Assembly: GCA_050011255.1 (NCBI GenBank)
Contig: JBEKJK010000012.1
Location: 4,007 to 68,006, forward strand
DNA from: Acidimicrobiales bacterium
Lineage (GTDB): Bacteria; Actinomycetota; Acidimicrobiia; Acidimicrobiales; UBA8190
Reading direction: 5' to 3'
Length of the DNA stretch: 64,000 bases
Within the stretch, counting starts at the first letter, position 1, and every line of letters begins with the position of its first letter. Positions 1 to 64,000 of the stretch are shown in pieces. A program made the position numbers and the translations under genes. The notes beneath the pieces were generated by a model. That model did no database searches. It was given only the letters and a program-made list of their open reading frames with translations, and was not told the origin of the DNA.

Positions 1-3000
1 GCGAAGTCCCTGACGGTGAAGGGCGCCGTAGAGCGGGCCGAGCACAGCCGCCCCGTGAGTGGCGATCATGCTCTGCGGGTCAGGGCGAAACTCATCGAGC
101 TGTCCCCCCGCGTCGGGCAGCTCCTGGACGTCGAGAACCCCCTCCAGAACCTGGGTGTGTGCGAGGAGCTCCAGGGCGACACCGACCACCGGGTCCACCA
201 AAGAGACCGAGGCGGCCTCCGAGCGCTTCGCTTGCTCTGCGTAGAGGCAGGCGAGCCGCGCGACAGCCAGCTGCTCGAGCGCATAGCGGCGCTCGGGGCG
301 AAGCCCCTTCTTGGTCGCGCTCTCGAACTTCACCGCGGTCATCTCGATCGCCCGAGCGACAGCCAGGTTCCCTTCGGCTCCTACGAGCTCCTCTTCGCTG
401 GCGAGTCCCTGTGCGACCTCCTGGCGAAGCTGCTCGGCGCGCTCGGCCCACAAGAGACTGCGAAGACGCGCGCGCTTTACCCCCTCGGCGCTGTAGGTGT
501 CGCGGCCGCTCGCGTAGCGCGACCACATCGCCCGGTAGGCCGAGCACCCCTCTGGGCCGAGCATCGACGCGAGCTGGCGGGCCTCGGACTGAGAGAGAAG
601 GACCGAAGCGGCCGCGCCCGCCACAGGTTCGTGGTCGAGGCGGGCAGCGAGAGAGAGGAGCAGGCCATAGAGGTAGCTCTGCGGAGAGCTCGTGTCGTGT
701 TCTGCAGCCGGGTGGCCGTCACCTGCCGCACCACCTGGCGAGGCAAGGAAGTTGAAGCTCACCCCGTCGGTGGCGCGCGATGCGGCGACCAAGAAGTCCG
801 AGGCACACAGCGTCTCGGGGCGCAGGATCTGGGTGCGGCCGCAGATGGTGGCGCTTTGGAGCTTCGCGACGGTAAAGGCGTATCCATGCGCGCTGTGGTC
901 GCGCACGTAGCTGTGATCGAGCGCCACCTTGCCGCCGTCCACCGCGACCACCAGGGTCCCAAAGACGTGGTTGTAGTGCTCGACGGTCCCCACCATCCCG
1001 TTCAAGACGCCGCCCACGTCGTTGCCGGAGCGGTCTGTTACGACGTGGCGAGGGTCGTTTTGGGTGAGCACGATCCGGTCGCCTACGCAATACGCGCGCG
1101 CTGGACGGCTCTTGGTGGCCTCGACCTCGACGAGCGGCTTCGCCTCGAGCTCGCCGTGATCGATGAGCGCCCTGCGCGCCAGGTCGTTCAAGGCATCCAC
1201 CTCGGCATTGGACTGGGCCATCATCACCGATCCGGAAAAGGCCGCCCGATCTGTGAGCCAGCCGTCGACCGTCACCTTGAGCAGGTCCTCATATCGCGAC
1301 GCCGCCCGGAAGTGTCCTTGCGAAGCCCAGATCGAAAAAGCCGCCTCACTCTGGCCTCGGCGCACGAGCCCGATCGCCTCGCGCTCGTAGTCGAGGCGCT
1401 GGCGGAGGTTCTTCGACAGCACTGCGGCGGCGTGCTGACGGAGCAAGGTTGCGAACATCCCCCCCGCTTCGATGGAGGAGCGCTGTCGATCGTCGCCGAG
1501 GAGGATGAGCTTGGCCCGGTACTTCTCGGCAAGGAAGACCAGCCGATCGAGGCGCCGGGTGGAGAGCTCCGAGGCCTCGTCGACCAGAATCACGCTGCCG
1601 GGTGCGATCCTCACCCTCCCGTGGTCGTAGAGAGCGAGGAAGTGGTCGACGGTCGAACCGCGCATCCCGGCGGCACGGCCCAACTCGAGTGCCGAGCGTC
1701 CCTTGAACGAGAGCGCGACAACCGGCACACGAAGGCGACGCCAGGCCTCGACACACAATGCCATGGCGCTCGTCTTCCCCGATCCCGGGACCCCGACCCC
1801 GAGGGTGATCCCTCGATCGGAGCAGACGAAGTGGCGCACCAGGTTCGCCTGCTCGGGATTCGGAGGGGCGTTGCGCCCCGAACCGGTCGCCTCATCCAGC
1901 ACGGCGTCTGCGACTTGGACTTCCCGGCGACCGGCGCGCCAAACCCAGGTGGCCGCCGCGACGAGGATGCGGTGCTCGGCCTCCAAGAGCGCTTTCGAGG
2001 TGAAGCGCACACCGAGCGTGCTCGGGACCGTCAGGTCCTCTTCGGAGGCCACCACGAGGCACAGACCCTTTCTCCCCGCACGCCTCGCCACTCGGCCGCT
2101 CTCCTCCACGTAGATGAGCCGGACCAAGCGCTCGTCGTGCTCGATGAGCTCGACCAGCTCGTCGAGCGCCTCGGGGCTCGCCCCCTCTGGCAGGACAGCA
2201 GGCAGCTTCGCGATCAGGTCCTTGCGGTTCCACGACGACATTGAAGAAAGGGCCCCGTCGCCTTCGAGCAGTCGGTCCAAGAGCTCTTTGGCCCGAGCTG
2301 TACTGGGCGGCGGCGAAGAGAACGGCTGGTTGAACATCTGAGCCCACAGCCACTCGTCCACGGCGTGTTTCTCGAGAAGCGGACGCAGCCAACCTCTCAC
2401 GTCCTCGATCTCCGCCGCCTCGTTGCCGGTGGGCTTCTTGGCCCTGGTGTAGACACCGAGCAGACGCCTGAGCCTCGGGGAGATCTCGACGCCTTGTCTC
2501 TCGAGCGCTGCGATGTGGGCCTCGATCGCCCGTCGGCGATGCGAGAAACGCCGGCGGATCCGCTCGGGCATGCCCTCGAGCTCGCTGAGTCCGTTTGGCT
2601 TGGGGGTGCCAAAACGAAGGCCCACCTCGGCGAGCTCGGCTCGAAGGGCGAGCTTGTAAACCGAGCTCGCGGGCTCGACCCAGGCCTTCAGGATGCGGCG
2701 GTCCGTCGCGCCGAGCTGGCCGGAGCGGTCGGCAGCGAGGTTCGGGACGAGCACGTGAGTATGGAGCTGCGGGTCGCCCGCTCGCGAGGTCGAATGCCGA
2801 AAGAGGGCGTAGATGCCCCGGGCCGGCTCGAAGCGGTGCATTTTACCGGGGCGGTGGTGGACGACTACGGCCCCATGCTCCTCGAGCCAGCAAAGCGCCG
2901 CTCGCACGGCAGCCTCGTGCGCCACGATGACCCTCGCACCAAGAGGTTCGCTGGGATGGCCGAACGCGAGCACCGAAACCGACTTCGGGGCAGAGAATGT

Positions 3001-3213
3001 GAACTCCAAGCCGGGGTGGCGGTCTTTTCGCTGCCGTGCCCCTTCTCCGCGAAGAAAGGCTCTGAGCCGCTTTGCGTCGACGGCGCCGCCCTTCTCGACC
3101 CCGAAGGTGTCCTCGGCCCGGGTCCACCAGCTACCTGGATGATCGGTGAGCTCGGCCCATCCCGTGTAGTACGAGAGGTGGTCGGGGTTGATGCGCTTTC
3201 CTCCGCTGAGCAC
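1..3213 (-). CDS. MobF/TrwC-TraA-type conjugative relaxase fused to a RecD-like helicase; 3' end runs off the left window edge
   Basis: Hand translation of the minus strand gives one frame open from GTG at 3213 (MLSGGKRINPDHLSYYTGW...) to base 1. There is no stop in the window, so the ORF track omits it. Relaxase motifs: LEFTFSAPKSVSVL and RHSTSRAGDPQLHTHVLVPN (His triad). Helicase motifs: Walker A GVGVPGSGKTSAM, VILVDEASE, HGYAFTVAKLQS. The plus-strand ORFs 16-2244 and 2365-3279 are antisense shadows. Confidence 0.85.
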   Translation of the reverse strand, partial: MLSGGKRINPDHLSYYTGWAELTDHPGSWWTRAEDTFGVEKGGAVDAKRLRAFLRGEGARQRKDRHPGLEFTFSAPKSVSVLAFGHPSEPLGARVIVAHEAAVRAALCWLEEHGAVVVHHRPGKMHRFEPARGIYALFRHSTSRAGDPQLHTHVLVPNLAADRSGQLGATDRRILKAWVEPASSVYKLALRAELAEVGLRFGTPKPNGLSELEGMPERIRRRFSHRRRAIEAHIAALERQGVEISPRLRRLLGVYTRAKKPTGNEAAEIEDVRGWLRPLLEKHAVDEWLWAQMFNQPFSSPPPSTARAKELLDRLLEGDGALSSMSSWNRKDLIAKLPAVLPEGASPEALDELVELIEHDERLVRLIYVEESGRVARRAGRKGLCLVVASEEDLTVPSTLGVRFTSKALLEAEHRILVAAATWVWRAGRREVQVADAVLDEATGSGRNAPPNPEQANLVRHFVCSDRGITLGVGVPGSGKTSAMALCVEAWRRLRVPVVALSFKGRSALELGRAAGMRGSTVDHFLALYDHGRVRIAPGSVILVDEASELSTRRLDRLVFLAEKYRAKLILLGDDRQRSSIEAGGMFATLLRQHAAAVLSKNLRQRLDYEREAIGLVRRGQSEAAFSIWASQGHFRAASRYEDLLKVTVDGWLTDRAAFSGSVMMAQSNAEVDALNDLARRALIDHGELEAKPLVEVEATKSRPARAYCVGDRIVLTQNDPRHVVTDRSGNDVGGVLNGMVGTVEHYNHVFGTLVVAVDGGKVALDHSYVRDHSAHGYAFTVAKLQSATICGRTQILRPETLCASDFLVAASRATDGVSFNFLASPGGAAGDGHPAAEHDTSSPQSYLYGLLLSLAARLDHEPVAGAAASVLLSQSEARQLASMLGPEGCSAYRAMWSRYASGRDTYSAEGVKRARLRSLLWAERAEQLRQEVAQGLASEEELVGAEGNLAVARAIEMTAVKFESATKKGLRPERRYALEQLAVARLACLYAEQAKRSEAASVSLVDPVVGVALELLAHTQVLEGVLDVQELPDAGGQLDEFRPDPQSMIATHGAAVLGPLYGALHRQGLR

Positions 3214-3547
3214 AAAACCATCCTGAGGCCGTCCTTTCAGATACGTCCGGGGCGTTCTGCATCCAACAGCCCAATCTGAATGGTGTGAAGCAGATGTCGC
3301 GTGGAGTCGATCGTGAGCGAGGCGACTGTGGGAACGATCAGTGCACAGCGGAGGCCCTGGGTTCGGCGCGCGGACGGGCAGGATGGCCGGGACACAGGTC
3401 GGCGCCTGGAGGCCGGCCAGGGCCGAGCCCAGGGGGGGTCCGTTACAAACCGTTCCGAGAAGTCTTAGATCTGCAACAAATCGCGCTGATAGACCCCGGT
3501 CAGTCAATAGAACGTGCCCTATGGCCTCGCCTTTCGAACCGCGCGTC

Positions 3548-4309
3548 CTATGACTTCCAGGGCTGGCGAGCCAGCACGATGCTGCCGACCTGGAGCGCCC
3601 CAGCATCCCGCAAGAACCGTGCGATCTCTCGCAACGTGCTCCCGTCGGTGAACACGTCGTCGAACACCAAGAACCGGCGACCTGTAACGCCATCGGGGGA
3701 GGGGATCCTGAGAGCGTCGCGCAGCTCCGTCTCACAGATTCGGCGGCGCTCTACGAGGGTCTTTCCGACGAGGCTCTCTGTCTCTCGGGACTTCTCGACG
3801 TACGCGGGGTCGAGCTGAAAGGACCACCTCCCTCCAGCTTCGAGATCCGCCTTCTCGAGGATGAGCCTGATGTGGTCCCAGCGACGCCTTGCGCCACGTC
3901 CGGTGTAGGTGGGACTTGGGATAATCGCGTCCCATCCCTCCATGACCCAGGGGTGCTCATCGAGATACCCCACGAGTACGCGCCCGAAGATCGCCGCCCA
4001 GCCCCTCCTGTTGTCGTACTTGTAGAGGTTTATGGCGCTCTGCAGGGAACCGCTTCGCATGGAGATCGCGTAGATGAAGTCGAAGTAGCGCTCATCTGGA
4101 GGCCGGTTGCACCAGTAGTTGCTGCATCTCCCTGACTCGGGGAGTTTCTGGTCGCAGGTCTGGCAGTGCCCCCGTCCGACGAGGTCCATCCCTCGTGATG
4201 CGCACGCGAAGCAGACAGCCGCTGATCCCACGTCCCGGTAGGCACACAGGCCGCATCGGCCAAAGCCCTTCGGTTGCGGGTCGAGCCGGTCGAGGTTGAC
4301 AGCGGGCAC
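3548..4309 (-). CDS. ComF/ComFC-type phosphoribosyltransferase with N-terminal zinc ribbon
   Basis: Cys clusters CGLCAYRDVGSAAVCFAC and CQTCDQKLPESGRCSNYWC. C-terminal PRPP-binding loop RRFLVFDDVFTDGSTLREI. Starts 13 nt after the dprA stop on the same strand. Confidence 0.8.
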   Translation of the reverse strand: MPAVNLDRLDPQPKGFGRCGLCAYRDVGSAAVCFACASRGMDLVGRGHCQTCDQKLPESGRCSNYWCNRPPDERYFDFIYAISMRSGSLQSAINLYKYDNRRGWAAIFGRVLVGYLDEHPWVMEGWDAIIPSPTYTGRGARRRWDHIRLILEKADLEAGGRWSFQLDPAYVEKSRETESLVGKTLVERRRICETELRDALRIPSPDGVTGRRFLVFDDVFTDGSTLREIARFLRDAGALQVGSIVLARQPWKS

Positions 4310-4322
4310 GCGCTGACCGAGA

Positions 4323-5270
4323 TCAGCTCAGATCGAAGGCGAGCTGACGGCGCTGGCTCGTAAGGGCCTCCACCTCGTTGACCGAGCGCAGCTGCGCCAT
4401 GACGTCGTCCACGCTCTTCACGACCACGACCCGACGCCCGTGGCGCTTCACGTAGTCCTGAGCCCACTTCTGCTCCATGACCAGTGAGCTCACGAGGAAC
4501 ACCTTCTTGCCGTGCTCGACGGCAAGCCGCGCCTGCATCTTCGCCCCTGATGTTGACGAAGCCTCGATCACCACGGTGCCCTGGCTGATGCCGGAGGTCA
4601 CCACGTTTCTCTTGGGAAAGTTGGACCGGCGTGGCGGAGAGGATGGCCAGAACTGTGAGACGAGCGCCCCCGATCCGGCGATGAGCTCGGCAAGCTCCGC
4701 GTTCTCCTTCGGGTAGCGCCCGAGGATCCCCGTACCCATGACCGCGATCGTGCGACCAGAGGCACCGAGCGCCGCCTCGTGCGCCGCGGCGTCGATCCCT
4801 GCCGCCAGACCCGATACCACCGTGACACCGCGCCCTGCGAGGAGCTTGGCCATCCTGGCCGAACTTCTCCGGCCCTCCGGTGAGGGCTGTCGGGTGCCGA
4901 CCACTCCGACGGACCGGGCGTCGTCGGGAACAAGTGTGCCGAGCACGTAGAGGAACGGAGGGAGGTTCACGATGACGCGCAGGTTGTCCGGATAGTCCTC
5001 GTCCAAGACGGTCAAAAGGCGCGCACCGGCGTCTGTGGCGGCCTGGTGCTCCTGACGAACCCACTCCCGCCGCTCCTCGAGCGTGCCCGCCGCTTCAGAG
5101 AGCAGCCTCCGGGCGTCGTCAGCTGCCCGGCTTGTCTCCAGCACCTCGCCGTCAAGCAGGTGCTTCACGGTGCCTGCGCGCTGTGCTTCGCGCGCCAGCA
5201 GCTCCCAACTGATTCCCGGGACGCGGCAGCTCGCGAGCAGATCGAGTCGTTGATCCGTAAGGTCCATCAT
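4323..5270 (-). CDS. dprA: DprA/Smf-family (SLOG Rossmann) DNA-processing protein
   Basis: GVVGTRQPSPEG...VTVVSGLAAGIDAAAHEAAL...IAVMGTGILGRYPKEN...FPKRNVVTSGISQGTVVIEASSTSGA is the canonical DprA core. Confidence 0.85.
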   Translation of the reverse strand: MMDLTDQRLDLLASCRVPGISWELLAREAQRAGTVKHLLDGEVLETSRAADDARRLLSEAAGTLEERREWVRQEHQAATDAGARLLTVLDEDYPDNLRVIVNLPPFLYVLGTLVPDDARSVGVVGTRQPSPEGRRSSARMAKLLAGRGVTVVSGLAAGIDAAAHEAALGASGRTIAVMGTGILGRYPKENAELAELIAGSGALVSQFWPSSPPRRSNFPKRNVVTSGISQGTVVIEASSTSGAKMQARLAVEHGKKVFLVSSLVMEQKWAQDYVKRHGRRVVVVKSVDDVMAQLRSVNEVEALTSQRRQLAFDLS

Positions 5271-5295
5271 AGCACCTTATCGAACATATGTTCGC

Positions 5296-5451
5296 TCATG
5301 AGGCACGTCTATCACGCAGCCGTGACGCTAGGCGATCCTCCAGCCGCCGTCCCGCCCAACCTGCCTCGCAGAACTCTGCCCACTCCTCGGCGTACTCGCC
5401 TCGCAGGTCCGCTTCCTCTTCGTGTCTCTCGTCGTAGAGGTCGTCGCTCAT
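5296..5451 (-). CDS. Small charged hypothetical protein (acidic N-half, basic C-half)
   Basis: MSDDLYDERHEEEADLRGEYAEEWAEF... with GGGAG 9 nt upstream of the ATG at 5451. Ends 25 nt upstream of dprA. An alternative start is at 5487. Confidence 0.4.
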   Translation of the reverse strand: MSDDLYDERHEEEADLRGEYAEEWAEFCEAGWAGRRLEDRLASRLRDRRAS

Positions 5452-5624
5452 AACGACGTGCTCCCGGCTGCAAGCCCAGGGCGCCAACCAGCCGCTAGGT
5501 AGCGGGGCTCAAGGGCGGCTCGGCCGGCGCGCAAGAGCGCGCAGCCCGCACGACCTCGGAGGGATTCACGAGTTCCGCGTGGCCATGCACCGAACGAGAC
5601 CTACCTGGCGCGATCATCGGTTCT

Positions 5625-6794
5625 ATGGAAGCTCCAACAGTGTCACGTGACCTCCACCCTGACCGCCCTACCGTCTATTTCGATCAGTGGGTGTGGATCA
5701 GGCTGTCTTCCGCCAGAGCCGGACACCCCCGCGAAGTTGGAGACCTCCGAGTGCTTGAAGCGGCAAGACGCGCCAGCGTCGCTGGGGTCGTCTTCCCGCT
5801 TTCATCGACGCACTATGTCGAGACACTGAAAAGGAAGAACCCACTCGACAGAGCTGAGGTGGCTGCGGTCATGGCGGAGATCTCGCACTGCCGGACGCTC
5901 AGGTCGCGGCGTCGTCTCCTCGACAACCAGATGCTTACGGCGATGCACGACCTCTTCGGCCGCCCGACGTTCAGGCCGCCACGGCCGGACGTCCTGGGTG
6001 TTGGAACCCACTGGGCGTTCGTCGGCGACCAACACCAGTTGAACGTTCATGGTCCAGAGGAGGTGCTCGATCAGGCAAGGAGTCTCCTTCCCAGAGACGA
6101 TCTCTGTCGTCTCCAACAGTGGACAGAGACGCGATTTCTTGCCGGGCCTCCCGATGAGCAGATCAAGGTGTTGCGCGAGCGGTACGGGTACCGGCCTGAG
6201 AAGACAGAGGAGATGAGCCGGAGCCGGCTCGAGTGGGAACAACTCCTCGCTGGACTGCTCGCAGAGAACTCAGTTGGGCCCGCTGAGTTGCGGTTCAGGG
6301 TTCGCGCTCGGGAGATGTTCCATGAACACATCGATCGATTGATCGAGCTGTTCGGCGACTACGGGCTCAGATTGAGTCACTTGTTTGGAGATCCAAACCG
6401 ACCGGTCGCCGACAACCGACATCAACTGACCTCCTTCGTCGAAGCGGCCCCGAGTATCCGGCTGGCGGCAGATCTGAAGGCGGAGCTGTTCCGTAACAAG
6501 ACCGGCTGGAAGATCAACCACTTGCACGACGTCGATGCCATGTCGATCGCGGTCCCTTACTGCCACGTCGTCGTCCCCGACAGAGAGATCTTCGATCTGA
6601 TGAGCCGAACGAAGGCAGGCCAGAGCAACAGGACGATCATCGTCCGTCACCTCCTTGACTTGGTCGATGTGCTGGGGACGCTCGAGGAGCGCGCCGAACG
6701 ACTCGGCGGCGATCGGAGTGGCTGGGACTGGCTTGCTCGGGGAATTGGATTTGATCCACAGCCGCCAGAGGCGCTCTGGCCCCGTTCCGCGTAG
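5625..6794 (+). CDS. Hypothetical protein, 389 aa, no family recognised
   Basis: Long ORF with coding-like composition, followed by a perfect hairpin terminator. The N-terminal VYFDQWVWIRL and C-terminal HLHDVDAMSIAVPYCHVVVPDRE acidic patches are weakly PIN-like. Confidence 0.6.
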   Translation: MEAPTVSRDLHPDRPTVYFDQWVWIRLSSARAGHPREVGDLRVLEAARRASVAGVVFPLSSTHYVETLKRKNPLDRAEVAAVMAEISHCRTLRSRRRLLDNQMLTAMHDLFGRPTFRPPRPDVLGVGTHWAFVGDQHQLNVHGPEEVLDQARSLLPRDDLCRLQQWTETRFLAGPPDEQIKVLRERYGYRPEKTEEMSRSRLEWEQLLAGLLAENSVGPAELRFRVRAREMFHEHIDRLIELFGDYGLRLSHLFGDPNRPVADNRHQLTSFVEAAPSIRLAADLKAELFRNKTGWKINHLHDVDAMSIAVPYCHVVVPDREIFDLMSRTKAGQSNRTIIVRHLLDLVDVLGTLEERAERLGGDRSGWDWLARGIGFDPQPPEALWPRSA

Positions 6795-6831
6795 CGATTG
6801 ACCCAGTCCTCAGGCGGGCTGGGTCAATCGC
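6794..6831. terminator. Bidirectional intrinsic terminator hairpin between convergent genes
   Basis: Perfect 13-bp inverted repeat GCGATTGACCCAG / CTGGGTCAATCGC with a 12-nt loop, followed by a T-rich tract (acttcctttt). It overlaps the final base of the TAG stop (6792-6794) and ends 10 nt before the ssb stop. Confidence 0.7.
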
Positions 6832-6840
6832 ACTTCCTTT

Positions 6841-7218
6841 TCAGCCGGAAACCACCGCCGGGCGGTAAGCGGATGTGACCTCGGCGGTCGCGTACTTGAG
6901 GCTGGCGCCGATCTCCTCGGCAACCACCTCGATCCGCTTGCGCCGCTCTCCGACGTCTGTCTCCCAGCTGCGCTGCTCCAGCTTGCCGGTCACTACCACG
7001 CGGCTTCCCTTTACCAGGCTGAGCGCCACGTTCTCAGCCATGTCTCGCCAGCACACCACGTCGAAGAACGACGTTTCCTCCTCGGACTCCTCTCCGCCAC
7101 GGACTTGCCGCCTCTCGTTCACGGCCAAGCCGAAGGTGACCCGGGCGGCGCCGTCTCTCGTGTAGCGGATTTCGGGATCGCCAGTCAGGTTCCCAGACAA
7201 CGTGGTCATGTTGCTCAT
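6841..7218 (-). CDS. ssb: Single-stranded DNA-binding protein, OB-fold only (no acidic C-terminal tail)
   Basis: MSNMTTLSGNLTGDPEIRYTRDGAARVTFGLAVNERR...FFDVVCWRDMAENVALSLVKGSRVVVTGKLEQRSWE. GGAGGA lies 7 nt upstream of the ATG at 7218. The track ORF start at 7314 is an upstream extension. Confidence 0.85.
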   Translation of the reverse strand: MSNMTTLSGNLTGDPEIRYTRDGAARVTFGLAVNERRQVRGGEESEEETSFFDVVCWRDMAENVALSLVKGSRVVVTGKLEQRSWETDVGERRKRIEVVAEEIGASLKYATAEVTSAYRPAVVSG

Positions 7219-7411
7219 GCTCGGTCCTCCTGTTTGTCGGTGGTCCCTGGTGCTCCCGTCACAGCCCTCCTCTCGCAACGCATGGGTAGCAAGGGTCACA
7301 GGCCACGGTGGCATGGCAAAACACAGATGCCGCTCACACGATCGCTTGGGACCTATCGCCGATGTTGGGAGGACGATTTACAGAACACACAGACCGATCA
7401 AAGGGGACAAG

Positions 7412-7603
7412 GTGACGAGCAGCTGGGCCGACCACCTGGCAGACGAGCTAACCGAAGCTGCCGACATGATCGGGGGAATGGAACTGGGCGACGAGACCCA
7501 GACACGGCTTCTGGAGGCGGCCGCCAGAGTGCTCCGGCGCGCGTCGAAGGCACTCGATGCCGAAGAGCGCGACGTGATGCTCTCGCCGATGACGGTCGCG
7601 TGA
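7412..7603 (+). CDS. Small hypothetical protein (63 aa)
   Basis: GTG at 7412 preceded by AGGGGA. The frame has high third-position GC. Product: VTSSWADHLADELTEAADMIGGMELGDETQTRLLEAAARVLRRASKALDAEERDVMLSPMTVA. Confidence 0.4.
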   Translation: MTSSWADHLADELTEAADMIGGMELGDETQTRLLEAAARVLRRASKALDAEERDVMLSPMTVA

Positions 7604-7687
7604 AGAGTCGATACGTCGTGAGCCCGGTCGTCGTGAAAGACATGGAAGGCGGCGATCGGGAACCTCAGACGTGGGTGACTACTGTCC

Positions 7688-8173
7688 TTATGTGGCGACG
7701 GGCCGCCCGTCTTCGAGGTACAGCGCTCCTACGGCTCCGATCGCAGATCGCACACGCCGACGCACTGGGCCACTTAGGAGCTCGATTGCACGATCCATGT
7801 CCTCCAAGCGGTACTCGGAGAGCTCGTCCTCTTGGAGGTCTATGGCACCGAGTGTTTCGTCGCTAAGGGTTCCGCAGTCGAAGAGGAAACGCATGCCGCC
7901 GGGTTTCCCCGGACGAGGGCGGAGGAAGTCGACGCACACGAGCCGCCCCGTATCGACGATGAGGCCCGTCTCTTCTCGCACCTCCCGCCTGCAGGCCTCC
8001 CAGGGGGTCTCGCCGTTGGCTTCCATCTGCCCGCCGGGCACCGTCCATCCGCCCTTGTAGGTGGGTTTGAGCACGAGAAGACGACCAGAGGAATCGAAGA
8101 TCAACGCACCGGCCGAAGCCGGGATCCGAGGGATCTCGAAGGCGGCGTCCGGTAGAGAATGAGTCGGCGTCAC
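7688..8173 (-). CDS. NUDIX hydrolase (Pif-like position on an actinobacterial integrative element)
   Basis: Nudix box GGQMEANGETPWEACRREVREETGL. Confidence 0.85.
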   Translation of the reverse strand: MTPTHSLPDAAFEIPRIPASAGALIFDSSGRLLVLKPTYKGGWTVPGGQMEANGETPWEACRREVREETGLIVDTGRLVCVDFLRPRPGKPGGMRFLFDCGTLSDETLGAIDLQEDELSEYRLEDMDRAIELLSGPVRRRVRSAIGAVGALYLEDGRPVAT

Positions 8174-8697
8174 CCGCCGAGGCTCTCGTTTTGCAATGCC
8201 CGAGTCAAGGACCTGTCTCGAACATGGAGGCTTTCGGGCACCGAGGCTTGCCGTTCGGGCATGTCGTTGAGTTCTCGCTCGATGGAGCGAGTGCCGACAT
8301 CATGTCATCGACCTTGAAGCGGTGTCGTCTAGGCAACCCGGGGAAGCATGAGCAAGGTCGGCGAGGGCCGGTACAGGCTCGTTCCTCCCGAGTAGGGGTC
8401 CGAGCGTCCCTGAACGGCGGGTCGGTATCACTCCGACAGAGTCCAAACTCAGTCGTGGCGTCAACTTCCGCGGTATGCGGCTCCGTCAGAGGGTGACATC
8501 GGCATGCTTGAGATGGGATCATGGGAGACACTCCGATCCCAGCTCCGCCACGCGGCGTACGAGGGCTAGATCGGACTTCAGGATTTGGACCTCGACGTAG
8601 CCAAGGCTCATTTCGACATCTGTCCTCAGGTCCGATCAGGTCTCCAGCGCGAGGATTACCCTGGACATGGGTCTCCGGCGGCGAGAGGAGGTCGCCC

Positions 8698-10311
8698 ATG
8701 CCTTCGACCCGGCTGACGATCTACCTGCTTGGTGAAGAGGTCACCGAACCTGCTCAGGCGCTGAACCACGACAGGACGCCTACCTCCGTTGAACTCAGCC
8801 CGACTTCTGGCCTCGAAGGAGTCTTCTACCACGAGTCACGTCCCGCGACGCCGCCGGCGTGGGTCTCTTTCGTGGGACCTCTACTCGCTGCGCCACCCCA
8901 GCGGCTTCTCTCCGCATCGGCCTCCGGGCTCCTCGTCCTCAAGGCAAGCGGGCGGTGGTTCGCGATCACCTTCGGCTACGGCCGCGCCTTCCTCAACTTG
9001 TCAAGGATCGAACCCCGGTTCGGGCTACGTGTCGCACTCAACAGAATCGATCCGAGCCAAATCCGCAGTCTGGACACGAAGACCTTCGAAGACATGGTCG
9101 TCACCAAGAACACTCATGTGAGCAGGAGCTCGGAACTTCCAGCGTTTGGGGTCGACATTTCCCGGGACATCCTTCGAGCCGTGACCGGTGAGCCTCGGGA
9201 CAAAGCGCTCGCAAAGAGATTGTCGGGCGCTGACGCTCTCGTCGTCAACGCGGAGATCGCGTCCACCGGCCTCTCGACGTTGTGCACTGAGCTTCTCGCG
9301 GCCTATTACGAGGACTCGTATAAGGAGAACTTTGCGTGGATCGACCACCTGGGACTCGTCAACAACGCCACAGTTCGCGATGCGCTTGACGAACAGCTCG
9401 TGGAGCAGCTCCGGGTCGGCGACACGTCGAGCACTCACATGGCCATGCCCGAGGCGATCGGTTGGGAGGACATCGATACCTTCAAGATCACTGGCACGAG
9501 AGGCGTCGAGTACGACGACCTCGACCTGGACGCGTACTTGGCTCAGCTCGGTGCAAGGCGGGCCGAGCTGACGCTCGAGAGCATGAAGGCTCGACGTGTC
9601 TCAGTCCGCTTCAGTCGCTCTAGCGAGTTCGATGCGCGGTGGACGTTCCACCAATGTCTCGTCAGCGAGCAACGCCTCGATTCGAGCTTCTACGTACTTA
9701 TCGAAGGCCGCTGGTTTTGTGTCAGTGACTCGCTCGTCTCGGAGGTGGATTCGTTTACTGCTTCTATAACGCCTGGTTCGCTGCCGTTGGTCGTCGCACA
9801 TCTCGGAGAAGCAGAGCCCGAATACAACAAGAGGCTCGCTGACTCCGACGGATCGCGGTTCCTAGTGCTGGATGCGCAGATCAAACGACCGGGCGGAGCT
9901 TCAAGCGGAATCGAACTCTGCGACGTGCTCGCCTCCAACGGCGAACTGGTTCACGTCAAACGAAAGTCCCGATCGGCGACACTGAGTCACCTATTCGCGC
10001 AGGGCATCGTCTCCGCGAGCACCTTGATTCAGGATGGGTACTTCCGTGACCAGATCCGGGCTGTTATAGAGGAGATCGCAACCCCAGAGTCGAGAGCTCA
10101 GTGGCTCAGCCTTGTCCCCAACTCAGTGGGGCAAGTGGATCGTTCACGGTATGCAGTGTCCTATGTCGTGATCGCGAACTCGTCCCGACAGCGGAACGAT
10201 TGGCTCCCATTCTTCAGTAAATTGAATTTGATGCAGAGCGGACGCCAACTCAGCAACATGGGATTCGCGTTTCATTTGAACCGCGTGGGCGTGATGCAGC
10301 AGGACGCATAG
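8698..10311 (+). CDS. TIGR04141/DUF6119-like 'sporadically distributed' protein with a PD-(D/E)xK-like C-terminal motif
   Basis: Start MPSTRLTIYLLGEE preceded by GAGAGGAGG. C-terminal IELCDVLASNGELVHVKRKS resembles a D...(E/D)xK nuclease core. The family assignment is from memory of the family's N-terminal LTIYLLK-type start and its length. Confidence 0.65.
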   Translation: MPSTRLTIYLLGEEVTEPAQALNHDRTPTSVELSPTSGLEGVFYHESRPATPPAWVSFVGPLLAAPPQRLLSASASGLLVLKASGRWFAITFGYGRAFLNLSRIEPRFGLRVALNRIDPSQIRSLDTKTFEDMVVTKNTHVSRSSELPAFGVDISRDILRAVTGEPRDKALAKRLSGADALVVNAEIASTGLSTLCTELLAAYYEDSYKENFAWIDHLGLVNNATVRDALDEQLVEQLRVGDTSSTHMAMPEAIGWEDIDTFKITGTRGVEYDDLDLDAYLAQLGARRAELTLESMKARRVSVRFSRSSEFDARWTFHQCLVSEQRLDSSFYVLIEGRWFCVSDSLVSEVDSFTASITPGSLPLVVAHLGEAEPEYNKRLADSDGSRFLVLDAQIKRPGGASSGIELCDVLASNGELVHVKRKSRSATLSHLFAQGIVSASTLIQDGYFRDQIRAVIEEIATPESRAQWLSLVPNSVGQVDRSRYAVSYVVIANSSRQRNDWLPFFSKLNLMQSGRQLSNMGFAFHLNRVGVMQQDA

Positions 10312-10522
10312 CTTGCGTCAGGTCGTCCGTGCGATGGCGGCCGAACGTGCGTGCTCGAATTGTCCTTGGACTGAGATCCACCGTCCCAAACGCCGGGACC
10401 GGGGCGCACAAAACAACGCCCGTCGATGGCGCCTCCAGTAGTCGGACCGAGCGCATAGTCGGCGTTATCGCGTCCACGATGACCACACGCAGTGGCGAGG
10501 AAGGACGTCGGCAATATACCCA

Positions 10523-10876
10523 TCACCTACGTAGCCGGTCGAGTTCGCGACGATCTCGCTTCGTCGGACGGCCAGCCCCTCGCTCGCGTGGGAGGACTGC
10601 TTCATCCCGTGCTGGAGCCGGAGGGCTGTGGTCGATCAGGCACTCGGCGGCCTGGGAAGCCCCCACCCGCTTATCGATGACGAGGGCGACCTCCAGGATC
10701 CGGTTGCGGCCGTGGAGGAGGGTTTCCACCCGGTCTCCAACCCGTACCTGGGAGGCGGCCTTGGCAACTGAGCCGTTGACACGCACGTGGCCGGCACGGC
10801 AACCCTCGGTTGCCGCCGAACGGGTCTTGTACAGCCGGACGGCCCAGAGCCACTGGTCCACCCTGGCTGACTCCAT
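10523..10876 (-). CDS. RNA-binding S4 domain protein (Hsp15-like)
   Basis: RVDQWLWAVRLYKTRSAATEGCRAGHVRVNGSVAKAASQVRVGDRV... and a C-terminal RGAGRPTKRDRRELDRLRR tail. Confidence 0.8.
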   Translation of the reverse strand: MESARVDQWLWAVRLYKTRSAATEGCRAGHVRVNGSVAKAASQVRVGDRVETLLHGRNRILEVALVIDKRVGASQAAECLIDHSPPAPARDEAVLPRERGAGRPTKRDRRELDRLRR

Positions 10877-10909
10877 GGGCGCGATCTTCTCACCACCTCT
10901 TGTACACGG

Positions 10910-11767
10910 TCATGCCGCGGCCTCGACCGGCTTGCCACCTATGAGGCCTAGCCCGTCGAGGATCTCTCTGGCTGTAGTGATGACACGCTCTGCAGTCGAG
11001 CGCACGAGATCGCTGTCGCCGCCCGCCCACACAGCCACGTACGGGAAGCTGTATCCGTCGCTCGCGACACCGCATGCCTCGGACACGAGGTAGGCGACGG
11101 ACTCTGCCTCGACCTCCACCACGCCGCGGCACTCGAACAGGCGCTCGCGATGCAAGAGCACGTGGGTGAGTTCGTGCGCGAGGGTCTTGCACGCCTGGGC
11201 ACCGGAGACGTCGGGGCGCACTGTCACGGTGTGGGTCGCGTAGTTGGTGCGTCCGTTGGCACTTCCGCACTCGGCGCGCTCTACTACGAACCCTGCCGAC
11301 TCGACCTGGGCGATGAGGGCTTCCCACAGACCCTCAGGACCTGCTCCGTCGAGGAGCTCCGCTCGCACCTCGGGAAGCTCCTCCCCATCGGTTTGCGAGA
11401 TGTCAAACACGTGCACCACCGTGAAACCGCTCACGTAAGTGCTCGAGGTCTCTTCACCCGTGATCTCGTCGACCTCGGTGCGCCTGCGGCGACACGGTGC
11501 CAGGATCGCGATCCCCTTCTCGCCCCTTTTGACCTGCCGCCCGAGGCTCTTCCACGTGCGATAGCCAGCGACCTGCGTGGCATCGGGACGCTGAGCTGTG
11601 ATCAGGGCAATGTTGCCGAAGCTGTAACGGTGGAACCGCGACGCCACCTTTAGCATCCGCTCCCAGTCGGTCCCGCTTATGAGTGCCTCTATCGCCGATA
11701 CCAGCTTTGCGTGCGCTTCTTCGAGCCGAGTGCCGTGCTCACTGCTTCTTGCGAGTGTGTGTGCCAT
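10910..11767 (-). CDS. ardC: ArdC-like antirestriction protein (ssDNA-binding N-domain + HExxH metalloprotease)
   Basis: FHRYSFGNIALITAQRPDATQVAGYRTWKSLGRQVKRGEKGIAI (DUF1738-type) and TLAHELTHVLLH. Confidence 0.8.
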   Translation of the reverse strand: MAHTLARSSEHGTRLEEAHAKLVSAIEALISGTDWERMLKVASRFHRYSFGNIALITAQRPDATQVAGYRTWKSLGRQVKRGEKGIAILAPCRRRRTEVDEITGEETSSTYVSGFTVVHVFDISQTDGEELPEVRAELLDGAGPEGLWEALIAQVESAGFVVERAECGSANGRTNYATHTVTVRPDVSGAQACKTLAHELTHVLLHRERLFECRGVVEVEAESVAYLVSEACGVASDGYSFPYVAVWAGGDSDLVRSTAERVITTAREILDGLGLIGGKPVEAAA

Positions 11768-11951
11768 GGCCAGTACTCCCCCGGCGCCAGCCTCACCACA
11801 CCCGCCAGATGGTCAGCAGCGTGCGATAGCCGAGATCGACTCGGAAGCACAGCAAAGAACACCCAGGTGGAGCTCCGCCTCTGGTTAGATTTGGGCAGAC
11901 CATGTCTGGCCGTGAAGACAACTACATGGAACTCGCGCTCCTGCCGATCAC

Positions 11952-13085
11952 ATGCACATGTCTGTGACACGGCCTCCTCAGCCCTTCCCGGGGACCTCGA
12001 GCCACGCCGTTCAGCTGGGCGTGAGGGTAAGGCGCTACCTACGTCGCCGGGCCCTGGGCACCGTTGCTCGCTCGGGCCGCTACGCCCGGGAAGTGGCCTG
12101 GCGAGATCAAGCGTTGCCGTTAATTCGCCGCGCCTGGCCTCTCCTCGTGTTTATTCCGGCAGGCCTGTTCTTGGCATTCCTTCCACTCGCCCTGAAACTT
12201 CACGGCATCGGACGGGGTCTGGTGCTCGGGGCAAGCGGCGCCTCGGGCGTCTGGGTTGACGTGCTCTTTGTCGTCGTGCTCTCCGGGGCCGGCACGACAT
12301 TCATGGGAGCGGTGGGCGAGTCCTGGACGGCTCGGGATCTCAGATGGCTGTGCCGGAGAGGTTGGCTTCTGGTAAATGGCTTCAAGCTCGACCCCTCGTG
12401 GGACATCGACCACGTCCTGGTGGGTCCGAACGGCGTCCTCTCGATCGAAAGCAAATGGAGCAGTGATCCGTGGCCTCTTGGCGTTGGAGACCGATTCATG
12501 CAAGATCGCAGAGAAAGCGCAGCGCGCCAAGCCAGAATGAACGCGGATGACCTCTCCGCCTGGCTAACCAGAGCGGGGTTCGAGGTGCCTGTAACTTCGG
12601 TCGTCGTCCTGTGGAGCGGCGCTCTGACGACCGAAGACGGATGGGTAAAGCGCGCACAAGGCCGAAGCGTGATCGTCCACGGACCCGACCTACGGAGCTC
12701 GCTTCGATCCGAGCTGCCCACGATCGGTACCATTACTGCTGAGACCGTTGATCGTATCTACGCGCTCATCGAGCAACATGTTGCTGAGCACGAGATGGCA
12801 GATATCCAAGCTGGGGTGACTCCGGTCCCCACACTGTTCAGTCTCTTCGTCGAGTGGGTGATGAAGCCGCTTCTCGGAATCGCTGGGGCCACCTACGCGT
12901 TCAGATTCACCTCATTCGCCCACGCCTGGTGGATCGAGCTCGGAAGCGAGCTACTCGCTGTAGTCCTGGGACTGGTGGCGCTTCGTTGGAGCGCGATCCG
13001 TCGGCTCGCACTCGGTTGGATCACCGCCTCGGCTTTGTTCTTCGTTGCTGAACTCGGGTTCGTGGTCGCGTCGGTGCTCCGGTAG
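11952..13085 (+). CDS. NERD (nuclease-related) domain membrane protein
   Basis: DIDHVLVGPNGVLSIESKWSS NERD core, flanked by hydrophobic segments at both ends (LLVFIPAGLFLAFLPLAL; LLAVVLGLVALRW; ALFFVAELGFVVASVL). The start is uncertain. Confidence 0.65.
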   Translation: MHMSVTRPPQPFPGTSSHAVQLGVRVRRYLRRRALGTVARSGRYAREVAWRDQALPLIRRAWPLLVFIPAGLFLAFLPLALKLHGIGRGLVLGASGASGVWVDVLFVVVLSGAGTTFMGAVGESWTARDLRWLCRRGWLLVNGFKLDPSWDIDHVLVGPNGVLSIESKWSSDPWPLGVGDRFMQDRRESAARQARMNADDLSAWLTRAGFEVPVTSVVVLWSGALTTEDGWVKRAQGRSVIVHGPDLRSSLRSELPTIGTITAETVDRIYALIEQHVAEHEMADIQAGVTPVPTLFSLFVEWVMKPLLGIAGATYAFRFTSFAHAWWIELGSELLAVVLGLVALRWSAIRRLALGWITASALFFVAELGFVVASVLR

Positions 13086-13102
13086 CGACGCGGCGGCGTC
13101 GC
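13085..13102 (+). terminator. Short GC hairpin overlapping the last base of the NERD gene stop
   Basis: GCGACGC-GGCG-GCGTCGC, followed by ttcccgtc (weak T tail). Confidence 0.35.
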
Positions 13103-13485
13103 TTCCCGTCAGCGTGAGTGATTGTTATGAGCGGGCCTTATGAGCAGTCGTGGGTATATGGACAGCAGCGTCCCCGATCCGTCTGACGCAAACGGTCCTG
13201 TGCTCGGAGCTTCGTTGAGTCGTCGTTATGCGCTGCCCTTGGGCGTCGATACCGAGCGGACTGGCGGGTCAGGCTCCTCGGTGTTTGCAGTCGTTGACCG
13301 ATCATACACGGCACGTTGAGTGCGGGTCCCAGAATGGCAGATACCGAGCGCAGCTAACCGCCCTGGTTTCCCCGTCGACCTTGCCGCCACAACGACGGCA
13401 GATCCAGCGTCGGCGCAACCCTCGATGATTTCCAACGCTGTCATTTTGGATGTTGGGGACCAAAAGCGTAAGCAGCTTTGGGCGG

Positions 13486-14253
13486 TCAAGTCTGAACCAG
13501 ACGTCCGACAACGGTTGCCGTCAACTGCTCCTCCATGGACGAATCGAATGGAGTTGCCGTGCTCTCAAAGAACAGGCCCGCCAGGGCACGACCCTCTTGC
13601 ACTGCGACGATGTCAAAGTAGGCATCCGGGTTGAGGCCCTCGTAACTGAAGGGCACCGTGACCCTATAGGCGATGCTCTGGTTACCGTAAGACTGGAATG
13701 ACATCTGTGCGACGCTGGCTTGCCCGAAGCTGACACCCGCTGGCAGCGTGCTCCCTGTGCTGCTCGGATTGTTCAGCTCGTAGTTGAGAATGGCATTCAC
13801 AGCTGTTGTGAAGCAGGACGGAAAGCGAGAACCCGTGAGTGCTTTCATGTCGGCCTGAGCCTGCGAAGCGACAGCAAGGTAGTTGACTCCGCTAGAGGCA
13901 GTGTCGCCATTTGAGTCGCTGAAATCCGGAGATGACGCCTGGGTAGGGTCGTTGTTATTAAACACGGACACGTTGGCGTGCAGGCAAGAGGCAAGTCGAG
14001 CGTCGAGTCCTTGAGGACCCGTCGATGAATTTGATTGCGGGGATGATGTCCAGCCGTCGGGGAAGTCAGAGAGCTTCAGGTTGGCAGCGACGGCAAGAGC
14101 CTTATCGGCCGCTGCATTCTGGCTTGGGCCAGCCATTGTCGTGGTCGTTGATTGCGTCGTCGCAACTGAGGCTGAGCTGTTGCCGCTACACGCTGTCAGG
14201 AGGAGTCCCGCCGATCCAATCATCACGACACCGACCAGTTGCAGCCTCTTCAT
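13486..14253 (-). CDS. Secreted lipoprotein, Ser/Thr-rich, two Cys in the mature part
   Basis: Signal peptide plus lipobox: MKRLQLVGVVMIGSAGLLLTAC|SGNSS. Confidence 0.75.
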   Translation of the reverse strand: MKRLQLVGVVMIGSAGLLLTACSGNSSASVATTQSTTTTMAGPSQNAAADKALAVAANLKLSDFPDGWTSSPQSNSSTGPQGLDARLASCLHANVSVFNNNDPTQASSPDFSDSNGDTASSGVNYLAVASQAQADMKALTGSRFPSCFTTAVNAILNYELNNPSSTGSTLPAGVSFGQASVAQMSFQSYGNQSIAYRVTVPFSYEGLNPDAYFDIVAVQEGRALAGLFFESTATPFDSSMEEQLTATVVGRLVQT

Positions 14254-14591
14254 TGCTTCCCTCCAAAAGGCCTGCCTAACCGCAGCCCGCCGAGTCCGAG
14301 GCTACCCGCCCGGTAACACGCCAGCCCAATAGGCATTGCGGAAGTTCTCACCGCACGGAAGTGCCGGCTACGCGGCGGGTAGTCGGATGCGTGCTCGCGA
14401 GTGAACCTGCGCGCAATCGCTCAGTGCCGTCGATCCCGGGCGGTCATGCTCAGAAGGCACCTCGAGGATGGGGTGATGTACCGGCACTTCTCGCGCCCAG
14501 GCCACTTCGATACACGCCGCGCGTTTCCGGGTGGTTCGCCCTCTTACCGCGACACAGAGTCAACTGCTGGGGGAAGATTTCGTCGATGTCG

Positions 14592-15506
14592 TTAAACTTC
14601 CACCCAGGCGGCGGTAATCGTCTCGTAGTCGAGGATCTTGGGCGGGCCGAACGGCCGGTCCTTCCACGTCAACCAAATGAGCGGCTTTCCAACGAACTTC
14701 CGGTCGTCCAGTAGGACTGGCATCCATCTCGTCTCGTCAATGATCTCGCCGAAGTGGTTCTCGCTCTCGTCGATTACCGGCTCTACATCAGGATTGCTAA
14801 ACAGGTGACTACCCTGGCACCGGACACTTGAGGCAGTCTTCTGCACGAGATCGTTGAGACACATCGGGCAGAGGTCGCCCCACGAGGTGACATCGGTCGA
14901 CAGGCTGCGGAGGCGTTCGACCGCATACTGCCTCTCGCCGTCGTCGTGCGGTCCTGGGTGACCGGTTCGAGCGAGGATGCCCATTTGCAGCTTGACTGCT
15001 TCGGATCTGTCGGGGAAGAAGAACGCCGCATCCAGCTCGCCGGTGGGATTGATCCTGCGCAGCTCCGCCGGGAAGTCCGCCGGTCGATATGTGATCCTGA
15101 TCGCCTTGCCTCCCAGGTCGTCCGGCGACGCGCTCTCGTACAACTTCCAGCCGACTGCGACTACATCGGAGTAACTGAGGGACAGCACCAGTTCAAACCT
15201 CGGGAGTACGCTCCAAACAACGTGCCGGTTCGTCACGGCCACGTGAGCCAGCGAGTAGTCCTCTGGCATGGCCTCGTAGCCCGCGTTGCCTGCCTGACGG
15301 ATGCTCTCCCCAGGTGCAAGCTGGGCCGTGATCTGCGGGTGCGCCAGGCTAGCGAAGGCTTCTTCTTCAGCGACCTCTTTAGGCATACCCGAAGAGACGA
15401 GACGATTGGTCTCGCGGGTCAGCGCCTCGATCTGTCGGCGCCACTCCTCCTCGGAGCGGCGCTCAAGCTCTGCCTCCACTTCACGAAGTAACTTCTGCTT
15501 CATCAC
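14592..15506 (-). CDS. Hypothetical protein: N-terminal coiled coil, central beta-rich region, C-terminal Cys/His cluster
   Basis: 304-aa ORF. EAELERRSEEEWRRQIEALTRE helix; CPMCLNDLVQKTASSVRCQGSH is zinc-ribbon-like. Starts 34 nt downstream of the 120-aa ORF on the same strand. Confidence 0.6.
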   Translation of the reverse strand: MMKQKLLREVEAELERRSEEEWRRQIEALTRETNRLVSSGMPKEVAEEEAFASLAHPQITAQLAPGESIRQAGNAGYEAMPEDYSLAHVAVTNRHVVWSVLPRFELVLSLSYSDVVAVGWKLYESASPDDLGGKAIRITYRPADFPAELRRINPTGELDAAFFFPDRSEAVKLQMGILARTGHPGPHDDGERQYAVERLRSLSTDVTSWGDLCPMCLNDLVQKTASSVRCQGSHLFSNPDVEPVIDESENHFGEIIDETRWMPVLLDDRKFVGKPLIWLTWKDRPFGPPKILDYETITAAWVEV

Positions 15507-15540
15507 GACTTCCCTAGGTTCGCCAGATCGCCGGTGCTCT

Positions 15541-15903
15541 TCATGCCTGGGCGTCGATCCCGACGTCGGACATCTCCACGTCCGCTAGCTCTTGCAGTTG
15601 CTTGAAGAACTGCTTGTTCTTGTGCAGGTTGTGGACGCCACCGATCAAACCAGGAAGCCAGGTCACGGACGACACCGCGGTGGCGACGCCATTACCTACG
15701 GTTGACTTGCGATAGATCGACTCCAGTTCATGGTACGTACCCGTGTACTGCATGAGCTTCCCCGTGCGAGCTGAGTACAACCTCAGCAAGTACGTAGGTT
15801 CGCCGTCGGTTGAGGTTCCGAGCCTGACGGCCTTGACCGGGTCATCGACAGCAGCCTGGTAGCGCCTGCGTCGCTCCTTGCGATCTACCCTTGCCATAGT
15901 CAC
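15541..15903 (-). CDS. Hypothetical small protein with one hydrophobic segment
   Basis: 120 aa. VATAVSSVTWLPGLIGGV hydrophobic stretch. First gene of a two-gene unit. Confidence 0.5.
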   Translation of the reverse strand: MTMARVDRKERRRRYQAAVDDPVKAVRLGTSTDGEPTYLLRLYSARTGKLMQYTGTYHELESIYRKSTVGNGVATAVSSVTWLPGLIGGVHNLHKNKQFFKQLQELADVEMSDVGIDAQA

Positions 15904-16516
15904 TCCTTGTCCTACGGCATTGTAGGTCGGCGAGGCTGGGACCTTGAGCCCTGGCCCTAGGCCGCTGCCACAGAACTAACAACAGGACCGCCCGGAAACG
16001 TTCGCAGTGAGCCGGCCAGATTGACGAACGGACCGTCCGCAAGTGCCGGTTTGCGCTAGCTGCCTGAAAGGCGGGCGGACACCGAAGCCCGAGCGGTATC
16101 GCTCCGAGCGACAGAGCAGGGTGTTCGGGGCAGGAGTTGTGAATGCATGTCCGAAGACGGGCCGGCGCCAGATTCGGCGCTCGGCGTTGACATGAGCCGT
16201 CGTGCACGGACACAAAGACACCTACGGACGTCCATAATCCCGACTGCTCGCACCTCGATCGCAAGGCCGAGGCCAACGCTCGGGACCTAACGCATCCTGC
16301 AGTGCGATGGTGCAGCTCATGGTGCAGTCCTTGTCAGACCTCCCAGCTGCCACAACCAACACGGGCACCAGCCAACCGAAGCTCTGACGATGGCCACCGC
16401 GCGTCGGCCAGGCGAAGTCCTAGAGGGCCCTCCACTTTCGCGACACCACGACAGACGCGAACTGATGCAGCGGGCGGGCGGTTGCGGTGACCCCTAGATA
16501 TCGGGAGAACGAGCAC

Positions 16517-17260
16517 ATGATGGGTCGCCACCATGCACTGTTGGGCGGAGTCGTGTGGCTCGGCGTCGGCGCGCTCTCCCACATGGCGCCCGAAGCTCTG
16601 GCGGCGTCGACCGGGACGTGCGCGGCCGCGGCGATTCTCCCGGACATCGACGAACCCGGATCCACCGTCGCGCATCTGTGCGGACCGGTGACCGAGATGG
16701 TGGCCTTTCTCACGAAGCGGCTCTCGGGCGGTCATCGTCACGCCACTCACTCGGCGCTAGCAGTCGCCGCTGCCGGTGCGCTTGGCCTGGCGGTAACTCC
16801 TTGGTCTGGTGCTCGCGCAGTTCTCCTTGGGCTCCTGCTGGCACTGTTCTTCCGGGTTCTCGCTCCCCCGCCGCTTCGCTACAGGTTGGTCTGCTTCGCG
16901 GCTGGCGGTATCGCCGCGTGGACGTGTGTGCACTACGTCAGCACGCGATGGCTCGCCCCAGCGCTCCCTGCCGGTGTGGCGCTTCACCTGGTGGGCGACA
17001 TGCTGACCGAGGGCGGGGTACCTCTTCTGTGGCCGAACCTCCGACACTTCTCCTGCGCCGTGCTGGGCCACACCCACTCCCTCCGAGAGAGCGTGTTCGG
17101 CATTGCGATGTGGGCGGCGTTTCTCGGCCTCGCCCTTGTTGTCTTCGGGGGGCACGAGCTCGGGTGGCTGGGTCATCTCGAGCGAGCCACCAGGATCAGC
17201 TGCGCTCACCTACCAAGTCAGCTCGTTTCGTCAGCGCTGTGCCATGGGCCTCGGCGCTAG
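16517..17260 (+). CDS. Membrane-bound metal-dependent hydrolase, YdjM/DUF457 family
   Basis: MMGRHHALLGGVVWLG...ILPDIDEPGSTVAH...HRHATHS...LHLVGDMLTEGGVPLLWP. GGGAGA lies 8 nt upstream of the ATG at 16517. Confidence 0.75.
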   Translation: MMGRHHALLGGVVWLGVGALSHMAPEALAASTGTCAAAAILPDIDEPGSTVAHLCGPVTEMVAFLTKRLSGGHRHATHSALAVAAAGALGLAVTPWSGARAVLLGLLLALFFRVLAPPPLRYRLVCFAAGGIAAWTCVHYVSTRWLAPALPAGVALHLVGDMLTEGGVPLLWPNLRHFSCAVLGHTHSLRESVFGIAMWAAFLGLALVVFGGHELGWLGHLERATRISCAHLPSQLVSSALCHGPRR

Positions 17261-17411
17261 GAAGGAGCGGTCGGTGTCGATCGAGCCCACTTCCTTCGAG
17301 GACGCACCGGCGGATCTCGCGCAAGCGCTCCTCGTCGTCGCCGAAGTTTTCGCCGACGCCGTTGTCGCCCGCATCGGTGTGCGAGCTCACAGTGCGCCGG
17401 AGCCTACCGAT

Positions 17412-17657
17412 ATGAGAACAGCCCGTGCTGAGAAATCTTGCCTACTCAGCGTGCAAGATGTCGCCGAACGCCTAGCCATCGGCAAGACGACCGTCTACAA
17501 GATCATCGCCGACGGCCGGCTTCGTTCGGTGAGAATCGACCGCGCCCGCCGGGTCCCCGAGGAGGCGCTGGCCGAGTTCGTGTCCGGAGCTGGACAAGTG
17601 AGGGCGCCGATGAACGACGACGTGACACACCTGCACCATCACAAGCGTCCGGCGTAG
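17412..17657 (+). CDS. xis: Excisionase / MerR-type helix-turn-helix DNA-binding protein
   Basis: LLSVQDVAERLAIGKTTVYKIIADGRLRSVRIDRARRVPEEALAEF, immediately upstream of the integrase. Upstream starts at 17244 or 17103 are possible. Confidence 0.7.
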   Translation: MRTARAEKSCLLSVQDVAERLAIGKTTVYKIIADGRLRSVRIDRARRVPEEALAEFVSGAGQVRAPMNDDVTHLHHHKRPA

Positions 17658-17720
17658 TCTCCCTGTCAACCCCACACAGAATCGTAGGCTTGGCCAAGAT
17701 CCCCGGGGAGGAGGAACTAC

Positions 17721-18902
17721 GTGGCCCAGATCAGCTACCGCGTAAGCGGTCTCGCAAAACCATCACGGCAGGGGTCCCAGACGCGGCGAGTCAGCAAATC
17801 ATTTCGCGACACCGATCAGGGGCGTAACGCTGCACGGGCCTTCGCGGCTGGCCTCGATGACGTGAAGACCGTCTACGACGTGCGAACGCGGATCGGTAAC
17901 CGGGTAGTCACGAGGACCTTCTCGCGCCGGCGCGACGCCGATGCGTACGCGGCAACGGTCGAGACCGACAGGCTACGCGGGGTCGCCGTTGACCCGAGGG
18001 CAGGGCGGATCACCTTCGGAGAATATGCCACTGCCTGGCTCGACCAGCGCCTGGACCTGAGCGCGACGACGCGAACCGATTACTCGTCGCTGCTCAATGC
18101 CCATCTGTTGCCGACCTTCGGCAACCTGGCGCTGGTTTCGATCGTTCCGTCCAAGGTACGCGCCTGGCACGCAGCGCTGGCCAAGGATCATCGCTCCCGG
18201 GCCGCAAAGGCCTATCGGCTCCTTCAGACCATTATGAACACCGCAGTCATTGACCAGCAGCTCGTTAAGAACCCCTGCCAGGTCAAGGGCGCAGGTGTCG
18301 AGCACACGCCCGAGCGCCCCGTTCCCACGGTCGCCGAGGTGGATGCGCTCGCGCGAGCAATCCCGAAGCGCATATCGCTGTTGGTCCATCTCGCCGCCTG
18401 GTGTGGGCTGCGCCGTGGAGAGCTGCTCGGTCTTCGCCGTGAGGACATCGACACCCTGCACGGAACATTGAGGGTCACCAGGGCCAAGACCCCCGCTGGC
18501 ATCCGGACGGTGGCTATCCCACCCCACGTGATCCCCTTGGTGGAAGAGCACTTGCACCTCCACGTGGCTGCCGATGCAAAGGCACTCGTCTTCACCAACA
18601 CCAGGGGAGGGCGCCTTTGGACCAAGTATCTACAAGGCCACTGGAACAGCGCGCGCAAGGCCGTGGGGGTCGACTACCACTTCCACGATCTCCGCCACCT
18701 CGGTGCGACCCTCGCCGCCGCAACCGGGGCGAGCACCAAGGAGCTGATGCACCGCCTGGGCCATGCCAGCCCCCGAGCGGCGCTCATCTACCAGCACGCC
18801 ACCAAGGACCGCGACAGGGCGATCGCCGCAGCGCTGTCGGAGATGGCAAGCCCTGCGTCAGTCTCCGAAATTCGCCCGGATCTGAATTCGTCCGCGCGAT
18901 GA
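17721..18902 (+). CDS. int: Tyrosine-type site-specific integrase
   Basis: GTG start preceded by GGGGAGGAGGA. C-terminal catalytic region HFHDLRHLGATLAAATGASTKELMHRLGHASPRAALIYQH. Confidence 0.9.
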   Translation: MAQISYRVSGLAKPSRQGSQTRRVSKSFRDTDQGRNAARAFAAGLDDVKTVYDVRTRIGNRVVTRTFSRRRDADAYAATVETDRLRGVAVDPRAGRITFGEYATAWLDQRLDLSATTRTDYSSLLNAHLLPTFGNLALVSIVPSKVRAWHAALAKDHRSRAAKAYRLLQTIMNTAVIDQQLVKNPCQVKGAGVEHTPERPVPTVAEVDALARAIPKRISLLVHLAAWCGLRRGELLGLRREDIDTLHGTLRVTRAKTPAGIRTVAIPPHVIPLVEEHLHLHVAADAKALVFTNTRGGRLWTKYLQGHWNSARKAVGVDYHFHDLRHLGATLAAATGASTKELMHRLGHASPRAALIYQHATKDRDRAIAAALSEMASPASVSEIRPDLNSSAR

Positions 18903-18968
18903 ACGCGCGATGAACAGGTCCGACCGGCGAAGAAGTCCAACTGATAGGCCATCTGACCAGGACTTTTG

Positions 18969-19044
18969 TGGAGCGGACGACGGGATTCGAACCCGCGACC
19001 CTCACCTTGGCAAGGTGATGCTCTACCAACTGAGCCACGTCCGC
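18969..19044 (-). tRNA. tRNA-Gly (anticodon GCC), CCA encoded
   Basis: Reverse complement: GCGGACG TG GCTC AGTTGGTA GAGC A TCACC TTGCCAA GGTGA GGGTC GCGGG TTCGAAT CCCGT CGTCCGC T CCA. Folds as a cloverleaf, 76 nt. Confidence 0.9.
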
Positions 19045-19086
19045 TAGCAGCTAGCAAAATATCTTACCTCCGTGCCTGCCTGGTGC

Positions 19087-20559
19087 TCAGGGCCCGTGCT
19101 CCTCGTTCCGGCGGCCGGCCTTGACCAGCTCGCTCATGCTTTCCGACATCAGCAGAGCCAAGTGCTCCACCTCGGGCACGAGCTCGCGGCAGCCGACCAA
19201 GCCCATGTACAGCGTTCCCGTGTAGCTGATCACGGTGACGTTCAGGCCTACGCCCTCCACGATGGGTCCTGCCGGGTACACCGCCACGAGCTTGGCCCCG
19301 GCGCACCACAAGGGAGCAACGGGCCCGGCGACGTTCGAGACGAGCACGTTGAAGAGAGGCGGCACGTGGTCGAAGATTTGCAGGCTTCCTACGAGTCGGG
19401 CCGCTCGCGAAGACAGCGCCGGTAACACGAGCTGCGCCCACCCTTCGATGAACTCCTCGGAGAACACCCGCGACTGCTCCTTGGCCAGACGACTGCCGTT
19501 CGCGATGACCCCCAGGCGTTCGACGGGATCCGCTATCGACGTACCGAGCGACACCAGCATCGAAGTGACCTTGTTGCCGAGCGCCGGCACGCCGCTGTCG
19601 CTTTGAGACGTGGCCATCGGGTTCGCGACACGTGTCGAGACCGGGACCATGGCGACGAGGGACCCTTCGAGCTGCTCGCCCCGCTCGGCCAATAGTCGCC
19701 GCAAAGCGCCGGCAACCGTCGTCAGTACCACGTCGTTCACGGTGCCGCCGAAGGCCCGCTTCACCTCACGCAGGTCCTCCAATGGGAGCTGCAGGAATGC
19801 GAAGCGGCGCTGAGAAGAGATGGCACCGTTGAGCGAGGTACGCGGTGCTCGGAAGGGGGCCGGAGGGGGATCGGTCTCTTCCTGTCTGCTCAAGCGGCGG
19901 TTGCGCTCGGACAGCTGCCTCATCGCTCCGAGCGTGGTGCGAAGAGCACCGAGCGCTCTCTCCGGTTGGCGAACGAGCGTGGGAACCGCCCACGCCAGTA
20001 GCTCTACGTCACTGGGAACTCGCACTCTGTGCACGGGACGATCCGGTGCCGGTACGGTGCCCGCCATGGGCCCAGGGTCCAAGAACGTGGCCATGACCTC
20101 GATGCCGGACACCCCGTCGATCATGGCGTGGTGCAGTTTCGCGAGAACAGCCAGGTGGCCGACCCCGAGGCCCTCTATCACGTGCATCTCCCACAGTGGC
20201 CGGTTCGGATCGAGAGGCCTGCCCACGACGTCGGCAACGAAGGCGGCGAGCTCCTTCGGGCCGCCCGGAGCGGGAAGGCTGGCTCTTCGCAGATGGAAGT
20301 CGAGGTCAAAAGCAGGATCCTCCACCCACACGGGGTGGTTCAGACCGAACGGCACGCGCGCGACACGCCGGTGGAGCTGCGGCACCAAGTGCAGGCGCTC
20401 CGAGACGACCTGGCGTATCCGGTCGAAGTGCGCGGAAGGCACCTGTGAGCCGGCCGCACTCTCCGGCAGCTCGAAGATCATGACCACCGACACGTGCATG
20501 TGCGTGGACGGCGTCTCGAGGGCGAGAAACGCCGCATCCATACCGCTCATACGTTCCAT
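19087..20559 (-). CDS. Wax ester synthase / diacylglycerol acyltransferase (WS/DGAT)
   Basis: Active-site motif LAKLHHAMIDGVSG (HHxxxDG). 490 aa, typical for the family. Confidence 0.85.
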   Translation of the reverse strand: MERMSGMDAAFLALETPSTHMHVSVVMIFELPESAAGSQVPSAHFDRIRQVVSERLHLVPQLHRRVARVPFGLNHPVWVEDPAFDLDFHLRRASLPAPGGPKELAAFVADVVGRPLDPNRPLWEMHVIEGLGVGHLAVLAKLHHAMIDGVSGIEVMATFLDPGPMAGTVPAPDRPVHRVRVPSDVELLAWAVPTLVRQPERALGALRTTLGAMRQLSERNRRLSRQEETDPPPAPFRAPRTSLNGAISSQRRFAFLQLPLEDLREVKRAFGGTVNDVVLTTVAGALRRLLAERGEQLEGSLVAMVPVSTRVANPMATSQSDSGVPALGNKVTSMLVSLGTSIADPVERLGVIANGSRLAKEQSRVFSEEFIEGWAQLVLPALSSRAARLVGSLQIFDHVPPLFNVLVSNVAGPVAPLWCAGAKLVAVYPAGPIVEGVGLNVTVISYTGTLYMGLVGCRELVPEVEHLALLMSESMSELVKAGRRNEEHGP

Positions 20560-20581
20560 GAGAAATCCTGACTGGGTGCTC

Positions 20582-21025
20582 TCACTGGCCCGTGTGGCCG
20601 AATCCCCCCAGGCCGCGAGCGCTGTCGGGCAGGTCGCCCGCGGCCGTCTCGACGAACTTGGCCTCCTCGACTGGTTGGATCACGAGCTGGGCGATCCGGT
20701 CGCCGCGCCTCACCTCGTACGTATCGGCAGGATCGGTATTGACCAGGAGCACGCGCAACTCGTCCCGATAGCCGGAATCGATCAGTCCCGGGGTGTTCAG
20801 GCACGTCACCCCGTGATGCAGGGCGAGCCCACTTCGGGGGAGCACGAACCCGGCATGACCCGGCGGGATGGCCAGCGCGATTCCGGTCGGCACTAGAGCC
20901 CGGCCGCCGCGGGGTGCCAGGGTGGCGTCCTGGCGAGCATAGAGGTCGGCCCCGGCGTCTCCATCGTGGGCGTAGGACGGAACGGGCAAGTCGGGATCGA
21001 TACGGACGAGTGGGACCTCGAGCAC
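20582..21025 (-). CDS. dut: dUTP diphosphatase
   Basis: DAGADLYA...LPRSGLALHHGV...PGLIDSGYRDEL...GDRIAQLVI...RGLGGFGHTG. Confidence 0.92.
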   Translation of the reverse strand: MLEVPLVRIDPDLPVPSYAHDGDAGADLYARQDATLAPRGGRALVPTGIALAIPPGHAGFVLPRSGLALHHGVTCLNTPGLIDSGYRDELRVLLVNTDPADTYEVRRGDRIAQLVIQPVEEAKFVETAAGDLPDSARGLGGFGHTGQ

Positions 21026-21104
21026 CGCACGACGATATCCGCCACGGTGAGCAGCCCGTCACGAGCCACCCGGGCTCGCACGCGCTCCGCCTATAACATC
21101 ACCC

Positions 21105-21689
21105 GTGATGCTCGTTTGGATGGACCTCGAGATGACCGGGCTCGACCCGAGCCGCCACACGATCGTCGAGATCGCGACCCTCACCACCGACGACTGCCTG
21201 AACATCCTCGCCGAGGGACCCGACCTGGTGGTCAGCGCGGACGCAGACCAGCTCGGCGCGATGGAGCCGGTCGTAAAGGAGATGCACAGCCGATCCGGTC
21301 TTCTCGCAGCCATAGCCGCCTCCACGCTGACGCTGGAGGAGGCCGGAAGGCAGACGCTCGAGTTCATCAAGGCTCAAGTACCGCAGCCGCGAAGCGTTCC
21401 CCTCTGCGGCAACTCGATCGGGACCGACCGCCGGTTCCTCGCAACTCAGCTTCCCGAGATCGAGAATTGGCTGCATTACAGGTCGGTCGACGTCTCGACG
21501 GTGAAGGAGCTGTGCCGCAGGTGGTACCCCGGCATCCTGCGCGGCGCTCCGACCAAGAAGACCTCGCACCGGGCGCTCGACGACATCCGTGAGTCGGTCG
21601 CCGAGCTCGCGTACTACCGCAGGACGATCTTCGCGACGGCACCCGAGAACCCGGACGCCTCCGCACCCTCACCGCCCGGCGCCGAGTGA
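21105..21689 (+). CDS. orn: Oligoribonuclease
   Basis: LVWMDLEMTGLDP...CGNSIGTDRRFL...HYRSVDVSTVKEL...HRALDDIRESVAEL (DEDDh exonuclease motifs). Confidence 0.92.
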   Translation: MMLVWMDLEMTGLDPSRHTIVEIATLTTDDCLNILAEGPDLVVSADADQLGAMEPVVKEMHSRSGLLAAIAASTLTLEEAGRQTLEFIKAQVPQPRSVPLCGNSIGTDRRFLATQLPEIENWLHYRSVDVSTVKELCRRWYPGILRGAPTKKTSHRALDDIRESVAELAYYRRTIFATAPENPDASAPSPPGAE

Positions 21690-21717
21690 GCCATCGAGCG
21701 ACGCCGGGTCGACTGGG

Positions 21718-22413
21718 TCAGAGCAAGCGGCGTTCGGAGGCCCAACGAGTGAGCTGGTGGCGACTGGAGAGCTGGAGCTTGCGCAAAACGGCCGACACGT
21801 GGCTCTCGACGGTCTTGACCGAGATCGACAGCTCGCGCGCCACCTCTTTGTACGCGTAGCCACGAGCGATCAGGCGGAGCACCTCGCGCTCGCGTGAGGT
21901 GAGCTGGTCCAACTCCGGGTCGAAGCTCGGGGTCAGCCCCCCGGCGAGCACGGGGTCCGAGGCGAACGCGTCGAGCACGAACCCCGCCAGGCGAGGCGAG
22001 AACACCGCATCGCCTTCGGCGACGCGCACCACCGCCTCGGTCAGCTCGGGACCGGAGATCGTCTTCGTGACGTAACCTCGTGCCCCCGCCCTTATCACGC
22101 CGATCACGTCTTCGGCGGCGTCGGACACCGAGAGCGCCAGGAAGCGCACACCCGGGTGGGTACGGCCGACCGCCTCGATCACAGCTTGGCCTCCGCCGTT
22201 CGGCATGTGCACGTCTACGAGCACCACGTCGGGCTCGCGCTCGCGTATCAGTTCGATCGCCGCTTCCACCTCGTCCGCGTCGCCGATCACCTCCACCTCA
22301 CGTCCGAGCTCGGCCTTCACCCCTGAACGAAAGAGACGGTGGTCGTCCACCAGGAACACGCGCACTCGACGGGAGGAGCTCTCGCTCGAGTCTCCGCTTC
22401 GCCGTGTGTTCAC
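21718..22413 (-). CDS. Two-component response regulator, NarL/LuxR family
   Basis: Receiver domain VRVFLVDDH...DVVLVDVHMP and C-terminal LTSREREVLRLIARGYAYKEVARELSISVKTVESH. Confidence 0.9.
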   Translation of the reverse strand: MNTRRSGDSSESSSRRVRVFLVDDHRLFRSGVKAELGREVEVIGDADEVEAAIELIREREPDVVLVDVHMPNGGGQAVIEAVGRTHPGVRFLALSVSDAAEDVIGVIRAGARGYVTKTISGPELTEAVVRVAEGDAVFSPRLAGFVLDAFASDPVLAGGLTPSFDPELDQLTSREREVLRLIARGYAYKEVARELSISVKTVESHVSAVLRKLQLSSRHQLTRWASERRLL

Positions 22414-23801
22414 GTTCGCCCCTCGGCTCTCGGCATCACAAGCTCCACCTCTGTCCCCTCACCGAGCTGACTGCGAATCGAAACGCTCCCTCCGTAGCGG
22501 GCCATGCGGGCGCGGATCGAATCCGTGATGCCTCGATGACCGTCTGCCACCGAGTCGGGGTCGAACCCCTTGCCCTTATCGCGTACGAACAGCGAGACCT
22601 GTCCCGGCTCGACTTCTACGAAGATCGACACGGTGAGCGCCCCCGACCACCTCGCCGCGTTCACCGCCGCCTCACGACCTGCTCCGAGCAGTGCACGTTG
22701 CTCGTCGGCCAAGGAGCAGTCACCGACGACCACGGCCTCGACGGAGACGCGATGGTTCTCCTCGACCTCGCGTTCAATGACGCCGACCGCCTCGGCAACG
22801 GTCGAAACCTGAGAGCTGTCGAAGGTTCCTGGGGGCCTTCCCTCGAACAGCCACGTGCGTAGGTCACGCTCCTGAGCACGTGCCAGACGTGTGACCTCGC
22901 GAGAGTCGGCGGCTTCCCGCTGGATCAGGGCGAGGGTCTGGAGAACCGAGTCATGGATCGTCGCAGCCATGTCGGCCCGTTCTTGTGATCGGACGCGTTC
23001 GCGCCGCTCGACGGCCAACTCGTGAGCCAGTCTCAACCACCAAGGACCGAACACGACCAGGAGTCCGCCGATGATCACCGCCACAGCGCCGTCAAGGGTG
23101 GCGACCGTGGCGAAGGTCGGACGGCGGACGATCACGACGCCTATGACGCCTGCGAGCACGAGGACGACGCCGAGGACCAACCTCACGGTGGTCGCACGAC
23201 GGCTCCTCCGTGTCGTCGGCTCCGTCGACACGACCTGATGAAGGAGCTCGTTCAGGAACGCTTTCTCCTCGCCCTCCGCTCCCCGCCAGACCAGGATCAG
23301 CCCCGCGACGCTGATCGGCACAGGCCAGATCAATCCGGCGGCGGGGCTCACTCCAACAGCGGCCAGCGCGATTAGCACCCCTCCGGACGCGATCGCCATC
23401 GAGAGGGCGAGCTGAAGAGCCCCGTGGTTCACGACCGCTCTCCGGCCGACCGAGACCGAGTCGCCGGACATCGGGATCGCCAACCACAGCACGACGTAGA
23501 TGGCGAACCCGGTGCCGTCCCCGAGTATCAGCAGAAGGAACAACCCTCTGATGAGGTTGGCGTTCACGCCCAATCGTGCGGACAGGCCGCCCGCCACCCC
23601 CCCTGCCATTCGGTCCGAGACGCTGCGTCGTAGTGGTCCCGGCGATCGAGGAACGCGCCACCAGGTGCGGCGATGGCGATCTCCGCCCAACGGGACCTCG
23701 CCCTGGGGCGACAGCACCGAAGGATCCTTCGCCTCCGGCAGAGGCTGAAAACCCCAGGGAACGTGATCAGGAGTTCCGGCGATTTCCTCGATGTGTCCCA
23801 T
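22410..23801 (-). CDS. Sensor histidine kinase with N-terminal PspC domain
   Basis: PspC segment RSVSDRMAGGVAGGLSARLGVNANLIRGLFLLLIL. HisKA_3-type H-box MAATIHDSVLQTL. ATPase region FVRDKGKGFDP...GHRGITDSIRARMARYGGS. 4-nt overlap with the regulator gene. Confidence 0.85.
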   Translation of the reverse strand: MGHIEEIAGTPDHVPWGFQPLPEAKDPSVLSPQGEVPLGGDRHRRTWWRVPRSPGPLRRSVSDRMAGGVAGGLSARLGVNANLIRGLFLLLILGDGTGFAIYVVLWLAIPMSGDSVSVGRRAVVNHGALQLALSMAIASGGVLIALAAVGVSPAAGLIWPVPISVAGLILVWRGAEGEEKAFLNELLHQVVSTEPTTRRSRRATTVRLVLGVVLVLAGVIGVVIVRRPTFATVATLDGAVAVIIGGLLVVFGPWWLRLAHELAVERRERVRSQERADMAATIHDSVLQTLALIQREAADSREVTRLARAQERDLRTWLFEGRPPGTFDSSQVSTVAEAVGVIEREVEENHRVSVEAVVVGDCSLADEQRALLGAGREAAVNAARWSGALTVSIFVEVEPGQVSLFVRDKGKGFDPDSVADGHRGITDSIRARMARYGGSVSIRSQLGEGTEVELVMPRAEGRT

Positions 23802-23886
23802 GCTCGCATGCGCCGATGCACGCGACTACGGGGAACGTCCCTCAGACCCGCACACCGACCTGGGGGATCTTTCCGGGTGATCCCCG

Positions 23887-25005
23887 ATGCCCCGAACGTC
23901 CGGAGTACCAGATCATTGGATCATGGACACGATCACCGAGAGGTCGAGCAACGACACACCTGGCTTGGGGCTCGCAGGCGACAAGGCACCTGCGCCCGAT
24001 CCACCAGGCGGCGGCCTGCCACCACCTCCTCCCCCGGGTGCTGAGCCACCTGCGCCGCCACCTTCGCCGCCACCCTCGCCGCCACCTTCGCCGCCACCGG
24101 GGACAGGAGAGCCGCGTCTTCTCAGACGTGACCCCCACGGTCGCATCCTGGGCGGGGTCGCCGCCGGCATAGCCCATTACATCGGCGTCGACGTGGCGGT
24201 GGTGCGCATCGCCTTCGTGGCTCTCGTCCTTCTCGGCGGCTTCGGTCTGCTTCTGTACCTGGCGGGGTGGCTGCTCATCCCCGAAGCCGAGTCACAGAGG
24301 ACCATCGCTCACGACTTCCTCGACCGTCGACCTCGACGACGCAACCTGGCTGTGGTGGTGGCCGGGGTGGTCCTGGCGATCGTCGCCCTGTCCGACCTCT
24401 TCTCGAGCGGCCCCTGGTGGCCGCACTGGAACTACGGCTTCGGCTTCTTCCTCTCCCTGCTCGCGCTGGCGATGGCGGCAGTACTGCTGGCGGGCAGCGG
24501 GGCCAACCGCAGCGCCGCCTCGCGCCTCGGATGGATCGTGGTCACGCTTCTCGTGACGCTCGCCGCGATCGCGGCCGTCGTCGCTGCCACGCTCTTCTCG
24601 GTGGAGTCGCTGAGCGGTGTGCCGTTGAGCGGCGGGATCGGCGACTCGCAATGGCGTCCGACCATCGCCGCGCAGGTTCATTCCCGCTACCGGCTCGCCG
24701 CGGGCAACCTGATCGTCGACCTGCGGGGTGTGGATTTCGCGCCCGGAACCAGGCACATCACGGCAAGCGTCGGGATCGGGCACCTTCTCGTGGAGCTGCC
24801 CGATGGGCCCACAGTCAGCGTCACCGCCCACAGCGGGCTCGGCGACGTGCAGGTGTTCGGGCAAAGCCTCGGGAGCGGCTTCGGCAGTGTCCGCACCACT
24901 CGAACGGCGGCCGCGACATCGGGCTATCCCGCAGAGAGCTCCCATCTCGTTCTCGACGCCGAGACGGGGGTCGGACAGGTCCAGGTCGTGCGCGCCGCTT
25001 CGTGA
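23887..25005 (+). CDS. PspC domain membrane protein with Pro-rich N-terminus and LiaF-like C-terminal region
   Basis: RLLRRDPHGRILGGVAAGIAHYIGVDVAVVRIAFVALVLLGGFGLLLYLAGWLLIPE. Divergent from the kinase gene. An alternative start is at 23923 (MDTIT). Confidence 0.8.
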   Translation: MPRTSGVPDHWIMDTITERSSNDTPGLGLAGDKAPAPDPPGGGLPPPPPPGAEPPAPPPSPPPSPPPSPPPGTGEPRLLRRDPHGRILGGVAAGIAHYIGVDVAVVRIAFVALVLLGGFGLLLYLAGWLLIPEAESQRTIAHDFLDRRPRRRNLAVVVAGVVLAIVALSDLFSSGPWWPHWNYGFGFFLSLLALAMAAVLLAGSGANRSAASRLGWIVVTLLVTLAAIAAVVAATLFSVESLSGVPLSGGIGDSQWRPTIAAQVHSRYRLAAGNLIVDLRGVDFAPGTRHITASVGIGHLLVELPDGPTVSVTAHSGLGDVQVFGQSLGSGFGSVRTTRTAAATSGYPAESSHLVLDAETGVGQVQVVRAAS

Positions 25006-25042
25006 CCTCGGCGCGCTCCTCGGCGACCCTTGGCGCCCGGCG

Positions 25043-25678
25043 TTACTTGTTCGGCTGAGGGGTGATCCGCAGGTAGGGCTTGAGCGTCTTGAAGCCCTTG
25101 GGGAACCTCTTCTCCGCCTCCTCCTCCGAAAGCGCCGGGGCCACGATGACGTCGTCGCCGTCCTCCCAGTTGACGGGCGTGGACACCGAATAGCCGGCGG
25201 TCAGCTGCAACGAGTCGAGGACGCGCAGGACCTCGTCGACATTTCGCCCCGTGGAGGCCGGGTACGTGATGGTCAGCTTCACCTTCTTGTCGGGGCCGAT
25301 AACGAAGACCGAGCGAACGGTGAGGGTGTCGTTCGCGTTCGGGTGGATCATGTCGTAGAGGTCGGCCACCTTGCGGTCCGGGTCTCCGATCACCGGGAAG
25401 TTGACCGACTGGCCCTGGGTCTCGGCGATGTCCTTGTCCCACGTGTTGTGAGACTCGACCGAGTCCACGGAAAGACCGATCAGCTTCGTGTTCCGCTTGT
25501 CGAACTCACCCTTGACCTTGGAGAAGGCCGCAAGCTCCGTAGTGCAGACCGGGGTGAAGTCCTTTGGGTGCGAGAACAGGATCCCCCACGAGTCTCCGAG
25601 CCACTCGTGGAAGTTGACCGGTCCTTCGGTCGTCTCGGCGGTGAAGTCGGGGGCGGTGTCGCCCAGGCGTACGGCCAT
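25043..25678 (-). CDS. 1-Cys peroxiredoxin (Prx6-type)
   Basis: GDTAPDFTAETTEGPVNFHEWLGDSWGILFSHPKDFTPVCTTEL. Confidence 0.9.
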   Translation of the reverse strand: MAVRLGDTAPDFTAETTEGPVNFHEWLGDSWGILFSHPKDFTPVCTTELAAFSKVKGEFDKRNTKLIGLSVDSVESHNTWDKDIAETQGQSVNFPVIGDPDRKVADLYDMIHPNANDTLTVRSVFVIGPDKKVKLTITYPASTGRNVDEVLRVLDSLQLTAGYSVSTPVNWEDGDDVIVAPALSEEEAEKRFPKGFKTLKPYLRITPQPNK

Positions 25679-25863
25679 GTCTTCCTCCTGGATTCCCCGT
25701 CGGCGCCATGAGCGACGGAAATAGTCCTATTGCCTTGCTGACAACGAGTGTAACGGCCCCGTCGCGATTGTCGACGCGTTGGGTCACATTTTCCGGACGC
25801 CCCACGCCTTCTGCCCTGAATCCCTTCTCCGAGGGCGGCCCCTTCTGGGAAGATGGCCGCCGC

Positions 25864-26652
25864 ATGCCCGAGAACGTCCAGATCACACGAGACGGGAAGG
25901 TCACCGTCGTCAGCATCTGCCGCCCCGAGAGGCGCAATGCCGTCGACCCTGCCACCGCCCGCGAACTGCTCCAGGCCTTCTTGTCGTTCGAGGCCGACGC
26001 ACGAGCCTCCGTCGCGGTCCTCACCGGCAAGGGAGGCACCTTCTGCGCCGGAGCCGACCTGAACGCGCTGGCAGCGGGACGCCATGAGCCGGTGCGCGAG
26101 GAGGGGCCGGGGCCGATGGGGCCGACCCGACTGGAATTGTCCAAGCCGGTGATAGCAGCGATCGAGGGTCACGCCGTGGCGGGAGGACTGGAGCTCGCCC
26201 TGTGGTGCGACCTGAGGGTGGCGGCCACAGACGCGGTGCTCGGCGTCTACTGCCGGCGCTTCGGGGTGCCCCTCGTGGACGGCGGGACCGTGCGCCTGCC
26301 GAGGTTGATAGGCCAGAGCCGAGCGCTCGACCTGATCCTGACCGGTCGGGGTGTGGGAGGACCTGAAGCGCTCGGCATGGGACTCGTGAACCGTCTGAGC
26401 CCACCCGGACAGGCCCTCGACGTCGCGCTCACGCTCGGTCACGAGCTCGCCGAGCTTCCCCAGACCTGCATGCGAAACGACCGACGCTCGCTCTACGCCC
26501 AGTGGGCTGAGAGCGAGCGCGAAGCCATGGTCGTCGAGGCTCGCCTCGGGCGCCACACGATCGACAGCGGGGAGTCAATCGAAGGGGCCAAGCGGTTCGC
26601 CTCGGGCGCAGGCCGCCACGGCGTGCCCGCTCCGCGGCGCGCGAACCAATGA
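25864..26652 (+). CDS. Enoyl-CoA hydratase/isomerase (crotonase) family protein
   Basis: ICRPERRNAVDPATARELLQAF...VLTGKGGTFCAGADLNAL...IAAIEGHAVAGGLELALWCDLRVA. The ATG at 25864 is preferred over the track start at 25708. Confidence 0.85.
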   Translation: MPENVQITRDGKVTVVSICRPERRNAVDPATARELLQAFLSFEADARASVAVLTGKGGTFCAGADLNALAAGRHEPVREEGPGPMGPTRLELSKPVIAAIEGHAVAGGLELALWCDLRVAATDAVLGVYCRRFGVPLVDGGTVRLPRLIGQSRALDLILTGRGVGGPEALGMGLVNRLSPPGQALDVALTLGHELAELPQTCMRNDRRSLYAQWAESEREAMVVEARLGRHTIDSGESIEGAKRFASGAGRHGVPAPRRANQ

Positions 26653-27464
26653 GCGGGCGGCCACAGGTCGCCGCCTTCGACTTCGACGGCACTCTGACCA
26701 ACGGCGGCAGCGTCTGGCATTTCCTAGTAGCCGTGGTCGGTCCCGTGCGGGTCGTGCTCGCTGCCGGTGGACTGGTCGTGAAGCTCGCGCGCGCCGGCAT
26801 CTTCGGAGGCCGTGCGGCAGACGAGGCGAAGGAGGCCTTGTTCCGGCGTACGCTCGCAGGACTCAGTCTCGAGGAGATCGCTCCCCGTGCAGATGCCTTC
26901 GGGCTCGCCCACTACAGGCGCCGCGCGCGAGCTGACGTGCGCGCCCGTCTCGAGTGGCACCGCAGCCGGGGGCATCGTCTCGTGGTCGTCTCTGCCTCCC
27001 CCGAGCTTTACGTGCGCGCCGTGGCGAGGGAGCTCGGAATCGAGGACGTGGTCGCGACCCGTCTGGAGGTCGGGCCCGATGGACTTCTCACCGGCCGTTA
27101 CGACGGACGAAATTGCCGCGGCACGCAGAAGCTCGCGCGCCTGGAGCAGTGGATGAGGTCCTCGATCCTCGCGCCAGAGGCATCTGCTGGTGCCGACGCG
27201 TCGCGCTCCGGAGCCAACGTCGACAGGCCCTTCTTGTGGGCGTACGGGAACAGCAACGGGGATGCACCGTTGCTCGCCGCTGCGGATGTCGGCGTCGACG
27301 CCGGACGTCTGGGAAGGTTGGGCAGGCTGCACCGGTTCACCCGGCTGGCCGACCTCGAAGGCCCAGACCCCCCGGTCGCTTCGGGCGAGTCCGGAACACC
27401 GTTATCGGCTCCCCGACACCGCCCACTGGCGGGAGGAGCTCACCACACCCGGGATGGGCGATGA
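26649..27464 (+). CDS. HAD-IB family hydrolase
   Basis: VAAFDFDGTLT (motif I), VVVSASP (motif II), YGNSNGDAPLL (motif IV). ATGA start/stop overlap with the crotonase gene. Confidence 0.8.
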   Translation: MSGRPQVAAFDFDGTLTNGGSVWHFLVAVVGPVRVVLAAGGLVVKLARAGIFGGRAADEAKEALFRRTLAGLSLEEIAPRADAFGLAHYRRRARADVRARLEWHRSRGHRLVVVSASPELYVRAVARELGIEDVVATRLEVGPDGLLTGRYDGRNCRGTQKLARLEQWMRSSILAPEASAGADASRSGANVDRPFLWAYGNSNGDAPLLAAADVGVDAGRLGRLGRLHRFTRLADLEGPDPPVASGESGTPLSAPRHRPLAGGAHHTRDGR

Positions 27465-29301
27465 GGGCTGCGTGAGCTCTGTAAGGCTCGGGCACGAGCA
27501 ACTGCGGCAGGTCTCAGCGCTTCATCGCCGCAGGTTGTCGGGATGGCCAGGCGGAGCGGCGGTGTGGAGAAGCCCGATGGTGCTGGCTCTCACGCTCGGC
27601 ATCGGTGCGGCGACCCTTGTCCTGCGTCTCGTAGAGGGGGCATCGGGCCCCACGGACTGGGGCGCAGCTCAGTTCGTCCTCGGCTCCTTCCACTTCGACG
27701 TCACCCACGGCGCACCTTCGCCCCCTGGCTACTGGCTCTATGTCGCCTGTGGGCACGCGCTGCACGTGGTGACCGGTCTCGGCACTGTTCGCAGTCTTGT
27801 TCTTCTTGCCGCGCTCGCCTCGGCCGCGGCCGCCGCCCTGACGGTCGTGGCCGGCACGCTGCTCGTGGGCCGTTGGGTCGGAATCGCCGCCGCCGCGCTC
27901 GTGGCGTCGACCTCCATGTCGTGGTTCTGCGGCTCGATCGTCTCGACGTACAGCTTCTGCGCGCTCGTCGGGGTGCTGCTCGTCGTCCTGGCTCACCTGG
28001 CCCGTCCCGGGAGCGGCCACGGAATCGCCGCGGTGGTGGTCCTCGGGATCGGGACCGGGTTCATGCCGTGGGTCTTACCGATGTTCGCGCTGCTGGCGCT
28101 CGTGGCGCTGAGAGCCAGCGTCCGCAGCCCTCGCGAACTGCTCGTCCCGGTCGTCGCCGCCTTCGTCTCCATCGCGGTGTGGTTCGTTCCGATGGTCTGG
28201 GTACAGCCGGGGCACGTCGGATCGTGGCTGCATGCTGTTCGCGTCGAACTGAGCGTTGCAGCCCATGCTTCGTCTTTCTTGTACAGCGGGTCGGCTGCAG
28301 CGACCAATCTCGGCGTCTTCGGCGCCTACAGCATCCTGTCGCTGTGGCAGGCGATCGCTCTCGCTGTCGCTGCGGGGCTCGTCCTGAGTCTGGCGCGCCT
28401 CGTCACGCGCAGGCCTGCCGGGGACGTGAGCAGACGCATCTGGAGCGGCACCGGTTCGCGCCCGGATCTGTTTCGCGACTCCTCTTGGAGCCCGTGGTAC
28501 CAGCGAAGCGGCGTCATCCTCGCCGCGGCGATCCTTCCTCCCTTGGCCATCGTCACCGGCGGTCGCTTTCCCGCCGGCGGAGCCGTGCTCTCGTACCTCC
28601 CGAGCGCGACCATGCTCCTGCTGTGGCCTCTGTCGCGACTGATTCACCACCGCGTTCGCGCGCTTCGCCACTCGGGAGCAGTTGTGGCGACCATCGCCGT
28701 CGCCGTCGCCTGCGTCCTCAATTCCGAACAATTCCTCGAGAGGCCAGGGATCTTGCCGTCCAGCCTCACTCGTACGCTGAGCGGTCTATGGATATCGAAC
28801 CCGAGGTATGGGGCTCCGTACCCCGACACCGCGGCAGCGATCGCCGCCGCTGACAGAACAGAGGGCGCTGTCGGGTCACTCGGGCGCTTGGTCGACCGCC
28901 GGCGGGACGTGCTCGCGTTCGTCGCCGACACGAGCGGCCTCGCCTCGTCTGACAACGCAAGCGCGCCAAACGCAGCCACGTGCTTTCGCATCGCCGGTCT
29001 CGTCCTTCCTTTTTCGAGAATCGCGTTCGTCTCCAGTTCCTCGGTGAGGTACCTCGAACACACAGGCTCGCTCTACTACGAACGCTCGTCGCGCCTGGAG
29101 GTCGGGGGCGGAGGCCACGCGCTCTTCCTCGTGACGCCCGGGTCACGGGTGATGGCGCCGCTCGAAGGAGCCGGGCTGGCGACGTCCGCTGGACCTGACG
29201 TCGCCGGGTTCGCCGTCTGGAACGTGATGCCTGGCGCTTCGTTGTTCGGTATCACCGTCGTGCAAACCTCCGGTCCGCGCCCGCTCGGAGGCGCTATCTG
29301 A
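27454..29301 (+). CDS. Polytopic membrane protein, GT-C (PMT/ArnT-like) glycosyltransferase candidate
   Basis: More than 10 hydrophobic segments. First-loop motif FHFDVTHGAPSPPGYWLYV resembles GT39/GT83-type loops. The start is uncertain (27454 ATG or 27472 GTG). Confidence 0.6.
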   Translation: MGDEGCVSSVRLGHEQLRQVSALHRRRLSGWPGGAAVWRSPMVLALTLGIGAATLVLRLVEGASGPTDWGAAQFVLGSFHFDVTHGAPSPPGYWLYVACGHALHVVTGLGTVRSLVLLAALASAAAAALTVVAGTLLVGRWVGIAAAALVASTSMSWFCGSIVSTYSFCALVGVLLVVLAHLARPGSGHGIAAVVVLGIGTGFMPWVLPMFALLALVALRASVRSPRELLVPVVAAFVSIAVWFVPMVWVQPGHVGSWLHAVRVELSVAAHASSFLYSGSAAATNLGVFGAYSILSLWQAIALAVAAGLVLSLARLVTRRPAGDVSRRIWSGTGSRPDLFRDSSWSPWYQRSGVILAAAILPPLAIVTGGRFPAGGAVLSYLPSATMLLLWPLSRLIHHRVRALRHSGAVVATIAVAVACVLNSEQFLERPGILPSSLTRTLSGLWISNPRYGAPYPDTAAAIAAADRTEGAVGSLGRLVDRRRDVLAFVADTSGLASSDNASAPNAATCFRIAGLVLPFSRIAFVSSSSVRYLEHTGSLYYERSSRLEVGGGGHALFLVTPGSRVMAPLEGAGLATSAGPDVAGFAVWNVMPGASLFGITVVQTSGPRPLGGAI

Positions 29302-29350
29302 CACCTGCAACCTCCCCCTGTTACCTACAAACCTCCCCCTGACACCTACC
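29301..29350. repeat. Imperfect tandem repeat (about 20 bp x 2.4) rich in CCTCCCCCT, in a convergent intergenic gap
   Basis: acacctgcaacctccccctgt / tacctacaaacctccccctg / acacctacc. On the minus strand each unit reads AGGGGGAGG (strongly Shine-Dalgarno-like). Confidence 0.7.
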
Positions 29351-30146
29351 AGCTGCGCCGCAATCGACGGTACGTGAGGGGCGCGACCGCCCGGAAGAGC
29401 GCGGCCACGGCGGGCAGCCGCGAAGCACTGATGTCGAGCGCCGGGCCGCCGAGGCGCGCCAACACCAGGCTCGACACCTCCTCCTCGCTCCGACGCATGA
29501 CACGCGGCGGAGTCCGAAGGCCGCGCCGCAGGGCGCTCAGCCCCATCTCCGTCGGCATCCAGGCCGGGTAGACCACGTGCATGTGCACTCCATGTCTCGC
29601 GGCTCGGAAGCTGACGCTCTCTGTGAACGCACCGATTGCGGCCTTCGATGCCGGATAGGCGCCCGGCCCCGGAGACGGCAGGCGACCGCCGTCCGAGGAG
29701 ACATTGACAACTGTCCCCTGTCCGTGCTCGAACATCTTCGGCAACACCGCGAGCGTGCCGGCGACCACGGCGAAGAAGTTGACAGCGAAGGCGCGCTCGA
29801 AGTCCTCCACCGTGATGTCAGCCAGGCGGATCCCTGGGTCCATGGCCGCGTTGTTCACCAGTAGGTCGATCCGCTCGCGGTCCCGCTCGACCTCGCCGAG
29901 CAACCTCGTCCACGCTGCGACGTCGGTGACGTCGCAGCGGTGGCATGAAGAATGAGGCGAGAGGACGTGGAGCTCGGACTCGAGTTTCTCGAGCAGCTCC
30001 GAACGTCGAGCCACAGCGACAACCGTTGCGCCGGCGCCGGCCAGGTCAAGAGCCATGCGACGCCCGAGCCCTGAGGACGCGCCCGACACGACCGCCAACT
30101 TGCCCCGGTATCGCCCTCCGTAGTCCGGAGGCCGGCTGCTCCTCAT
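29346..30146 (-). CDS. Short-chain dehydrogenase/reductase (SDR)
   Basis: KLAVVSGASSGLGRRMALDLAGAGATVVAVAR (TGxxxGxG), NNAA, YPASKAA (YxxxK). The ATG at 30146 is preferred; the track ORF extends upstream through a non-coding repeat. Confidence 0.85.
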   Translation of the reverse strand: MRSSRPPDYGGRYRGKLAVVSGASSGLGRRMALDLAGAGATVVAVARRSELLEKLESELHVLSPHSSCHRCDVTDVAAWTRLLGEVERDRERIDLLVNNAAMDPGIRLADITVEDFERAFAVNFFAVVAGTLAVLPKMFEHGQGTVVNVSSDGGRLPSPGPGAYPASKAAIGAFTESVSFRAARHGVHMHVVYPAWMPTEMGLSALRRGLRTPPRVMRRSEEEVSSLVLARLGGPALDISASRLPAVAALFRAVAPLTYRRLRRSW

Positions 30147-30147
30147 G

Positions 30148-30204
30148 GGACCTCGCTCCTCTTCGGACCTCGCTCCTCTTCGGACCTCGCTCCTCTTCGG
30201 ACCT
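30148..30204. repeat. 17-bp tandem repeat x3 plus a 6-nt partial copy, abutting the SDR start codon
   Basis: The plus strand reads ggacctcgctcctcttc three times, then ggacct. On the coding (minus) strand this is GAAGAGGAGCGAGGTCC x3 followed by C-ATG. The unit length is not a multiple of 3. Confidence 0.85.
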
Positions 30205-30211
30205 GCACCGC

Positions 30212-31592
30212 CTACGAACCGCCCACATAGACGTGGATCACACTTCCTGTCACGACTGAGCTCGGAGTCCCTTGGACCCCCGGACCACCTGAGTCGGTCG
30301 TCAGGTCGTACGCGTTCCACTGCCGTCCGCCGGCTCGGTCGTTCACCCACTCGAGGAGATGGTTCTGCGGCCCGCGCGCGAAGACGTGGATGAAGCCCTC
30401 GCCGGCGTTCACCACCGCGCCCGGGGACCGGGAGATCCCCGAACCACCGGCAACGGCGCTCGGGTCATAGGCGTTCCAGAGGCGTCCTTGGGCAGCGTCG
30501 GAGACGAACTCGGAGAGGTCGCCGGGCTGGTAGGCACGAGAGGGGACGGTCGCGCAAGCGACAGAAGGGCTACGCAGGTCCGGCACGAGAGCACTGAAGA
30601 CGGGAGTGCCCAGACTCGAGGCCAGGTCGTAACGGGCTGTTGCCGGGTAGTAAGGACCCCCGGTGAACGGAGCCCCGTTGGAGTCGGTAGGCAGATACGG
30701 CGAAGGGGGCTGGTTGTCTCCGCAGACGACGTCGTTGAAGGGCTGGCTGTCGAGACACCCTGCCTGGTAGAGGGCAGGGTCCATGAGACCCACCGTCTCT
30801 TCGCCCGACCCTCGTAGGCCAGCGTGGCCAGCGCGGCCCACAGGGACACGCCCATGCTGGTACCACCCACCCCCTTCCAGCCGCCGTCGACGTACTCGCC
30901 GAACGGAGAGCTGACGGGATCGGAGTCCGCCGACACGTCGGGTACCTCGCGGCACGACCTCGTGGCGGGGGCTGAGCTCAACGGACACGCAGACGAGCTC
31001 GTGAACGCGCTCTGCACTCCAGGACCCGCTTGCCAGGCGGGCATCGTCCACTCGTCTGACACACCCCCTCCCCCGGCACCCTCGACGTTGTTCCATACCT
31101 GCTCGGTAGGTCGCGGCCCGAGAGAGCTGAGTGTCGTGCCTCCGACACCTGTGACCCACGGCTGACTCGCGGGGTCCTGCACTTCGAGCATCCGGGGAGC
31201 ATCGGTGCCGTCCCCGAAGCAGCCTTCGGAGCCCACGTCACCGGCGGCGGCGGCGACAGTCTGACCCTGGGAGGCGGCATGAGCGAAGAGCAACGCCTCC
31301 GCGTGGACCTGAGCCGCCCCGAGGTCCCGCTCCCACTCGCCCCAACTGATGGAGATCACCTTGACGGCGTCCTGATCGACCATCGCGGTGTACGTGCTGA
31401 GTACGACGGCATTCGAGGCATTCGATCCCACGTCGGAGCCCACGTACACCTTCACGCCCACCTGAGGCGCCATGCCCACCGCCCCGAGTTGCGCACCAGC
31501 GGGATCGGGGACGCCCCGGCCACAGCCGGGAGCTTGAGAGCCGTCACGAGCAGTCCCGCTGTTGCGACGAGAGAGGCAATCAGCCGTTTCAT
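30212..31592 (-). pseudogene. Sedolisin (S53)-like peptidase fused to a 2-blade WNxYDL repeat module; disrupted by two -1 frame changes and missing the N-terminal half of the catalytic domain
   Basis: Frame A: MKRLIASLVATAGLLVTALKLPAVAGA signal peptide (ATG at 31592, AAGGGGGAC upstream) hits a stop after about 46 codons. Frame B (track ORF 30409-31755): VKVISISWGEWE...AAAGDVGSEGC...WVTGVGGTTL...VPDVSADSDP...GGTSMGVSLWAALATLAYEG. Frame C (track ORF 30212-31159): SGEETVGLMDPALYQAG...LSEFVSDAAQGRLWNAYDP...QWNAYDL...VIHVYVGGS. Confidence 0.6.
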
Positions 31593-31851
31593 GTCCCCCT
31601 TTGCGAATTTCCGACGCTGACGAGAACCAAAGCGGCCGAGGAGCCTCGGAGGCTACGGTCCGACAGACCCGGGACGGCTCTCGCAGTACGTGCCACGGTG
31701 CGCTTGCGCACCATAGTGCGTCACCACTGCGCCTTCTGTAGTGTTCACAATCCAAATGGTGATGTCACGCGTCGAGTGTGGTGTCTGATACGCGACCTCG
31801 TGGAGAACAGACGTCCCCGACAACACTGACCCCGAATCATCGTTCTCGCCG

Positions 31852-33624
31852 GTGCCCGAAGTGAAACGTGGCGCCCACACCTCGTCTCACCCCTCGACGT
31901 GGCGGAGTGTCGCGCCCACGGTCCTCGCAATCGGGATCTACGCGGCCATCGCGGTCGTGGCGTTCTGGCATGCGTGGGCCGCAGACCCGAACTCGTTCGC
32001 CCTCTCCGGAGGTGGAGACCAGGCGGCATCCATGTGGTTCCTCACCTGGGCTCCCTACGCCGTCTTGCACGGGCACAACCCGCTCTTCTCGAACTACGGG
32101 AATTACCCCTTCGGCGTCAACTTGGTGGCGAACACCAGCACGCTGCCACTGGGTCTTCTCGCCGCCCCGGTCACGTTGCTCTTCGGGCAGGTCGTCAGCT
32201 TCAACCTGCTCGGGACCCTGGCTCTGGTCGCTTCGGCGGCGGCCGCGTACGCGCTCGTGCGACGCTTCACCAGCTGGCGACCAGCCGCATTCGCCGGCGG
32301 GCTCCTCTACGGATTCTCGCCCTACATGGTGGCCCAGGGGATCGGGCACCTGAACCTCGTGTTCGTCCCACTGCCACCTCTGATCCTCCTCGTCGTCCAC
32401 GACTTGGTCGTCCGTCAGCGCGGGCGGCCGGTCTGGCAGGGAGCGGTGCTCGGTCTTCTCGTCGTCGTGCAATTCTTCATCTCGAGCGAAGTGCTACTGG
32501 GAACGATCGTGATCGGGGCCGCCGGCGTGCTCGTGGCCGCGTTGTTCGCGAGAAGGGAGATTCGCGACCGTTTCCGCTACACCGTCACCGCCTTGGCGAG
32601 TGCCGCCTTCGTATCCCTGGTGCTCCTCTCCTACCCCGTATGGTTCCTGGTCGCGGGTCCCGCGCACGTGGTCGGGCCCATTCAGGCCCATCCCCAGATC
32701 TACCGCGCGGACCTTCTGGGCCCGATCCTTCCCGACAGCCTCCAACGCTTCGCCCCCGCGACGTTCACCCGAATCGCCGATCGGTTCGCGGGCAACGGGA
32801 GCGAGAACGGCTCTTACCTCGGGCTCCCGTTGGTGGTGGTGATCGCGGCAAGTACCATCGCCCTCCGGCGCGTGGCGGTCGTGCGGGTGGCGGCAATCCT
32901 GTGCGCCGTCGCGTTCGTGCTCTCACTCGGCTCGCGGCTGATGGTGGACAACCGCACGACCGGGGTCCCCATGCCAGAAGGGGTCTTCGACAAGCTTCCT
33001 CTCTTCAACAACGCCCTCCCGGTCCGCTTCTCTTTGTACGTCTCCCTTTGCGGCGCAGTCATCCTCGGAGTCGTCCTGGAGCGGATCCGACGTGCTCGGC
33101 TCGGGCGGAACAGGGCGGCGTCATTGGCAGCCCCTGCGCTGGTGGCGGTCGCCGTCTTTCTGCCGCTGGTCCCCGCCTGGCCGTACGTGATGCAGCCGAC
33201 GGGCGTGCCCAGCTACTTCACCTCGAGGGCCGCAGAAGCGATTCCGCCGGACACGGTCACTCTCGTCTACCCGTTCCCCGACGCGAGCTTCGCCAACCCG
33301 GAGAACTGGCAGGCAACCACGTTCCTCAGATTCAAGCTGCCCGGAGGGCGCTTCATCGTTCCTCAGCCGCGCGGTGCGGCGTCTTCGAGCCGCCCGTCGT
33401 TGACCGACACCACGCTCAGCGCTCTTTCCACGGGAACGCCTCCGCGGCGGACCACCTCGCTGCGCGTCCGGATCCAGGCGCAATTGCGCTCTTGGCACGT
33501 TCGCAACGTCGTGGCCATACCCACAGGAGCCAACTTCGCCCAGGCCGAGACGTATCTCACATGGTTGCTCGGGCGCCCCCCGACCCACTCCGCCGGAGCC
33601 GACACCTGGTACGGCTGGCGCTGA
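31852..33624 (+). CDS. Polytopic membrane protein, GT-C-like candidate
   Basis: About 12 or more hydrophobic segments. First-loop SGGGDQAASMWFLTWAPYAVLHGHNPLFSNYGNYPFGVN. The alternative overlapping 595-aa ORF (31899-33686) is Arg-rich and non-protein-like. Confidence 0.65.
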   Translation: MPEVKRGAHTSSHPSTWRSVAPTVLAIGIYAAIAVVAFWHAWAADPNSFALSGGGDQAASMWFLTWAPYAVLHGHNPLFSNYGNYPFGVNLVANTSTLPLGLLAAPVTLLFGQVVSFNLLGTLALVASAAAAYALVRRFTSWRPAAFAGGLLYGFSPYMVAQGIGHLNLVFVPLPPLILLVVHDLVVRQRGRPVWQGAVLGLLVVVQFFISSEVLLGTIVIGAAGVLVAALFARREIRDRFRYTVTALASAAFVSLVLLSYPVWFLVAGPAHVVGPIQAHPQIYRADLLGPILPDSLQRFAPATFTRIADRFAGNGSENGSYLGLPLVVVIAASTIALRRVAVVRVAAILCAVAFVLSLGSRLMVDNRTTGVPMPEGVFDKLPLFNNALPVRFSLYVSLCGAVILGVVLERIRRARLGRNRAASLAAPALVAVAVFLPLVPAWPYVMQPTGVPSYFTSRAAEAIPPDTVTLVYPFPDASFANPENWQATTFLRFKLPGGRFIVPQPRGAASSSRPSLTDTTLSALSTGTPPRRTTSLRVRIQAQLRSWHVRNVVAIPTGANFAQAETYLTWLLGRPPTHSAGADTWYGWR

Positions 33625-33733
33625 CCCGGTCGACCGACGAGGGAACGTGCCGCCAGGGCCGTCGGTCACGAGTTGGCAGCGTGTGAGATCCTCGCGATCT
33701 CGGCGATCGACCAGAGACGATCGACCGGATCGG

Positions 33734-35692
33734 TCACGGGCCGCAGTCCACGCCGCTGTCGGAGAACTGGATCGTGTTGTACGGGGCCCCCCACCCTCGC
33801 ACAGTGTTCTCGTCGGCCAACGACGGACAGGACCCGAAGTAGCCGATGTACCCGGTGACGTTGGAACCTGGTCTGCCGAAGCTGCCTCCCGGGATGAACG
33901 GCTCGTTTCCCTGAATCGGGCTCACGGCGATGAAAGCGGGTAGGCCGATCGCCGACAGATCGTTGGTGTAGTACTGCGACTGGTTCGCGTAGAAAGCAGG
34001 ATGAAGTGCCGAGTCCACCGACGTGATCCCCGCCGACCAGCCGTACAGCCACGCCCCCCAGTCCCAGAGCGTCCCCGGCGTGCCGTTGTACCCCTCGGGG
34101 TCGAGGATCACCCAGTCCGGCCTCGTGGCGTCGGTCTCGTAGTCCCGATCGATCGCCTGAGCGGCGGTCTGCCCGGCCTGGTACCCGTCGCTGTTCCACG
34201 AGTCGCCACCGGCCGGGCCGCTCACCGTCCAGAACGAGAGCCACGTGACCCGTACCCGCAAGGCCACGATCGCCTCGCCCACATTGAGGTCCGGGGTGCT
34301 AGGGAGCTGGGCGGTGTAGGGGGCGCCCGTCGTCCCGAGCCCGCCCGTGTCCCCCAGGACGGGCCACTCGTCGCCTATGGCTTGGCCTGCCGCGGTCCAG
34401 GATGCGAATCCGTAGACCCCCACCCCCGTCTTCGGTGGTCCGCCGGGCGCCAGTGGCCCTCCCGCGTAGACGTGTACCACGGAGTTCCAGACGACCGCGC
34501 TCGGATCGCTTCCGATTGTAGGTCCCGCCGACGTGGTGGTCAGGTCGTACGCGTTCCAGAGGTGGCCTCCGGCTCCATTTGGTAGGTACTCGACCAGGTC
34601 GTCGCTCGACGGGCGTACGAAGAGCTCGATCAACCCCGTAGACGGATCGACGACGGCACTCGGGGTGCCCGACACCGGACCCCCGTTGAACGCCAACGCA
34701 CTCAAGTCGTACGCGTTCCACAGACGTCCCCAGGCCCCGTCGTTCACGTACTCCACGATGTCGCCGGCCCAGCTCCGGACGAACACGTGGACCAACCCCT
34801 GAGCGCCCGAGTAAAGAGCATCGGGGGTGCCGCCTATCGCGCTCCCCGCGCCCGCCAGACCGGTCAAGTCGTACGCGTTCCACACACGCCCCCAAGCATG
34901 GTCGGAGACGTACTCCATCATGTGCCCGTCGGAGCCTTCGGCGTAGACGTGGATGAAATCCTGAGCCGGCTGGTAGAGGGCACCGGGCGGGCTTGCGATG
35001 GTTCCTCCACCGCCCGCGAACACGCTGAGGTCGTAGGCGTTCCAGACGTGCCCGGCCGCGTGATCCGAGAGGTACTCGACCAGGTTGCCGTTCGCGCTCT
35101 GGGCGTAGACGTGAACGAGATCCTGTCCCGCGTCGTACACCGCGCTCGGCGCCCCGGCTATCGGTCCCCCACCGCCCGCGAACACGCTCAGGTCGTAGAC
35201 GTTCCAAGGGTGTCCGCCCAGGCCATCGTTCACGTACTCGAGCAGGTCGCCATTGGTGCCCTGGGCATAGACGTGGAGCAGCCCTTGCGCGGTGTCGTAG
35301 ACCGCGTCCGGCGCCCCGCCCAGCCCCGTGGTGGACGCGGCTTGGGACGTGAGGTCGTAGGTGCTCCAGGCCTGGCCGGACGATCTTCCGTCGTTCACGT
35401 ACTGAACCAGCTCCGTGTCCGCGGCGCGACCGAAGACGTGCACGAGCCCGTCGCGAGCATCGGAGATCGCGTTGGGGTCGCCGATGAAGGTGGGACCGTT
35501 CAGGTTCGCAGTCTGGTCATAGGCGTTCCAGGCACGCCCGCTCGCGTTATCGGCGACGAATTCCTGAAGCGGCAATGCAGCACCGGGCACCTCGGCCGCC
35601 CTTGCCGACGGAGGGGGCGCAGTGAACACGACCACACCTACCAGCACCACCGGTGCGAGCACCAGCACTACGGCAAGAAGGCGTCTGGACAT
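33734..35692 (-). CDS. Secreted 7-blade WNxYDL/IHVY beta-propeller-repeat protein with a C-terminal glycoside-hydrolase-like domain
   Basis: N-terminal hydrophobic signal/anchor MSRRLLAVVLVLAPVVLVGVVVF. Seven repeats marked by AWNAYDQ, AWSTYDL, PWNVYDL, VWNAYDL, VWNAYDL, LWNAYDL, LWNAYDL, each followed by (L/V/I)(V/I)HV(Y/F). About 230-aa C-domain (YGFASWTAAGQ...DWVILDPEGYNGTPG...PAFYANQSQYY), tentatively DUF1906/GH25-like. Confidence 0.8.
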   Translation of the reverse strand: MSRRLLAVVLVLAPVVLVGVVVFTAPPPSARAAEVPGAALPLQEFVADNASGRAWNAYDQTANLNGPTFIGDPNAISDARDGLVHVFGRAADTELVQYVNDGRSSGQAWSTYDLTSQAASTTGLGGAPDAVYDTAQGLLHVYAQGTNGDLLEYVNDGLGGHPWNVYDLSVFAGGGGPIAGAPSAVYDAGQDLVHVYAQSANGNLVEYLSDHAAGHVWNAYDLSVFAGGGGTIASPPGALYQPAQDFIHVYAEGSDGHMMEYVSDHAWGRVWNAYDLTGLAGAGSAIGGTPDALYSGAQGLVHVFVRSWAGDIVEYVNDGAWGRLWNAYDLSALAFNGGPVSGTPSAVVDPSTGLIELFVRPSSDDLVEYLPNGAGGHLWNAYDLTTTSAGPTIGSDPSAVVWNSVVHVYAGGPLAPGGPPKTGVGVYGFASWTAAGQAIGDEWPVLGDTGGLGTTGAPYTAQLPSTPDLNVGEAIVALRVRVTWLSFWTVSGPAGGDSWNSDGYQAGQTAAQAIDRDYETDATRPDWVILDPEGYNGTPGTLWDWGAWLYGWSAGITSVDSALHPAFYANQSQYYTNDLSAIGLPAFIAVSPIQGNEPFIPGGSFGRPGSNVTGYIGYFGSCPSLADENTVRGWGAPYNTIQFSDSGVDCGP

Positions 35693-35933
35693 GGGCTATT
35701 CACCACCTCGCTTGCCGGAGAGCGAGCGACATCAGCCGCGGGAGCAGGTTACGCCGACCGGGACGAACACTAGCAGCGGCTCACGGCGGTCGAGGTAACC
35801 ACGGCCGCTTGCGCGAAAGTCCAGTAGATTGGGAGTTTGTCGTGATTCACCGACTGCACCTGCTGACGTCGCAGGTCGGGAGAGATTGCCCACCTGCAGC
35901 CACTTGGAAGAGGAGGCGCGAGGACTTCGTGCG

Positions 35934-36311
35934 ATGAGCGCTGAACCGTGGTTGAAACGCGTCCTGCGGAGCTTCTTGAAGCGCCTCTTCCAACCTATCT
36001 TGACGCGCGCGTATGCGCGGATCGATCTACGTATCGAAGCTTTGACGCGGGAACTGAACGAGACGGTGGGCGAGCTGAGTGCCCTCCGCCGGGACATAGA
36101 CCGAACGGTGACCACCGTTCTCAACGCGCTTTCGAACCAGAACGCGAGCGCGCGACTACAGGCCAGAGCACTCGAGATGGAGCACGCCCGCTTGGCAGAG
36201 GAGATCTCGAGACAGATCGAGCTCGTGCGCAAAGAGATCACGCTGGAAGCCGGCTACGGACCACCTGTCGATGCGCGAGAAGACGTCGAGACGAACGTGC
36301 TCGACAGCTAG
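35934..36311 (+). CDS. Coiled-coil protein (125 aa)
   Basis: RIDLRIEALTRELNETVGELSALRRDIDRTV...LEMEHARLAEEISRQIELVRKEI. Immediately upstream of the GT genes. Confidence 0.55.
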   Translation: MSAEPWLKRVLRSFLKRLFQPILTRAYARIDLRIEALTRELNETVGELSALRRDIDRTVTTVLNALSNQNASARLQARALEMEHARLAEEISRQIELVRKEITLEAGYGPPVDAREDVETNVLDS

Positions 36312-36342
36312 ACGTCCTGCTACCTCCGAAAGCGCCGAGCCG

Positions 36343-37593
36343 ATGACCGATCCCGGACCGGATCTGCGGATCGCTCTGTACTCGGGCATCTTCGTGCACC
36401 ACGACGCAGTGTCCAACAGCCTTCAAAGCAAGTTGGACATCCTCGAGTCACTCGACGCACGCGGCGCGCGTATCGACCTGAACGTGTTCACGCAGGCCAG
36501 CGATTACCGCGCACCGTACATCCGAGGTGTTCCAACCGTCGCCGAGCTCTTGCGCCAAGAGGCATTTTGGTCCACGGACGTGCATATCTTCGAGTTCGGC
36601 ATGTCCTACGAGCTGTTCGACTCGGTCTTCGTAATTCCGCCCGATCGGCCGATCATGGTGGTGGAGCACAATACGACGCCGCCCGAGCTCGTCGACGACC
36701 CCGCCGTGAAGCTCGGTTGTGAGGCCGCTCTCCTACAACGGCACAACATCTCCAAGGCGTATCGGGTGGCCTGTGTGAGCGAGTTCAATCTCGACTTGGA
36801 CCGGTCCATCGGTGTCGCGGAGGATCGCCTACGTGTCCTGCACCTACCGCCCGCTCACCGGCTCAGCCCGGCTGATCGCAAGGGCTTTGGCGACACCCAA
36901 GGCCCTGTTCGCCTCCTGTACCTGGGCCGTCTCGTACGTGCCAAAGGCGTCGGTGACCTCCTCAAGGCCGTATCGTCGCTGTGGGGTCACGGCGACGACC
37001 GCTTCGTGTTGACTCTGGCCGGGAACCCGCGCTTCTCCGACGAGGCGGTCGTGCGCCAGCTCGAGCGCTGTACGAGGCGCTTCGCGGGACTCGGGAAGCT
37101 GCAAGTCGTCTCCAGCCCGAGCGACGAAGACATCGTCGAGCTGTTTCACAGCGCCGACGTCCTCGTGATCCCTTCGTACCACGAGGGTTACTGCGTCCCG
37201 GTCATAGAGGCGATGTCGGCAGGGTGCTACGTGATCGGCTCCGACGCAGGCAACCTCCCGAACATCATGGGTGGACTCGGAAGGGTCGTCCCCGCCGGGG
37301 ACGTCTTCGCGCTCACAACGGCGATCGCCGAATTGGTCTCGCGCATGCGACCTGCCTCCGACGCTACACCTGACACCATGAGCGCCGTACGGGTCCCGAC
37401 CGACTATGGAGAGCTCGAATTTGCGGAGTGGTCGGCGCTGGTGGCCGAGCATCTGGAGGACTACTCCGATACCGCCTACGAGCGTGGCTTCATCCGTCTG
37501 CTCGCAGAGCTGGCGGATGCTTCACTCGCGGGATTGTCACCAAGACTCGGGGGGCTCATCTCCGAGCGAACGCGCGAGCTGATGCGCGCATGA
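36343..37593 (+). CDS. Glycosyltransferase family 4 (GT-B)
   Basis: LLYLGRLVRAKGVGDLLKAV...ADVLVIPSYHEGYCVPVIEAMSAGCYVIGSDAGNLPNIMG (E-x7-E region). Confidence 0.85.
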   Translation: MTDPGPDLRIALYSGIFVHHDAVSNSLQSKLDILESLDARGARIDLNVFTQASDYRAPYIRGVPTVAELLRQEAFWSTDVHIFEFGMSYELFDSVFVIPPDRPIMVVEHNTTPPELVDDPAVKLGCEAALLQRHNISKAYRVACVSEFNLDLDRSIGVAEDRLRVLHLPPAHRLSPADRKGFGDTQGPVRLLYLGRLVRAKGVGDLLKAVSSLWGHGDDRFVLTLAGNPRFSDEAVVRQLERCTRRFAGLGKLQVVSSPSDEDIVELFHSADVLVIPSYHEGYCVPVIEAMSAGCYVIGSDAGNLPNIMGGLGRVVPAGDVFALTTAIAELVSRMRPASDATPDTMSAVRVPTDYGELEFAEWSALVAEHLEDYSDTAYERGFIRLLAELADASLAGLSPRLGGLISERTRELMRA

Positions 37594-39875
37594 ATGCTCG
37601 CAGCTTCTCGGTCGTCGTCAACACCTACAACCGAGCAGACAGCCTGCGTTTGACGCTCCTCGGGCTCGAGCAGCTCGACTACCCGATCTTCGAAGTCGTC
37701 GTCGTGAACGGCCCATCCGACGACGACACCGAGGAGGTGTTGGCGCAGTACGCGGGACGCCTGAAGGTGGCTCGCTGCATGCACCGAAACCTCTCGGAGT
37801 CGAGGAACATCGGGGTCGGTGTCTCCGCGGGCGAGATCGTGGCCTTCATCGACGACGACGCATACCCTGACCCCGCCTGGCTCGACTCAATAGCTCTCGC
37901 GTACGACGACCCGGAGGTCGCAGCGGCCGGCGGGCCCGTCTACAACTTCACGGGCGTGACGATCCAAGCCTGGTCTAGCTACGTCGACAGCCTGGGCAAC
38001 GCCTGGGCCGAGTGGAACAGCGCCCCCGGTCTCACCGAGCTCCTCAGCGCGCCTGCGAGCAACGTCGTTCCGTACACGATCGGCACGAACGCCTCGTTCA
38101 GGCGCGCCCTCCTCACCGCGATCGGAGGGTTCGACGAAGAGTTCGAGTACTACCTCGACGAGTCCGACGTGTGCAGGCGGCTCACCGATTCGGGCTACGT
38201 GGTCAAGGCGCTCGACGACGGTTTCGTCTATCACAAGTTCCTGCCGAGCTCGGTTCGTGACAGACCTGACGTCGTGAAGGACTACTACCAGGTGCTCAAG
38301 AGCAAATTCTACTTCGCTCTCAAACACGGAACGAGATACAAGTCGTTCTTCGAGGTGTGCGAGGACCTGGCGTCGTTCGTGCAGGTCGCCAAGCGTGACG
38401 TCGAGCACGCCGTGAGCACGGGGGCGCTGAGCGTGGACGACCAGCGGAAATTCGAGTCAGATCGCCACAAGGCCTCGAATGCCGCCTTCGAGGCCTTCCT
38501 GTACGCCAAGCCCCGAACGCGACGACCTGAGTGGTTCGCGTCGAAGACAGAGGAGCTCCTGCCGTTCCCCACGCGACGTCCGAGGCAGGAGAAGCTTCAC
38601 GTGTGCTACTTGACACAGGAGTACCCGCCGAAGCGTGTGAACGGGATCGGCCGGGTCGTCCACCTCCTGGCAACGGGAATGGCCGGCACCGGTCACGTCA
38701 TTCACGTCTTGACACAGGGCGAGGGCACTCCCCGGGTCGATCTGGAGGAAGGGGTGTGGGTCCACCGCCTTGCGATTGCCGAGCACACTGCACCCACCGA
38801 TCCGAAAGTGCCCGCCCGCCTCTGGGCTTACTCGGCAACGATGTGCGAGGAGCTCCGACGCATCCACGCCCACCGGCCCATCGACGTCGTCCAAGCCCCC
38901 AACTGGGACTCGGAGGGCATCGCAGCAGAGCTCGACGGGAGGTTCCGCGTCGTCATCGGGCTCTACACGCCGCTCAAGACGCTCACCCGCGTGGACCGCT
39001 TGTTCGCCGAGGCCCTCGAGGGGGACGACCCGACGCTTCGCGACATGGTGGACCTCGAGCGCTACGTGTACGAGCACGCCGGGGGGATCCTCGCGTGCGG
39101 GCCCGCGGTCATAGACGAGGTCGAGACCGAGTACGAGATCGTGCTCGACCGCCGGTTCGTAGGACTGGTGCCGCACGGGCTCCCTGACCCCACCCTGGGG
39201 GTCAGACCCGCCGAGCGTCCCGGGAAGGTGAACGTCCTGTTCGTCGGTCGTCTGGAAGCCCGCAAGGGGATCGACACACTTCTGGAGTGCGTGTGTCAGC
39301 TCGCCCAGGAGTTCGACGACGTGGTCTTCACCGTGGTCGGCGACGACTCGCTCCCGGCCTCCGGTGGGACAACCTTTCGCCGCGCCTTCGAGGCCTCGGC
39401 CAACTACGCCCGCGGTAGGGTCCAGTTCACCGGACCCGTCGACGACGACCTGCTGCGCCGTTTCTACGCGGGCTGCGACATACTCGTGGTCCCGTCGCGT
39501 TTCGAATCCTTCGGGCTCATCCTCCTGGAGGCGATGATGTTCTCCAAGCCTGTGGTCGCAAGCGCCGTGGGAGGAATCGGCGAGGTCGTGGCCGACGGTG
39601 AGAGCGGGATCCTCGTACCCCCCGGTGACGTCGCGGAGCTGTCCGCCGCACTCGCCAGGCTCATCCGATCGCCGGAGCTACGCCGAGAAATGGGGTCACA
39701 CGGAAGAAGGCGATTCGAGGAATGTTTTCGATCCTCTGTCATGGTGCAGGGTGCCGAGGCCTTCTACCGACAGCTCATCCGCTCGAGTCGAGTTGCAGCG
39801 GATTCGTCGTGCGCGCCACGATCGCACACGGAGAACACGCAGAACACGGCTCATAGAGGAGGATTCGTCCGCTGA
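37590..39875 (+). CDS. Bifunctional glycosyltransferase: N-terminal GT2 (GT-A) + C-terminal GT4 (GT-B)
   Basis: FSVVVNTYNRADSLRLTLLGLEQL...VVVVNGPSDDDT...AFIDDDAYPDP (GT2). LHVCYLTQEYPPKRVNGIGRVV...LFVGRLEARKGID...VPSRFESFGLILLEAMMFSKPVVASAVGGIGEVV (GT4). ATGA overlap with the upstream gene. Confidence 0.85.
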   Translation: MNARSFSVVVNTYNRADSLRLTLLGLEQLDYPIFEVVVVNGPSDDDTEEVLAQYAGRLKVARCMHRNLSESRNIGVGVSAGEIVAFIDDDAYPDPAWLDSIALAYDDPEVAAAGGPVYNFTGVTIQAWSSYVDSLGNAWAEWNSAPGLTELLSAPASNVVPYTIGTNASFRRALLTAIGGFDEEFEYYLDESDVCRRLTDSGYVVKALDDGFVYHKFLPSSVRDRPDVVKDYYQVLKSKFYFALKHGTRYKSFFEVCEDLASFVQVAKRDVEHAVSTGALSVDDQRKFESDRHKASNAAFEAFLYAKPRTRRPEWFASKTEELLPFPTRRPRQEKLHVCYLTQEYPPKRVNGIGRVVHLLATGMAGTGHVIHVLTQGEGTPRVDLEEGVWVHRLAIAEHTAPTDPKVPARLWAYSATMCEELRRIHAHRPIDVVQAPNWDSEGIAAELDGRFRVVIGLYTPLKTLTRVDRLFAEALEGDDPTLRDMVDLERYVYEHAGGILACGPAVIDEVETEYEIVLDRRFVGLVPHGLPDPTLGVRPAERPGKVNVLFVGRLEARKGIDTLLECVCQLAQEFDDVVFTVVGDDSLPASGGTTFRRAFEASANYARGRVQFTGPVDDDLLRRFYAGCDILVVPSRFESFGLILLEAMMFSKPVVASAVGGIGEVVADGESGILVPPGDVAELSAALARLIRSPELRREMGSHGRRRFEECFRSSVMVQGAEAFYRQLIRSSRVAADSSCAPRSHTENTQNTAHRGGFVR

Positions 39876-39913
39876 ACGACCTCGAACTACCCGACGTCTT
39901 CGATGTCGAGCTC

Positions 39914-40561
39914 ATGAAACGCTTGGTCTTCTCGCGTCCGTGGTTCCATACAATCGACCTGGGTCACGGCGTCATCACTCCGGGCATCGACCAGTCCTGG
40001 GCGAAGCTTCAGCTACTAGGTTTTCCTAGGTCCTTCGCGGGCAAGGCGGTGCTCGACGTCGGAGCGTACGACGGCTTCTTCTCGTTCGAGGCCGAGCAGC
40101 GGAGGGCCGCGCGCGTGGTCGCAGCGGACGACTTCTGCTGGAGCCGTCCCGACGATCCGATGACCGACGGACACGGGTTCGACATCGCGCACTGGGCCCT
40201 GCAGAGCCACGTAGAGAAGAGGCGGATCGCGGTCGAGGACATCTCCCCCGATACGGTCGGCATGTTCGACTACGTCTTCTTCCTCGGGGTCCTCTATCAC
40301 GCGCCCGATCCCCTGGGTTACCTTCGCAGGGTCTACTCGGTCTGTTCCAAGACCCTCATCCTCGAGACCCACGTCGACGCGCTCGAGTACGACCGTCCGA
40401 TGATGGTGTTCTACCCAGGGGCGACGCTCGGTGACGACCCCTCGAACTTCTGGGGCCCGAACCGCCTCTGCGTAACTGAGATGTTGCGCGAGGTCGGGTT
40501 TCGCGGAGTCGAGCTCGTCTCCCATCAAGGTTCGAGAATGGCGTTCCACGCACACCGATGA
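39914..40561 (+). CDS. Class I SAM-dependent methyltransferase (DUF1698/CmoB-like)
   Basis: WFHTIDLGHGVITPG...FAGKAVLDVGAYDGFFSFEA...FDYVFFLGVLYHAPDP. Confidence 0.8.
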   Translation: MKRLVFSRPWFHTIDLGHGVITPGIDQSWAKLQLLGFPRSFAGKAVLDVGAYDGFFSFEAEQRRAARVVAADDFCWSRPDDPMTDGHGFDIAHWALQSHVEKRRIAVEDISPDTVGMFDYVFFLGVLYHAPDPLGYLRRVYSVCSKTLILETHVDALEYDRPMMVFYPGATLGDDPSNFWGPNRLCVTEMLREVGFRGVELVSHQGSRMAFHAHR

Positions 40562-40583
40562 GCATCGAGCACGGAGCGCGCTG

Positions 40584-41687
40584 CTAACGCGGGCTGCGCA
40601 CAGCGATCGCCGAACGGATCACCTCTGCGAAGCGCTCGCGCGAGCGTTCGAGCGACATGCACGACAGGCGCTCGCGTGCCTCGTGAGCCAGCACCGATCG
40701 CAGGTTGCGGTCACCCACGACGAGGTCGATCGCAGCTGCCACCCTCGAGGGTTCCTTGCTGTCGAGGACGATCCCCGCGTCGCCGACAGTGTCAGGGACG
40801 GCGGCGGCACCGTAGGCGACGATGGGGAGACGATGCACCATCGCCTCGAGGAGCGGAACACAGAAACCCTCGTGGTCCGACAGACAGACGAAGACGTCGG
40901 CAGCCCGGTAGTACGCGACGAGCTCCGCGTGGGTCACGGATCCGGGGATCTCCACCGCGTCCCTCAACCCCAGGAGCTCGGCGAAGCGCTCGAGTGCCCA
41001 CGGGTAGGCGTCGCCGATCGCACCGCCCACGATCCGCAGACGCGCCAAGGGGTCATAGAGCCGGCGGTAGAGGGCGAAGGCTTTGATGAGGTCGTGCTGG
41101 GCCTTGTGCGGGGCGACCTTGCCAACGAACAACAGATCATGGCCGCCTTGCGCCCGCTCGGATGTGAGCCGGGCCGACAGCGCTCGGTCCGCCTGGCCTT
41201 CGAGCTCCTTGATGTCGACGAGAAGGGGGGCTACCGCCGTGAGACCGTAGCCGGCACGCTTGAGCTCCCCCTCGTTGTATGCCGAGTCCGCCATCGCGAG
41301 CGTCGTGAGCGGAGCGAGCTGTCTCATCTGGGACCGGCCGAGACGCAGCTCGTCGCCGACTTCGGGTTCCCATCGGTCCAACAGCTCCACCGGAGTGATG
41401 TTGTGATAGTCGACGAGCTTGGTTTCCGGACGCTGGGCGAAGGCATGCGCGGCGGGGCTCCCGATCGACAGCTGGTAGAGCAGCCACCGCCCCTGCGGAT
41501 CGACGTCACCGAGTCTCTCTATGTGGCGCCCCTCGCCCAGCAAGTCCGTGGAGGCGTTCGCGTAGTAGACGTCGGAACGCAGTCCCATCTGCCGCAGCAG
41601 GTCGCGTACCTGGATGGTGTGCCCACCGATCGCGTCACGGCTCGCGAGGGTCGGAACGACCTGGTCGATCCTCCGTACGCCGCTCAT
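40584..41687 (-). CDS. Glycosyltransferase family 4 (GT-B)
   Basis: LLFVGKVAPHKAQHDLIKAF...ADVFVCLSDHEGFCVPLLEAMVHRLPIVAYGAAAVPDTVG. Confidence 0.85.
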   Translation of the reverse strand: MSGVRRIDQVVPTLASRDAIGGHTIQVRDLLRQMGLRSDVYYANASTDLLGEGRHIERLGDVDPQGRWLLYQLSIGSPAAHAFAQRPETKLVDYHNITPVELLDRWEPEVGDELRLGRSQMRQLAPLTTLAMADSAYNEGELKRAGYGLTAVAPLLVDIKELEGQADRALSARLTSERAQGGHDLLFVGKVAPHKAQHDLIKAFALYRRLYDPLARLRIVGGAIGDAYPWALERFAELLGLRDAVEIPGSVTHAELVAYYRAADVFVCLSDHEGFCVPLLEAMVHRLPIVAYGAAAVPDTVGDAGIVLDSKEPSRVAAAIDLVVGDRNLRSVLAHEARERLSCMSLERSRERFAEVIRSAIAVRSPR

Positions 41688-42799
41688 CGCGCATCTGCTT
41701 CACGCACCCCGATGACGAGGTACTCGTCGGGCCCCGCCAGCAAGGCACCCAGTACTCCCAGGAGATTTTCGTCGGCCGTCGGCGCCCCTCCGGAACTCTC
41801 TTGCAGTCGTGTTCGCAGATCGGTCCCGCCACGGTGCACCTCGATCCGCCCGAACCCGTTTCTCGTCAGGAGGTACGACCACGTCTCGGCATGAAGGGGA
41901 TGGCCCGGTGCCAGGTCCGCCACGAGTGGGTCGGCGACGCGCCCCCAGGCCTCCGGTGTGAGAGAGACGACGAGAAGCACTCCCGTGTCAGCAATTCGCG
42001 CGGACAGCAGCGACATGAGCTGCGTGCATCCTCGCGCGCCGAGCACCTGCACCGAACCCTCGAGCACCGCTCCGCCCAGTGCACCGGTTGGCAACGATCG
42101 CAGATGGTCGGTCAGCTCCTCGCACCGAATGTGTGGCCCCGAGCTCGCCGCCAACCCTGACGAGGTCCCGTACGGGTCCAAGCCGTAGGCGTCGACACCA
42201 GCGGCGCGAAGAGCTCGAATCAACATGCCCTCTCCGCACTCCGAGTGCAGGACCGGAGCTGAAACACCCGACAGCGCCGAGAGTGCCAGCGACGACCACC
42301 ACCGCTCGCCGGGTGCCTGGTGCGCGACGATATCGCTAGGCATGGACGGTCGGAGAGCCGACACCTCCTCGTGCAGTCGGTCCAAGTCCTCTGCGACGAG
42401 ATTGAAGGCTCGCGCCACGGCCAGTGCGAACCGCGAGAACTGCGAGACGAAGAACCGCACGTACCATCCGACGGCTGCTCGGACCACGCGCTTTACGACC
42501 GAGCCTCCCGCTCGGCGCGACGCCACGGGCACTTGGAGGTCGATCGCCGCGCTGCGCTCGACGAATGACACGCCCCGTCTCAACGCGTGATCCCTGATTC
42601 CTTCGCGCGGGGCGAGCTCGCCGAACATCCGGTCGAGCTCGCTCTCGAAGTCGCCCGGCACAGCGCCAGAAGCACGCTGGCGTGCCACCTCCTCGTCGAT
42701 CTCGACTATGGCCCTGCGAAGCGCCCGTCGTCCTTCTTCGATGTTCACCCCCGAACGCTCATCGCCGACTGGGGCCGACGGTGGATCGTCGAAGCGCAC
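41684..42799 (-). CDS. SAM-dependent methyltransferase domain protein with N-terminal helical/coiled-coil extension
   Basis: N-terminal RRALRRAIVEIDEEVARQRASGAVPGDFESELDRMF. Methyltransferase-like VLHSECGEGMLIRALRAAGVDAYGLDP. 4-nt overlap with the downstream GT4 gene. Confidence 0.65.
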   Translation of the reverse strand: MRFDDPPSAPVGDERSGVNIEEGRRALRRAIVEIDEEVARQRASGAVPGDFESELDRMFGELAPREGIRDHALRRGVSFVERSAAIDLQVPVASRRAGGSVVKRVVRAAVGWYVRFFVSQFSRFALAVARAFNLVAEDLDRLHEEVSALRPSMPSDIVAHQAPGERWWSSLALSALSGVSAPVLHSECGEGMLIRALRAAGVDAYGLDPYGTSSGLAASSGPHIRCEELTDHLRSLPTGALGGAVLEGSVQVLGARGCTQLMSLLSARIADTGVLLVVSLTPEAWGRVADPLVADLAPGHPLHAETWSYLLTRNGFGRIEVHRGGTDLRTRLQESSGGAPTADENLLGVLGALLAGPDEYLVIGVREADAR

Positions 42800-43022
42800 G
42801 ATTCAATTGATATCCCCCACAGCGCGACGACGCATCTTCGCGACCCCGGCCACCTGACCCCGTCTCTGTCGAGGACGCCCTCGTACGGTCTGTCGAGAAC
42901 GCCTTCGTGGGGTGGCGCCCGAATCCACAAGACCTGCTTCTCCACGAGCAGCTACTGTTCCTCGTGGAGCGCTCCCCCGAGGGGACGTCGCACCGTCGGC
43001 GGTGCAGCAGAACCTCCTTCGT

Positions 43023-43051
43023 TTAACAAATTACGCACAAACAGTGAGAAT
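43023..43051 (+). promoter_or_regulatory. Sigma-70-like promoter candidate in an AT-richer gap
   Basis: TTAACA - 17 nt - GAGAAT within tttaacaaattacgcacaaacagtgagaatattag, about 55 nt upstream of the GTG at 43106. Confidence 0.3.
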
Positions 43052-43105
43052 ATTAGCCGCGCTATGTATCAATGACCGCGGCCCGTCGTCCGATACATAC
43101 ATTCT

Positions 43106-45139
43106 GTGAACCTCTTCAATTCCCCGACTTCGCCACCCGAACCACGACGACCAGCGGCCCTGCGAAGAGGCGCCGCCGGCTCTCGCCGGCTCGCCTCGGT
43201 GGTCGCGGGACTCGCCGGCACCCTGCTGCTGTCGTCACCGGTTGGTGCCCTGGCGACGTCCGGAGTCCGCACGGCGCCGGCGCTGACCCAAAACGCTCCG
43301 GCGTCCCCGATCAGGCCTGTGTTGGCCGCGTCGGTGACCGCACCACACGGGATCGTCCCGCCGGCCAATCCTGCGCAGACCATCGCGCCCTCACCGAACT
43401 TCCTAGCGAATTGCTCGGCAAGCTACTACGACGACTCTCAAGGGTGCCTGGACGCGACGCTTCAGGCGATAACAAACGCCCGGGCACAGGAGGGGGTGGC
43501 GGATATGGCGCTTCCCACCGACTGGGCGTCTCTAAGCCCCCAAGAACAGCTCTTCGTCGCTACGAACCTCGAGCGCACCGCGCGCGGTCTGACGCCGCTG
43601 TCGGCGATGGCGACGACGCTCGACCAGGCAGCACAACAGGGCGCCGGCGCTGACCAGGACCCCTCCCCTCCGGGCGGTTTCCCGTGGTCGTCTTGGGGCA
43701 GCAATTGGACCGCAGCCGTGGGCAACCCGCTCGAGGCGATCTACTACTGGATGTACGACGACGGTGAGGGCTCGTCGAACGCCGACTGCACCCCGGCGAA
43801 CACGAGCGGTTGCTGGCAGCATCGCGACAACATCCTCATGGCGCTTCGCTGCCAGCCGTGCGAGATAGGGACCGGCTACGCATCCGGGGCATGGCAAGGC
43901 CAGCCGAGCTGGACCGCGCTGCTCGTGGACACATCCGGAGCCACGTCACTCGACTACACCTGGACCCAGGTCCTTCCCTACCTGTCGAACAGCAACGGAA
44001 CGGGATCGTCGAACTCGGACCTCTTCGAGTTCGTCTCTGACCACGCCTTCGGGTGTGTGTGGAACTCCTACGACCAAACGGCCGCCACCGGTGGCCCTGA
44101 CATCGCCGCGACGCCGAGCGCGCTGGTCGATCCCCACGACGGCTTTCTCCACGTCTTCGTCAGCGCGGGTGACTCCCATCTCTTCGAGTACGTGAACGAC
44201 GACACCGGGGGGCGTGTCTGGAACTACTACGACCTCACGGCTGCGTTCGGCGTCTTGGACATCTCTGGAAGTCCGAGCGCGCTGGTCGATCCCCACGACG
44301 GCTTTCTCCATGTCTTCGAACGTGCCTCTGACGGACATCTCCTCGAGTACGTGAACGACGGAGTCGGGGGGCGTGCATGGAACCCCTACGACCTCACAGC
44401 CACATACGCCCCCTCGACGCCTCTCGGTGCCGCCCCTGACGCTATCTACGACTCCGCGCAGGGACTCATCCACGTCTATGCACAGTCCGCCGCCACCGGC
44501 CACCTGGTGGAGTACACGAACGACGGCGCGAACGGCCAGCCGTGGAACGCCTACGACCTGACCGTGAACGCGGGTTCAGGCAGTCCCGTCTCCGGCATCC
44601 CGAGCGCCGTCTACGACACGGGCCAGGACTTGATCCACACCTACGTCGAGGGCGCGAACGGCCATCTGGTCGAGTACCTCTCGGACCACGCCGACGGGCA
44701 TGTCTGGAACGCGTACGACCTGAGCGCGAACGCCGGAAGCGGTACGCCGATCGGCGGCTCACCCGGCTCGGTGTACGACGCAGGCCAGGATCTCATCCAC
44801 ACCTACGTCGAGGGCGCGAACGGAGAGCTCTTCGAATACGTCTCGGACCACGCCGACGGGCACGTCTGGAACTCGTACGACCTGAGCGCGAACGCAGGAG
44901 GCGGAGCCGGTGTCTCTGGCATCCCTGACCCGGTATACGACTCTGCCAGCGATCTCATCCACACCTACGTCGAGGGCGCGAACAGCCATCTGGTCGAGTA
45001 CCTCTCGGATCACGTCGACGGGCACGTCTGGAACTCGTACGACCTGAGCGAGAACGCCGGAGGCGGGGTCGACGTCGACGACGGGACCAGCGCGATCGTC
45101 ATCGGTGACGTGATCCACGTGTACGTGGGCGGCGGATAG
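43106..45139 (+). CDS. Secreted CAP/SCP (PR-1-like) domain protein fused to a 7-blade WNxYDL/IHVY propeller
   Basis: N-terminal RRGAAGSRRLASVVAGLAGTLLLSSPVGALA (possibly Tat-type). CAP-like NLERTARGLTPL...AIYYWMYDD...CWQHRDNIL. Seven repeats: WNSYDQ, WNYYDL, WNPYDL, WNAYDL, WNAYDL, WNSYDL, WNSYDL. Ends VIHVYVGGG. Confidence 0.8.
   Translation: MNLFNSPTSPPEPRRPAALRRGAAGSRRLASVVAGLAGTLLLSSPVGALATSGVRTAPALTQNAPASPIRPVLAASVTAPHGIVPPANPAQTIAPSPNFLANCSASYYDDSQGCLDATLQAITNARAQEGVADMALPTDWASLSPQEQLFVATNLERTARGLTPLSAMATTLDQAAQQGAGADQDPSPPGGFPWSSWGSNWTAAVGNPLEAIYYWMYDDGEGSSNADCTPANTSGCWQHRDNILMALRCQPCEIGTGYASGAWQGQPSWTALLVDTSGATSLDYTWTQVLPYLSNSNGTGSSNSDLFEFVSDHAFGCVWNSYDQTAATGGPDIAATPSALVDPHDGFLHVFVSAGDSHLFEYVNDDTGGRVWNYYDLTAAFGVLDISGSPSALVDPHDGFLHVFERASDGHLLEYVNDGVGGRAWNPYDLTATYAPSTPLGAAPDAIYDSAQGLIHVYAQSAATGHLVEYTNDGANGQPWNAYDLTVNAGSGSPVSGIPSAVYDTGQDLIHTYVEGANGHLVEYLSDHADGHVWNAYDLSANAGSGTPIGGSPGSVYDAGQDLIHTYVEGANGELFEYVSDHADGHVWNSYDLSANAGGGAGVSGIPDPVYDSASDLIHTYVEGANSHLVEYLSDHVDGHVWNSYDLSENAGGGVDVDDGTSAIVIGDVIHVYVGGG
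44627..45112 (+). repeat. Three tandem 162-bp coding repeats (propeller blades 5-7), near-identical over their first ~100 bp
   Basis: Units start at 44627, 44789 and 44951 with ga(c/t)(t/c)t(g/c)atccacacctacgtcgagggcgcgaac. They encode DLIHTYVEGAN(G/S)(H/E)L(V/F)EY(L/V)SDH(A/V)DGHVWN(A/S)YDLS. Confidence 0.85.
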
Positions 45140-45155
45140 CTGCTCGACACTACGC

Positions 45156-45914
45156 CTAGCGGGAGTCACCTCGTGCACGTCGCTCCACTCTCGTGCGAAG
45201 TGGGCTGAGGATCCACCGCAAGGGACGACCCAGCGCTGGAGCGTGGTCACCCAGCACGAGGCGCGCAGCTCGAGCGGCACCGTGCTCTGCGCGGTTCGCA
45301 ACCCGTACTACTAACGTGGCGACGTTGCGTGTGCGTTCACCGCGAACCCACTCCTTCGGACCGGCGACGGTGACCGAGGACGCGCCACGCGATTCGTCGC
45401 CGCTCGCGGGTGAGACGAATATCTCACCCCTGTCGCGCGCACTCACCGGCTTCACGACGACCAGGCTCGACGGGACCCCGAGCACCCGGATCACGACATC
45501 TCGCTCCTCCTCGTCGCTCACGACCACCTCTTGCGCGAGCGTCCACAGACCTCGCAACGCGGTCGCGTCGACACCGAGCTCGCCACAGATCAGAAAGGTG
45601 ACACTTCCGAAACGACGCAGAGCCGCCGCCAGCGACGTCACCTCGAGCCGCGCCCGTAGGCGGCTCGCACCGGGCCGGAAGGGAACTCCCGGCTCGAGGC
45701 AGAGCACCAGCGCATCGGCTCGCACAGACCTGCCGAGTCGATGAAGTGTCCACGCGCCACGAGCTCCTGTCATCGGGGCATGGAGGTGGGCAGCGCTCGG
45801 ACGCGGCGACACCACCACGACCTCGGCGGCGGCTGAAAGTGCCCGCCGGACTGCCGCGATCGTGAGAGACGCCGCCTGTCCGGGAACGGGCGGATAGCTG
45901 CCCGCCACGAGCAC
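45156..45914 (-). CDS. Hypothetical protein resembling only the N-terminal Rossmann half of a GT-B glycosyltransferase
   Basis: MLVAGSYPPVPGQAASLTIAAVRRAL...EVVVVSP resembles GT4 N-termini. There is no E-x7-E region. Starts 5 nt after the upstream GT4 stop. Confidence 0.55.
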   Translation of the reverse strand: MLVAGSYPPVPGQAASLTIAAVRRALSAAAEVVVVSPRPSAAHLHAPMTGARGAWTLHRLGRSVRADALVLCLEPGVPFRPGASRLRARLEVTSLAAALRRFGSVTFLICGELGVDATALRGLWTLAQEVVVSDEEERDVVIRVLGVPSSLVVVKPVSARDRGEIFVSPASGDESRGASSVTVAGPKEWVRGERTRNVATLVVRVANRAEHGAARAARLVLGDHAPALGRPLRWILSPLRTRVERRARGDSR

Positions 45915-45919
45915 GCGCT

Positions 45920-47119
45920 TCAGCGCACGCTCCGCACGCTCGCCTCCATGCGGTCGAGGACCGTCTCCCAGGAGTACTCGCTCATCACGTAGTCTCGCCC
46001 GCGTTCGGCCATGGCCCGGACCTCCGTCGAAGACCTAGAGACCTTACGCAGGAGGCCCACCAGCTCGTCGCGGTCGGAGAACAGCAGACCGCCACCCGAG
46101 CGCCGGCAGTGCCATGCGACGACGTCCCCGGCTGCCGTGGCCAGCACGGGCGTGCCCGCCAGCCATGCTTCCATCATGGTCCGCGAAAAGCTCTCCATGC
46201 GACTGGGCTGGACGTATGCGACGGCGGCCGCAAAGGCGTCATCGCGTTCGTCCGCGCCGACGAAGCCAAGGTCGATGACACGACCATCGAGCTCCTCGGG
46301 GACTTCCACCCGGCCCACTCCGATCGTCACCAGGTCCAGTTCGGTCCCGAGCTCCACAGCACGGGCGAAAGCCTCGACCAGCCAATCCCATCCTTTGCCC
46401 TTCTCGCGCCGCCCCGCGTAGAGGACGAAGGGCCGGGTGATCCCGTGACGTCTCCGAAAGCCCTCAGGGTCGTAAGAGCCGGGCACCCGCACCCCTGCTC
46501 CGGTCACCGTGTGACACGAGGCAACCGGACCCAGGCGGTGCGCGAGGGCGTGCTCCGGCTCGGACAGGAACCACACCGCCGCCGGGTCTGCGAGCACGTG
46601 CCGGAACACCTCCAGGTGGGCGTAGAGCTCGTCGTGGAGGCACGGCATCACCACTGCCCGCTCAGCTACGGCTCGTAGTCCCACCGCGGTCGTCCAGAAC
46701 AGGTAAGGGGAGAACACCACGGCGTCGAATTCCTCTCCGTGGCTCATCAGGTAGTGGAAAAGGTCCGGGGACCGGAACCAGAAACCGAGCCAGCTGATCT
46801 GCTCGTCGAGAGTGGGCACCACACCTCTGTCGATGAGGACGTGGGCTCGCCGAGCGACGCGCGAAGGTTCGCGCACCGTCGCGAAGCGCCGCACTACAAG
46901 GCCCTCTTCCTCGCTCGTCCCTTCGACCAGTTCGTTCTCCCATGTGAAGTGGTCGACGGCACAGGTCGTGAGCACTTCGACCTCCCACCCCCTCGAAGCC
47001 AGTCCTACCGCCGCCTCAGCCGAGACCGCCTCAGAGCCTCCAACCACACCAGGCCCGAAACGTGGGGGTACGAACGCGATCCGCCGGCCTGCGCCCGGGC
47101 GGCTCCCTGTCCGGCTCAC
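45920..47119 (-). CDS. Glycosyltransferase family 4 (GT-B)
   Basis: RIAFVPPRFGPGVVGGSEAVSAEAAVGLASRGWEVEVLT...FVLYAGRREKGKGWDWL...VQPSRMESFSRTMMEAWLAGTPVLATAAGDVV. The GTG at 47119 sits 3 nt after the wzt stop. The track start at 47221 would overlap wzt by 100 nt. Confidence 0.85.
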   Translation of the reverse strand: MSRTGSRPGAGRRIAFVPPRFGPGVVGGSEAVSAEAAVGLASRGWEVEVLTTCAVDHFTWENELVEGTSEEEGLVVRRFATVREPSRVARRAHVLIDRGVVPTLDEQISWLGFWFRSPDLFHYLMSHGEEFDAVVFSPYLFWTTAVGLRAVAERAVVMPCLHDELYAHLEVFRHVLADPAAVWFLSEPEHALAHRLGPVASCHTVTGAGVRVPGSYDPEGFRRRHGITRPFVLYAGRREKGKGWDWLVEAFARAVELGTELDLVTIGVGRVEVPEELDGRVIDLGFVGADERDDAFAAAVAYVQPSRMESFSRTMMEAWLAGTPVLATAAGDVVAWHCRRSGGGLLFSDRDELVGLLRKVSRSSTEVRAMAERGRDYVMSEYSWETVLDRMEASVRSVR

Positions 47120-47121
47120 GC

Positions 47122-48402
47122 TCAGCTGAGGCTGACGGTCCGGAAGTCGGCGTGCAGGTCGAGAGCCACGGTCCCGCGTGAGCGGCCGGGGTTCATCACG
47201 TCGAACGATGCCTGCTCCCATCGGTCGTAGACGATCCCCCGATCACTGCTTATTCCGACACTGACTGTGTAGGACCCCTCGAGCAGGGGAACGCTGTCGA
47301 ACGAGAAGTCCACGCGCCCACTTCCAACCGGAGCGTCGAAGGGCTTGCCGAGCATTGCGGTGTCCGACGCGAACACGAGCGCGCCGGCGCGGTCGAAGAC
47401 CTCGATGTTGAACACGACGCCTTTGGTGGGCTCGGTGGCCTCGTAGCTCATGTGGACCGAGAGGGGCTCGCCCGGCAGCAGGTGGGTGCGGCTCCCGGTA
47501 CCGGGGTGCTCGAGGTCGACCGAAGTGATCATGACCGGCCGCCGACCCTGTTGGTCCACGTCCATCTCGGCTTCCGACGGCACTGCCTCGGTCGCAGCAC
47601 CCACCTTGTCCAGGTAGTCGTGGTAGAGGTGGATCGCCTCAGCAGCCGTTCCCTCCCCGAGCACCTTGCCCTCGTTCAGGACCATTCCGCGATCGCAGAC
47701 CTGGCGCACGAGATCGGCCGAATGCGTGACGAACACGATCGTTCGACCGTCGTCCTGGAATTCCTTGATACGGGCAAGGCACTTTCGCGAGAAGTCCTCG
47801 TCGCCGACTGCAAGCACCTCGTCGATCACGAGGACGTCCGGATCGACGTTCACTGCCACTGCAAACCCGAGACGCACGTACATGCCGGACGAGTAGTACT
47901 TCACCTGGTTGTCGATGAACTGCTCCAACTCGGCAAAGGCCACGATCTCGTCGAAACGCCGGTCCACCTCTCGAGTGGAAAGCCCGAGCAACGAGGCGTT
48001 CAGGTAGATGTTCTCTCTGCCCGAGAGCTCTGGCTGGAACCCGGCTCCTAGCTCCAGGACAGCGGCGACCTGTCCTCGTACCACGACCTTGCCGTCGGTC
48101 GGCTGCAGGATCCCCGAGATGCACTTGAGCAACGTCGACTTGCCCGAGCCGTTGCGGCCGACGATACCCACGGTGTACCCCTCGTTGACCTCGAGATTGA
48201 CGTCGCGAAGCGCCCAGAAGTCCTCGTACGGATTTCGTCCGGCGTGCAACACGCGTTCTTTGAGCGAGTAGTACTTCTGGTGGTACAGCCTGAAGCGCTT
48301 CGAGACGTCTACCACGTCCACAGCGGTGTTCGCACCCAAACGTGTCTCAGAGCTCCTCGGCGAAATTGCCGGCGAGCCGGCCGAACACGACCATGGCTCC
48401 AA
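47122..48402 (-). CDS. wzt: Polysaccharide ABC exporter ATP-binding protein with C-terminal glycan-binding (Wzt_C-like) beta-sandwich
   Basis: GIVGRNGSGKSTLLK, YSSGMYVRLGFAVA, LVIDEVLAVGD, then a ~150-aa extra C-domain (ITSVDLEHPGTGSRTHLLPGEPLSVHMSYEA...FNIEVFD...GSYTVSVGISS). An alternative TTG start at 48339 lies just after the wzm stop. Confidence 0.88.
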   Translation of the reverse strand: MEPWSCSAGSPAISPRSSETRLGANTAVDVVDVSKRFRLYHQKYYSLKERVLHAGRNPYEDFWALRDVNLEVNEGYTVGIVGRNGSGKSTLLKCISGILQPTDGKVVVRGQVAAVLELGAGFQPELSGRENIYLNASLLGLSTREVDRRFDEIVAFAELEQFIDNQVKYYSSGMYVRLGFAVAVNVDPDVLVIDEVLAVGDEDFSRKCLARIKEFQDDGRTIVFVTHSADLVRQVCDRGMVLNEGKVLGEGTAAEAIHLYHDYLDKVGAATEAVPSEAEMDVDQQGRRPVMITSVDLEHPGTGSRTHLLPGEPLSVHMSYEATEPTKGVVFNIEVFDRAGALVFASDTAMLGKPFDAPVGSGRVDFSFDSVPLLEGSYTVSVGISSDRGIVYDRWEQASFDVMNPGRSRGTVALDLHADFRTVSLS

Positions 48403-49453
48403 GCAGCATCAGGAGCGAAACGCCCAAAACGATCAAGTCCGACGAGAGATACCACCCGGTCCCATATTGCGCCATCACGCCTTGTGGGAACGGCTGGTGA
48501 CTGATCGTGGAGATGGGGTGGACGATGTTGTAGAAGATCCGTTGAAAGGTCATCACGACGGGAGTGACCGGATTGGCAAAGTAGAGCCATAACACGTGCG
48601 TCCCTGGAATTCCGAAGAGCGAGTGCCTGGCGAGCTTGTCGTGGACGGTACCGGAGAAAGGGTAAATCCCGGGGACGGCCCAGAACCAAGCCATGAGAAC
48701 CACCTCGACCAGGTGCTGGGTGTCACGCAAGTAGACGTTCACCGCAGAAAGAAGCACCGACAAGGCGGCTGCAAAAGCAATCACGGCAGCCAGAGCAGGT
48801 ACCAGAAGCCACAGCGCGCCCCAGTCCGGCTGATGGCGGAACGCGACCATGAAGATCAGAAGGACGATGGACTGGAACAAGAAGAACATGAAGGCCGAAC
48901 CGACCGAGGCGAGCGGGAGGATCTCGCGAGGAAATGCAACCTTCTTCACGATGCCTGCATTGTTCACGATCGTCGACGTTGCAGCGAGCACCGAGGTCTG
49001 GAACAAGTTCCAGACCAGCATCGCCGCGAACATGTAAATGACGAATTTCGGGATGCCGTTCGGCAGGAAGAACGTGAACAAGACGTAGAAGACGGCGAGG
49101 GTCAAGGCCGGGTTCAGCATGGACCACAGGAACCCGAGAAACGAGTTCATGTACTTGACCTTTATCTCCTTGCGCACGAGGAAGATGAAGAGCTCGCGCG
49201 ATCGCCACAGGTCGACGATGCGTTGCTTCAAGCTCACCTTGGCGGCGACAACACGCGTCGGCTTGTGACCTCGCGCCGCGGCTTTCGCCGTGCGCCGCTT
49301 GAGGTCGCTCTCCGCGGCTGCTATGACCGTGGCCCCGGGCTGCTCGGGAACCTCGGGCGCCCCGCCGATGGCACTGTCGGGCCCGCGATCGGCCCGCACT
49401 TCGGTCACGATGGCGACCCGTTCATCCGACCCCTCACGCTTCTTACTGGGCAA
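48347..49453 (-). CDS. wzm: ABC-2 type polysaccharide exporter permease
   Basis: [45 protein letters not shown] plus six hydrophobic segments. The ~85-aa charged N-terminal extension may not be translated (start uncertain). Confidence 0.85.
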
Positions 49454-50078
49454 CCTCGGCGACAGAGTGCTCGATTACACGGTCGATGAAGCCGTACTCT
49501 TTGCCCTCTTGTGCGGTGAACCAACGGTCACGGTCGAAGTCCGCCTCGATACGCTCGACCGTCTGCCCGGTGTGCAGGGCGATGCGCTCTGCCATCATCC
49601 TCTTCAGGTAGACGATCTGCTCGGCCTGGATGGCGATGTCGGCGGCCTGACCCTGCATCTGCCCCGAGGGCTGGTGCATCAGGATTCGGCTGTGCGGGAG
49701 GGCGAAACGCTTGCCTGGAGTCCCGGCGCATAGCAGGAACTGGCCCATCGAGGCCGCCAGGCCGACACAGATCGTGCTCACGTCGCAACTCACGTACTGC
49801 ATCGTGTCGTAGATGGCGAGACCGTCGGTCACAGAACCACCCGGTGAGTTGATGTAGAGCGCTATGTCGCGCTCGCCATCCTCGGCAGCGAGCAACAGCA
49901 ACTGCGAGCAGACCAGGTTGGCGAGGGTCTCTTCGACGGCACTACCGAGGAAGATGATCCTCTCTTTCAGCAGACGCTGGAAAACGTCCGCCGCAGCCAG
50001 GTCAGACGTCATGGGAGCCCGCAGCGTGGCAGGGCTGGGCGTACGAGCAGGTGAATCGGGCGGGAAACGCTCGGGCAT
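49443..50078 (-). CDS. clpP: ATP-dependent Clp protease proteolytic subunit
   Basis: [25 protein letters not shown]...[18 protein letters not shown]...[14 protein letters not shown]...ILMHQPSG...[18 protein letters not shown] (Ser/His/Asp all present). Confidence 0.9.
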
Positions 50079-50275
50079 GACGCGAGGCTACTCGGGATGC
50101 GGCTGTGGCATCGTCAGGGTCGACCGACTCGACCGTTCACAACTCGATCTTTCAATCCCGTGGCGTTCCATGTCCCTGGCCCGTCGCGCAACTAGGCTGG
50201 CCCTCTCGGGAGCAGTCGGCACCCACCGGACAGGGAGCGGGCCTAGAAGACAGGGGGCAAGCGGGCGTGGGGCAA

Positions 50276-50357
50276 GCGGGCGTGGCGGAACTGGCAGACG
50301 CGCGGGGTTTAGGTCCCCGTCCCTTCGGGGGTGGAGGTTCGAGTCCTCTCGCCCGCA
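50276..50357 (+). tRNA. tRNA-Leu (anticodon TAG), class II with long variable arm; CCA not encoded
   Basis: GCGGGCG TG GCG GAACTGGCAGA CGC G CGGGG TTTAGGT CCCCG TCCCTTCGGGGGT GGAGG TTCGAGT CCTCT CGCCCGC A, 82 nt. Confidence 0.88.
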
Positions 50358-50404
50358 CGAGACCAGCCCGCAAGACCACCACCTGTGTCACGGCGACGTC
50401 GCTG

Positions 50405-52090
50405 ATGGCCGGAATGGTCCTGTGGATGGCCACGGTCGGCGCTGGACCCGCGTCCGCCGCGGTGACCCCCACCGGCACCCAGGTCCCGTTCGAGGAATTC
50501 GTGAACGACGGAGCGGGTGGCCGTCTTTGGAACGAGTACGACCAGACCCAATACGCGAGCGGTCCTCAGATCGAAGGCCGTGCGTCACCGGTCAACTTCG
50601 GCCCGAACGAGCTCCAGGTGTTCACGCTCGGCTCCGACGACCATCTGATCGACTGGGTGAACGACGGGTTGTGGGGCCGAACCTGGAACGCCTACGACCT
50701 GTCGACCTCGGCCGGCGGGGGAGGCAGCGTCGTGGGCAGCCCGGCGGCAATCGTCGTCGGCAACGTCATCCACGTGTACGTCGAGGCCACCGGTGGCGAT
50801 CTGGTCGAGTACGCGAGCGACGGCCAGGGCGGGCGCCTTTGGAACGTCCATGATCTGAGCACCTCGGCCAACGGCGGCCCGATCGACGGGGATCCGGCCG
50901 TGCTGAACCAAGCAGGTGTCCTGCGAGTGCTGGTTCGCTCAAGCAACGGGGATCTCGTCGAGTACGCGAGCAGTGGCCAATCGGGCGATCCGTGGAACCT
51001 CTACGACCTGTCGACCACCTCGAATGGCGGGCCGATCACCGGCGACCCCGCCGCCTTCGTCTATCAGGGCGGGATCGTCCACGCGTACGTGCGCTCCAGC
51101 GGCGGGGAGCTCGTGGAGTACGTGGACGACAACGCCGGCGGCAGATCGTGGAACGCCTACGACCTCACCGGTAACGCAGGCGGTGGCGTACAGATGACCG
51201 GCGATCCCGCGAGCGCGCTTCTCGGGACGGCAGTCAGCATCTACGTTCGCTCCTCGTCGGGAGACCTCGTGGAGTTCGTGAACAACGGCCAGGACGGACA
51301 CCTGTGGAACACCTACGACCTCACCGGTGAAGCTGGAGGCGGCATACAGATGATCGGTTTGCCCGCGGCCGTGTTGTACGGCGCCGTGGCTCACGTCTAC
51401 GTCAGATCTCTGGCCGACCACCTGGTCGAATACGTGAACGACAATCAGCGGGGCAACCCGTGGAACGCTTATAACCTGAGCCAGTACTCGGGTGGCGGGA
51501 CCACGATCGGCTCTGATCCTTCCGCAATCGTCTACCAAGGCTCCGTGGTGCACGTGTACGTCGGTGGGCCTTCACCCGGGCTCCCGGACGCCATCGTCCA
51601 GCTGGCCGAGAGCCAGGACCAGTTCAACGGCGCGGTAGTGGAGGACCCTCCTGACACGAACTGCAACGGGTACACCGCGTTCTTCGGCCGGGGAACGACC
51701 ACGGGATGTGCTCCCGGCACCGCTTCGGAGGAGTGGTGCTCGGACTTCGCCCAATGGGTCTGGACCCTGAACGGCGTGAACACGACCGGGATAAACGGCT
51801 ACGCGTTCACCTGGGTGGGGTGGGGCCAGTCACACGGGACCTTCCTGCCCGGAGCCACCAACGATCCACGTCCCGGCGATGCGGTCGTCTGGGGCTCGAT
51901 GGCCGAGGGGTACAGTCCCCACGTAGGGCTGGTGGTCGGCGTGAAAGACGGCAACATCGACATGGTCTCGGGGAATTCGGGGCCCGTCGACGCCCAGGGC
52001 GACAACATCGCGGTCTGGGAGACGGGTTACTTCGACCCCGCCACGTCCGACAACAGCGGCTACCCGATCCTCGGGTACGTGATTCCCTGA
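50405..52090 (+). CDS. Secreted 7-blade WNxYDL/IHVY propeller protein fused to a C-terminal CHAP (Cys/His amidase-peptidase) domain
   Basis: The ATG at 50405 is the first start after the tRNA. The track ORF start at 50105 would overlap the tRNA. Repeats: LWNEYDQ, TWNAYDL, LWNVHDL, PWNLYDL, SWNAYDL, LWNTYDL, PWNAYNL, then VVHVYVGGP. CHAP: EEWCSDFAQWVW (Cys) and PGDAVVWGSMAEGYSPHVGLVVGV (His). Confidence 0.8.
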   Translation: MAGMVLWMATVGAGPASAAVTPTGTQVPFEEFVNDGAGGRLWNEYDQTQYASGPQIEGRASPVNFGPNELQVFTLGSDDHLIDWVNDGLWGRTWNAYDLSTSAGGGGSVVGSPAAIVVGNVIHVYVEATGGDLVEYASDGQGGRLWNVHDLSTSANGGPIDGDPAVLNQAGVLRVLVRSSNGDLVEYASSGQSGDPWNLYDLSTTSNGGPITGDPAAFVYQGGIVHAYVRSSGGELVEYVDDNAGGRSWNAYDLTGNAGGGVQMTGDPASALLGTAVSIYVRSSSGDLVEFVNNGQDGHLWNTYDLTGEAGGGIQMIGLPAAVLYGAVAHVYVRSLADHLVEYVNDNQRGNPWNAYNLSQYSGGGTTIGSDPSAIVYQGSVVHVYVGGPSPGLPDAIVQLAESQDQFNGAVVEDPPDTNCNGYTAFFGRGTTTGCAPGTASEEWCSDFAQWVWTLNGVNTTGINGYAFTWVGWGQSHGTFLPGATNDPRPGDAVVWGSMAEGYSPHVGLVVGVKDGNIDMVSGNSGPVDAQGDNIAVWETGYFDPATSDNSGYPILGYVIP

Positions 52091-52094
52091 GGCG

Positions 52095-52667
52095 ATGAGA
52101 CGACTCGGGCTTCCAGAGCTGGCCGTCGCCACGATCACCCTCGCCGCGATCGCCCTCGCCGTGGCAGGTTGCTCCAGCTCTACCAAACCGACCGGCAAGG
52201 CCAGCTCACGCACCACCTCTGCCGCGACGACCTCCACCTCCGGCACCCGACAGAGCTCGGGCTCGACCACCACCGCGGCGCCGTCGACCCCGTCATGTGA
52301 CCAGGCGCCGGTATCAGAGGTCGGCCAGGCGCTCGGGTTGCATCTGCAGAGCCCCTCCTCACAGGTCACCGGCACGGTCACGGTGTGCACCTACAGCGGA
52401 TCCCCAGGACCTGTGACCATCAGGTTCCAAAGCGGTGAGAGCAGCTCGACGTTCGAAGCAGCCGAGCAGAGCTTCCAGCAGCACGGTGAGCCGACCACAG
52501 ACGTGCCCGGACTGGGCGACGCCGCCTACTCCTCGACGGTGGGCTCGGGGCAGTTCCAGGACAACACCATCGTCGTGCTGAAGGGAAGCGTGGAGCTCCT
52601 CATAACCGCGCCTGTGGTCCTCGACGACATCAACGCCCTGGCAAGACAGATCCTGCCGTCGATCTGA
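52095..52667 (+). CDS. Secreted lipoprotein (DUF3558-like)
   Basis: Lipobox LAVAGC|SSS and an S/T-rich linker. Starts 4 nt after the propeller-CHAP stop. Confidence 0.75.
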   Translation: MRRLGLPELAVATITLAAIALAVAGCSSSTKPTGKASSRTTSAATTSTSGTRQSSGSTTTAAPSTPSCDQAPVSEVGQALGLHLQSPSSQVTGTVTVCTYSGSPGPVTIRFQSGESSSTFEAAEQSFQQHGEPTTDVPGLGDAAYSSTVGSGQFQDNTIVVLKGSVELLITAPVVLDDINALARQILPSI

Positions 52668-52703
52668 ACCCGACGACTTCGCGCCCGCACCTTCCGACGC
52701 GCT

Positions 52704-53360
52704 TCAACCCCGCTTTACGTCCAGCGCGGTGTGCACGTGCACATCGACGCCGCGCGCCCAGCGGTCGTATTCCCTCACAGCCTGCACGACGTGAGCGACC
52801 ACCTTCTGGGCCTCGCCACTCGTCATGCACGGCCCGCGCCACAGCTCGATCGACAATCGCCCTGAACGCCGTCGCACCTCGACGCATGCACCCGCCGCGT
52901 CGGTGCCGGCATGCTCCAACTCGTCGCGCATGACCTTGTCCGCCACCGCCGTATGGGCACTCAGGGGCCCGCCAGCCACCGCTTCCAGCGCCGGTATCGC
53001 ATCGGCCTCGGTGCTGATGGCAACGGCCAGAGGTGCCAGCGGGTCCCCGGGATCGACATCGATCAGCACCAGCGGCACCCGGCATGTGACGGCGCAGGAA
53101 GTGCCGTCACCGCGCCCTCGCAGCGCCCCCAGGCTGCCGACGCAGAGCGCGACGTCCACAGAAACGGCCTCCAAAGGGCACGGGCGCTGGGCGAGGACTG
53201 CACAGGCGCTTGCCTGACCGGGCCTCTTGCACGTCCGCACCCTGTGGCCGCGCCGGGTCAGCTCGACGGCAAGCCTGCCACCGGCGGCGACCGTGGTGTC
53301 GGGGATGAGCACGTCCATGGATTCAGGGTGTTCCTCAGCCGACACCCGAACCAGGGCCAA
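52704..53360 (-). CDS. Hypothetical protein
   Basis: 218-aa ORF with coding-like composition and no recognised motif. An alternative start is MDVLIPD. Confidence 0.45.
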   Translation of the reverse strand: MALVRVSAEEHPESMDVLIPDTTVAAGGRLAVELTRRGHRVRTCKRPGQASACAVLAQRPCPLEAVSVDVALCVGSLGALRGRGDGTSCAVTCRVPLVLIDVDPGDPLAPLAVAISTEADAIPALEAVAGGPLSAHTAVADKVMRDELEHAGTDAAGACVEVRRRSGRLSIELWRGPCMTSGEAQKVVAHVVQAVREYDRWARGVDVHVHTALDVKRG

Positions 53361-53527
53361 AGGTCACTCGCGGCAGGGACCCGCACTGGGCGGATCGATG
53401 CACCACGATGCCGAGCCAGGGTCTCCTCTCGGACTTTGACCCTGGCCGCAGTAGTCGGCCATGCTGCTTGGGTACCGGGCCTCGCGTCAACGTGGCCGGA
53501 AGAGCCAGAAAAGGCAAGGAGGACACC

Positions 53528-54433
53528 ATGGGAATGCTCGACGGGAAGGTCGCCATCGTCACCGGTGCCGGACGAGGCATTGGGCGAGAGGAGGCCCTTC
53601 TGCTGGCAAGCGAAGGCGCCAAAGTGATCGTAAACGACGTGGGCGCGGCGCGCTCGGGTGAGGGCACGGACCGCAGCCCTGCCGAGCAGACCGTCGAGGA
53701 CATCGGCAGCGCGGGAGGCGTCGCCGCCATCAACACCGACGACGTCAGCTCGTGGTCCGGTGCCCAGAGCCTCGTCAACCAGGCCGTGGAGAGCTGGGGG
53801 AAACTCGACGTCCTCGTGAACAACGCAGGGATCCTCCGGGACAAGATGAGCTTCAACATGGACGAGTCGGACTGGGACGACGTGATCCGGGTCCACATGA
53901 AGGGGCACTTCTCCATGTCGCACTTCGCGGCGGCCTATTGGCGCAACCGCTCCAAGGCCGGAGAGCAAGTCTCGGGGCGCATCATCAACACCGCCTCGGA
54001 ATCCGGTCTCTTCGGCAACGTCGGCCAGGTCAACTACGGCGCGGCGAAGGCCGGAATCGCGGCGATGACGATCATCTTCGCACGGGAGCTCGAGCGCTAC
54101 GGCGTGACCGTCAACGCGATCTCGCCTCGGGCCCGGACACGTATGACCGAGGACGTCTTCGGAGAGATGGGCAAGGTGGAGGAAGGCAAGTTCGATCCGT
54201 TCTCCCCCGCCAACGTCGCTCCGATGGTCACGTTCCTCGCAAGCGACGAGGCTTCGGACATCTCGGGACAGAACTTCGTCGTCTTCGGTGGCTCGGTATG
54301 GGTCTTGCAGGGCTGGGCGCCCGCCGGAGAGCTCAAGCGCGACTCCCGGTGGACACCGAAGGAGCTCGCAGACAACAAGTCCAAGCTCTTCGCCAACCGT
54401 CCTCCGGGGATTCCGCCCTTCGCCTTCCTGTGA
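53528..54433 (+). CDS. SDR-family oxidoreductase (3-hydroxyacyl-CoA dehydrogenase / 3-oxoacyl reductase type)
   Basis: GKVAIVTGAGRGIGREEALLLASEGAKVIVND, NNAGI, YGAAKAG. AAGGAGGA lies upstream of the ATG at 53528. Confidence 0.88.
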   Translation: MGMLDGKVAIVTGAGRGIGREEALLLASEGAKVIVNDVGAARSGEGTDRSPAEQTVEDIGSAGGVAAINTDDVSSWSGAQSLVNQAVESWGKLDVLVNNAGILRDKMSFNMDESDWDDVIRVHMKGHFSMSHFAAAYWRNRSKAGEQVSGRIINTASESGLFGNVGQVNYGAAKAGIAAMTIIFARELERYGVTVNAISPRARTRMTEDVFGEMGKVEEGKFDPFSPANVAPMVTFLASDEASDISGQNFVVFGGSVWVLQGWAPAGELKRDSRWTPKELADNKSKLFANRPPGIPPFAFL

Positions 54434-54499
54434 TCCTCGAGTACTGGTAGGGCCGACCAGGCCACGGCCGGTCGACAAAGAGACGGAGATCGCGAGGGC

Positions 54500-54943
54500 T
54501 CATGCCCTGGCGGGGAGGTGTGCCGTCGCCTTTCCGACGACCTTCACCTCACCCTCGCCGTTGACGAGGGTGCAGTCCATGTCGATCAGGTGCCTGCCGT
54601 CTTCGACGCGCTTGGCCTTCACGACGATCTGGGTCCTCAGTTCCTCGCCGGGCCAGGTCGGGCGGCCGAAGCGCGCCCGGAAACGGGTCAGGCGCCCAGG
54701 GCCGACATAGTCGGTGAGGGCCGTGCCGAGCAGGCCCATGGAGAACATGCCGTGGCCGAAGACGCTCGGCTGGCCCGCGGCCGTGGCAAACGTCTCGTCG
54801 TGGTGTATCGGGTTGTAGTCACCCGACGCTCCCGCGTAGCGCACGAAGTCCGTACGTGTGAGCACATGGGATTTGACCGGCGCCTGGTCGCCTTCGTTCA
54901 CGTCCTCGATGTGCAACGTCTTCTCGAACATCTCGACCTCCAA
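54500..54943 (-). CDS. MaoC-like (R)-specific enoyl-CoA hydratase / dehydratase (catalytic, HadB-like)
   Basis: FVRYAGASGDYNPIHHDETFATAAGQPSVFGHGMFSMGLLG hot-dog hydratase motif. Confidence 0.85.
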   Translation of the reverse strand: MEVEMFEKTLHIEDVNEGDQAPVKSHVLTRTDFVRYAGASGDYNPIHHDETFATAAGQPSVFGHGMFSMGLLGTALTDYVGPGRLTRFRARFGRPTWPGEELRTQIVVKAKRVEDGRHLIDMDCTLVNGEGEVKVVGKATAHLPARA

Positions 54944-54944
54944 C

Positions 54945-55442
54945 TCAGGACCGGTGGAAGAAGTTGAAACGGGATGTCACGACCGGCTCCCCGGTGGTGT
55001 CGTCCTTCCACACTGTCTCGGTGACGACGAACGTCATCGTTCTCCCCTTCGACTCCTTGGTGTAGGTGTCGATGATGATGCTCTCGCCGGTGAGGACGTC
55101 ACCCACCACCACAGGCCTGTGGTACTCGAACTCCTGTTCCCCGTGGAGGATGATGCCTCCTTCTTGCATCAATGGTCCGAGCAGTTGGTCGAGGGGGTTG
55201 CCCGAGGGGAGATCCGCAGGCTGTTGTTCGGGGAAGTGGCCCCAGTTGCTCATGGCGAAAGGAAAGGTGGGTGGCACCGGGATCGCGTCGAAACCTGCTT
55301 CCCTCGCAGCCTCGAGGTCGCGGTAGACGGGGTCGGAGTCGCACACGGCTGCGGCGAAGTTCGACACAGGTCCTCGCTCTATGACCACCTTCGACTTGGT
55401 AACCGACCTTCCGATGACGTTCGTAGCGGCTGCATCGGGCAT
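54945..55442 (-). CDS. MaoC-dehydratase N-terminal-type hot-dog protein (HadA-like partner)
   Basis: GPVSNFAAAVCDSDPVYRDLEAAREAGFDAIPVPPTFPF. Its stop lies 1 nt from the start of the MaoC gene. Confidence 0.8.
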   Translation of the reverse strand: MPDAAATNVIGRSVTKSKVVIERGPVSNFAAAVCDSDPVYRDLEAAREAGFDAIPVPPTFPFAMSNWGHFPEQQPADLPSGNPLDQLLGPLMQEGGIILHGEQEFEYHRPVVVGDVLTGESIIIDTYTKESKGRTMTFVVTETVWKDDTTGEPVVTSRFNFFHRS

Positions 55443-55701
55443 CGTCCCTCCCCCCCTTGCCTGTCGGGCCTATCAGGCCCCACAGGCTGGGTAAATCCTG
55501 AGGCGAAACGGTAGCGTCTTTTAGGGCCTTTGGTCCCTAGCAGGCGGGGCGCACCGTGTGGCAGAAATGATCGGGGTGTCCATCTGCCGGCCCGTTCCCC
55601 CGGCAGAGAGACACAGCGACTGAGGGTCCCCCACCCACCCTCATGTCCGAACCGGGGAGCCGCCCGGTTACGCGAGTACGCGTGACCGGGCCGAGCCCCG
55701 G

Positions 55702-56328
55702 TCACGCTTCTCGAGAATCGATGTCCTCGAGCAGCGCGTCCACCAAGGCCCTGAAGGCTCGGCCACGCTGAGAGATCGCGTGCTTCTCCTGCGGCTGCAT
55801 CTCGGCGAAGGTCCGCTCCTGGCCTGCCGGCACGAACACCGGGTCGTATCCGAAGCCGCCGACGCCCTGCCGCTCGAAGACGATCGTTCCCTCCACGAGC
55901 CCGTCAGCGAACACCTCGTGTCCGTCGGGGAAGCAGGCGACGGTGACCGTGCGAAACCGCGCGCGGCGCTCGTGCGCGGTGGTGGCGTCGGCTGCCTCCA
56001 GCTCCGCGAGCAGCTTGGTCACGTTCTCGTCGTAGCGACCCGCAATTCCCGCGTAGCGCGACGAGCGCACTCCCGGTTCTCCGCCCAGCGCGTCGACCTC
56101 CAGCCCGGTGTCGTCGGCCACAGCCGGCAGGCCGGTCAGCTCGACCAATGCCCTGGCCTTCAACCGTGCATTCTCCTCGAGCGTGTCGCCGGTCTCATCT
56201 ACTTCCGCTGTCCCTTCGGGACACGCAACGAGCTCCACACTCCCACCGGCAGCGGCCCTCACTATGTCGATGATCTCCGCCGCTTTGTCGCGGTTCGCGG
56301 TGGCCAGAACGAGTCGCAGACGGGGCAT
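55702..56328 (-). CDS. rdgB: Non-canonical purine NTP pyrophosphatase (RdgB/HAM1)
   Basis: RLVLATANRDKAAEI...ETGDTLEENARLKA...ADDTGLEVDALGGEPGVRSSRYAG...GGFGYDPVF...EKHAISQRGRA. The ATG at 56328 avoids overlap with rph. Confidence 0.9.
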   Translation of the reverse strand: MPRLRLVLATANRDKAAEIIDIVRAAAGGSVELVACPEGTAEVDETGDTLEENARLKARALVELTGLPAVADDTGLEVDALGGEPGVRSSRYAGIAGRYDENVTKLLAELEAADATTAHERRARFRTVTVACFPDGHEVFADGLVEGTIVFERQGVGGFGYDPVFVPAGQERTFAEMQPQEKHAISQRGRAFRALVDALLEDIDSREA

Positions 56329-56363
56329 CGGATCGTGACGGGACGAAGTGGAACCGCCGATGC

Positions 56364-57140
56364 TCACCTCGGACGTGGGGGCTCGGCGATCACGGTCCGC
56401 TGCGCGTCGAGCAGGGAGGAAATGCCCTTCTCGGCCAGCCCGAGCATCTCGTCGAGCTCGTTGTGACTGAAGGCCACCTTCTCCGCGGTGCCCTGCACCT
56501 CGATGAAACGCCCGCTGCCGGTCATCACCACGTTCATGTCCACCTCCGCCCTCGAGTCTTCGGAGTAGTCGAGGTCCAACATGCAGACTGCGTCGACGAC
56601 CCCCACAGACACTGCGGCACACGCGTCCCCGAGCGGATGAATGGATATGAGACCCTTCTGCATCTGACGGGTGAAGCAGTCGTGCAACGCCACATAGGCA
56701 CCACAGATGGAGGCTGTGCGCGTCCCCCCGTCGGCCTGCAGCACGTCACAATCCACGGTCACCTGCAGCTCGCCCATCGACACCAGATCGGTCACCGCGC
56801 GAAGCGACCTCCCGATCAGGCGTTGGATCTCCTGGGTCCGCCCCGACTGGCGACCCTTGGCCGCCTCGCGTCCGATGCGCTCGGCTGAGGAGCCCGGGAG
56901 CAACGAGTACTCGGCGGTGACCCAACCCCTCCCGCTGCCCCGCATCCAGGGAGGGACGCGCTCCTCTACCGAAGCGGTGCAGAGCACCATCGTCCTGCCC
57001 ATGCCGACCAGGACCGAACCGGCGGCGAGCTCGGTGAAGTCGCGCGTGAACATGACCTTGCGCAGCTCGTCGAGCATCCTGCCGTCGGGTCGCAGAACCC
57101 TGGGATCCGACGCGCCTGCACTGCTCACCGGTTCGCTCAC
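56364..57140 (-). CDS. rph: Ribonuclease PH
   Basis: [19 protein letters not shown]...[14 protein letters not shown]...[16 protein letters not shown]...[16 protein letters not shown]. Confidence 0.92.
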
Positions 57141-57248
57141 CTCGCGCTCACCCCGTTTCTGACAGCTGGGTCAACCACTAGCTCGCCTCCAGTGGATCGA
57201 CCACCACCTGGATCAAAGGTCCACCACCTGGATCGATCACCGTCTCGA

Positions 57249-58004
57249 TCAAAGCGAGTAACCACGGCCGACGGCGGCCTGCTCCACCGGACCACCAAAG
57301 GTCTCAACCGCTTCCGCGAGGACGTCCTCGGCGGCGATCGTGGGCCACCGGTGCGTGATCACGAGCCTACGAACCGACGCCGCTCTTGCCGATCTCCCCG
57401 CCTCACGTCCCGTCATGTGCCCTGCCGTCCCCTGGTAGTCACTCGTGTAGGTGGCCTCGCACAGAGCCAGGTCGAGCCCCGGGCCGAGAGCCTCGAGCGA
57501 CCACCCCGGCCCGGAATCGGCAGAGTACCCCAGGGCGCCCTCGTCTCCCTCGATGCGGACCGCGTGGGTGACCGGTGGATGGTCGGTGCGCGAGAACCTG
57601 ATCCTCAGGTCACCGACTCGAGCCCCCTCACCGTCGCCCACCTCACGCCAATCGAGGATCCCGTCTACCTCAGAGGCGAGCTTCGCTTCAATGCCCGGGG
57701 AGGCGAAGACCGGGATGGGATCGCGTCGAAACCCGAGCACCCACCGTCCCGCCGTCAGCAGGCTCTCGATGTCGCTGAAGTGGTCGGCGTGCTCATGGGT
57801 GAGGATGACCGCCGAAAGGCGCAGCGGGTCCAAGAACCGCTGCAGGTTCGCGAACGTCCCGGGGCCCGCGTCGACCCACAGCGCGGTGCCCGAGCCCCAC
57901 GAGCGCACGAGATACCCGCTTGCGGCGCCACTCGAGCCCTGCCCGCCCGCAAGTCCCGAGGGGCCCGGGTAGCTGCCGTCACAACCGAGCACAGTCAAGG
58001 TCAT
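57249..58004 (-). CDS. MBL-fold metallo-hydrolase (Rv1339-like position)
   Basis: MTLTVLGCDGSYPGP...LWVDAGPG...AVILTHEHADHFSD (HxHxDH). Start/stop overlap (TGATG) with the upstream Mur ligase. The track ORF's N-terminal 179 aa are overlap artefact. Confidence 0.85.
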   Translation of the reverse strand: MTLTVLGCDGSYPGPSGLAGGQGSSGAASGYLVRSWGSGTALWVDAGPGTFANLQRFLDPLRLSAVILTHEHADHFSDIESLLTAGRWVLGFRRDPIPVFASPGIEAKLASEVDGILDWREVGDGEGARVGDLRIRFSRTDHPPVTHAVRIEGDEGALGYSADSGPGWSLEALGPGLDLALCEATYTSDYQGTAGHMTGREAGRSARAASVRRLVITHRWPTIAAEDVLAEAVETFGGPVEQAAVGRGYSL

Positions 58005-59398
58005 CACGGACGTGAAGCTCCGAGCTCTGACACCGCCTCGTTGAAAGCTGCCCCGCGCTGGACGTAGGTGCCCTCCACGCGAGGTGTCGGAGCTGCGGGC
58101 GAGAACAGCAACACCCCCTCCTCCCCGAGCAGCGTGCTCGCCTGGAGAACCGCTTCGTGCACGGTCGGCGCCCGAACGCAGGTGACCTCGGGCCCCGACG
58201 AGGCGAGCTCGACGCGCAAGCGCTCGCCGAGGTCCGGAAGGCATACGACGACAGGTCGCGGTCGCATGCCGTTGATCGCTCCCAACAGTGGGCCTAGATC
58301 GACCCCGCGGTCCTGGCCCCCGGCGATCAGGCAGACTCGTCGTCGCGCGAAAGTGCGAAGCGCCGCGATGGTGCCTGCAGGGTTGCTCGCCAGCGCGTCG
58401 TTCACGAACTCGATCCCCCCGCGGGTTCCCACCGTCTGGAGCCGGTGCGGCAGGACCGGCATTTTCTCGAACGCCTGCCCGAGCGACTCGGGGGAGGGAA
58501 GGTGGCCTTCCTCGAGCAAGCACGCGGTGAGTGCCCCGCACAGGTTCACCTGGTTGTGCTCGCCGCGAAGCCTCAGCGCCGAGGCGTGGAGGTCCAGCAG
58601 GTGCTCGCCGTCGAGCATCACCTCCCCGGAGCGGACCGTGACGCGCCCCTCACCGCCGTAAAGGACTCGTCGCGCGTATCGGGCTGTCCCGGCGATCGCG
58701 TCGGGGCTCGACGAGCTCACCGCAAGAGCGACGTCCGTGCGATGGTCGAAGAGGTTCAGCTTGTCGCGCACGTACCGGTCGTAGCTCCCGTGCCAGTCGA
58801 GATGATCGGGCGCCAGAAGGGTCAGAACACCCACCATCGGTGAGACCTTCACGTCGGCACCCTGGAAGCTCGAGATCTCCACGACGTAGACGTCGCTCGG
58901 TTCCTCGCCGTACAGCTCGGTGAGCGGCGTGCCCATGTTCCCCCCGAGCCGTACCCGAAGGCCGCATGCCTCCAGCAAGATCGCGGTCAGCCACGCCGTC
59001 GTGGTCTTCCCCTTCGTCCCCGTCACGCCGATCACGCGACTGTCCGAGAAGTCCTCCAACCACATAGCGGTCGCCGACGTCAACGTAGACCCCGCTGCGA
59101 TGACCTTCTGCAGCTCGTCGCGGTAGACCGACACTCCCGGAGAGCGCACCACGCAGTCGAAGTGCTCTTCGCCCAGAACCGCCGGGTGGCGCAGAGGAAC
59201 GTCCACACCGTCCACCGGGACAGACCCTGCGTTCCGAGTGGCCCCGGGCTCCCCCACCCGGTCGTCGACGAAGACGATGTCCGCCCCGCGCTCGAGCGCA
59301 GCCCTTGCCACGTCGAGCCCCTCGACCCCGGTCCCCCAGACGGCAACGTGCGACGTGCGCAGCCGTTCCATGCCGGTGGCGGACGAAGGTCTGCTCAT
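58004..59398 (-). CDS. murD: MurD-family Mur ligase outside any dcw cluster; candidate MurD2 (UDP-MurNAc-L-Ala:L-Glu ligase)
   Basis: VAVWGTGVEGLDVARAALERGADIVFVDD, VIGVTGTKGKTTTAWL, VVEISSFQ, DHLDWHGS. Paired with a MurL-like gene 51 nt upstream. Confidence 0.7.
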   Translation of the reverse strand: MSRPSSATGMERLRTSHVAVWGTGVEGLDVARAALERGADIVFVDDRVGEPGATRNAGSVPVDGVDVPLRHPAVLGEEHFDCVVRSPGVSVYRDELQKVIAAGSTLTSATAMWLEDFSDSRVIGVTGTKGKTTTAWLTAILLEACGLRVRLGGNMGTPLTELYGEEPSDVYVVEISSFQGADVKVSPMVGVLTLLAPDHLDWHGSYDRYVRDKLNLFDHRTDVALAVSSSSPDAIAGTARYARRVLYGGEGRVTVRSGEVMLDGEHLLDLHASALRLRGEHNQVNLCGALTACLLEEGHLPSPESLGQAFEKMPVLPHRLQTVGTRGGIEFVNDALASNPAGTIAALRTFARRRVCLIAGGQDRGVDLGPLLGAINGMRPRPVVVCLPDLGERLRVELASSGPEVTCVRAPTVHEAVLQASTLLGEEGVLLFSPAAPTPRVEGTYVQRGAAFNEAVSELGASRP

Positions 59399-59449
59399 AC
59401 CACCACCATCTTCGTCGACCGGTTCACCCTGTCGCGCTCTCTCGTGTGC

Positions 59450-60910
59450 TCAAACGGGAGCCGCCTCGACCAAGGCGCGCCGGACCTCGGCGAAGACCTC
59501 GCCGGTCGAGACGCGAACGTGCCGACCGGGTGCCGGCAGCTCCTCGATTGCATGTCTCATCTGCTCTATCACGGCGGCGCCGGACCACGCCGGGTCTCCC
59601 AGCAGCTGGCGAAATGCCTGAGCGACCTCCTCCACGGTGCCTACGCACTCAAAAGGCTTACGTCGCGCGTCGAGCATGTCGAAGAAGCCCTCCGCCTGGG
59701 CTTCGTCGTCGAGCAGGTCCGCCCCGAAGATCGCCGTGACGTCTCGTCGCGCGAGCGCGGTGGCGAGAGCGAGGAACACGAACCGACACTTCGGACAAGC
59801 GAGACACCAGCCGTCCACTGGACCACAGACCCGAGAGGCCCGGTTGCAGCTCCTGAAAGCGGACAGGTAGGGGGTGAGCGTCGCAAACGCAGCAGTGATC
59901 TCGAGCTCGCTGAACATCCTGAGCGGCGACAGGAACCGGATCGACTCGTGGACCGACTCACGAAGGACCTGTTGCAACTGGGCCTCGAACTCCACCGACT
60001 TGCTCCACTGGTGATTGACGTCCACGCGGCTCATATCCGTCCCGTCCGACTCTTCGCCGAGCACCCTCGTGGGAGCGTCGGCCGAGCTCTCGAGCGCGAT
60101 CGCAGTCGTGTCATAGCCCCAGAGGTACCCACCGGCAACGGCCAAGAGGGAGACGATCGCCGTCACCGGCACGTGCCCGTTGAGAGCGCCTCGTTCGTTC
60201 AGGTCGAACAGAAGCGGGTCGAGGGTCCGCCGGATCCTCGCCAAGTCGAGCCCGGAGATGGACGCGATCCGTTCCACGGCCGGGTTCGGGTTCACCGAGA
60301 CCAGCAGTGGACGTAGGTCCTGCGGGTCTTTCGGGTCCTCCGGCTCGTCTTTCGGCCCCTTCGCCCCGTGCGGCTTTGCCCCATGCGGCTTTGGCCCGTG
60401 CGCCTTTGCCCCGCCCCGCTTGTTCAGGGCCTCGACCACGACGATCGAGTCCTTCCCACCGCCGATGGGAACGGCCACGCCCGGCTCGGGGGCCTCGGCG
60501 ACGGAGACCTCCGCGTCGCCCGACGCGGAGATCTCGAGGTCGATCGGCACGGCGAGTTCGTTTCGGTAGGCGAATTCGCGCATGCCCTTGTCATAGATAT
60601 CCCGACAGAGACGCATCTCGGCTCGGGTCAGCGCGCCGGTCTCCACCACTATGCGTCGCGGGGCAGCGGTCTTGTAGTAGCTGACACCAGCCACCAGATG
60701 AAGAAGGCGCGCCGCTTTTTCGAAACCGCGCTCCTTCCCCCGAGACAGAGTACGAACGGCGCCGCCGAAGTCGACGCGCTCCTCGAAGTGGTAGTCGTCG
60801 TCGAGGGCGTAACGAAGAGAGACGGTCGCGTTCGCTGGGTCGGCCTCGAAGCTGGTCATCCGGAACCGATCTACCTTGTCCGGACGAAAGGGCACTGTGT
60901 TTCGACTCAT
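59450..60910 (-). CDS. murL: PP-loop-like protein; candidate MurL (UDP-MurNAc-L-Ala-L-Glu epimerase)
   Basis: VAVPIGGGKDSIVVVEAL (SGGxDS-like PP-loop) and the Cys cluster CLACPKCRF. Upstream of and co-oriented with the MurD-like ligase. The ATG at 60910 lies just after the cysM stop. Family assignment is from gene context and memory, not a search. Confidence 0.55.
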   Translation of the reverse strand: MSRNTVPFRPDKVDRFRMTSFEADPANATVSLRYALDDDYHFEERVDFGGAVRTLSRGKERGFEKAARLLHLVAGVSYYKTAAPRRIVVETGALTRAEMRLCRDIYDKGMREFAYRNELAVPIDLEISASGDAEVSVAEAPEPGVAVPIGGGKDSIVVVEALNKRGGAKAHGPKPHGAKPHGAKGPKDEPEDPKDPQDLRPLLVSVNPNPAVERIASISGLDLARIRRTLDPLLFDLNERGALNGHVPVTAIVSLLAVAGGYLWGYDTTAIALESSADAPTRVLGEESDGTDMSRVDVNHQWSKSVEFEAQLQQVLRESVHESIRFLSPLRMFSELEITAAFATLTPYLSAFRSCNRASRVCGPVDGWCLACPKCRFVFLALATALARRDVTAIFGADLLDDEAQAEGFFDMLDARRKPFECVGTVEEVAQAFRQLLGDPAWSGAAVIEQMRHAIEELPAPGRHVRVSTGEVFAEVRRALVEAAPV

Positions 60911-60915
60911 CGAGC

Positions 60916-61863
60916 TCAGAAGTAGATCGTTCGTCGGGCGCGCTCGGTCACCACGTCGATGTCGTCGGTCCACGCCCCGGTGGACAGATACTTCCACCCC
61001 CCGTCGGCAGAGACCACGACGATGACGCCAGACGAGATCGCCCGGGCGCACTTGGCAGCTCCCGCCATGGCCGCCCCCGACGAGAGGCCAGCGAAGATGC
61101 CTGCCTCGGCCAGCCGGCGCGTCCACTCCACAGACGCGCGCGGCCCCACGATCGTCTTACGGTCGAGCAACTCGGCACCTCCGAGGTCGCTGAAGATCGG
61201 GGGAACGTACCCCTCGTCCAGACTGCGAAGTCCGTCGACCATCTCCCCCGCCGGGGGTTCCACCGCCCAGACCTCGACACGAGGATTGCGCTCCTTCAGG
61301 AAGCGCCCGACTCCGAGCAGAGTTCCCGAGGTCCCGAGCCCGGCGACGAGATGGGTCACCTCGGGGCAGTCCCGCCATATCTCAGGCCCCGTGCCTTCGT
61401 AGTGGGCCTTCGGATTGGCGTGGTTCGCGTACTGGTTGAGGAGCACCCACTCCGGGTGCTCGTTATGGAGCCGCTCGGCCATTCGCACAGCGCCGTTCGA
61501 GCCCTCGCCACCCGGGGACTCGATGATCTCGGCCCCCCACAGCTCCAGCGCCTGGCGACGCTCGACCGACACGTTCGAAGGAAGCACGACCCTCAAGTGG
61601 TACCCCTTCAACCTCGAGACGAGAGCCAGCCCTATCCCGGTGTTCCCTGAGGTGGGCTCGAGAAGCGCCGCCCCCGCGGTGAGCACACCCTCCTTCTCGG
61701 CCTCCTCCACCATCGACAGGGCGATCCGGTCCTTGACCGAACCCCCGGGGTTGTGCCCCTCGAGTTTCACCAGGATGCGAACCTCCCGGTTCGGGCTGAG
61801 CTGGCTCACATCCACCAGCGGGGTGTTGCCGATCAGCTCCAGCACACCCCCTACTAGAGCCAT
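60916..61863 (-). CDS. cysM: Cysteine synthase (CysM-type, CysO-dependent context)
   Basis: LIGNTPLV...KLEGHNPGGSVKDRIALSMV...PTSGNTGIGLA...GLGTSGTLLG. Confidence 0.9.
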   Translation of the reverse strand: MALVGGVLELIGNTPLVDVSQLSPNREVRILVKLEGHNPGGSVKDRIALSMVEEAEKEGVLTAGAALLEPTSGNTGIGLALVSRLKGYHLRVVLPSNVSVERRQALELWGAEIIESPGGEGSNGAVRMAERLHNEHPEWVLLNQYANHANPKAHYEGTGPEIWRDCPEVTHLVAGLGTSGTLLGVGRFLKERNPRVEVWAVEPPAGEMVDGLRSLDEGYVPPIFSDLGGAELLDRKTIVGPRASVEWTRRLAEAGIFAGLSSGAAMAGAAKCARAISSGVIVVVSADGGWKYLSTGAWTDDIDVVTERARRTIYF

Positions 61864-61909
61864 GGCCCAAGTCCTCGTCGCCCGAGCGGCCAGCGCGCCG
61901 TCAGCGAGA

Positions 61910-62185
61910 TCAACCCCCCGCCACCGCGGGAAGGATCGACACCGTGTCGCCCTCGGCGACCTTGGTGTCCAGCTTGTCCAGGTAACGGACGTCGTCGTCG
62001 TTCACGTAGACGTTCACAAAACGGTGCAAGGTCCCGTCGTCCGTGAGCAGCTGCCCGGCCATGGCGGGATAGCTGTGCGTCAAGTCGGCCAGCACCTCCC
62101 CGATCGTGGCACCCCTCGCCGAGACGATCGTCTGCCCGCCGGCGTGGGGACGAAGGACCGTTGGCAGGCGCACTTCGACTGGCAC
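61910..62185 (-). CDS. cysO: MoaD/ThiS-family sulfur carrier protein
   Basis: VPVEVRLPTVLRPHAGGQ...HRFVNVYVNDDDVRYL...GDTVSILPAVAGG (C-terminal GG). GTG at 62185 preceded by GGAGGAGG. Confidence 0.85.
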   Translation of the reverse strand: MPVEVRLPTVLRPHAGGQTIVSARGATIGEVLADLTHSYPAMAGQLLTDDGTLHRFVNVYVNDDDVRYLDKLDTKVAEGDTVSILPAVAGG

Positions 62186-62281
62186 GACCTCCTCCTTCCA
62201 TCCCTCTGCCACCGGCGCCTCGAGCAAGTGGGTCCTCACGGCGAACGGGACCGACGAATGTCGACGATTTCAGTCGGTATT

Positions 62282-62707
62282 CTACCGGGGCTCGTCGATC
62301 TCCACGACGGGCTCCTCGCTCACCTGCCCGTCCACGATGCGGTACGAGCGCAGCACGGGGCGGGGGTCGCGTAGCGAGACGAGCACGTAGTGCCACCGGG
62401 GGTCGCTCAGAGGTGTGCTCGCCCGCTCGACGTCGGTATTCGACGGGTAGGCGTCGGTGTGGGTGTGCGAATGGAAAACCCCGATGATCTCGAGCCCTAG
62501 CTTCTCGGCCTCCAGCTCGGCGTGAAGGTGCTCGCGAGGATCGACCGTGTAGAGCTTGGACGAGGCCGCCATGTTACGGGTGGGGAAGCAGCGCGAAACC
62601 TGACCTGCGGCGAAGTCCCCGGCAATGAGCCCGCACGCTTCGTCGGGTAGGCCACTCAGGCAGTGACCGAGGATCTGTGTACGGACCTGGGTGGGCAGTC
62701 TCAGCAC
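62282..62707 (-). CDS. mec: JAMM/MPN+ metalloprotease (Mec-type)
   Basis: EACGLIAG...GVFHSHTHTDAYPSNTD (HxHx7Sx2D JAMM motif). Confidence 0.88.
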   Translation of the reverse strand: MLRLPTQVRTQILGHCLSGLPDEACGLIAGDFAAGQVSRCFPTRNMAASSKLYTVDPREHLHAELEAEKLGLEIIGVFHSHTHTDAYPSNTDVERASTPLSDPRWHYVLVSLRDPRPVLRSYRIVDGQVSEEPVVEIDEPR

Positions 62708-62786
62708 GAACTCCCAGGGTATCGGGACGGTGCCCGCAGCTTCGACGCCTCTGCCACCCTCCCTTCGTCTCCGCTACCCTCCGCAC

Positions 62787-63341
62787 GTGGCCGCGGCCAA
62801 AGGACCAGGACGCAGGTCCAGACGATCCAAGCGAGAGACCGAGGACGGCCGCTATCGCACGGTCGCGCGCAACCGGCGCGCCCGGCACGACTACGACATT
62901 CTCGAGACGTTCGAGTGCGGCATCGCCCTTCAGGGAAGCGAGGTCAAGTCGCTCCGCGCGGGCCGAGTCACCCTCGCCGACTCCTACGCCCGGGTCGAGC
63001 AGGGCGAGGCGTGGCTCCTTGGTGTGCACGTTCCGCCTTACGAGAACGCATCCGGCTTCGGCGCCCACGACCCTGACCGGCGGCGGAAGTTGCTGTTGCA
63101 CCGGAGCCAGATCGACGAACTCCTCGGTCGCACCCAGCAGCAGTCGCTCACCCTGGTGCCGCTGTCCATCTACTTCAAGGACGGCCGCGCAAAGGTTGAG
63201 CTCGCTCTTGCACGAGGCCGGCGCCTCTACGACAAGCGCCATGCCATCGCCGCTCGCGACGCCGAGCGTGAGGCAGCACGTGAAGCCGCCCGGGCGACCG
63301 GCAGGGGCACTAGCCGTGGCAGCCGGAGGGAGCTCGAGTGA
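62787..63341 (+). CDS. smpB: SsrA-binding protein
   Basis: RTVARNRRARHDYDILETFECGIALQGSEVKSLR...RRKLLLHRSQIDEL...LVPLSIYFKDGRAKVELALARG. The GTG at 62787 avoids overlap with mec. Confidence 0.9.
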   Translation: MAAAKGPGRRSRRSKRETEDGRYRTVARNRRARHDYDILETFECGIALQGSEVKSLRAGRVTLADSYARVEQGEAWLLGVHVPPYENASGFGAHDPDRRRKLLLHRSQIDELLGRTQQQSLTLVPLSIYFKDGRAKVELALARGRRLYDKRHAIAARDAEREAAREAARATGRGTSRGSRRELE

Positions 63342-63383
63342 TCGCCATCGCCCCCGACCGGTAGAATGGGGTGTTGCCTACAA

Positions 63384-63734
63384 GGGGGTGATCGGTTTCG
63401 ACTCCGGTAGTCGATACGGGAGAAGCGAGCCGTGGTCCCCGGAGCCACGTTAAAGAGCCGGGACATAAAACAAACGCCGAGCCTCAGCTCGCGCTGGCTG
63501 CTTAATCAGTAGCCCGTCCGTCCGGCCCTAGTCCTAGGGGTCGGGTACGGGCGTCATCTACTGGGACTTACCCGAAGGGCGTCGTCGCCCAGCCCCCGGG
63601 GACAACGAAGGGTGACTGGGGCCCAGGACAGCCGCCGGCGGTGGTTCAGGACCCGAGACGAAACTGCCGGCTGCGCTCGGAGAAGGCCCGTTGAAACGCT
63701 GGAGGACGCGGGTTCGATTCCCGCCACCTCCACC
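63384..63734 (+). ncRNA. ssrA: tmRNA (ssrA)
   Basis: 5' GGGGGTGATCGGTTTCGAC. 3' GGACGCGGGTTCGATTCCCGCCACCTCCACCA, with a G3:U wobble in the acceptor stem. Tag frame ...gcc gag cct cag ctc gcg ctg gct gct taa encodes ...AEPQLALAA*. The exact resume codon was not determined. Confidence 0.9.
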
Positions 63735-64000
63735 AGAAGGTCCATGTTCGAACCCCGACTCCTCTTGAGGTAGCCGGGGTTCTTCATTTCCTGAGCCAAA
63801 CGGGAGGGCAGATCCTTGTCGAGCAGGCTCTTAAAGGGCTGAGCCAGCTCCACCCGAGTTACCTCGCCGTCAACGTCGATCTTCACCCACTCAAAGACCG
63901 CTTGATTGAAGTGGCGACGCACCGTGGGCTTCGCCTTCCGGTAAGCCTCGCCGAATCGTGTCGCCAGGCCAAGGGCTGCCTTAAGGTTGGCCTCCATCGT
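63554..64000 (-). CDS. C-terminal part of a large-serine-recombinase-like protein (5' end beyond the right window edge); the reading frame continues into ssrA
   Basis: ...LKAALGLATRFGEAYRKAKPTVRRHFNQAVFEWVKIDVDGEVTRVELAQPFKSLLDKDL resembles the conserved C-terminal tail of large serine recombinases (from memory). The frame is open to the window edge (ACG ATG GAG) and has no stop until 63554, 181 nt inside the tmRNA gene. Confidence 0.45.
   Translation of the reverse strand, partial: TMEANLKAALGLATRFGEAYRKAKPTVRRHFNQAVFEWVKIDVDGEVTRVELAQPFKSLLDKDLPSRLAQEMKNPGYLKRSRGSNMDLLVEVAGIEPASSSVSTGLLRAQPAVSSRVLNHRRRLSWAPVTLRCPRGLGDDALRVSPSR

Follow-up and report, generated by a model that had tools for sequence, protein, structure and literature searches.

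The repeat module and its distribution

Why does one repeat module recur in four open reading frames (ORFs) interleaved with a glycan locus, each time next to a different partner domain? We addressed this question in a 64,000-nt stretch of an Acidimicrobiales genome, hereafter the window, whose features are collected in Table 1. We ran the blade motif W[NS].[YH][DN] as a regular expression on all six-frame translations of the window. It matched 23 times, whereas shuffled or order-2 Markov sequence gave a mean of 0.37-0.60 matches and a maximum of 4, and all 23 matches fell in four ORFs (7+7+7+2). Regular expression and alignment agree with a preliminary description of this DNA in giving seven repeats each to the genes that we call prop1, prop2 and prop3; the fourth ORF (30212-31159, minus strand) carries two, as described there.

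The blades are 48-55 aa long and follow the consensus LvEYVxD..G..WNaYDLt...P......HVYv, in which E, D, W, N, Y, D, H and Y are strongly conserved per blade throughout the family. The borders of the module are likewise as described in the translations: the first blade reads EF..WNxYD(Q/P) and the C-terminal border V(I/V)HVY(A/V)GG. In two of the propeller genes the repeats are also visible as 162-nt arrays at the DNA level (TRF).

Table 1. Propeller genes and neighbouring features of the window
Feature	Coordinates	Strand	Remarks
S53 (sedolisin)-propeller pseudogene	30212..31592	-	signal peptide in one frame, truncated S53 core in another
Polytopic membrane protein, DUF6311 homologue	31852..33624	+	always adjoins prop1 in relatives
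prop1	33734..35692	-	signal peptide, seven-blade propeller and 240-aa C-terminal domain from an uncharacterised family; GC3 0.83
prop1 C-terminal domain	33737..34456	-	alternating beta/alpha elements; invariant PDWVILDPEG motif
prop1 propeller (residues 42-412)	34457..35569	-	seven blades; exact spacing of 162 nt between W codons
GT4	36271-37593	+	glycan assembly
GT2+GT4	37428-39875	+	glycan assembly
Methyltransferase	39914-40561	+	glycan assembly
GT4	40584-41687	-	glycan assembly
Gene without assigned function	41684-42799	-	within glycan assembly block
prop2	43106..45139	+	Cys-rich N-terminal domain and seven-blade propeller; NCBI start equivalent to 43199
prop2 propeller	44021..45136	+	162-nt tandem array in the DNA of blades 4-7, 82% matches
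Gene without assigned function	45156-45914	-	block 45156..49453
GT4	45920-47221	-	block 45156..49453
Wzt ABC ATPase with Wzt_C domain	47122-48402	-	block 45156..49453
Wzm ABC-2 permease	48347-49453	-	block 45156..49453
tRNA-Leu(tag)	50276..50358	+	between clpP (49443-50078) and prop3
prop3	50405..52090	+	short weak signal; propeller 50489-51571; CHAP ~51731-51976

A divergent propeller of the PLL lectin superfamily

The AF2 model of the prop1 propeller, made without the last 10 residues (the final strand), has seven four-stranded blades with a pLDDT of 96.7 and a pTM of 0.93, as expected from the propeller fold proposed earlier. Judging by strand order, the ring would be closed by a velcro arrangement: the closing blade would take strands C and D from the N-terminus and strands A and B from the C-terminus. 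Foldseek against the PDB, suggested together with structure prediction as a check in the preliminary description, returned propeller lectins as the best matches: the best 22 were PLL, PLL2-5 and PHL (E ~2e-18, TM 0.67-0.79), followed by a second tier of six-bladed AFL/AAL/AofleA fucose lectins (E ~1e-11, TM ~0.5). The family profile matched PLL2 (E 1.2e-13), PLL (6e-12), PHL (4e-9) and AofleA (0.003). The lectin-like character claimed for the module is thus upheld, with PLL and PHL as its nearest relatives by both fold and profile; the suggested likeness to RSL/AAL-type lectins holds at the level of the second tier, but PLL and PHL are closer.

This link came out solely through the family profile and the fold search. 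When the window proteins were searched singly against Pfam, NCBIfam and PDB sequences, no match was obtained for the propeller. Some homologues pass Fungal_lectin (31-32 bits, cut-off 25.3) and some pass DUF346. Assignments to PF26607 (Beta-prop_PLL), a model that our local Pfam search never reported, are precomputed on homologues and cover 22/120 of those among the matches listed (own count of the table). The repeat, which the preliminary description did not recognise as a named family, falls in the Pfam superfamily of Beta-prop_PLL (PF26607), DUF346 and Fungal_lectin, for which PLL structures have been solved.

By profile similarity and predicted fold, the module is a divergent seven-bladed propeller of the PLL/DUF346/AAL lectin superfamily; a known fold has been put to a new use, and the fold itself is not new. 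With the PLL family (PLL, PLL2-5, PHL; PF26607) it has in common seven four-stranded blades of ~50 aa (~47-55 aa, in what is probably one closed propeller), one blade tryptophan, the strand pattern and profile similarity, but sequence identity is 16-21% and the PLL signature W-x-x-W...W-x-x-W has LxEYVxD...WNxYDL as its counterpart. Moreover, the PLL lectins come from a Gram-negative insect pathogen and are soluble oligomers that stand alone, whereas the window module is an enzyme-fused cassette of Gram-positive-type Acidimicrobiales. To our knowledge, PLL-type propeller lectins have been characterised from Photorhabdus only, where they are free lectins and their natural role is debated. The fucose-specific AAL/AFL/RSL lectins (PF07938) share the propeller architecture with inter-blade sites, but are built of six blades (or as trimers of two), while the window proteins have seven and stay below the Fungal_lectin model. 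DUF346 (PF03984), to which no function is assigned, matches more distant relatives strongly (best E 1e-31, 9/81 representatives) but the window module itself only with an E of 1.6.

We then compared the sugar-contacting residues by HMM alignment. W199 and W214 of PHL, the two tryptophans that form the PLL/PHL fucose pocket (PMC5584973), align to Val/Leu and Tyr in the window family. The first and last Trp of the PLL motif LWHxWQ...WSxW correspond to Val/Leu and Tyr of LvEYV...WNaY, in an HMM alignment rather than a side-chain superposition, and the stacking Trp of the PLL/PHL polar site aligns to Val in the same kind of alignment (residue roles from PMC5584973 and PMC12203525). Overall, one of the four PLL blade tryptophans is kept and the two-Trp fucose/O-methyl pocket is not conserved, so that the ligand is not readable from the sequence and sugar binding is not simply transferable from homology.

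Partner domains and export signals

The CHAP partner described for prop3 is confirmed by PF05257 (32 bits, cut-off 26), and the WCSDF and PHVGLV motifs are seen. A gene start at 50105 was rejected because the tRNA-Leu lies inside that long ORF, which makes 50405, the start given earlier, the right one.

For prop1, whose orthologues in Acidimicrobiales MAGs are 65-84% identical, a glycoside-hydrolase-like partner had been proposed. The domain itself stands, but its assignment is weak: it has no match in Pfam or among PDB sequences, its AF2 model is poor (pLDDT 60), and Foldseek gave weak hits, the best (E 2e-3) to GH18-like and GH25 lysins with TM of 0.37-0.55. Its homologues share an invariant D-x4-D-x-E motif and are also present in Alicyclobacillus, where no glycan-locus context was found. 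A TIM-barrel glycosidase is possible, albeit unproven.

The CAP/SCP domain attributed to prop2 stays below the Pfam cut-off (PF00188, 18.4 bits against 21.1, in 1/9 orthologues), which leaves that assignment weak, and the profile of this N-terminal domain found no match in the PDB. P0010, from an Acidimicrobiales MAG (ABSC00_07170), is 100% identical to it over aligned residues 1-271. The motifs NLERTARGL and GHRDNIL in prop2 are CAP-like by eye only.

The fourth ORF had been read as a protein with an S53 remnant and two blades. The S53 remnant is there, but in a pseudogene. It is split over three frames, with a second frameshift near 30800; deletions have removed the Pro-kuma_activ pro-domain and the active-site region with Glu and Asp, and the window copy holds no intact Ser-Glu-Asp sedolisin core with pro-domain in one frame. 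Five blades have been lost in frame, so that blade 1 now runs directly into the last part of blade 7 (30215-30517). We rejected an assembly artefact, since the closest independent MAG is similarly and further decayed at this place. Intact homologues are P0121 (1019 aa, S53 and seven blades) and the S53 gene of locus L002; a propeller on the latter was considered and rejected, its C-terminal region being different. In locus L025, from another MAG, an S53 peptidase with 34% identity to P0121 occupies the corresponding site beside the prop1-type gene; in place of the propeller of P0121 and of the window remnant, it carries a TIG domain and three CWB2 cell-wall-binding repeats.

Export signals, which all four had been said to carry, are strong in prop1, plausible in prop2 and weak in prop3, judged by eye and hydropathy only, and out of frame in the pseudogene. 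In most homologues, signal-like N-termini directly precede the first blade.

Family-wide, the propeller comprises ~330 clusters, and the close relatives that bear a name all come from Acidimicrobiales MAGs. Among the 120 homologues listed, the partners were CHAP (26), Polysacc_deac_1 (16), YkuD (5) and M23 (2), that is, mostly peptidoglycan-acting domains, in line with the wall-active partners first proposed. A Pfam census of 81 representatives added SpoIID, an Rv2525c-like GH domain and Pro-kumamolisin; in more distant relatives the fusion partners are GH43, matrixin M10, S8, fn3 and Ig-like domains. Papers on PF26607, PLL-like domains, DUF346 and wall-binding propellers yielded no account of such a use, in a limited library that is not proof of absence.

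Genomic context of the propeller genes

The interleaving of the four repeat ORFs with a Wzm/Wzt glycan locus was verified, with Wzt_C, Wzm and glycosyltransferases all recognised. The permease, the ATPase with its Wzt_C domain and the clustered glycosyltransferases are syntenic in relatives and place the locus in the Wzm/Wzt pathway; in total it holds four GT4 genes, one GT2+GT4, one methyltransferase, Wzm and Wzt. The window also contains a Mur ligase gene, a PspC/LiaF module for envelope stress and a second polytopic membrane protein without assigned function (27190-29301).

In other genomes, prop1-type genes lie beside the GT cluster or beside the DUF6311 gene (L001-L006, L015, L018, L025) and CHAP-type genes beside Wzm or GT/methyltransferase genes (L008, L010, L014, L026, L027), an adjacency to GT/Wzm genes that is kept down to 37-40% identity. 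The linkage of paralogues to glycan loci that had been anticipated therefore applies to these two types but not to the deacetylase and YkuD types, which are located outside the glycan locus. One MAG has five paralogues on five contigs, and the syntenic locus in L003, a 74%-identical relative, lacks prop2 (CAP-type).

Proposed role of the propeller

Our overall reading, to which we give a probability of about 0.6, is that a propeller cassette of the lectin superfamily targets exported envelope enzymes to a sugar of the cell's own wall, the best candidate being the polysaccharide of the locus. The repeat anatomy, the fold, the kinship with lectins, the partner domains and the synteny are shown by the analysis and give good support to a glycan-targeting module on envelope enzymes; sugar binding, wall localisation and the identity of the ligand are what we infer from them. 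The cassette is portable within the Acidimicrobiales lineage and sits at either the N- or the C-terminal side of exported enzymes of the cell envelope. Its partners in the window are a CHAP peptidase/amidase, the uncharacterised alpha/beta-barrel domain of prop1, the Cys-rich CAP-like domain of prop2 and, before the gene decayed, an S53 peptidase, and in relatives a PgdA-type deacetylase, a YkuD L,D-transpeptidase and an M23 peptidase. Through up to seven inter-blade sites it would bind an own-wall sugar epitope with low affinity but multivalently, and so concentrate the enzymes on the wall. Putative binding to the polymer of the neighbouring Wzm/Wzt/glycosyltransferase/methyltransferase genes is plausible, and peptidoglycan glycan strands would be the second candidate. 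A bolder version, which we rate as less likely than not, is that the propeller is an unrecognised wall-binding class of the Acidimicrobiia, a lectin reading a locus polysaccharide that may be O-methyl-capped, as the Wzt_C domain and the methyltransferase suggest; it would also hint that the PLL lectins, which Photorhabdus turns against its hosts, arose from bacterial cell-wall binding. SLH with pyruvylated SCWP and CWB2 with PSII would be parallels for such a reading of the locus polysaccharide.

Among the alternatives, the one that survives best, though we consider it unlikely, is that the ligand is peptidoglycan (GlcNAc/MurNAc strands) and not the Wzm/Wzt polymer, the proximity to the glycan locus reflecting a general clustering of envelope genes. 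Most partners act on peptidoglycan (CHAP, M23, YkuD, PgdA-type deacetylase), the deacetylase and YkuD paralogues lie outside glycan loci, and the Mur ligase and PspC/LiaF genes of the window would fit such clustering. On the other hand, clustering of this kind does not sit well with prop1-type and CHAP-type genes that stay beside GT/Wzm genes at such low identity, and the ligands of the structural relatives are fucose or O-methylated sugars rather than polymers of GlcNAc (PMC12203525, PMC5584973).

Less probable still is a propeller that reads foreign glycans (of competitors, fungi or plant/soil polymers), with the fusions acting as secreted lytic or scavenging exoenzymes and the propeller as a sort of carbohydrate-binding module. 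The ligands of the characterised PLL lectins are indeed glycans of other organisms (PMC12203525). The GH43, matrixin M10, S8, fn3 and Ig-like fusions of the distant relatives are typical of secreted degradative enzymes. Bacteriolytic enzymes, too, often have CHAP and M23 domains. However, the substrate of YkuD and PgdA is the peptidoglycan of the cell that makes them, a point in favour of a self-wall target, and L,D-transpeptidase and PgdA-type deacetylase fusions would be of little use against foreign cells; the replacement of the propeller by CWB2 in a homologous S53 and the conserved synteny with the locus that exports the cell's own glycan speak against this explanation as well.

Finally, a non-lectin propeller, serving as a protein-protein or oligomerisation scaffold or belonging to surface glycoproteins modified by the locus product (as in S-layer glycan clusters with Wzm/Wzt and a membrane transferase), would accommodate the lost PLL sugar-contacting tryptophans, the Ser/Thr found after every WNxYDL motif and the flanking polytopic membrane proteins (DUF6311-like, 31852-33624; 27190-29301), which could be transferases, but is very improbable given that the conserved polar and aromatic residues of each blade form a pattern such as repeated ligand sites would be expected to show and that fold and profile alike give only lectins as nearest relatives.

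Implications

In targeting exported enzymes to a wall polymer, the propeller would play the same role as the non-catalytic CWB2, SLH, LysM, GW and choline-binding repeats, whose folds are unrelated to it; its own wall binding is putative. No general principle would be changed even if this binding is true. In these uncultured bog/soil Acidimicrobiales, a distant PLL relative appears as a modular appendage on peptidoglycan-remodelling enzymes, kept beside a wall-glycan export locus. If it does bind the wall, a new wall-targeting module would join the repeats named above, labelled propellers may serve as probes for Acidimicrobiia envelope chemistry, and the PLL fold would be seen to have a wider biological range.

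Anatomy and fold of the repeat

A six-frame scan of the window for W[NS].[YH][DN] gave 23 matches, all in phase within four ORFs, against 0.37-0.60 (maximum 4) in shuffled and order-2 Markov windows. The repeats that the preliminary description reported in these ORFs are directly visible on translation, with 7, 7, 7 and 2 blades. The 23 aligned blades measure 48-55 aa (consensus LvEYVxD..G..WNaYDLt...P......HVYv), and the module borders are as described, with EF...WNxYD(Q/P) in the first blade and V(I/V)HVY(A/V)GG closing the last. Trp codons are spaced by exactly 162 nt in prop1 and by 153-165 nt in the other two seven-blade genes, and TRF detects 162-nt DNA-level arrays in two propeller genes. 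Blades 4-7 of prop2 form a recent 162-nt tandem array. Blade similarity between prop1 and prop2 is shifted by one (p1.2~p2.3, p1.3~p2.4, p1.4~p2.5) and yet both keep seven blades, which are gained and lost under constraint of that number.

Features of the window
Feature	Coordinates (strand)	Remark
Polytopic membrane protein, unknown	27190-29301	other side of locus
17-nt tandem repeat	30138-30204	GCTCCTCTTCGGACCTC
S53-propeller pseudogene	30212-31592 (-)	two blades
Polytopic membrane protein	31852-33624	DUF6311 homologue; other side of locus
prop1	33734-35692 (-)	C-terminal domain 33737-34456; propeller 34457-35569
GT4	36271-37593	Pfam
GT2+GT4	37428-39875	Pfam
Methyltransferase	39914-40561	Pfam
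GT4	40584-41687	Pfam
prop2	43106-45139 (+)	propeller 44021-45136
GT4	45920-47221	Pfam
Wzt with Wzt_C domain	47122-48402	Pfam
Wzm	48347-49453	Pfam
clpP	49443-50078	
tRNA-Leu(tag)	50276-50358	between clpP and prop3
prop3	50405-52090 (+)	propeller + CHAP
Phage-type integrase	17721-18902	
tRNA-Gly	18969-19044	
Envelope-stress-type module	21718-25005	
tmRNA	63384-63735	tag peptide AEPQLALAA

Searched singly, the repeat regions of the window proteins found no match in Pfam, NCBIfam or PDB sequences. A 60-sequence family profile matched the seven-bladed Photorhabdus lectins PLL2 (E 1.2e-13), PLL (6e-12) and PHL (4e-9); its match to AofleA, a lectin of AAL type, was weak (E 0.003). AlphaFold2 folded the prop1 module into seven four-stranded blades (pLDDT 96.7, pTM 0.93). 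The construct ends 10 residues short of the module, leaving the final strand outside the model; the N-terminus gives strands C and D of the closing blade and the C-terminus would give A and B, a strand order that fits the velcro arrangement proposed previously. In a Foldseek search of the PDB, PLL-family structures from Photorhabdus take up the whole of ranks 1-22 (E ~2e-18, TM 0.67-0.79), followed by six-bladed AFL/AAL/AofleA fucose lectins (E ~1e-11) and then sialidase-type propellers, so that the loose likeness to RSL/AAL noted at first was on the right track. Furthermore, the Pfam models Fungal_lectin and DUF346 score above their cut-offs in a subset of homologues, the DUF346 match reaches 1e-31 in more remote relatives, and precomputed annotations include PF26607 (Beta-prop_PLL). 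The profile, Foldseek and Pfam links therefore make the repeat a divergent branch of the PLL/DUF346/Fungal_lectin lectin superfamily, although it was not at first recognised as a named family.

In PHL and PLL, two tryptophans 15 residues apart form the fucose/O-methyl pocket, and sugars in the polar site stack on an additional Trp (PMC5584973, PMC12203525). When PLL (L-W-H-x-W-Q...W-S-x-W) is aligned by HMM with the window family (L-v-E-Y-V-x-D...W-N-a-Y), the third Trp alone is retained, the pocket tryptophans being replaced by Val/Leu and Tyr and the stacking Trp by Val. E, D, N, Y, D, H and Y are conserved across the family in nearly every blade, and this polar/aromatic set looks, from its sequence, like repeated sites with a specificity other than that of PLL.

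Distribution, partner domains and export

A word-indexed search recovered 171 homologous proteins. The family is rare, since 326 clusters at E<=1e-3 (57 at E<=1e-30) were found among 1.84 billion representatives. All named matches are Acidimicrobiales MAGs; in species-representative genomes, 15 of the 17 loci come from MAGs assigned to Acidimicrobiales or Acidimicrobiaceae and the other two carry the label Actinomycetota only, the closest lying in a bog MAG (84% identity). One NCBI Acidimicrobiales MAG protein (P0010) is 100% identical to prop2 over the aligned N-terminal domain, and one MAG holds five paralogues on five contigs.

The four partners first proposed fared unequally. CHAP in prop3 is a solid Pfam assignment and S53 survives as a pseudogene remnant, but the Cys-rich N-terminal domain of prop2 falls below the CAP cut-off (18.4 against 21.1 bits), and for the supposed glycoside-hydrolase-like domain, the 240-aa C-terminal domain of prop1, Pfam and PDB sequence searches gave no relatives. 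Homologues of this domain, in Alicyclobacillus and elsewhere, are hypothetical proteins, likewise without Pfam domains. It was modelled with low confidence (pLDDT 60) as a series of alternating beta/alpha elements; its best fold matches, GH18 chitinase-like proteins and GH25 lysins, are marginal, and the invariant PDWVILDPEG motif resembles the D-x-E catalytic motifs of these families, so that 'glycosidase-like' is a possible description. The domain represents a family so far without annotation, marked by an invariant DPEG motif; the Alicyclobacillus members (L021, L022) are ~400 aa long with an adjoining GDSL esterase gene.

Counted manually over the 120 homologues listed, partners were CHAP (26), polysaccharide deacetylase (16), YkuD (5) and M23 (2). 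A domain census added SpoIID, an Rv2525c-like GH domain and S53, and distant relatives carry GH43, M10, S8 and fn3. The cassette is N-terminal in some proteins and C-terminal in others, and in most homologues a signal-like N-terminus ends right before the first blade. Twin arginines (MSRRLL, GSRRLAS, MRRRVL, TRRGAG) stand in the signal-peptide n-regions of the window N-termini at 35692 and 43106 and of P0002, P0006, P0054, P0095 and P0100; such sequences hint that the propeller may fold before export by the Tat pathway.

The glycan locus

Window G+C is 61-70%. Real reading frames were chosen by third-position G+C and glycan genes then identified with Pfam, which confirmed the glycan locus claimed around the propeller genes (Table). 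The prop3 start at 50405 given previously is right, and an ORF from 50105 spurious, because tRNA-Leu(tag) intervenes. In related loci L008 and L010 the CHAP gene lies between Wzm and clpP, unlike in the window; gene order has therefore been rearranged around this tRNA.

Linkage to glycan genes in relatives holds in part. Genes of prop1 type adjoin GT4 / GT2+GT4 genes (frequently together with a methyltransferase gene), the gene for the DUF6311 homologue, or the two together (L001-L006, L015, L018, L025; down to 37-39% identity), and CHAP-type genes adjoin Wzm/clpP (L008, L010, L014) or GT2 and methyltransferase genes (L026, L027). The CAP-type gene occurs in the closest MAG only and is missing from the otherwise syntenic L003, and one deacetylase paralogue (L023) and one YkuD paralogue (L024) lie outside the glycan locus. 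Linkage is therefore real for the prop1 and CHAP types and absent for others. Methyltransferase genes recur beside propeller genes in L003, L004, L025, L026, L027 and the window.

Elsewhere in the window, the 17-nt repeat (3.9 copies, 96% matches) lies directly 3' of the S53-propeller pseudogene, upstream of an SDR gene. The envelope-stress-type module (LuxR-type response regulator, PspC-domain histidine kinase, PspC/LiaF-like protein) is syntenic with the glycan locus in L003. G+C falls to 0.61-0.63 at ~6-16 kb and the integrase abuts tRNA-Gly; 6000-19100 may be an integrated mobile element.

A decayed S53 gene and replacement by CWB2

The fourth propeller gene is a pseudogene. Its signal peptide, from 31592, stays open for 46 codons before a stop; the S53 core lies in another frame and begins just past the point where intact relatives have their catalytic Glu/Asp segment; a second frameshift occurs near 30800, and blade 1 runs directly into the last part of blade 7. 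An intact pro-kumamolisin/S53 protein (P0121, 1019 aa, seven blades) has closely matching junction sequences. Misassembly is ruled out because in the closest MAG the same place is still more eroded.

CWB2 repeats are well known to anchor proteins to wall polymers. In L025, a prop1-type gene adjoins an S53 peptidase that shows homology to P0121 across ~600 residues (34% identity) and ends in TIG and three CWB2 repeats where P0121 has the propeller; in L002 the C-terminal region of the S53 protein is different again. That CWB2 stands in for the propeller in L025, the enzyme being homologous and its place in the genome the same, is the strongest indirect evidence for a wall-anchoring role of the propeller.

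Role of the propeller

We favour, with a probability of about 0.6, a multivalent lectin cassette on envelope enzymes that would concentrate these enzymes on a wall glycan. The polymer of the neighbouring locus is the leading, if tentative, candidate ligand. By analogy with ABC-dependent O-antigen systems, Wzt_C and the recurrent methyltransferases suggest that this polymer is capped and possibly methylated. PLL lectins favour O-methylated sugars; that this preference carries over to the locus polymer is attractive, but only speculation. Direct binding of the propeller to peptidoglycan is unlikely, and the targeting of foreign glycans more so. Least probable is a propeller that is no lectin, or is itself a glycosylation substrate.

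The feature is genuine, and its fold and superfamily are already known. A literature search of limited range found no description of this propeller superfamily used in such a way.

Follow-up and report, generated by a model that had tools for sequence, protein, structure and literature searches.

A MurL homologue and a MurD-family ligase in the murI position of a conserved operon in an Acidimicrobiales bacterium

Gene order and junctions

The DNA analysed here – a stretch of 64,000 nucleotides from an uncultured Acidimicrobiales bacterium, referred to as the window – contains eight minus-strand genes in the order mec, cysO, cysM, a gene coding for a 486-aa protein, a MurD-family ligase gene, an MBL-fold hydrolase gene, rph, and rdgB. 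An earlier sequence-only reading had proposed this order, and domain searches bear out all eight of the eight genes, at or very near the boundaries it gave and with scores far above chance across the locus. The features, in order of transcription, are:

62282-62707, minus strand: mec, JAMM/Prok-JAB metalloprotease (PF14464, E 4.6e-20)
61910-62185/62239, minus strand: cysO, ThiS/MoaD-like sulfur carrier (ThiS, E 3e-17)
60916-61863, minus strand: cysM, cysteine synthase of the CysO-dependent type (PALP, E 4e-68; TIGR01136 cysKM, 325 bits)
59450-60910, minus strand: murL homologue, 486 aa (NF041275, 337 bits; GGGKDS PP-loop motif)
60446-60463, minus strand: codons for the GGGKDS PP-loop motif of the murL homologue (computed position)
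58004-59398, minus strand: Mur ligase (Mur_ligase_M, Mur_ligase_C, MurD-like_N; TIGR01087 murD, 256 bits)
57249-58004, minus strand: MBL-fold hydrolase resembling cyclic-nucleotide phosphodiesterases (Lactamase_B_2, E 1.7e-22)
56364-57140, minus strand: rph, RNase PH (TIGR01966, 351.5 bits)
55702-56325/56367, minus strand: rdgB, non-canonical purine NTP pyrophosphatase (Ham1p_like, E 3e-59)

The cysO start is likely at 62185, giving a 91-aa product that agrees with the JGI gene call; JGI also calls rdgB at 221 aa and starts the murL homologue at 60895, for a product of 481 aa. A longer murL reading frame of 558 aa, beginning with GTG at 61126, was dropped because it overlaps cysM and homologues start at or after 60910. 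The hydrolase scores 148 bits against NCBIfam NF041851 (cyclic nucleotide-degrading phosphodiesterase), which is below the cutoff of 400.

The junctions, read directly from the sequence, are tight. Five nucleotides separate the cysM stop codon from the ATG of the murL homologue, which is followed after 51 nt by the ligase gene on the same strand, and the ligase TGA overlaps the hydrolase ATG as TGATG, an overlap already pointed out in the sequence-only reading. The same gene order is present in independent assemblies (loci L001, L006, L088-L091, and L175/L176), and a locus of this type is also carried by GCA_963737015.1 (contig CAVTQZ010000001.1, 2.7 Mb). A scan for an operon promoter and terminator gave no signal exceeding chance. 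Elsewhere in the window, at about 36-49 kb, there is a polysaccharide gene cluster, which the murL-ligase pair does not adjoin.

The MurL homologue

The 486-aa protein, previously suggested to be MurL-like, is by its sequence a homologue of MurL over its full length, matching NCBIfam NF041275 (MurL_Xanthmoales) with 337 bits (E 1.2e-100). This score falls under the equivalog cutoff of 700 bits, and since NF041275 is a Xanthomonadales-specific model, the cutoff gauges closeness to Xanthomonadales rather than membership of the family. An identical public protein (P0001) carries the precomputed Pfam domains MurL_N (PF26299) and MurL_epimerase_C (PF26298); these families are present in the precomputed annotations only, and our local Pfam copy gave no match. 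Through its MurL homology (E 1e-100 to the Xanthomonadales model) it is related to the Xanthomonas oryzae protein, with the difference that the window protein contains an additional disordered loop of HGAKP repeats, approximately 35 aa long.

The PP-loop ATP-binding motif, G150-G-G-K-D-S155, is invariant in a 44-sequence alignment and fits the conversion of ATP to AMP described for MurL (PMC8788868). A cluster of four cysteines (C355, C369, C372, and C375) is also present, and an AlphaFold2 model of the protein has a pLDDT of 91.2 and a pTM of 0.90. The only significant solved-structure match in a fold search with this model is QueC (2pg3), at 16% identity and with a TM-score of 0.55 normalised to QueC and 0.28 normalised to MurL; the sequence itself matches no solved structure at E ≤ 1, and QueC was found by the fold search alone. 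QueC (7-cyano-7-deazaguanine synthase) is a PP-loop ATPase that uses ATP to activate a carboxylate and binds Zn through a group of cysteines, features that the GGGKDS motif and the four cysteines of the MurL homologue resemble. The likeness is at the level of fold only; MurL catalyses another reaction and has additional domains at its N and C termini. Homology, motif, and fold support the prediction that the protein is an ATP-dependent epimerase acting unidirectionally from L to D.

The linked ligase

The ligase is identified by Pfam as a three-domain Mur ligase with full MurD architecture, scores above the TIGR01087 cutoff (256 bits versus 212), and in alignment keeps the catalytic residues of Escherichia coli MurD (K131, E174, H199, K213, and D334, corresponding to K115, E157, H183, K198, and D317). 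Its gene is nonetheless located in the cysM–rph operon and not between mraY and ftsW, the site of canonical murD. Its signature residues are D198, W202, H203, L336, R364, P437, and P439, together with an HLDWH motif, and at the sequence level it carries the residue pattern common to a set of 66 ligases encoded next to MurL or fused with it, which upholds its earlier assignment to a MurD2/MurL pair. The combination D/L/R/P/P at positions 198/336/364/437/439 is common to all 120 of its closest homologues.

At the position of E. coli Lys319 – also Lys in Streptococcus agalactiae MurD – the ligase has Leu336, within a motif that reads NDALASN as opposed to the NDSK(A/S)TN of canonical MurD. Lys is found at this position in none of the 66 MurL-linked ligases and in none of the 120 closest homologues. 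Acceptance of L-Glu has been created experimentally by K319T in E. coli MurD and by K330T in Streptococcus mutans MurD (PMC8788868).

Comparison with X. oryzae MurD2 gives a mixed pattern. Arg364 aligns with Arg358 of X. oryzae (K348 in E. coli) and is conserved in 64/65 MurL-linked ligases, although Arg at this position is not exclusive to them, being present in the canonical S. agalactiae MurD; Pro437 aligns with P433 (A414 in E. coli) and is conserved in 52/65. Pro439 replaces F435 (L416 in E. coli), where most MurL-linked ligases have Phe or Tyr; the P433A and F435L mutants of X. oryzae MurD2 are unchanged in specificity (PMC8788868). Asp198 replaces Glu197 and matches Asp182 of E. coli. 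Glu197 is one of two experimentally shown stereo-determinants of X. oryzae MurD2, in which E197D altered stereospecificity and the double substitution E197D/R358K converted the enzyme completely to D-Glu (PMC8788868). Among the 66 MurL-linked ligases this position is Glu in 36, Asp in 29, and Ala in one, so Glu is not universal there, and with Asp198 in its place, specificity for L-Glu is something we infer rather than read from the sequence. The Acidimicrobiales ligase subtype, whose residues at these five positions (Asp198, Leu336, Arg364, Pro437, Pro439) do not vary across 120 clusters, may select the glutamate isomer otherwise than X. oryzae MurD2 does, possibly accepting both.

Genes for MurL and the ligase are closely associated. 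The ligase gene is directly adjacent to murL, on the same strand, in 69 of 80 metagenome MurL loci; nine of the 11 loci without an adjacent ligase have a contig end near murL, and in seven representative clusters MurL and the ligase are fused in a single protein. The pair moves between genomic contexts as one unit, with at least three contexts within the Acidimicrobiia. One of its arrangements is ald|ligase-murL|dxs. In several lineages it lies within the dcw cluster at the place of murD, between mraY and ftsW, as at locus L160 (mraY-murL-ligase-ftsW-murG-murC), where the ligase occupies the housekeeping murD position by its placement between mraY and ftsW. In another lineage (L106-L108) the pair is also in the murI slot upstream of rph-rdgB, and its MurL is only 34% identical. 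The MurL family as a whole comprises 818 clusters at 50% identity (E ≤ 1e-30), with locus G+C contents from 39% to 75%. One high-GC locus (L143) had been guessed to be Micromonospora-like, a guess that was abandoned; its relatives are Aeromicrobium, Streptosporangiaceae, and Acidimicrobiales MAGs.

These observations bear on whether the ligase is an ordinary MurD that adds D-Glu, with the MurL homologue performing some other or accessory job and D-Glu supplied by a racemase encoded elsewhere. Its score above the TIGR01087 cutoff, the agreement of Asp198 with E. coli rather than X. oryzae, and the name 'D-glutamate ligase' given to its homologues by NCBI are in keeping with this view, which we nevertheless consider improbable: Leu replaces Lys319 in 120/120 closest homologues, no MurL-linked ligase examined has Lys, and the ligase is nearly always adjacent to MurL and sometimes fused to it. 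Moreover, characterised MurL is inactive on the D-Glu product (PMC8788868), such that a MurL beside a D-Glu-adding ligase would have no substrate. The sequence-only reading had also held that the bypass would be refuted if the genome encoded murI as well and this ligase were its only MurD. The point about the only MurD runs backwards: the linked ligase is the expected sole MurD of MurD2/MurL users, and several lineages have the pair at the very place of murD.

The murI position and the proposed route

The corresponding block of Mycobacterium tuberculosis (Rv1334-Rv1341) reads mec, cysO, cysM, rhomboid, murI, Rv1339, rphA, and rdgB, and the proposal that the pair holds the place of murI was originally made by this analogy. 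It now extends to closer relatives, through a survey of 80 related Acidimicrobiia loci that were found via rph and cover ±10 kb around this anchor. In 43 of these murI is directly upstream of MBL-rph or rph, with cysM (or mec) on its other side, in 18 the slot is empty, and in none of the 80 is there a murL or MurL-linked ligase gene; no contig is common to the rph-anchored and the MurL loci. Pfam Asp_Glu_race confirms murI in two of the 43, and at one locus (L036) the order cysM-murI-MBL has flush junctions. A tblastn search of the window for sequence resembling murI gave nothing better than E = 3, and neither the window nor its 77-kb source contig contains murI, a second Mur ligase gene, or a dcw gene. 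Between cysM and MBL-rph-rdgB, and closely joined to both neighbours, the pair fills the place that murI has in many related Acidimicrobiia, and the comparison supports an in situ replacement of murI by an unrelated two-gene route for the same job.

Adjacent genes for a MurD-family ligase and MurL are likewise found in X. oryzae (MurD2, XOO_1320; MurL, XOO_1319) (PMC8788868, PMC5808125), which belongs to another phylum and has the genes in another genomic context than the cysM–rph operon described here. The MurD2/MurL route has been demonstrated in vitro for the X. oryzae pair and for orthologues from Micromonospora sp. ATCC 39149 and Salinispora tropica (PMC8788868). The latter two provide a precedent within the phylum Actinomycetota, although in the class Actinomycetes rather than Acidimicrobiia; we found no literature on MurL or MurD2 in Acidimicrobiia.

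We propose that the genes at 58004-60910 encode this known alternative route to the D-Glu of the peptidoglycan stem, in place of murI, and put the probability of this reading at close to four in five. The ligase would add L-glutamate to UDP-MurNAc-L-Ala; MurL would then adenylate the terminal alpha-carboxylate using its PP-loop ATP site and invert the terminal residue irreversibly to D-Glu with release of AMP – chemistry that is published for a characterised homologue and predicted here from homology, motif, and fold. Free D-glutamate would not be needed, and neither, in consequence, would a glutamate racemase. Relative to the canonical combination of MurI and a D-Glu-specific MurD, the flanking block is the same and Acidimicrobiia relatives have murI in the slot, whereas at this locus there is no racemase, and inversion would follow ligation at a cost of one ATP.

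The pair could instead provide a second or conditional route, with a gene for MurI or for a D-amino-acid aminotransferase, possibly along with a canonical murD, located elsewhere in the genome. The sequence at hand represents 64-77 kb of that genome, and the mobility of the pair among at least three contexts in Acidimicrobiia means that its gain need not coincide with the loss of murI. We consider such redundancy unlikely, though the least so of the alternatives, given that the pair has taken the ancestral murI position of the same operon, that the published MurD2/MurL organisms are without D-Glu synthesis genes (PMC8788868), and that the MurL-linked ligase is in the dcw murD slot in other lineages. 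An action on some target other than peptidoglycan, for example another glutamate-containing glycopolymer or a metabolite, is very improbable. Nothing specific points to it besides the polysaccharide cluster in the window, which does not adjoin the pair, and it fits poorly with the full MurD architecture of the ligase, whose best matches are MurD, and with the location of the pair, which takes the murI slot at this locus and that of murD in other lineages.

The MurD2/MurL pathway itself has been known since 2017, and the locus is best read as a gene-for-gene swap rather than a system of a new kind. Annotation of these proteins is uneven: NCBI labels the ligases 'D-glutamate ligase', which the above-cutoff TIGR01087 score of the window ligase explains, and lists MurL homologues as 'hypothetical' or 'endonuclease domain-containing', while some MurL/MurD2-type proteins are already correctly named at JGI. 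As a consequence of the NCBI labels, metabolic reconstructions of Acidimicrobiia MAGs would show a false murI gap together with the wrong substrate. A 2021 review (PMC8788868) took the pathway to be confined to a comparatively small number of genera and put it forward as a target for narrow-spectrum antibiotics, and the 818 MurL clusters with G+C contents from 39% to 75% weaken the 'narrow' premise. More tentatively, the MurL-ligase module may land repeatedly in the slots of genes that it makes unnecessary – murI in at least two distant lineages, and murD elsewhere – a pattern that would point to its exchange as a cassette, with operon context or conserved flanking genes as the guide. Under the proposed reading, the locus would be a clean example of an essential gene giving way, at its own site, to the two genes of an unrelated route, while close relatives still show the ancestral state.

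The eight-gene block and its murL homologue

Eight genes lie on the minus strand at 55.7-62.7 kb, and their ORFs and domain or profile matches bear out the mec-cysO-cysM...rph-rdgB order that had been proposed from sequence alone:

within 55.7-62.7 kb, minus: mec, Prok-JAB domain
within 55.7-62.7 kb, minus: cysO, ThiS domain
within 55.7-62.7 kb, minus: cysM, PALP domain; cysKM 325 bits
59450-60910, minus: 486-aa protein (murL homologue), NF041275 337 bits
58004-59398, minus: Mur ligase, Mur_ligase_M and Mur_ligase_C; TIGR01087 murD 256 bits (exceeding the cutoff of 212)
within 55.7-62.7 kb, minus: MBL hydrolase, NCBIfam NF041851 (cyclic nucleotide-degrading phosphodiesterase) 148 bits
within 55.7-62.7 kb, minus: RNase PH (rph) and RdgB, downstream of the MBL hydrolase

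At the junctions, 5 nt separate the cysM stop from the murL start, the murL-ligase gap is 51 nt, and the ligase and MBL genes share the TGATG noted earlier, which holds the stop of the first and the start of the second.

The 486-aa protein is a homologue of MurL, the enzyme that in Xanthomonas oryzae epimerises the L-Glu added to UDP-MurNAc-L-Ala by the ligase MurD2. It matches NF041275 ('UDP-N-acetyl-alpha-D-muramoyl-L-alanyl-L-glutamate epimerase') with E 1.2e-100. The model is specific to Xanthomonadales, and the 337 bits do not reach its equivalog cutoff of 700. [quoted passage not shown] The original 'PP-loop protein' label also holds, as the motif G150-G-G-K-D-S155 is invariant in a 44-sequence MurL alignment – as are N244GHVP, N299HQ.SK, C355, C369, C372 and C375 – and QueC (2pg3) is the only significant fold match (probability 1.00, E 4e-3) to a confident AlphaFold2 model (pLDDT 91.2, pTM 0.90). 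Searches of solved structures by sequence gave no match. QueC belongs to the PP-loop enzymes and uses ATP to activate a carboxylate. The PP-loop and predicted QueC-like fold are in line with the published mechanism, in which the terminal alpha-carboxylate is proposed to be adenylated by MurL with release of AMP (PMC8788868). Within murL, a 15-bp tandem repeat (60359-60413, 3.7 copies) encodes HGAKP-type repeats in a ~35-aa insertion after the PP-loop helix; the insertion is missing in the 447-aa homologue of locus L001, and the region is disordered in the model (pLDDT < 50 at residues 169-179).

Elsewhere in the window, 1-19044 is a likely integrated mobile element beside tRNA-Gly(GCC) (18969-19044), with G+C ~0.61 vs ~0.66 elsewhere in the window, and includes:

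1-3750: TrwC relaxase/helicase, truncated at the window start
4323-5276: DprA-like gene
6841-7377: SSB
8512-10311: DUF6119
10910-11812: ArdC/M78
11916-13085: NERD nuclease
17688-18902: tyrosine integrase

An ordinary-looking cell-surface polysaccharide cluster (36112-49474) combines several glycosyltransferases of families GT4 and GT2 with a methyltransferase and an ABC exporter of the Wzm/Wzt type. At 63384-64000, and past the window end in L002 1-7342, the tmRNA gene (63384-63735) precedes a second mobile element, which encodes a serine recombinase, an HTH/M78 pair, a DNA methyltransferase, a relaxase and a T4SS coupling protein. Its recombinase ORF (63554-63997, minus) runs with its 3' end into the annotated 3' part of the tmRNA gene.

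The murI slot in relatives

The corresponding M. tuberculosis block, Rv1334-Rv1341, reads mec, cysO, cysM, rhomboid, murI, Rv1339, rphA, rdgB, and the sequence-only reading placed the pair in the murI position. The window matches contig Ga0187848_10000101 (77.5 kb) of JGI metagenome 3300017935, and its relatives are Acidimicrobiales and Acidimicrobiaceae MAGs. We anchored a scan on the window RNase PH and took the best 80 related loci among the matches listed (rph 63-82% identical), which by flanking genes are apparently all Acidimicrobiia MAGs, although a few record titles name other taxa. The smpB / mec-cysO-cysM-[slot]-MBL-rph-rdgB block is conserved among them, and neither murL nor the ligase was found within 10 kb of rph in any of the 80, with positive controls detected. 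Slot contents were sorted with E. coli MurI as probe.

Slot state in the best 80 rph-anchored loci
murI immediately upstream of MBL-rph: 31
murI immediately upstream of rph, MBL undetected: 12
murI beside cysM: 1
slot empty, cysM or mec abutting MBL or rph: 18
unassigned: 15
contig too short: 3

With murI upstream of MBL-rph or rph in 43 of these loci, the pair does sit in the murI slot, and positional replacement is supported because the organism's own relatives carry murI there. Pfam assigns the ORFs in the slots of L007 and L028 to Asp_Glu_race; of the 80 loci, L007 has the rph most similar to the window's (82% identical), and in L036 murI lies flush with both cysM and MBL, like the window's pair. 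Further loci with the window arrangement are L001 (GCA_963737015.1), L006, L088-L091, L094 and L175/L176, their MurL 44-100% identical. Nothing in the 64-kb window resembles murI (tblastn, best E = 3), and neither its 40 surveyed main ORFs nor tblastn revealed another Mur ligase or a dcw gene.

Empty-slot loci include L008, L011, L013, L018, L023, L032, L042, L046, L050, L051, L061, L062 and L066. An alternative Acidimicrobiia context, ald(-) / ligase-murL / dxs (L004/L005, L168-L174), is a candidate D-Glu source for empty-slot genomes.

Residues of the linked ligase

X. oryzae MurD2 and E. coli MurD differ at E197/D182, R358/K348, P433/A414 and F435/L416; an E197D/R358K double mutant switched MurD2 to D-Glu, and K319T (E. 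coli) and K330T (Streptococcus mutans) created L-Glu acceptance in MurD (PMC8788868). The window ligase, aligned to E. coli MurD, retains catalytic K131, E174, H199 and K213 and otherwise reads:

E. coli D182: D198
E. coli R186, Y187: W202, H203
E. coli K319: L336
E. coli K348: R364
E. coli A414: P437
E. coli L416: P439

In 66 MurL-linked ligases (4 Acidimicrobiia neighbours, 7 fusion-protein domains and 55 metagenome MurL-adjacent), Lys never occurs at position 319 (L 31, I 31, N 2, F 1), 348 is Arg in 64/65, 187 is His in 66/66 and 414 is Pro in 52/65. Because its residues at 319, 348, 187 and 414 match this set, the window ligase has the hallmarks of MurL-linked ligases. Position 182 is mixed (E 36, D 29, A 1), so Asp198 is a common natural variant; it remains a real caveat, because E197D changed the stereospecificity of the X. 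oryzae enzyme (PMC8788868). All 120 closest ligase homologues share D/L/R/P/P at 182/319/348/414/416, a pattern that defines an Acidimicrobiales subtype. With the MurL profile and Pfam matches, these hallmarks suggest that the proposed identification of the pair with the known MurD2/MurL pathway is right in substance.

A module in several genomic contexts

murL and the ligase form a module. Among 80 MurL loci from metagenomes (29-100% identity; G+C 39-75% where tabulated), murL precedes the ligase in 67 and follows it in 2; the other 11 have no adjacent ligase, 9 of them with a contig end near murL. Seven representative clusters (P0147, P0205, P0209, P0222, P0235, P0237, P0248) are single-polypeptide fusions of 832-914 aa, with MurL N-terminal and the MurD-like ligase C-terminal, although most are MAG singletons and some could be artefacts of assembly or gene calling; the named ones, from Alphaproteobacteria and Microbacteriaceae MAGs, are labelled 'D-glutamate ligase'. 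In P0214, MurL is fused to an amino-acid kinase/ACT protein.

The pair is mobile among loci within Acidimicrobiia, where L177 adds a sulfatase / murL-ligase / AhpC-like context. In L106-L108 (e.g. L107 9968-14055), from a lineage unrelated to the window's (MurL 34% identical, G+C 0.62, ligase pattern E/L/R/P/F, flanks including UPF0182 and rpsB-tsf), murL-ligase lies immediately upstream of rph-rdgB without an intervening MBL gene, apparently an rph-linked slot filled independently for a second time. Several low-GC lineages (0.45-0.54 where measured) embed the pair in dcw, as mraY-murL-ligase-ftsW-murG-murC (L160 1396-7546), mraY-murL-ligase (L128) or murL-ligase-ftsW-murG (L162-L164, L166-L167), and there the linked ligase occupies the housekeeping murD slot. 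The sequence-only reading had counted a ligase that is the only murD against the bypass; this is reversed, because the linked ligase holds the murD slot in L160-type lineages and sole-murD status is what the bypass predicts.

The pathway was dated to 2017 by the 2018 and 2021 reviews (PMC5808125, PMC8788868), Pfam and NCBIfam have MurL models, and JGI already has the right name on some of these proteins. In the 2021 review the pathway is confined to 'relatively few genera', and this lineage is not among the taxa listed; the MurL family is much larger, with 2363 clusters at 50% identity at E <= 1e-3 and 818 at E <= 1e-30. Three points go beyond that review, with no report in the literature searched: relatives still carry murI at this position, other lineages have the pair in the place of murD, and the Acidimicrobiales ligase has its own Asp/Pro residue subtype.
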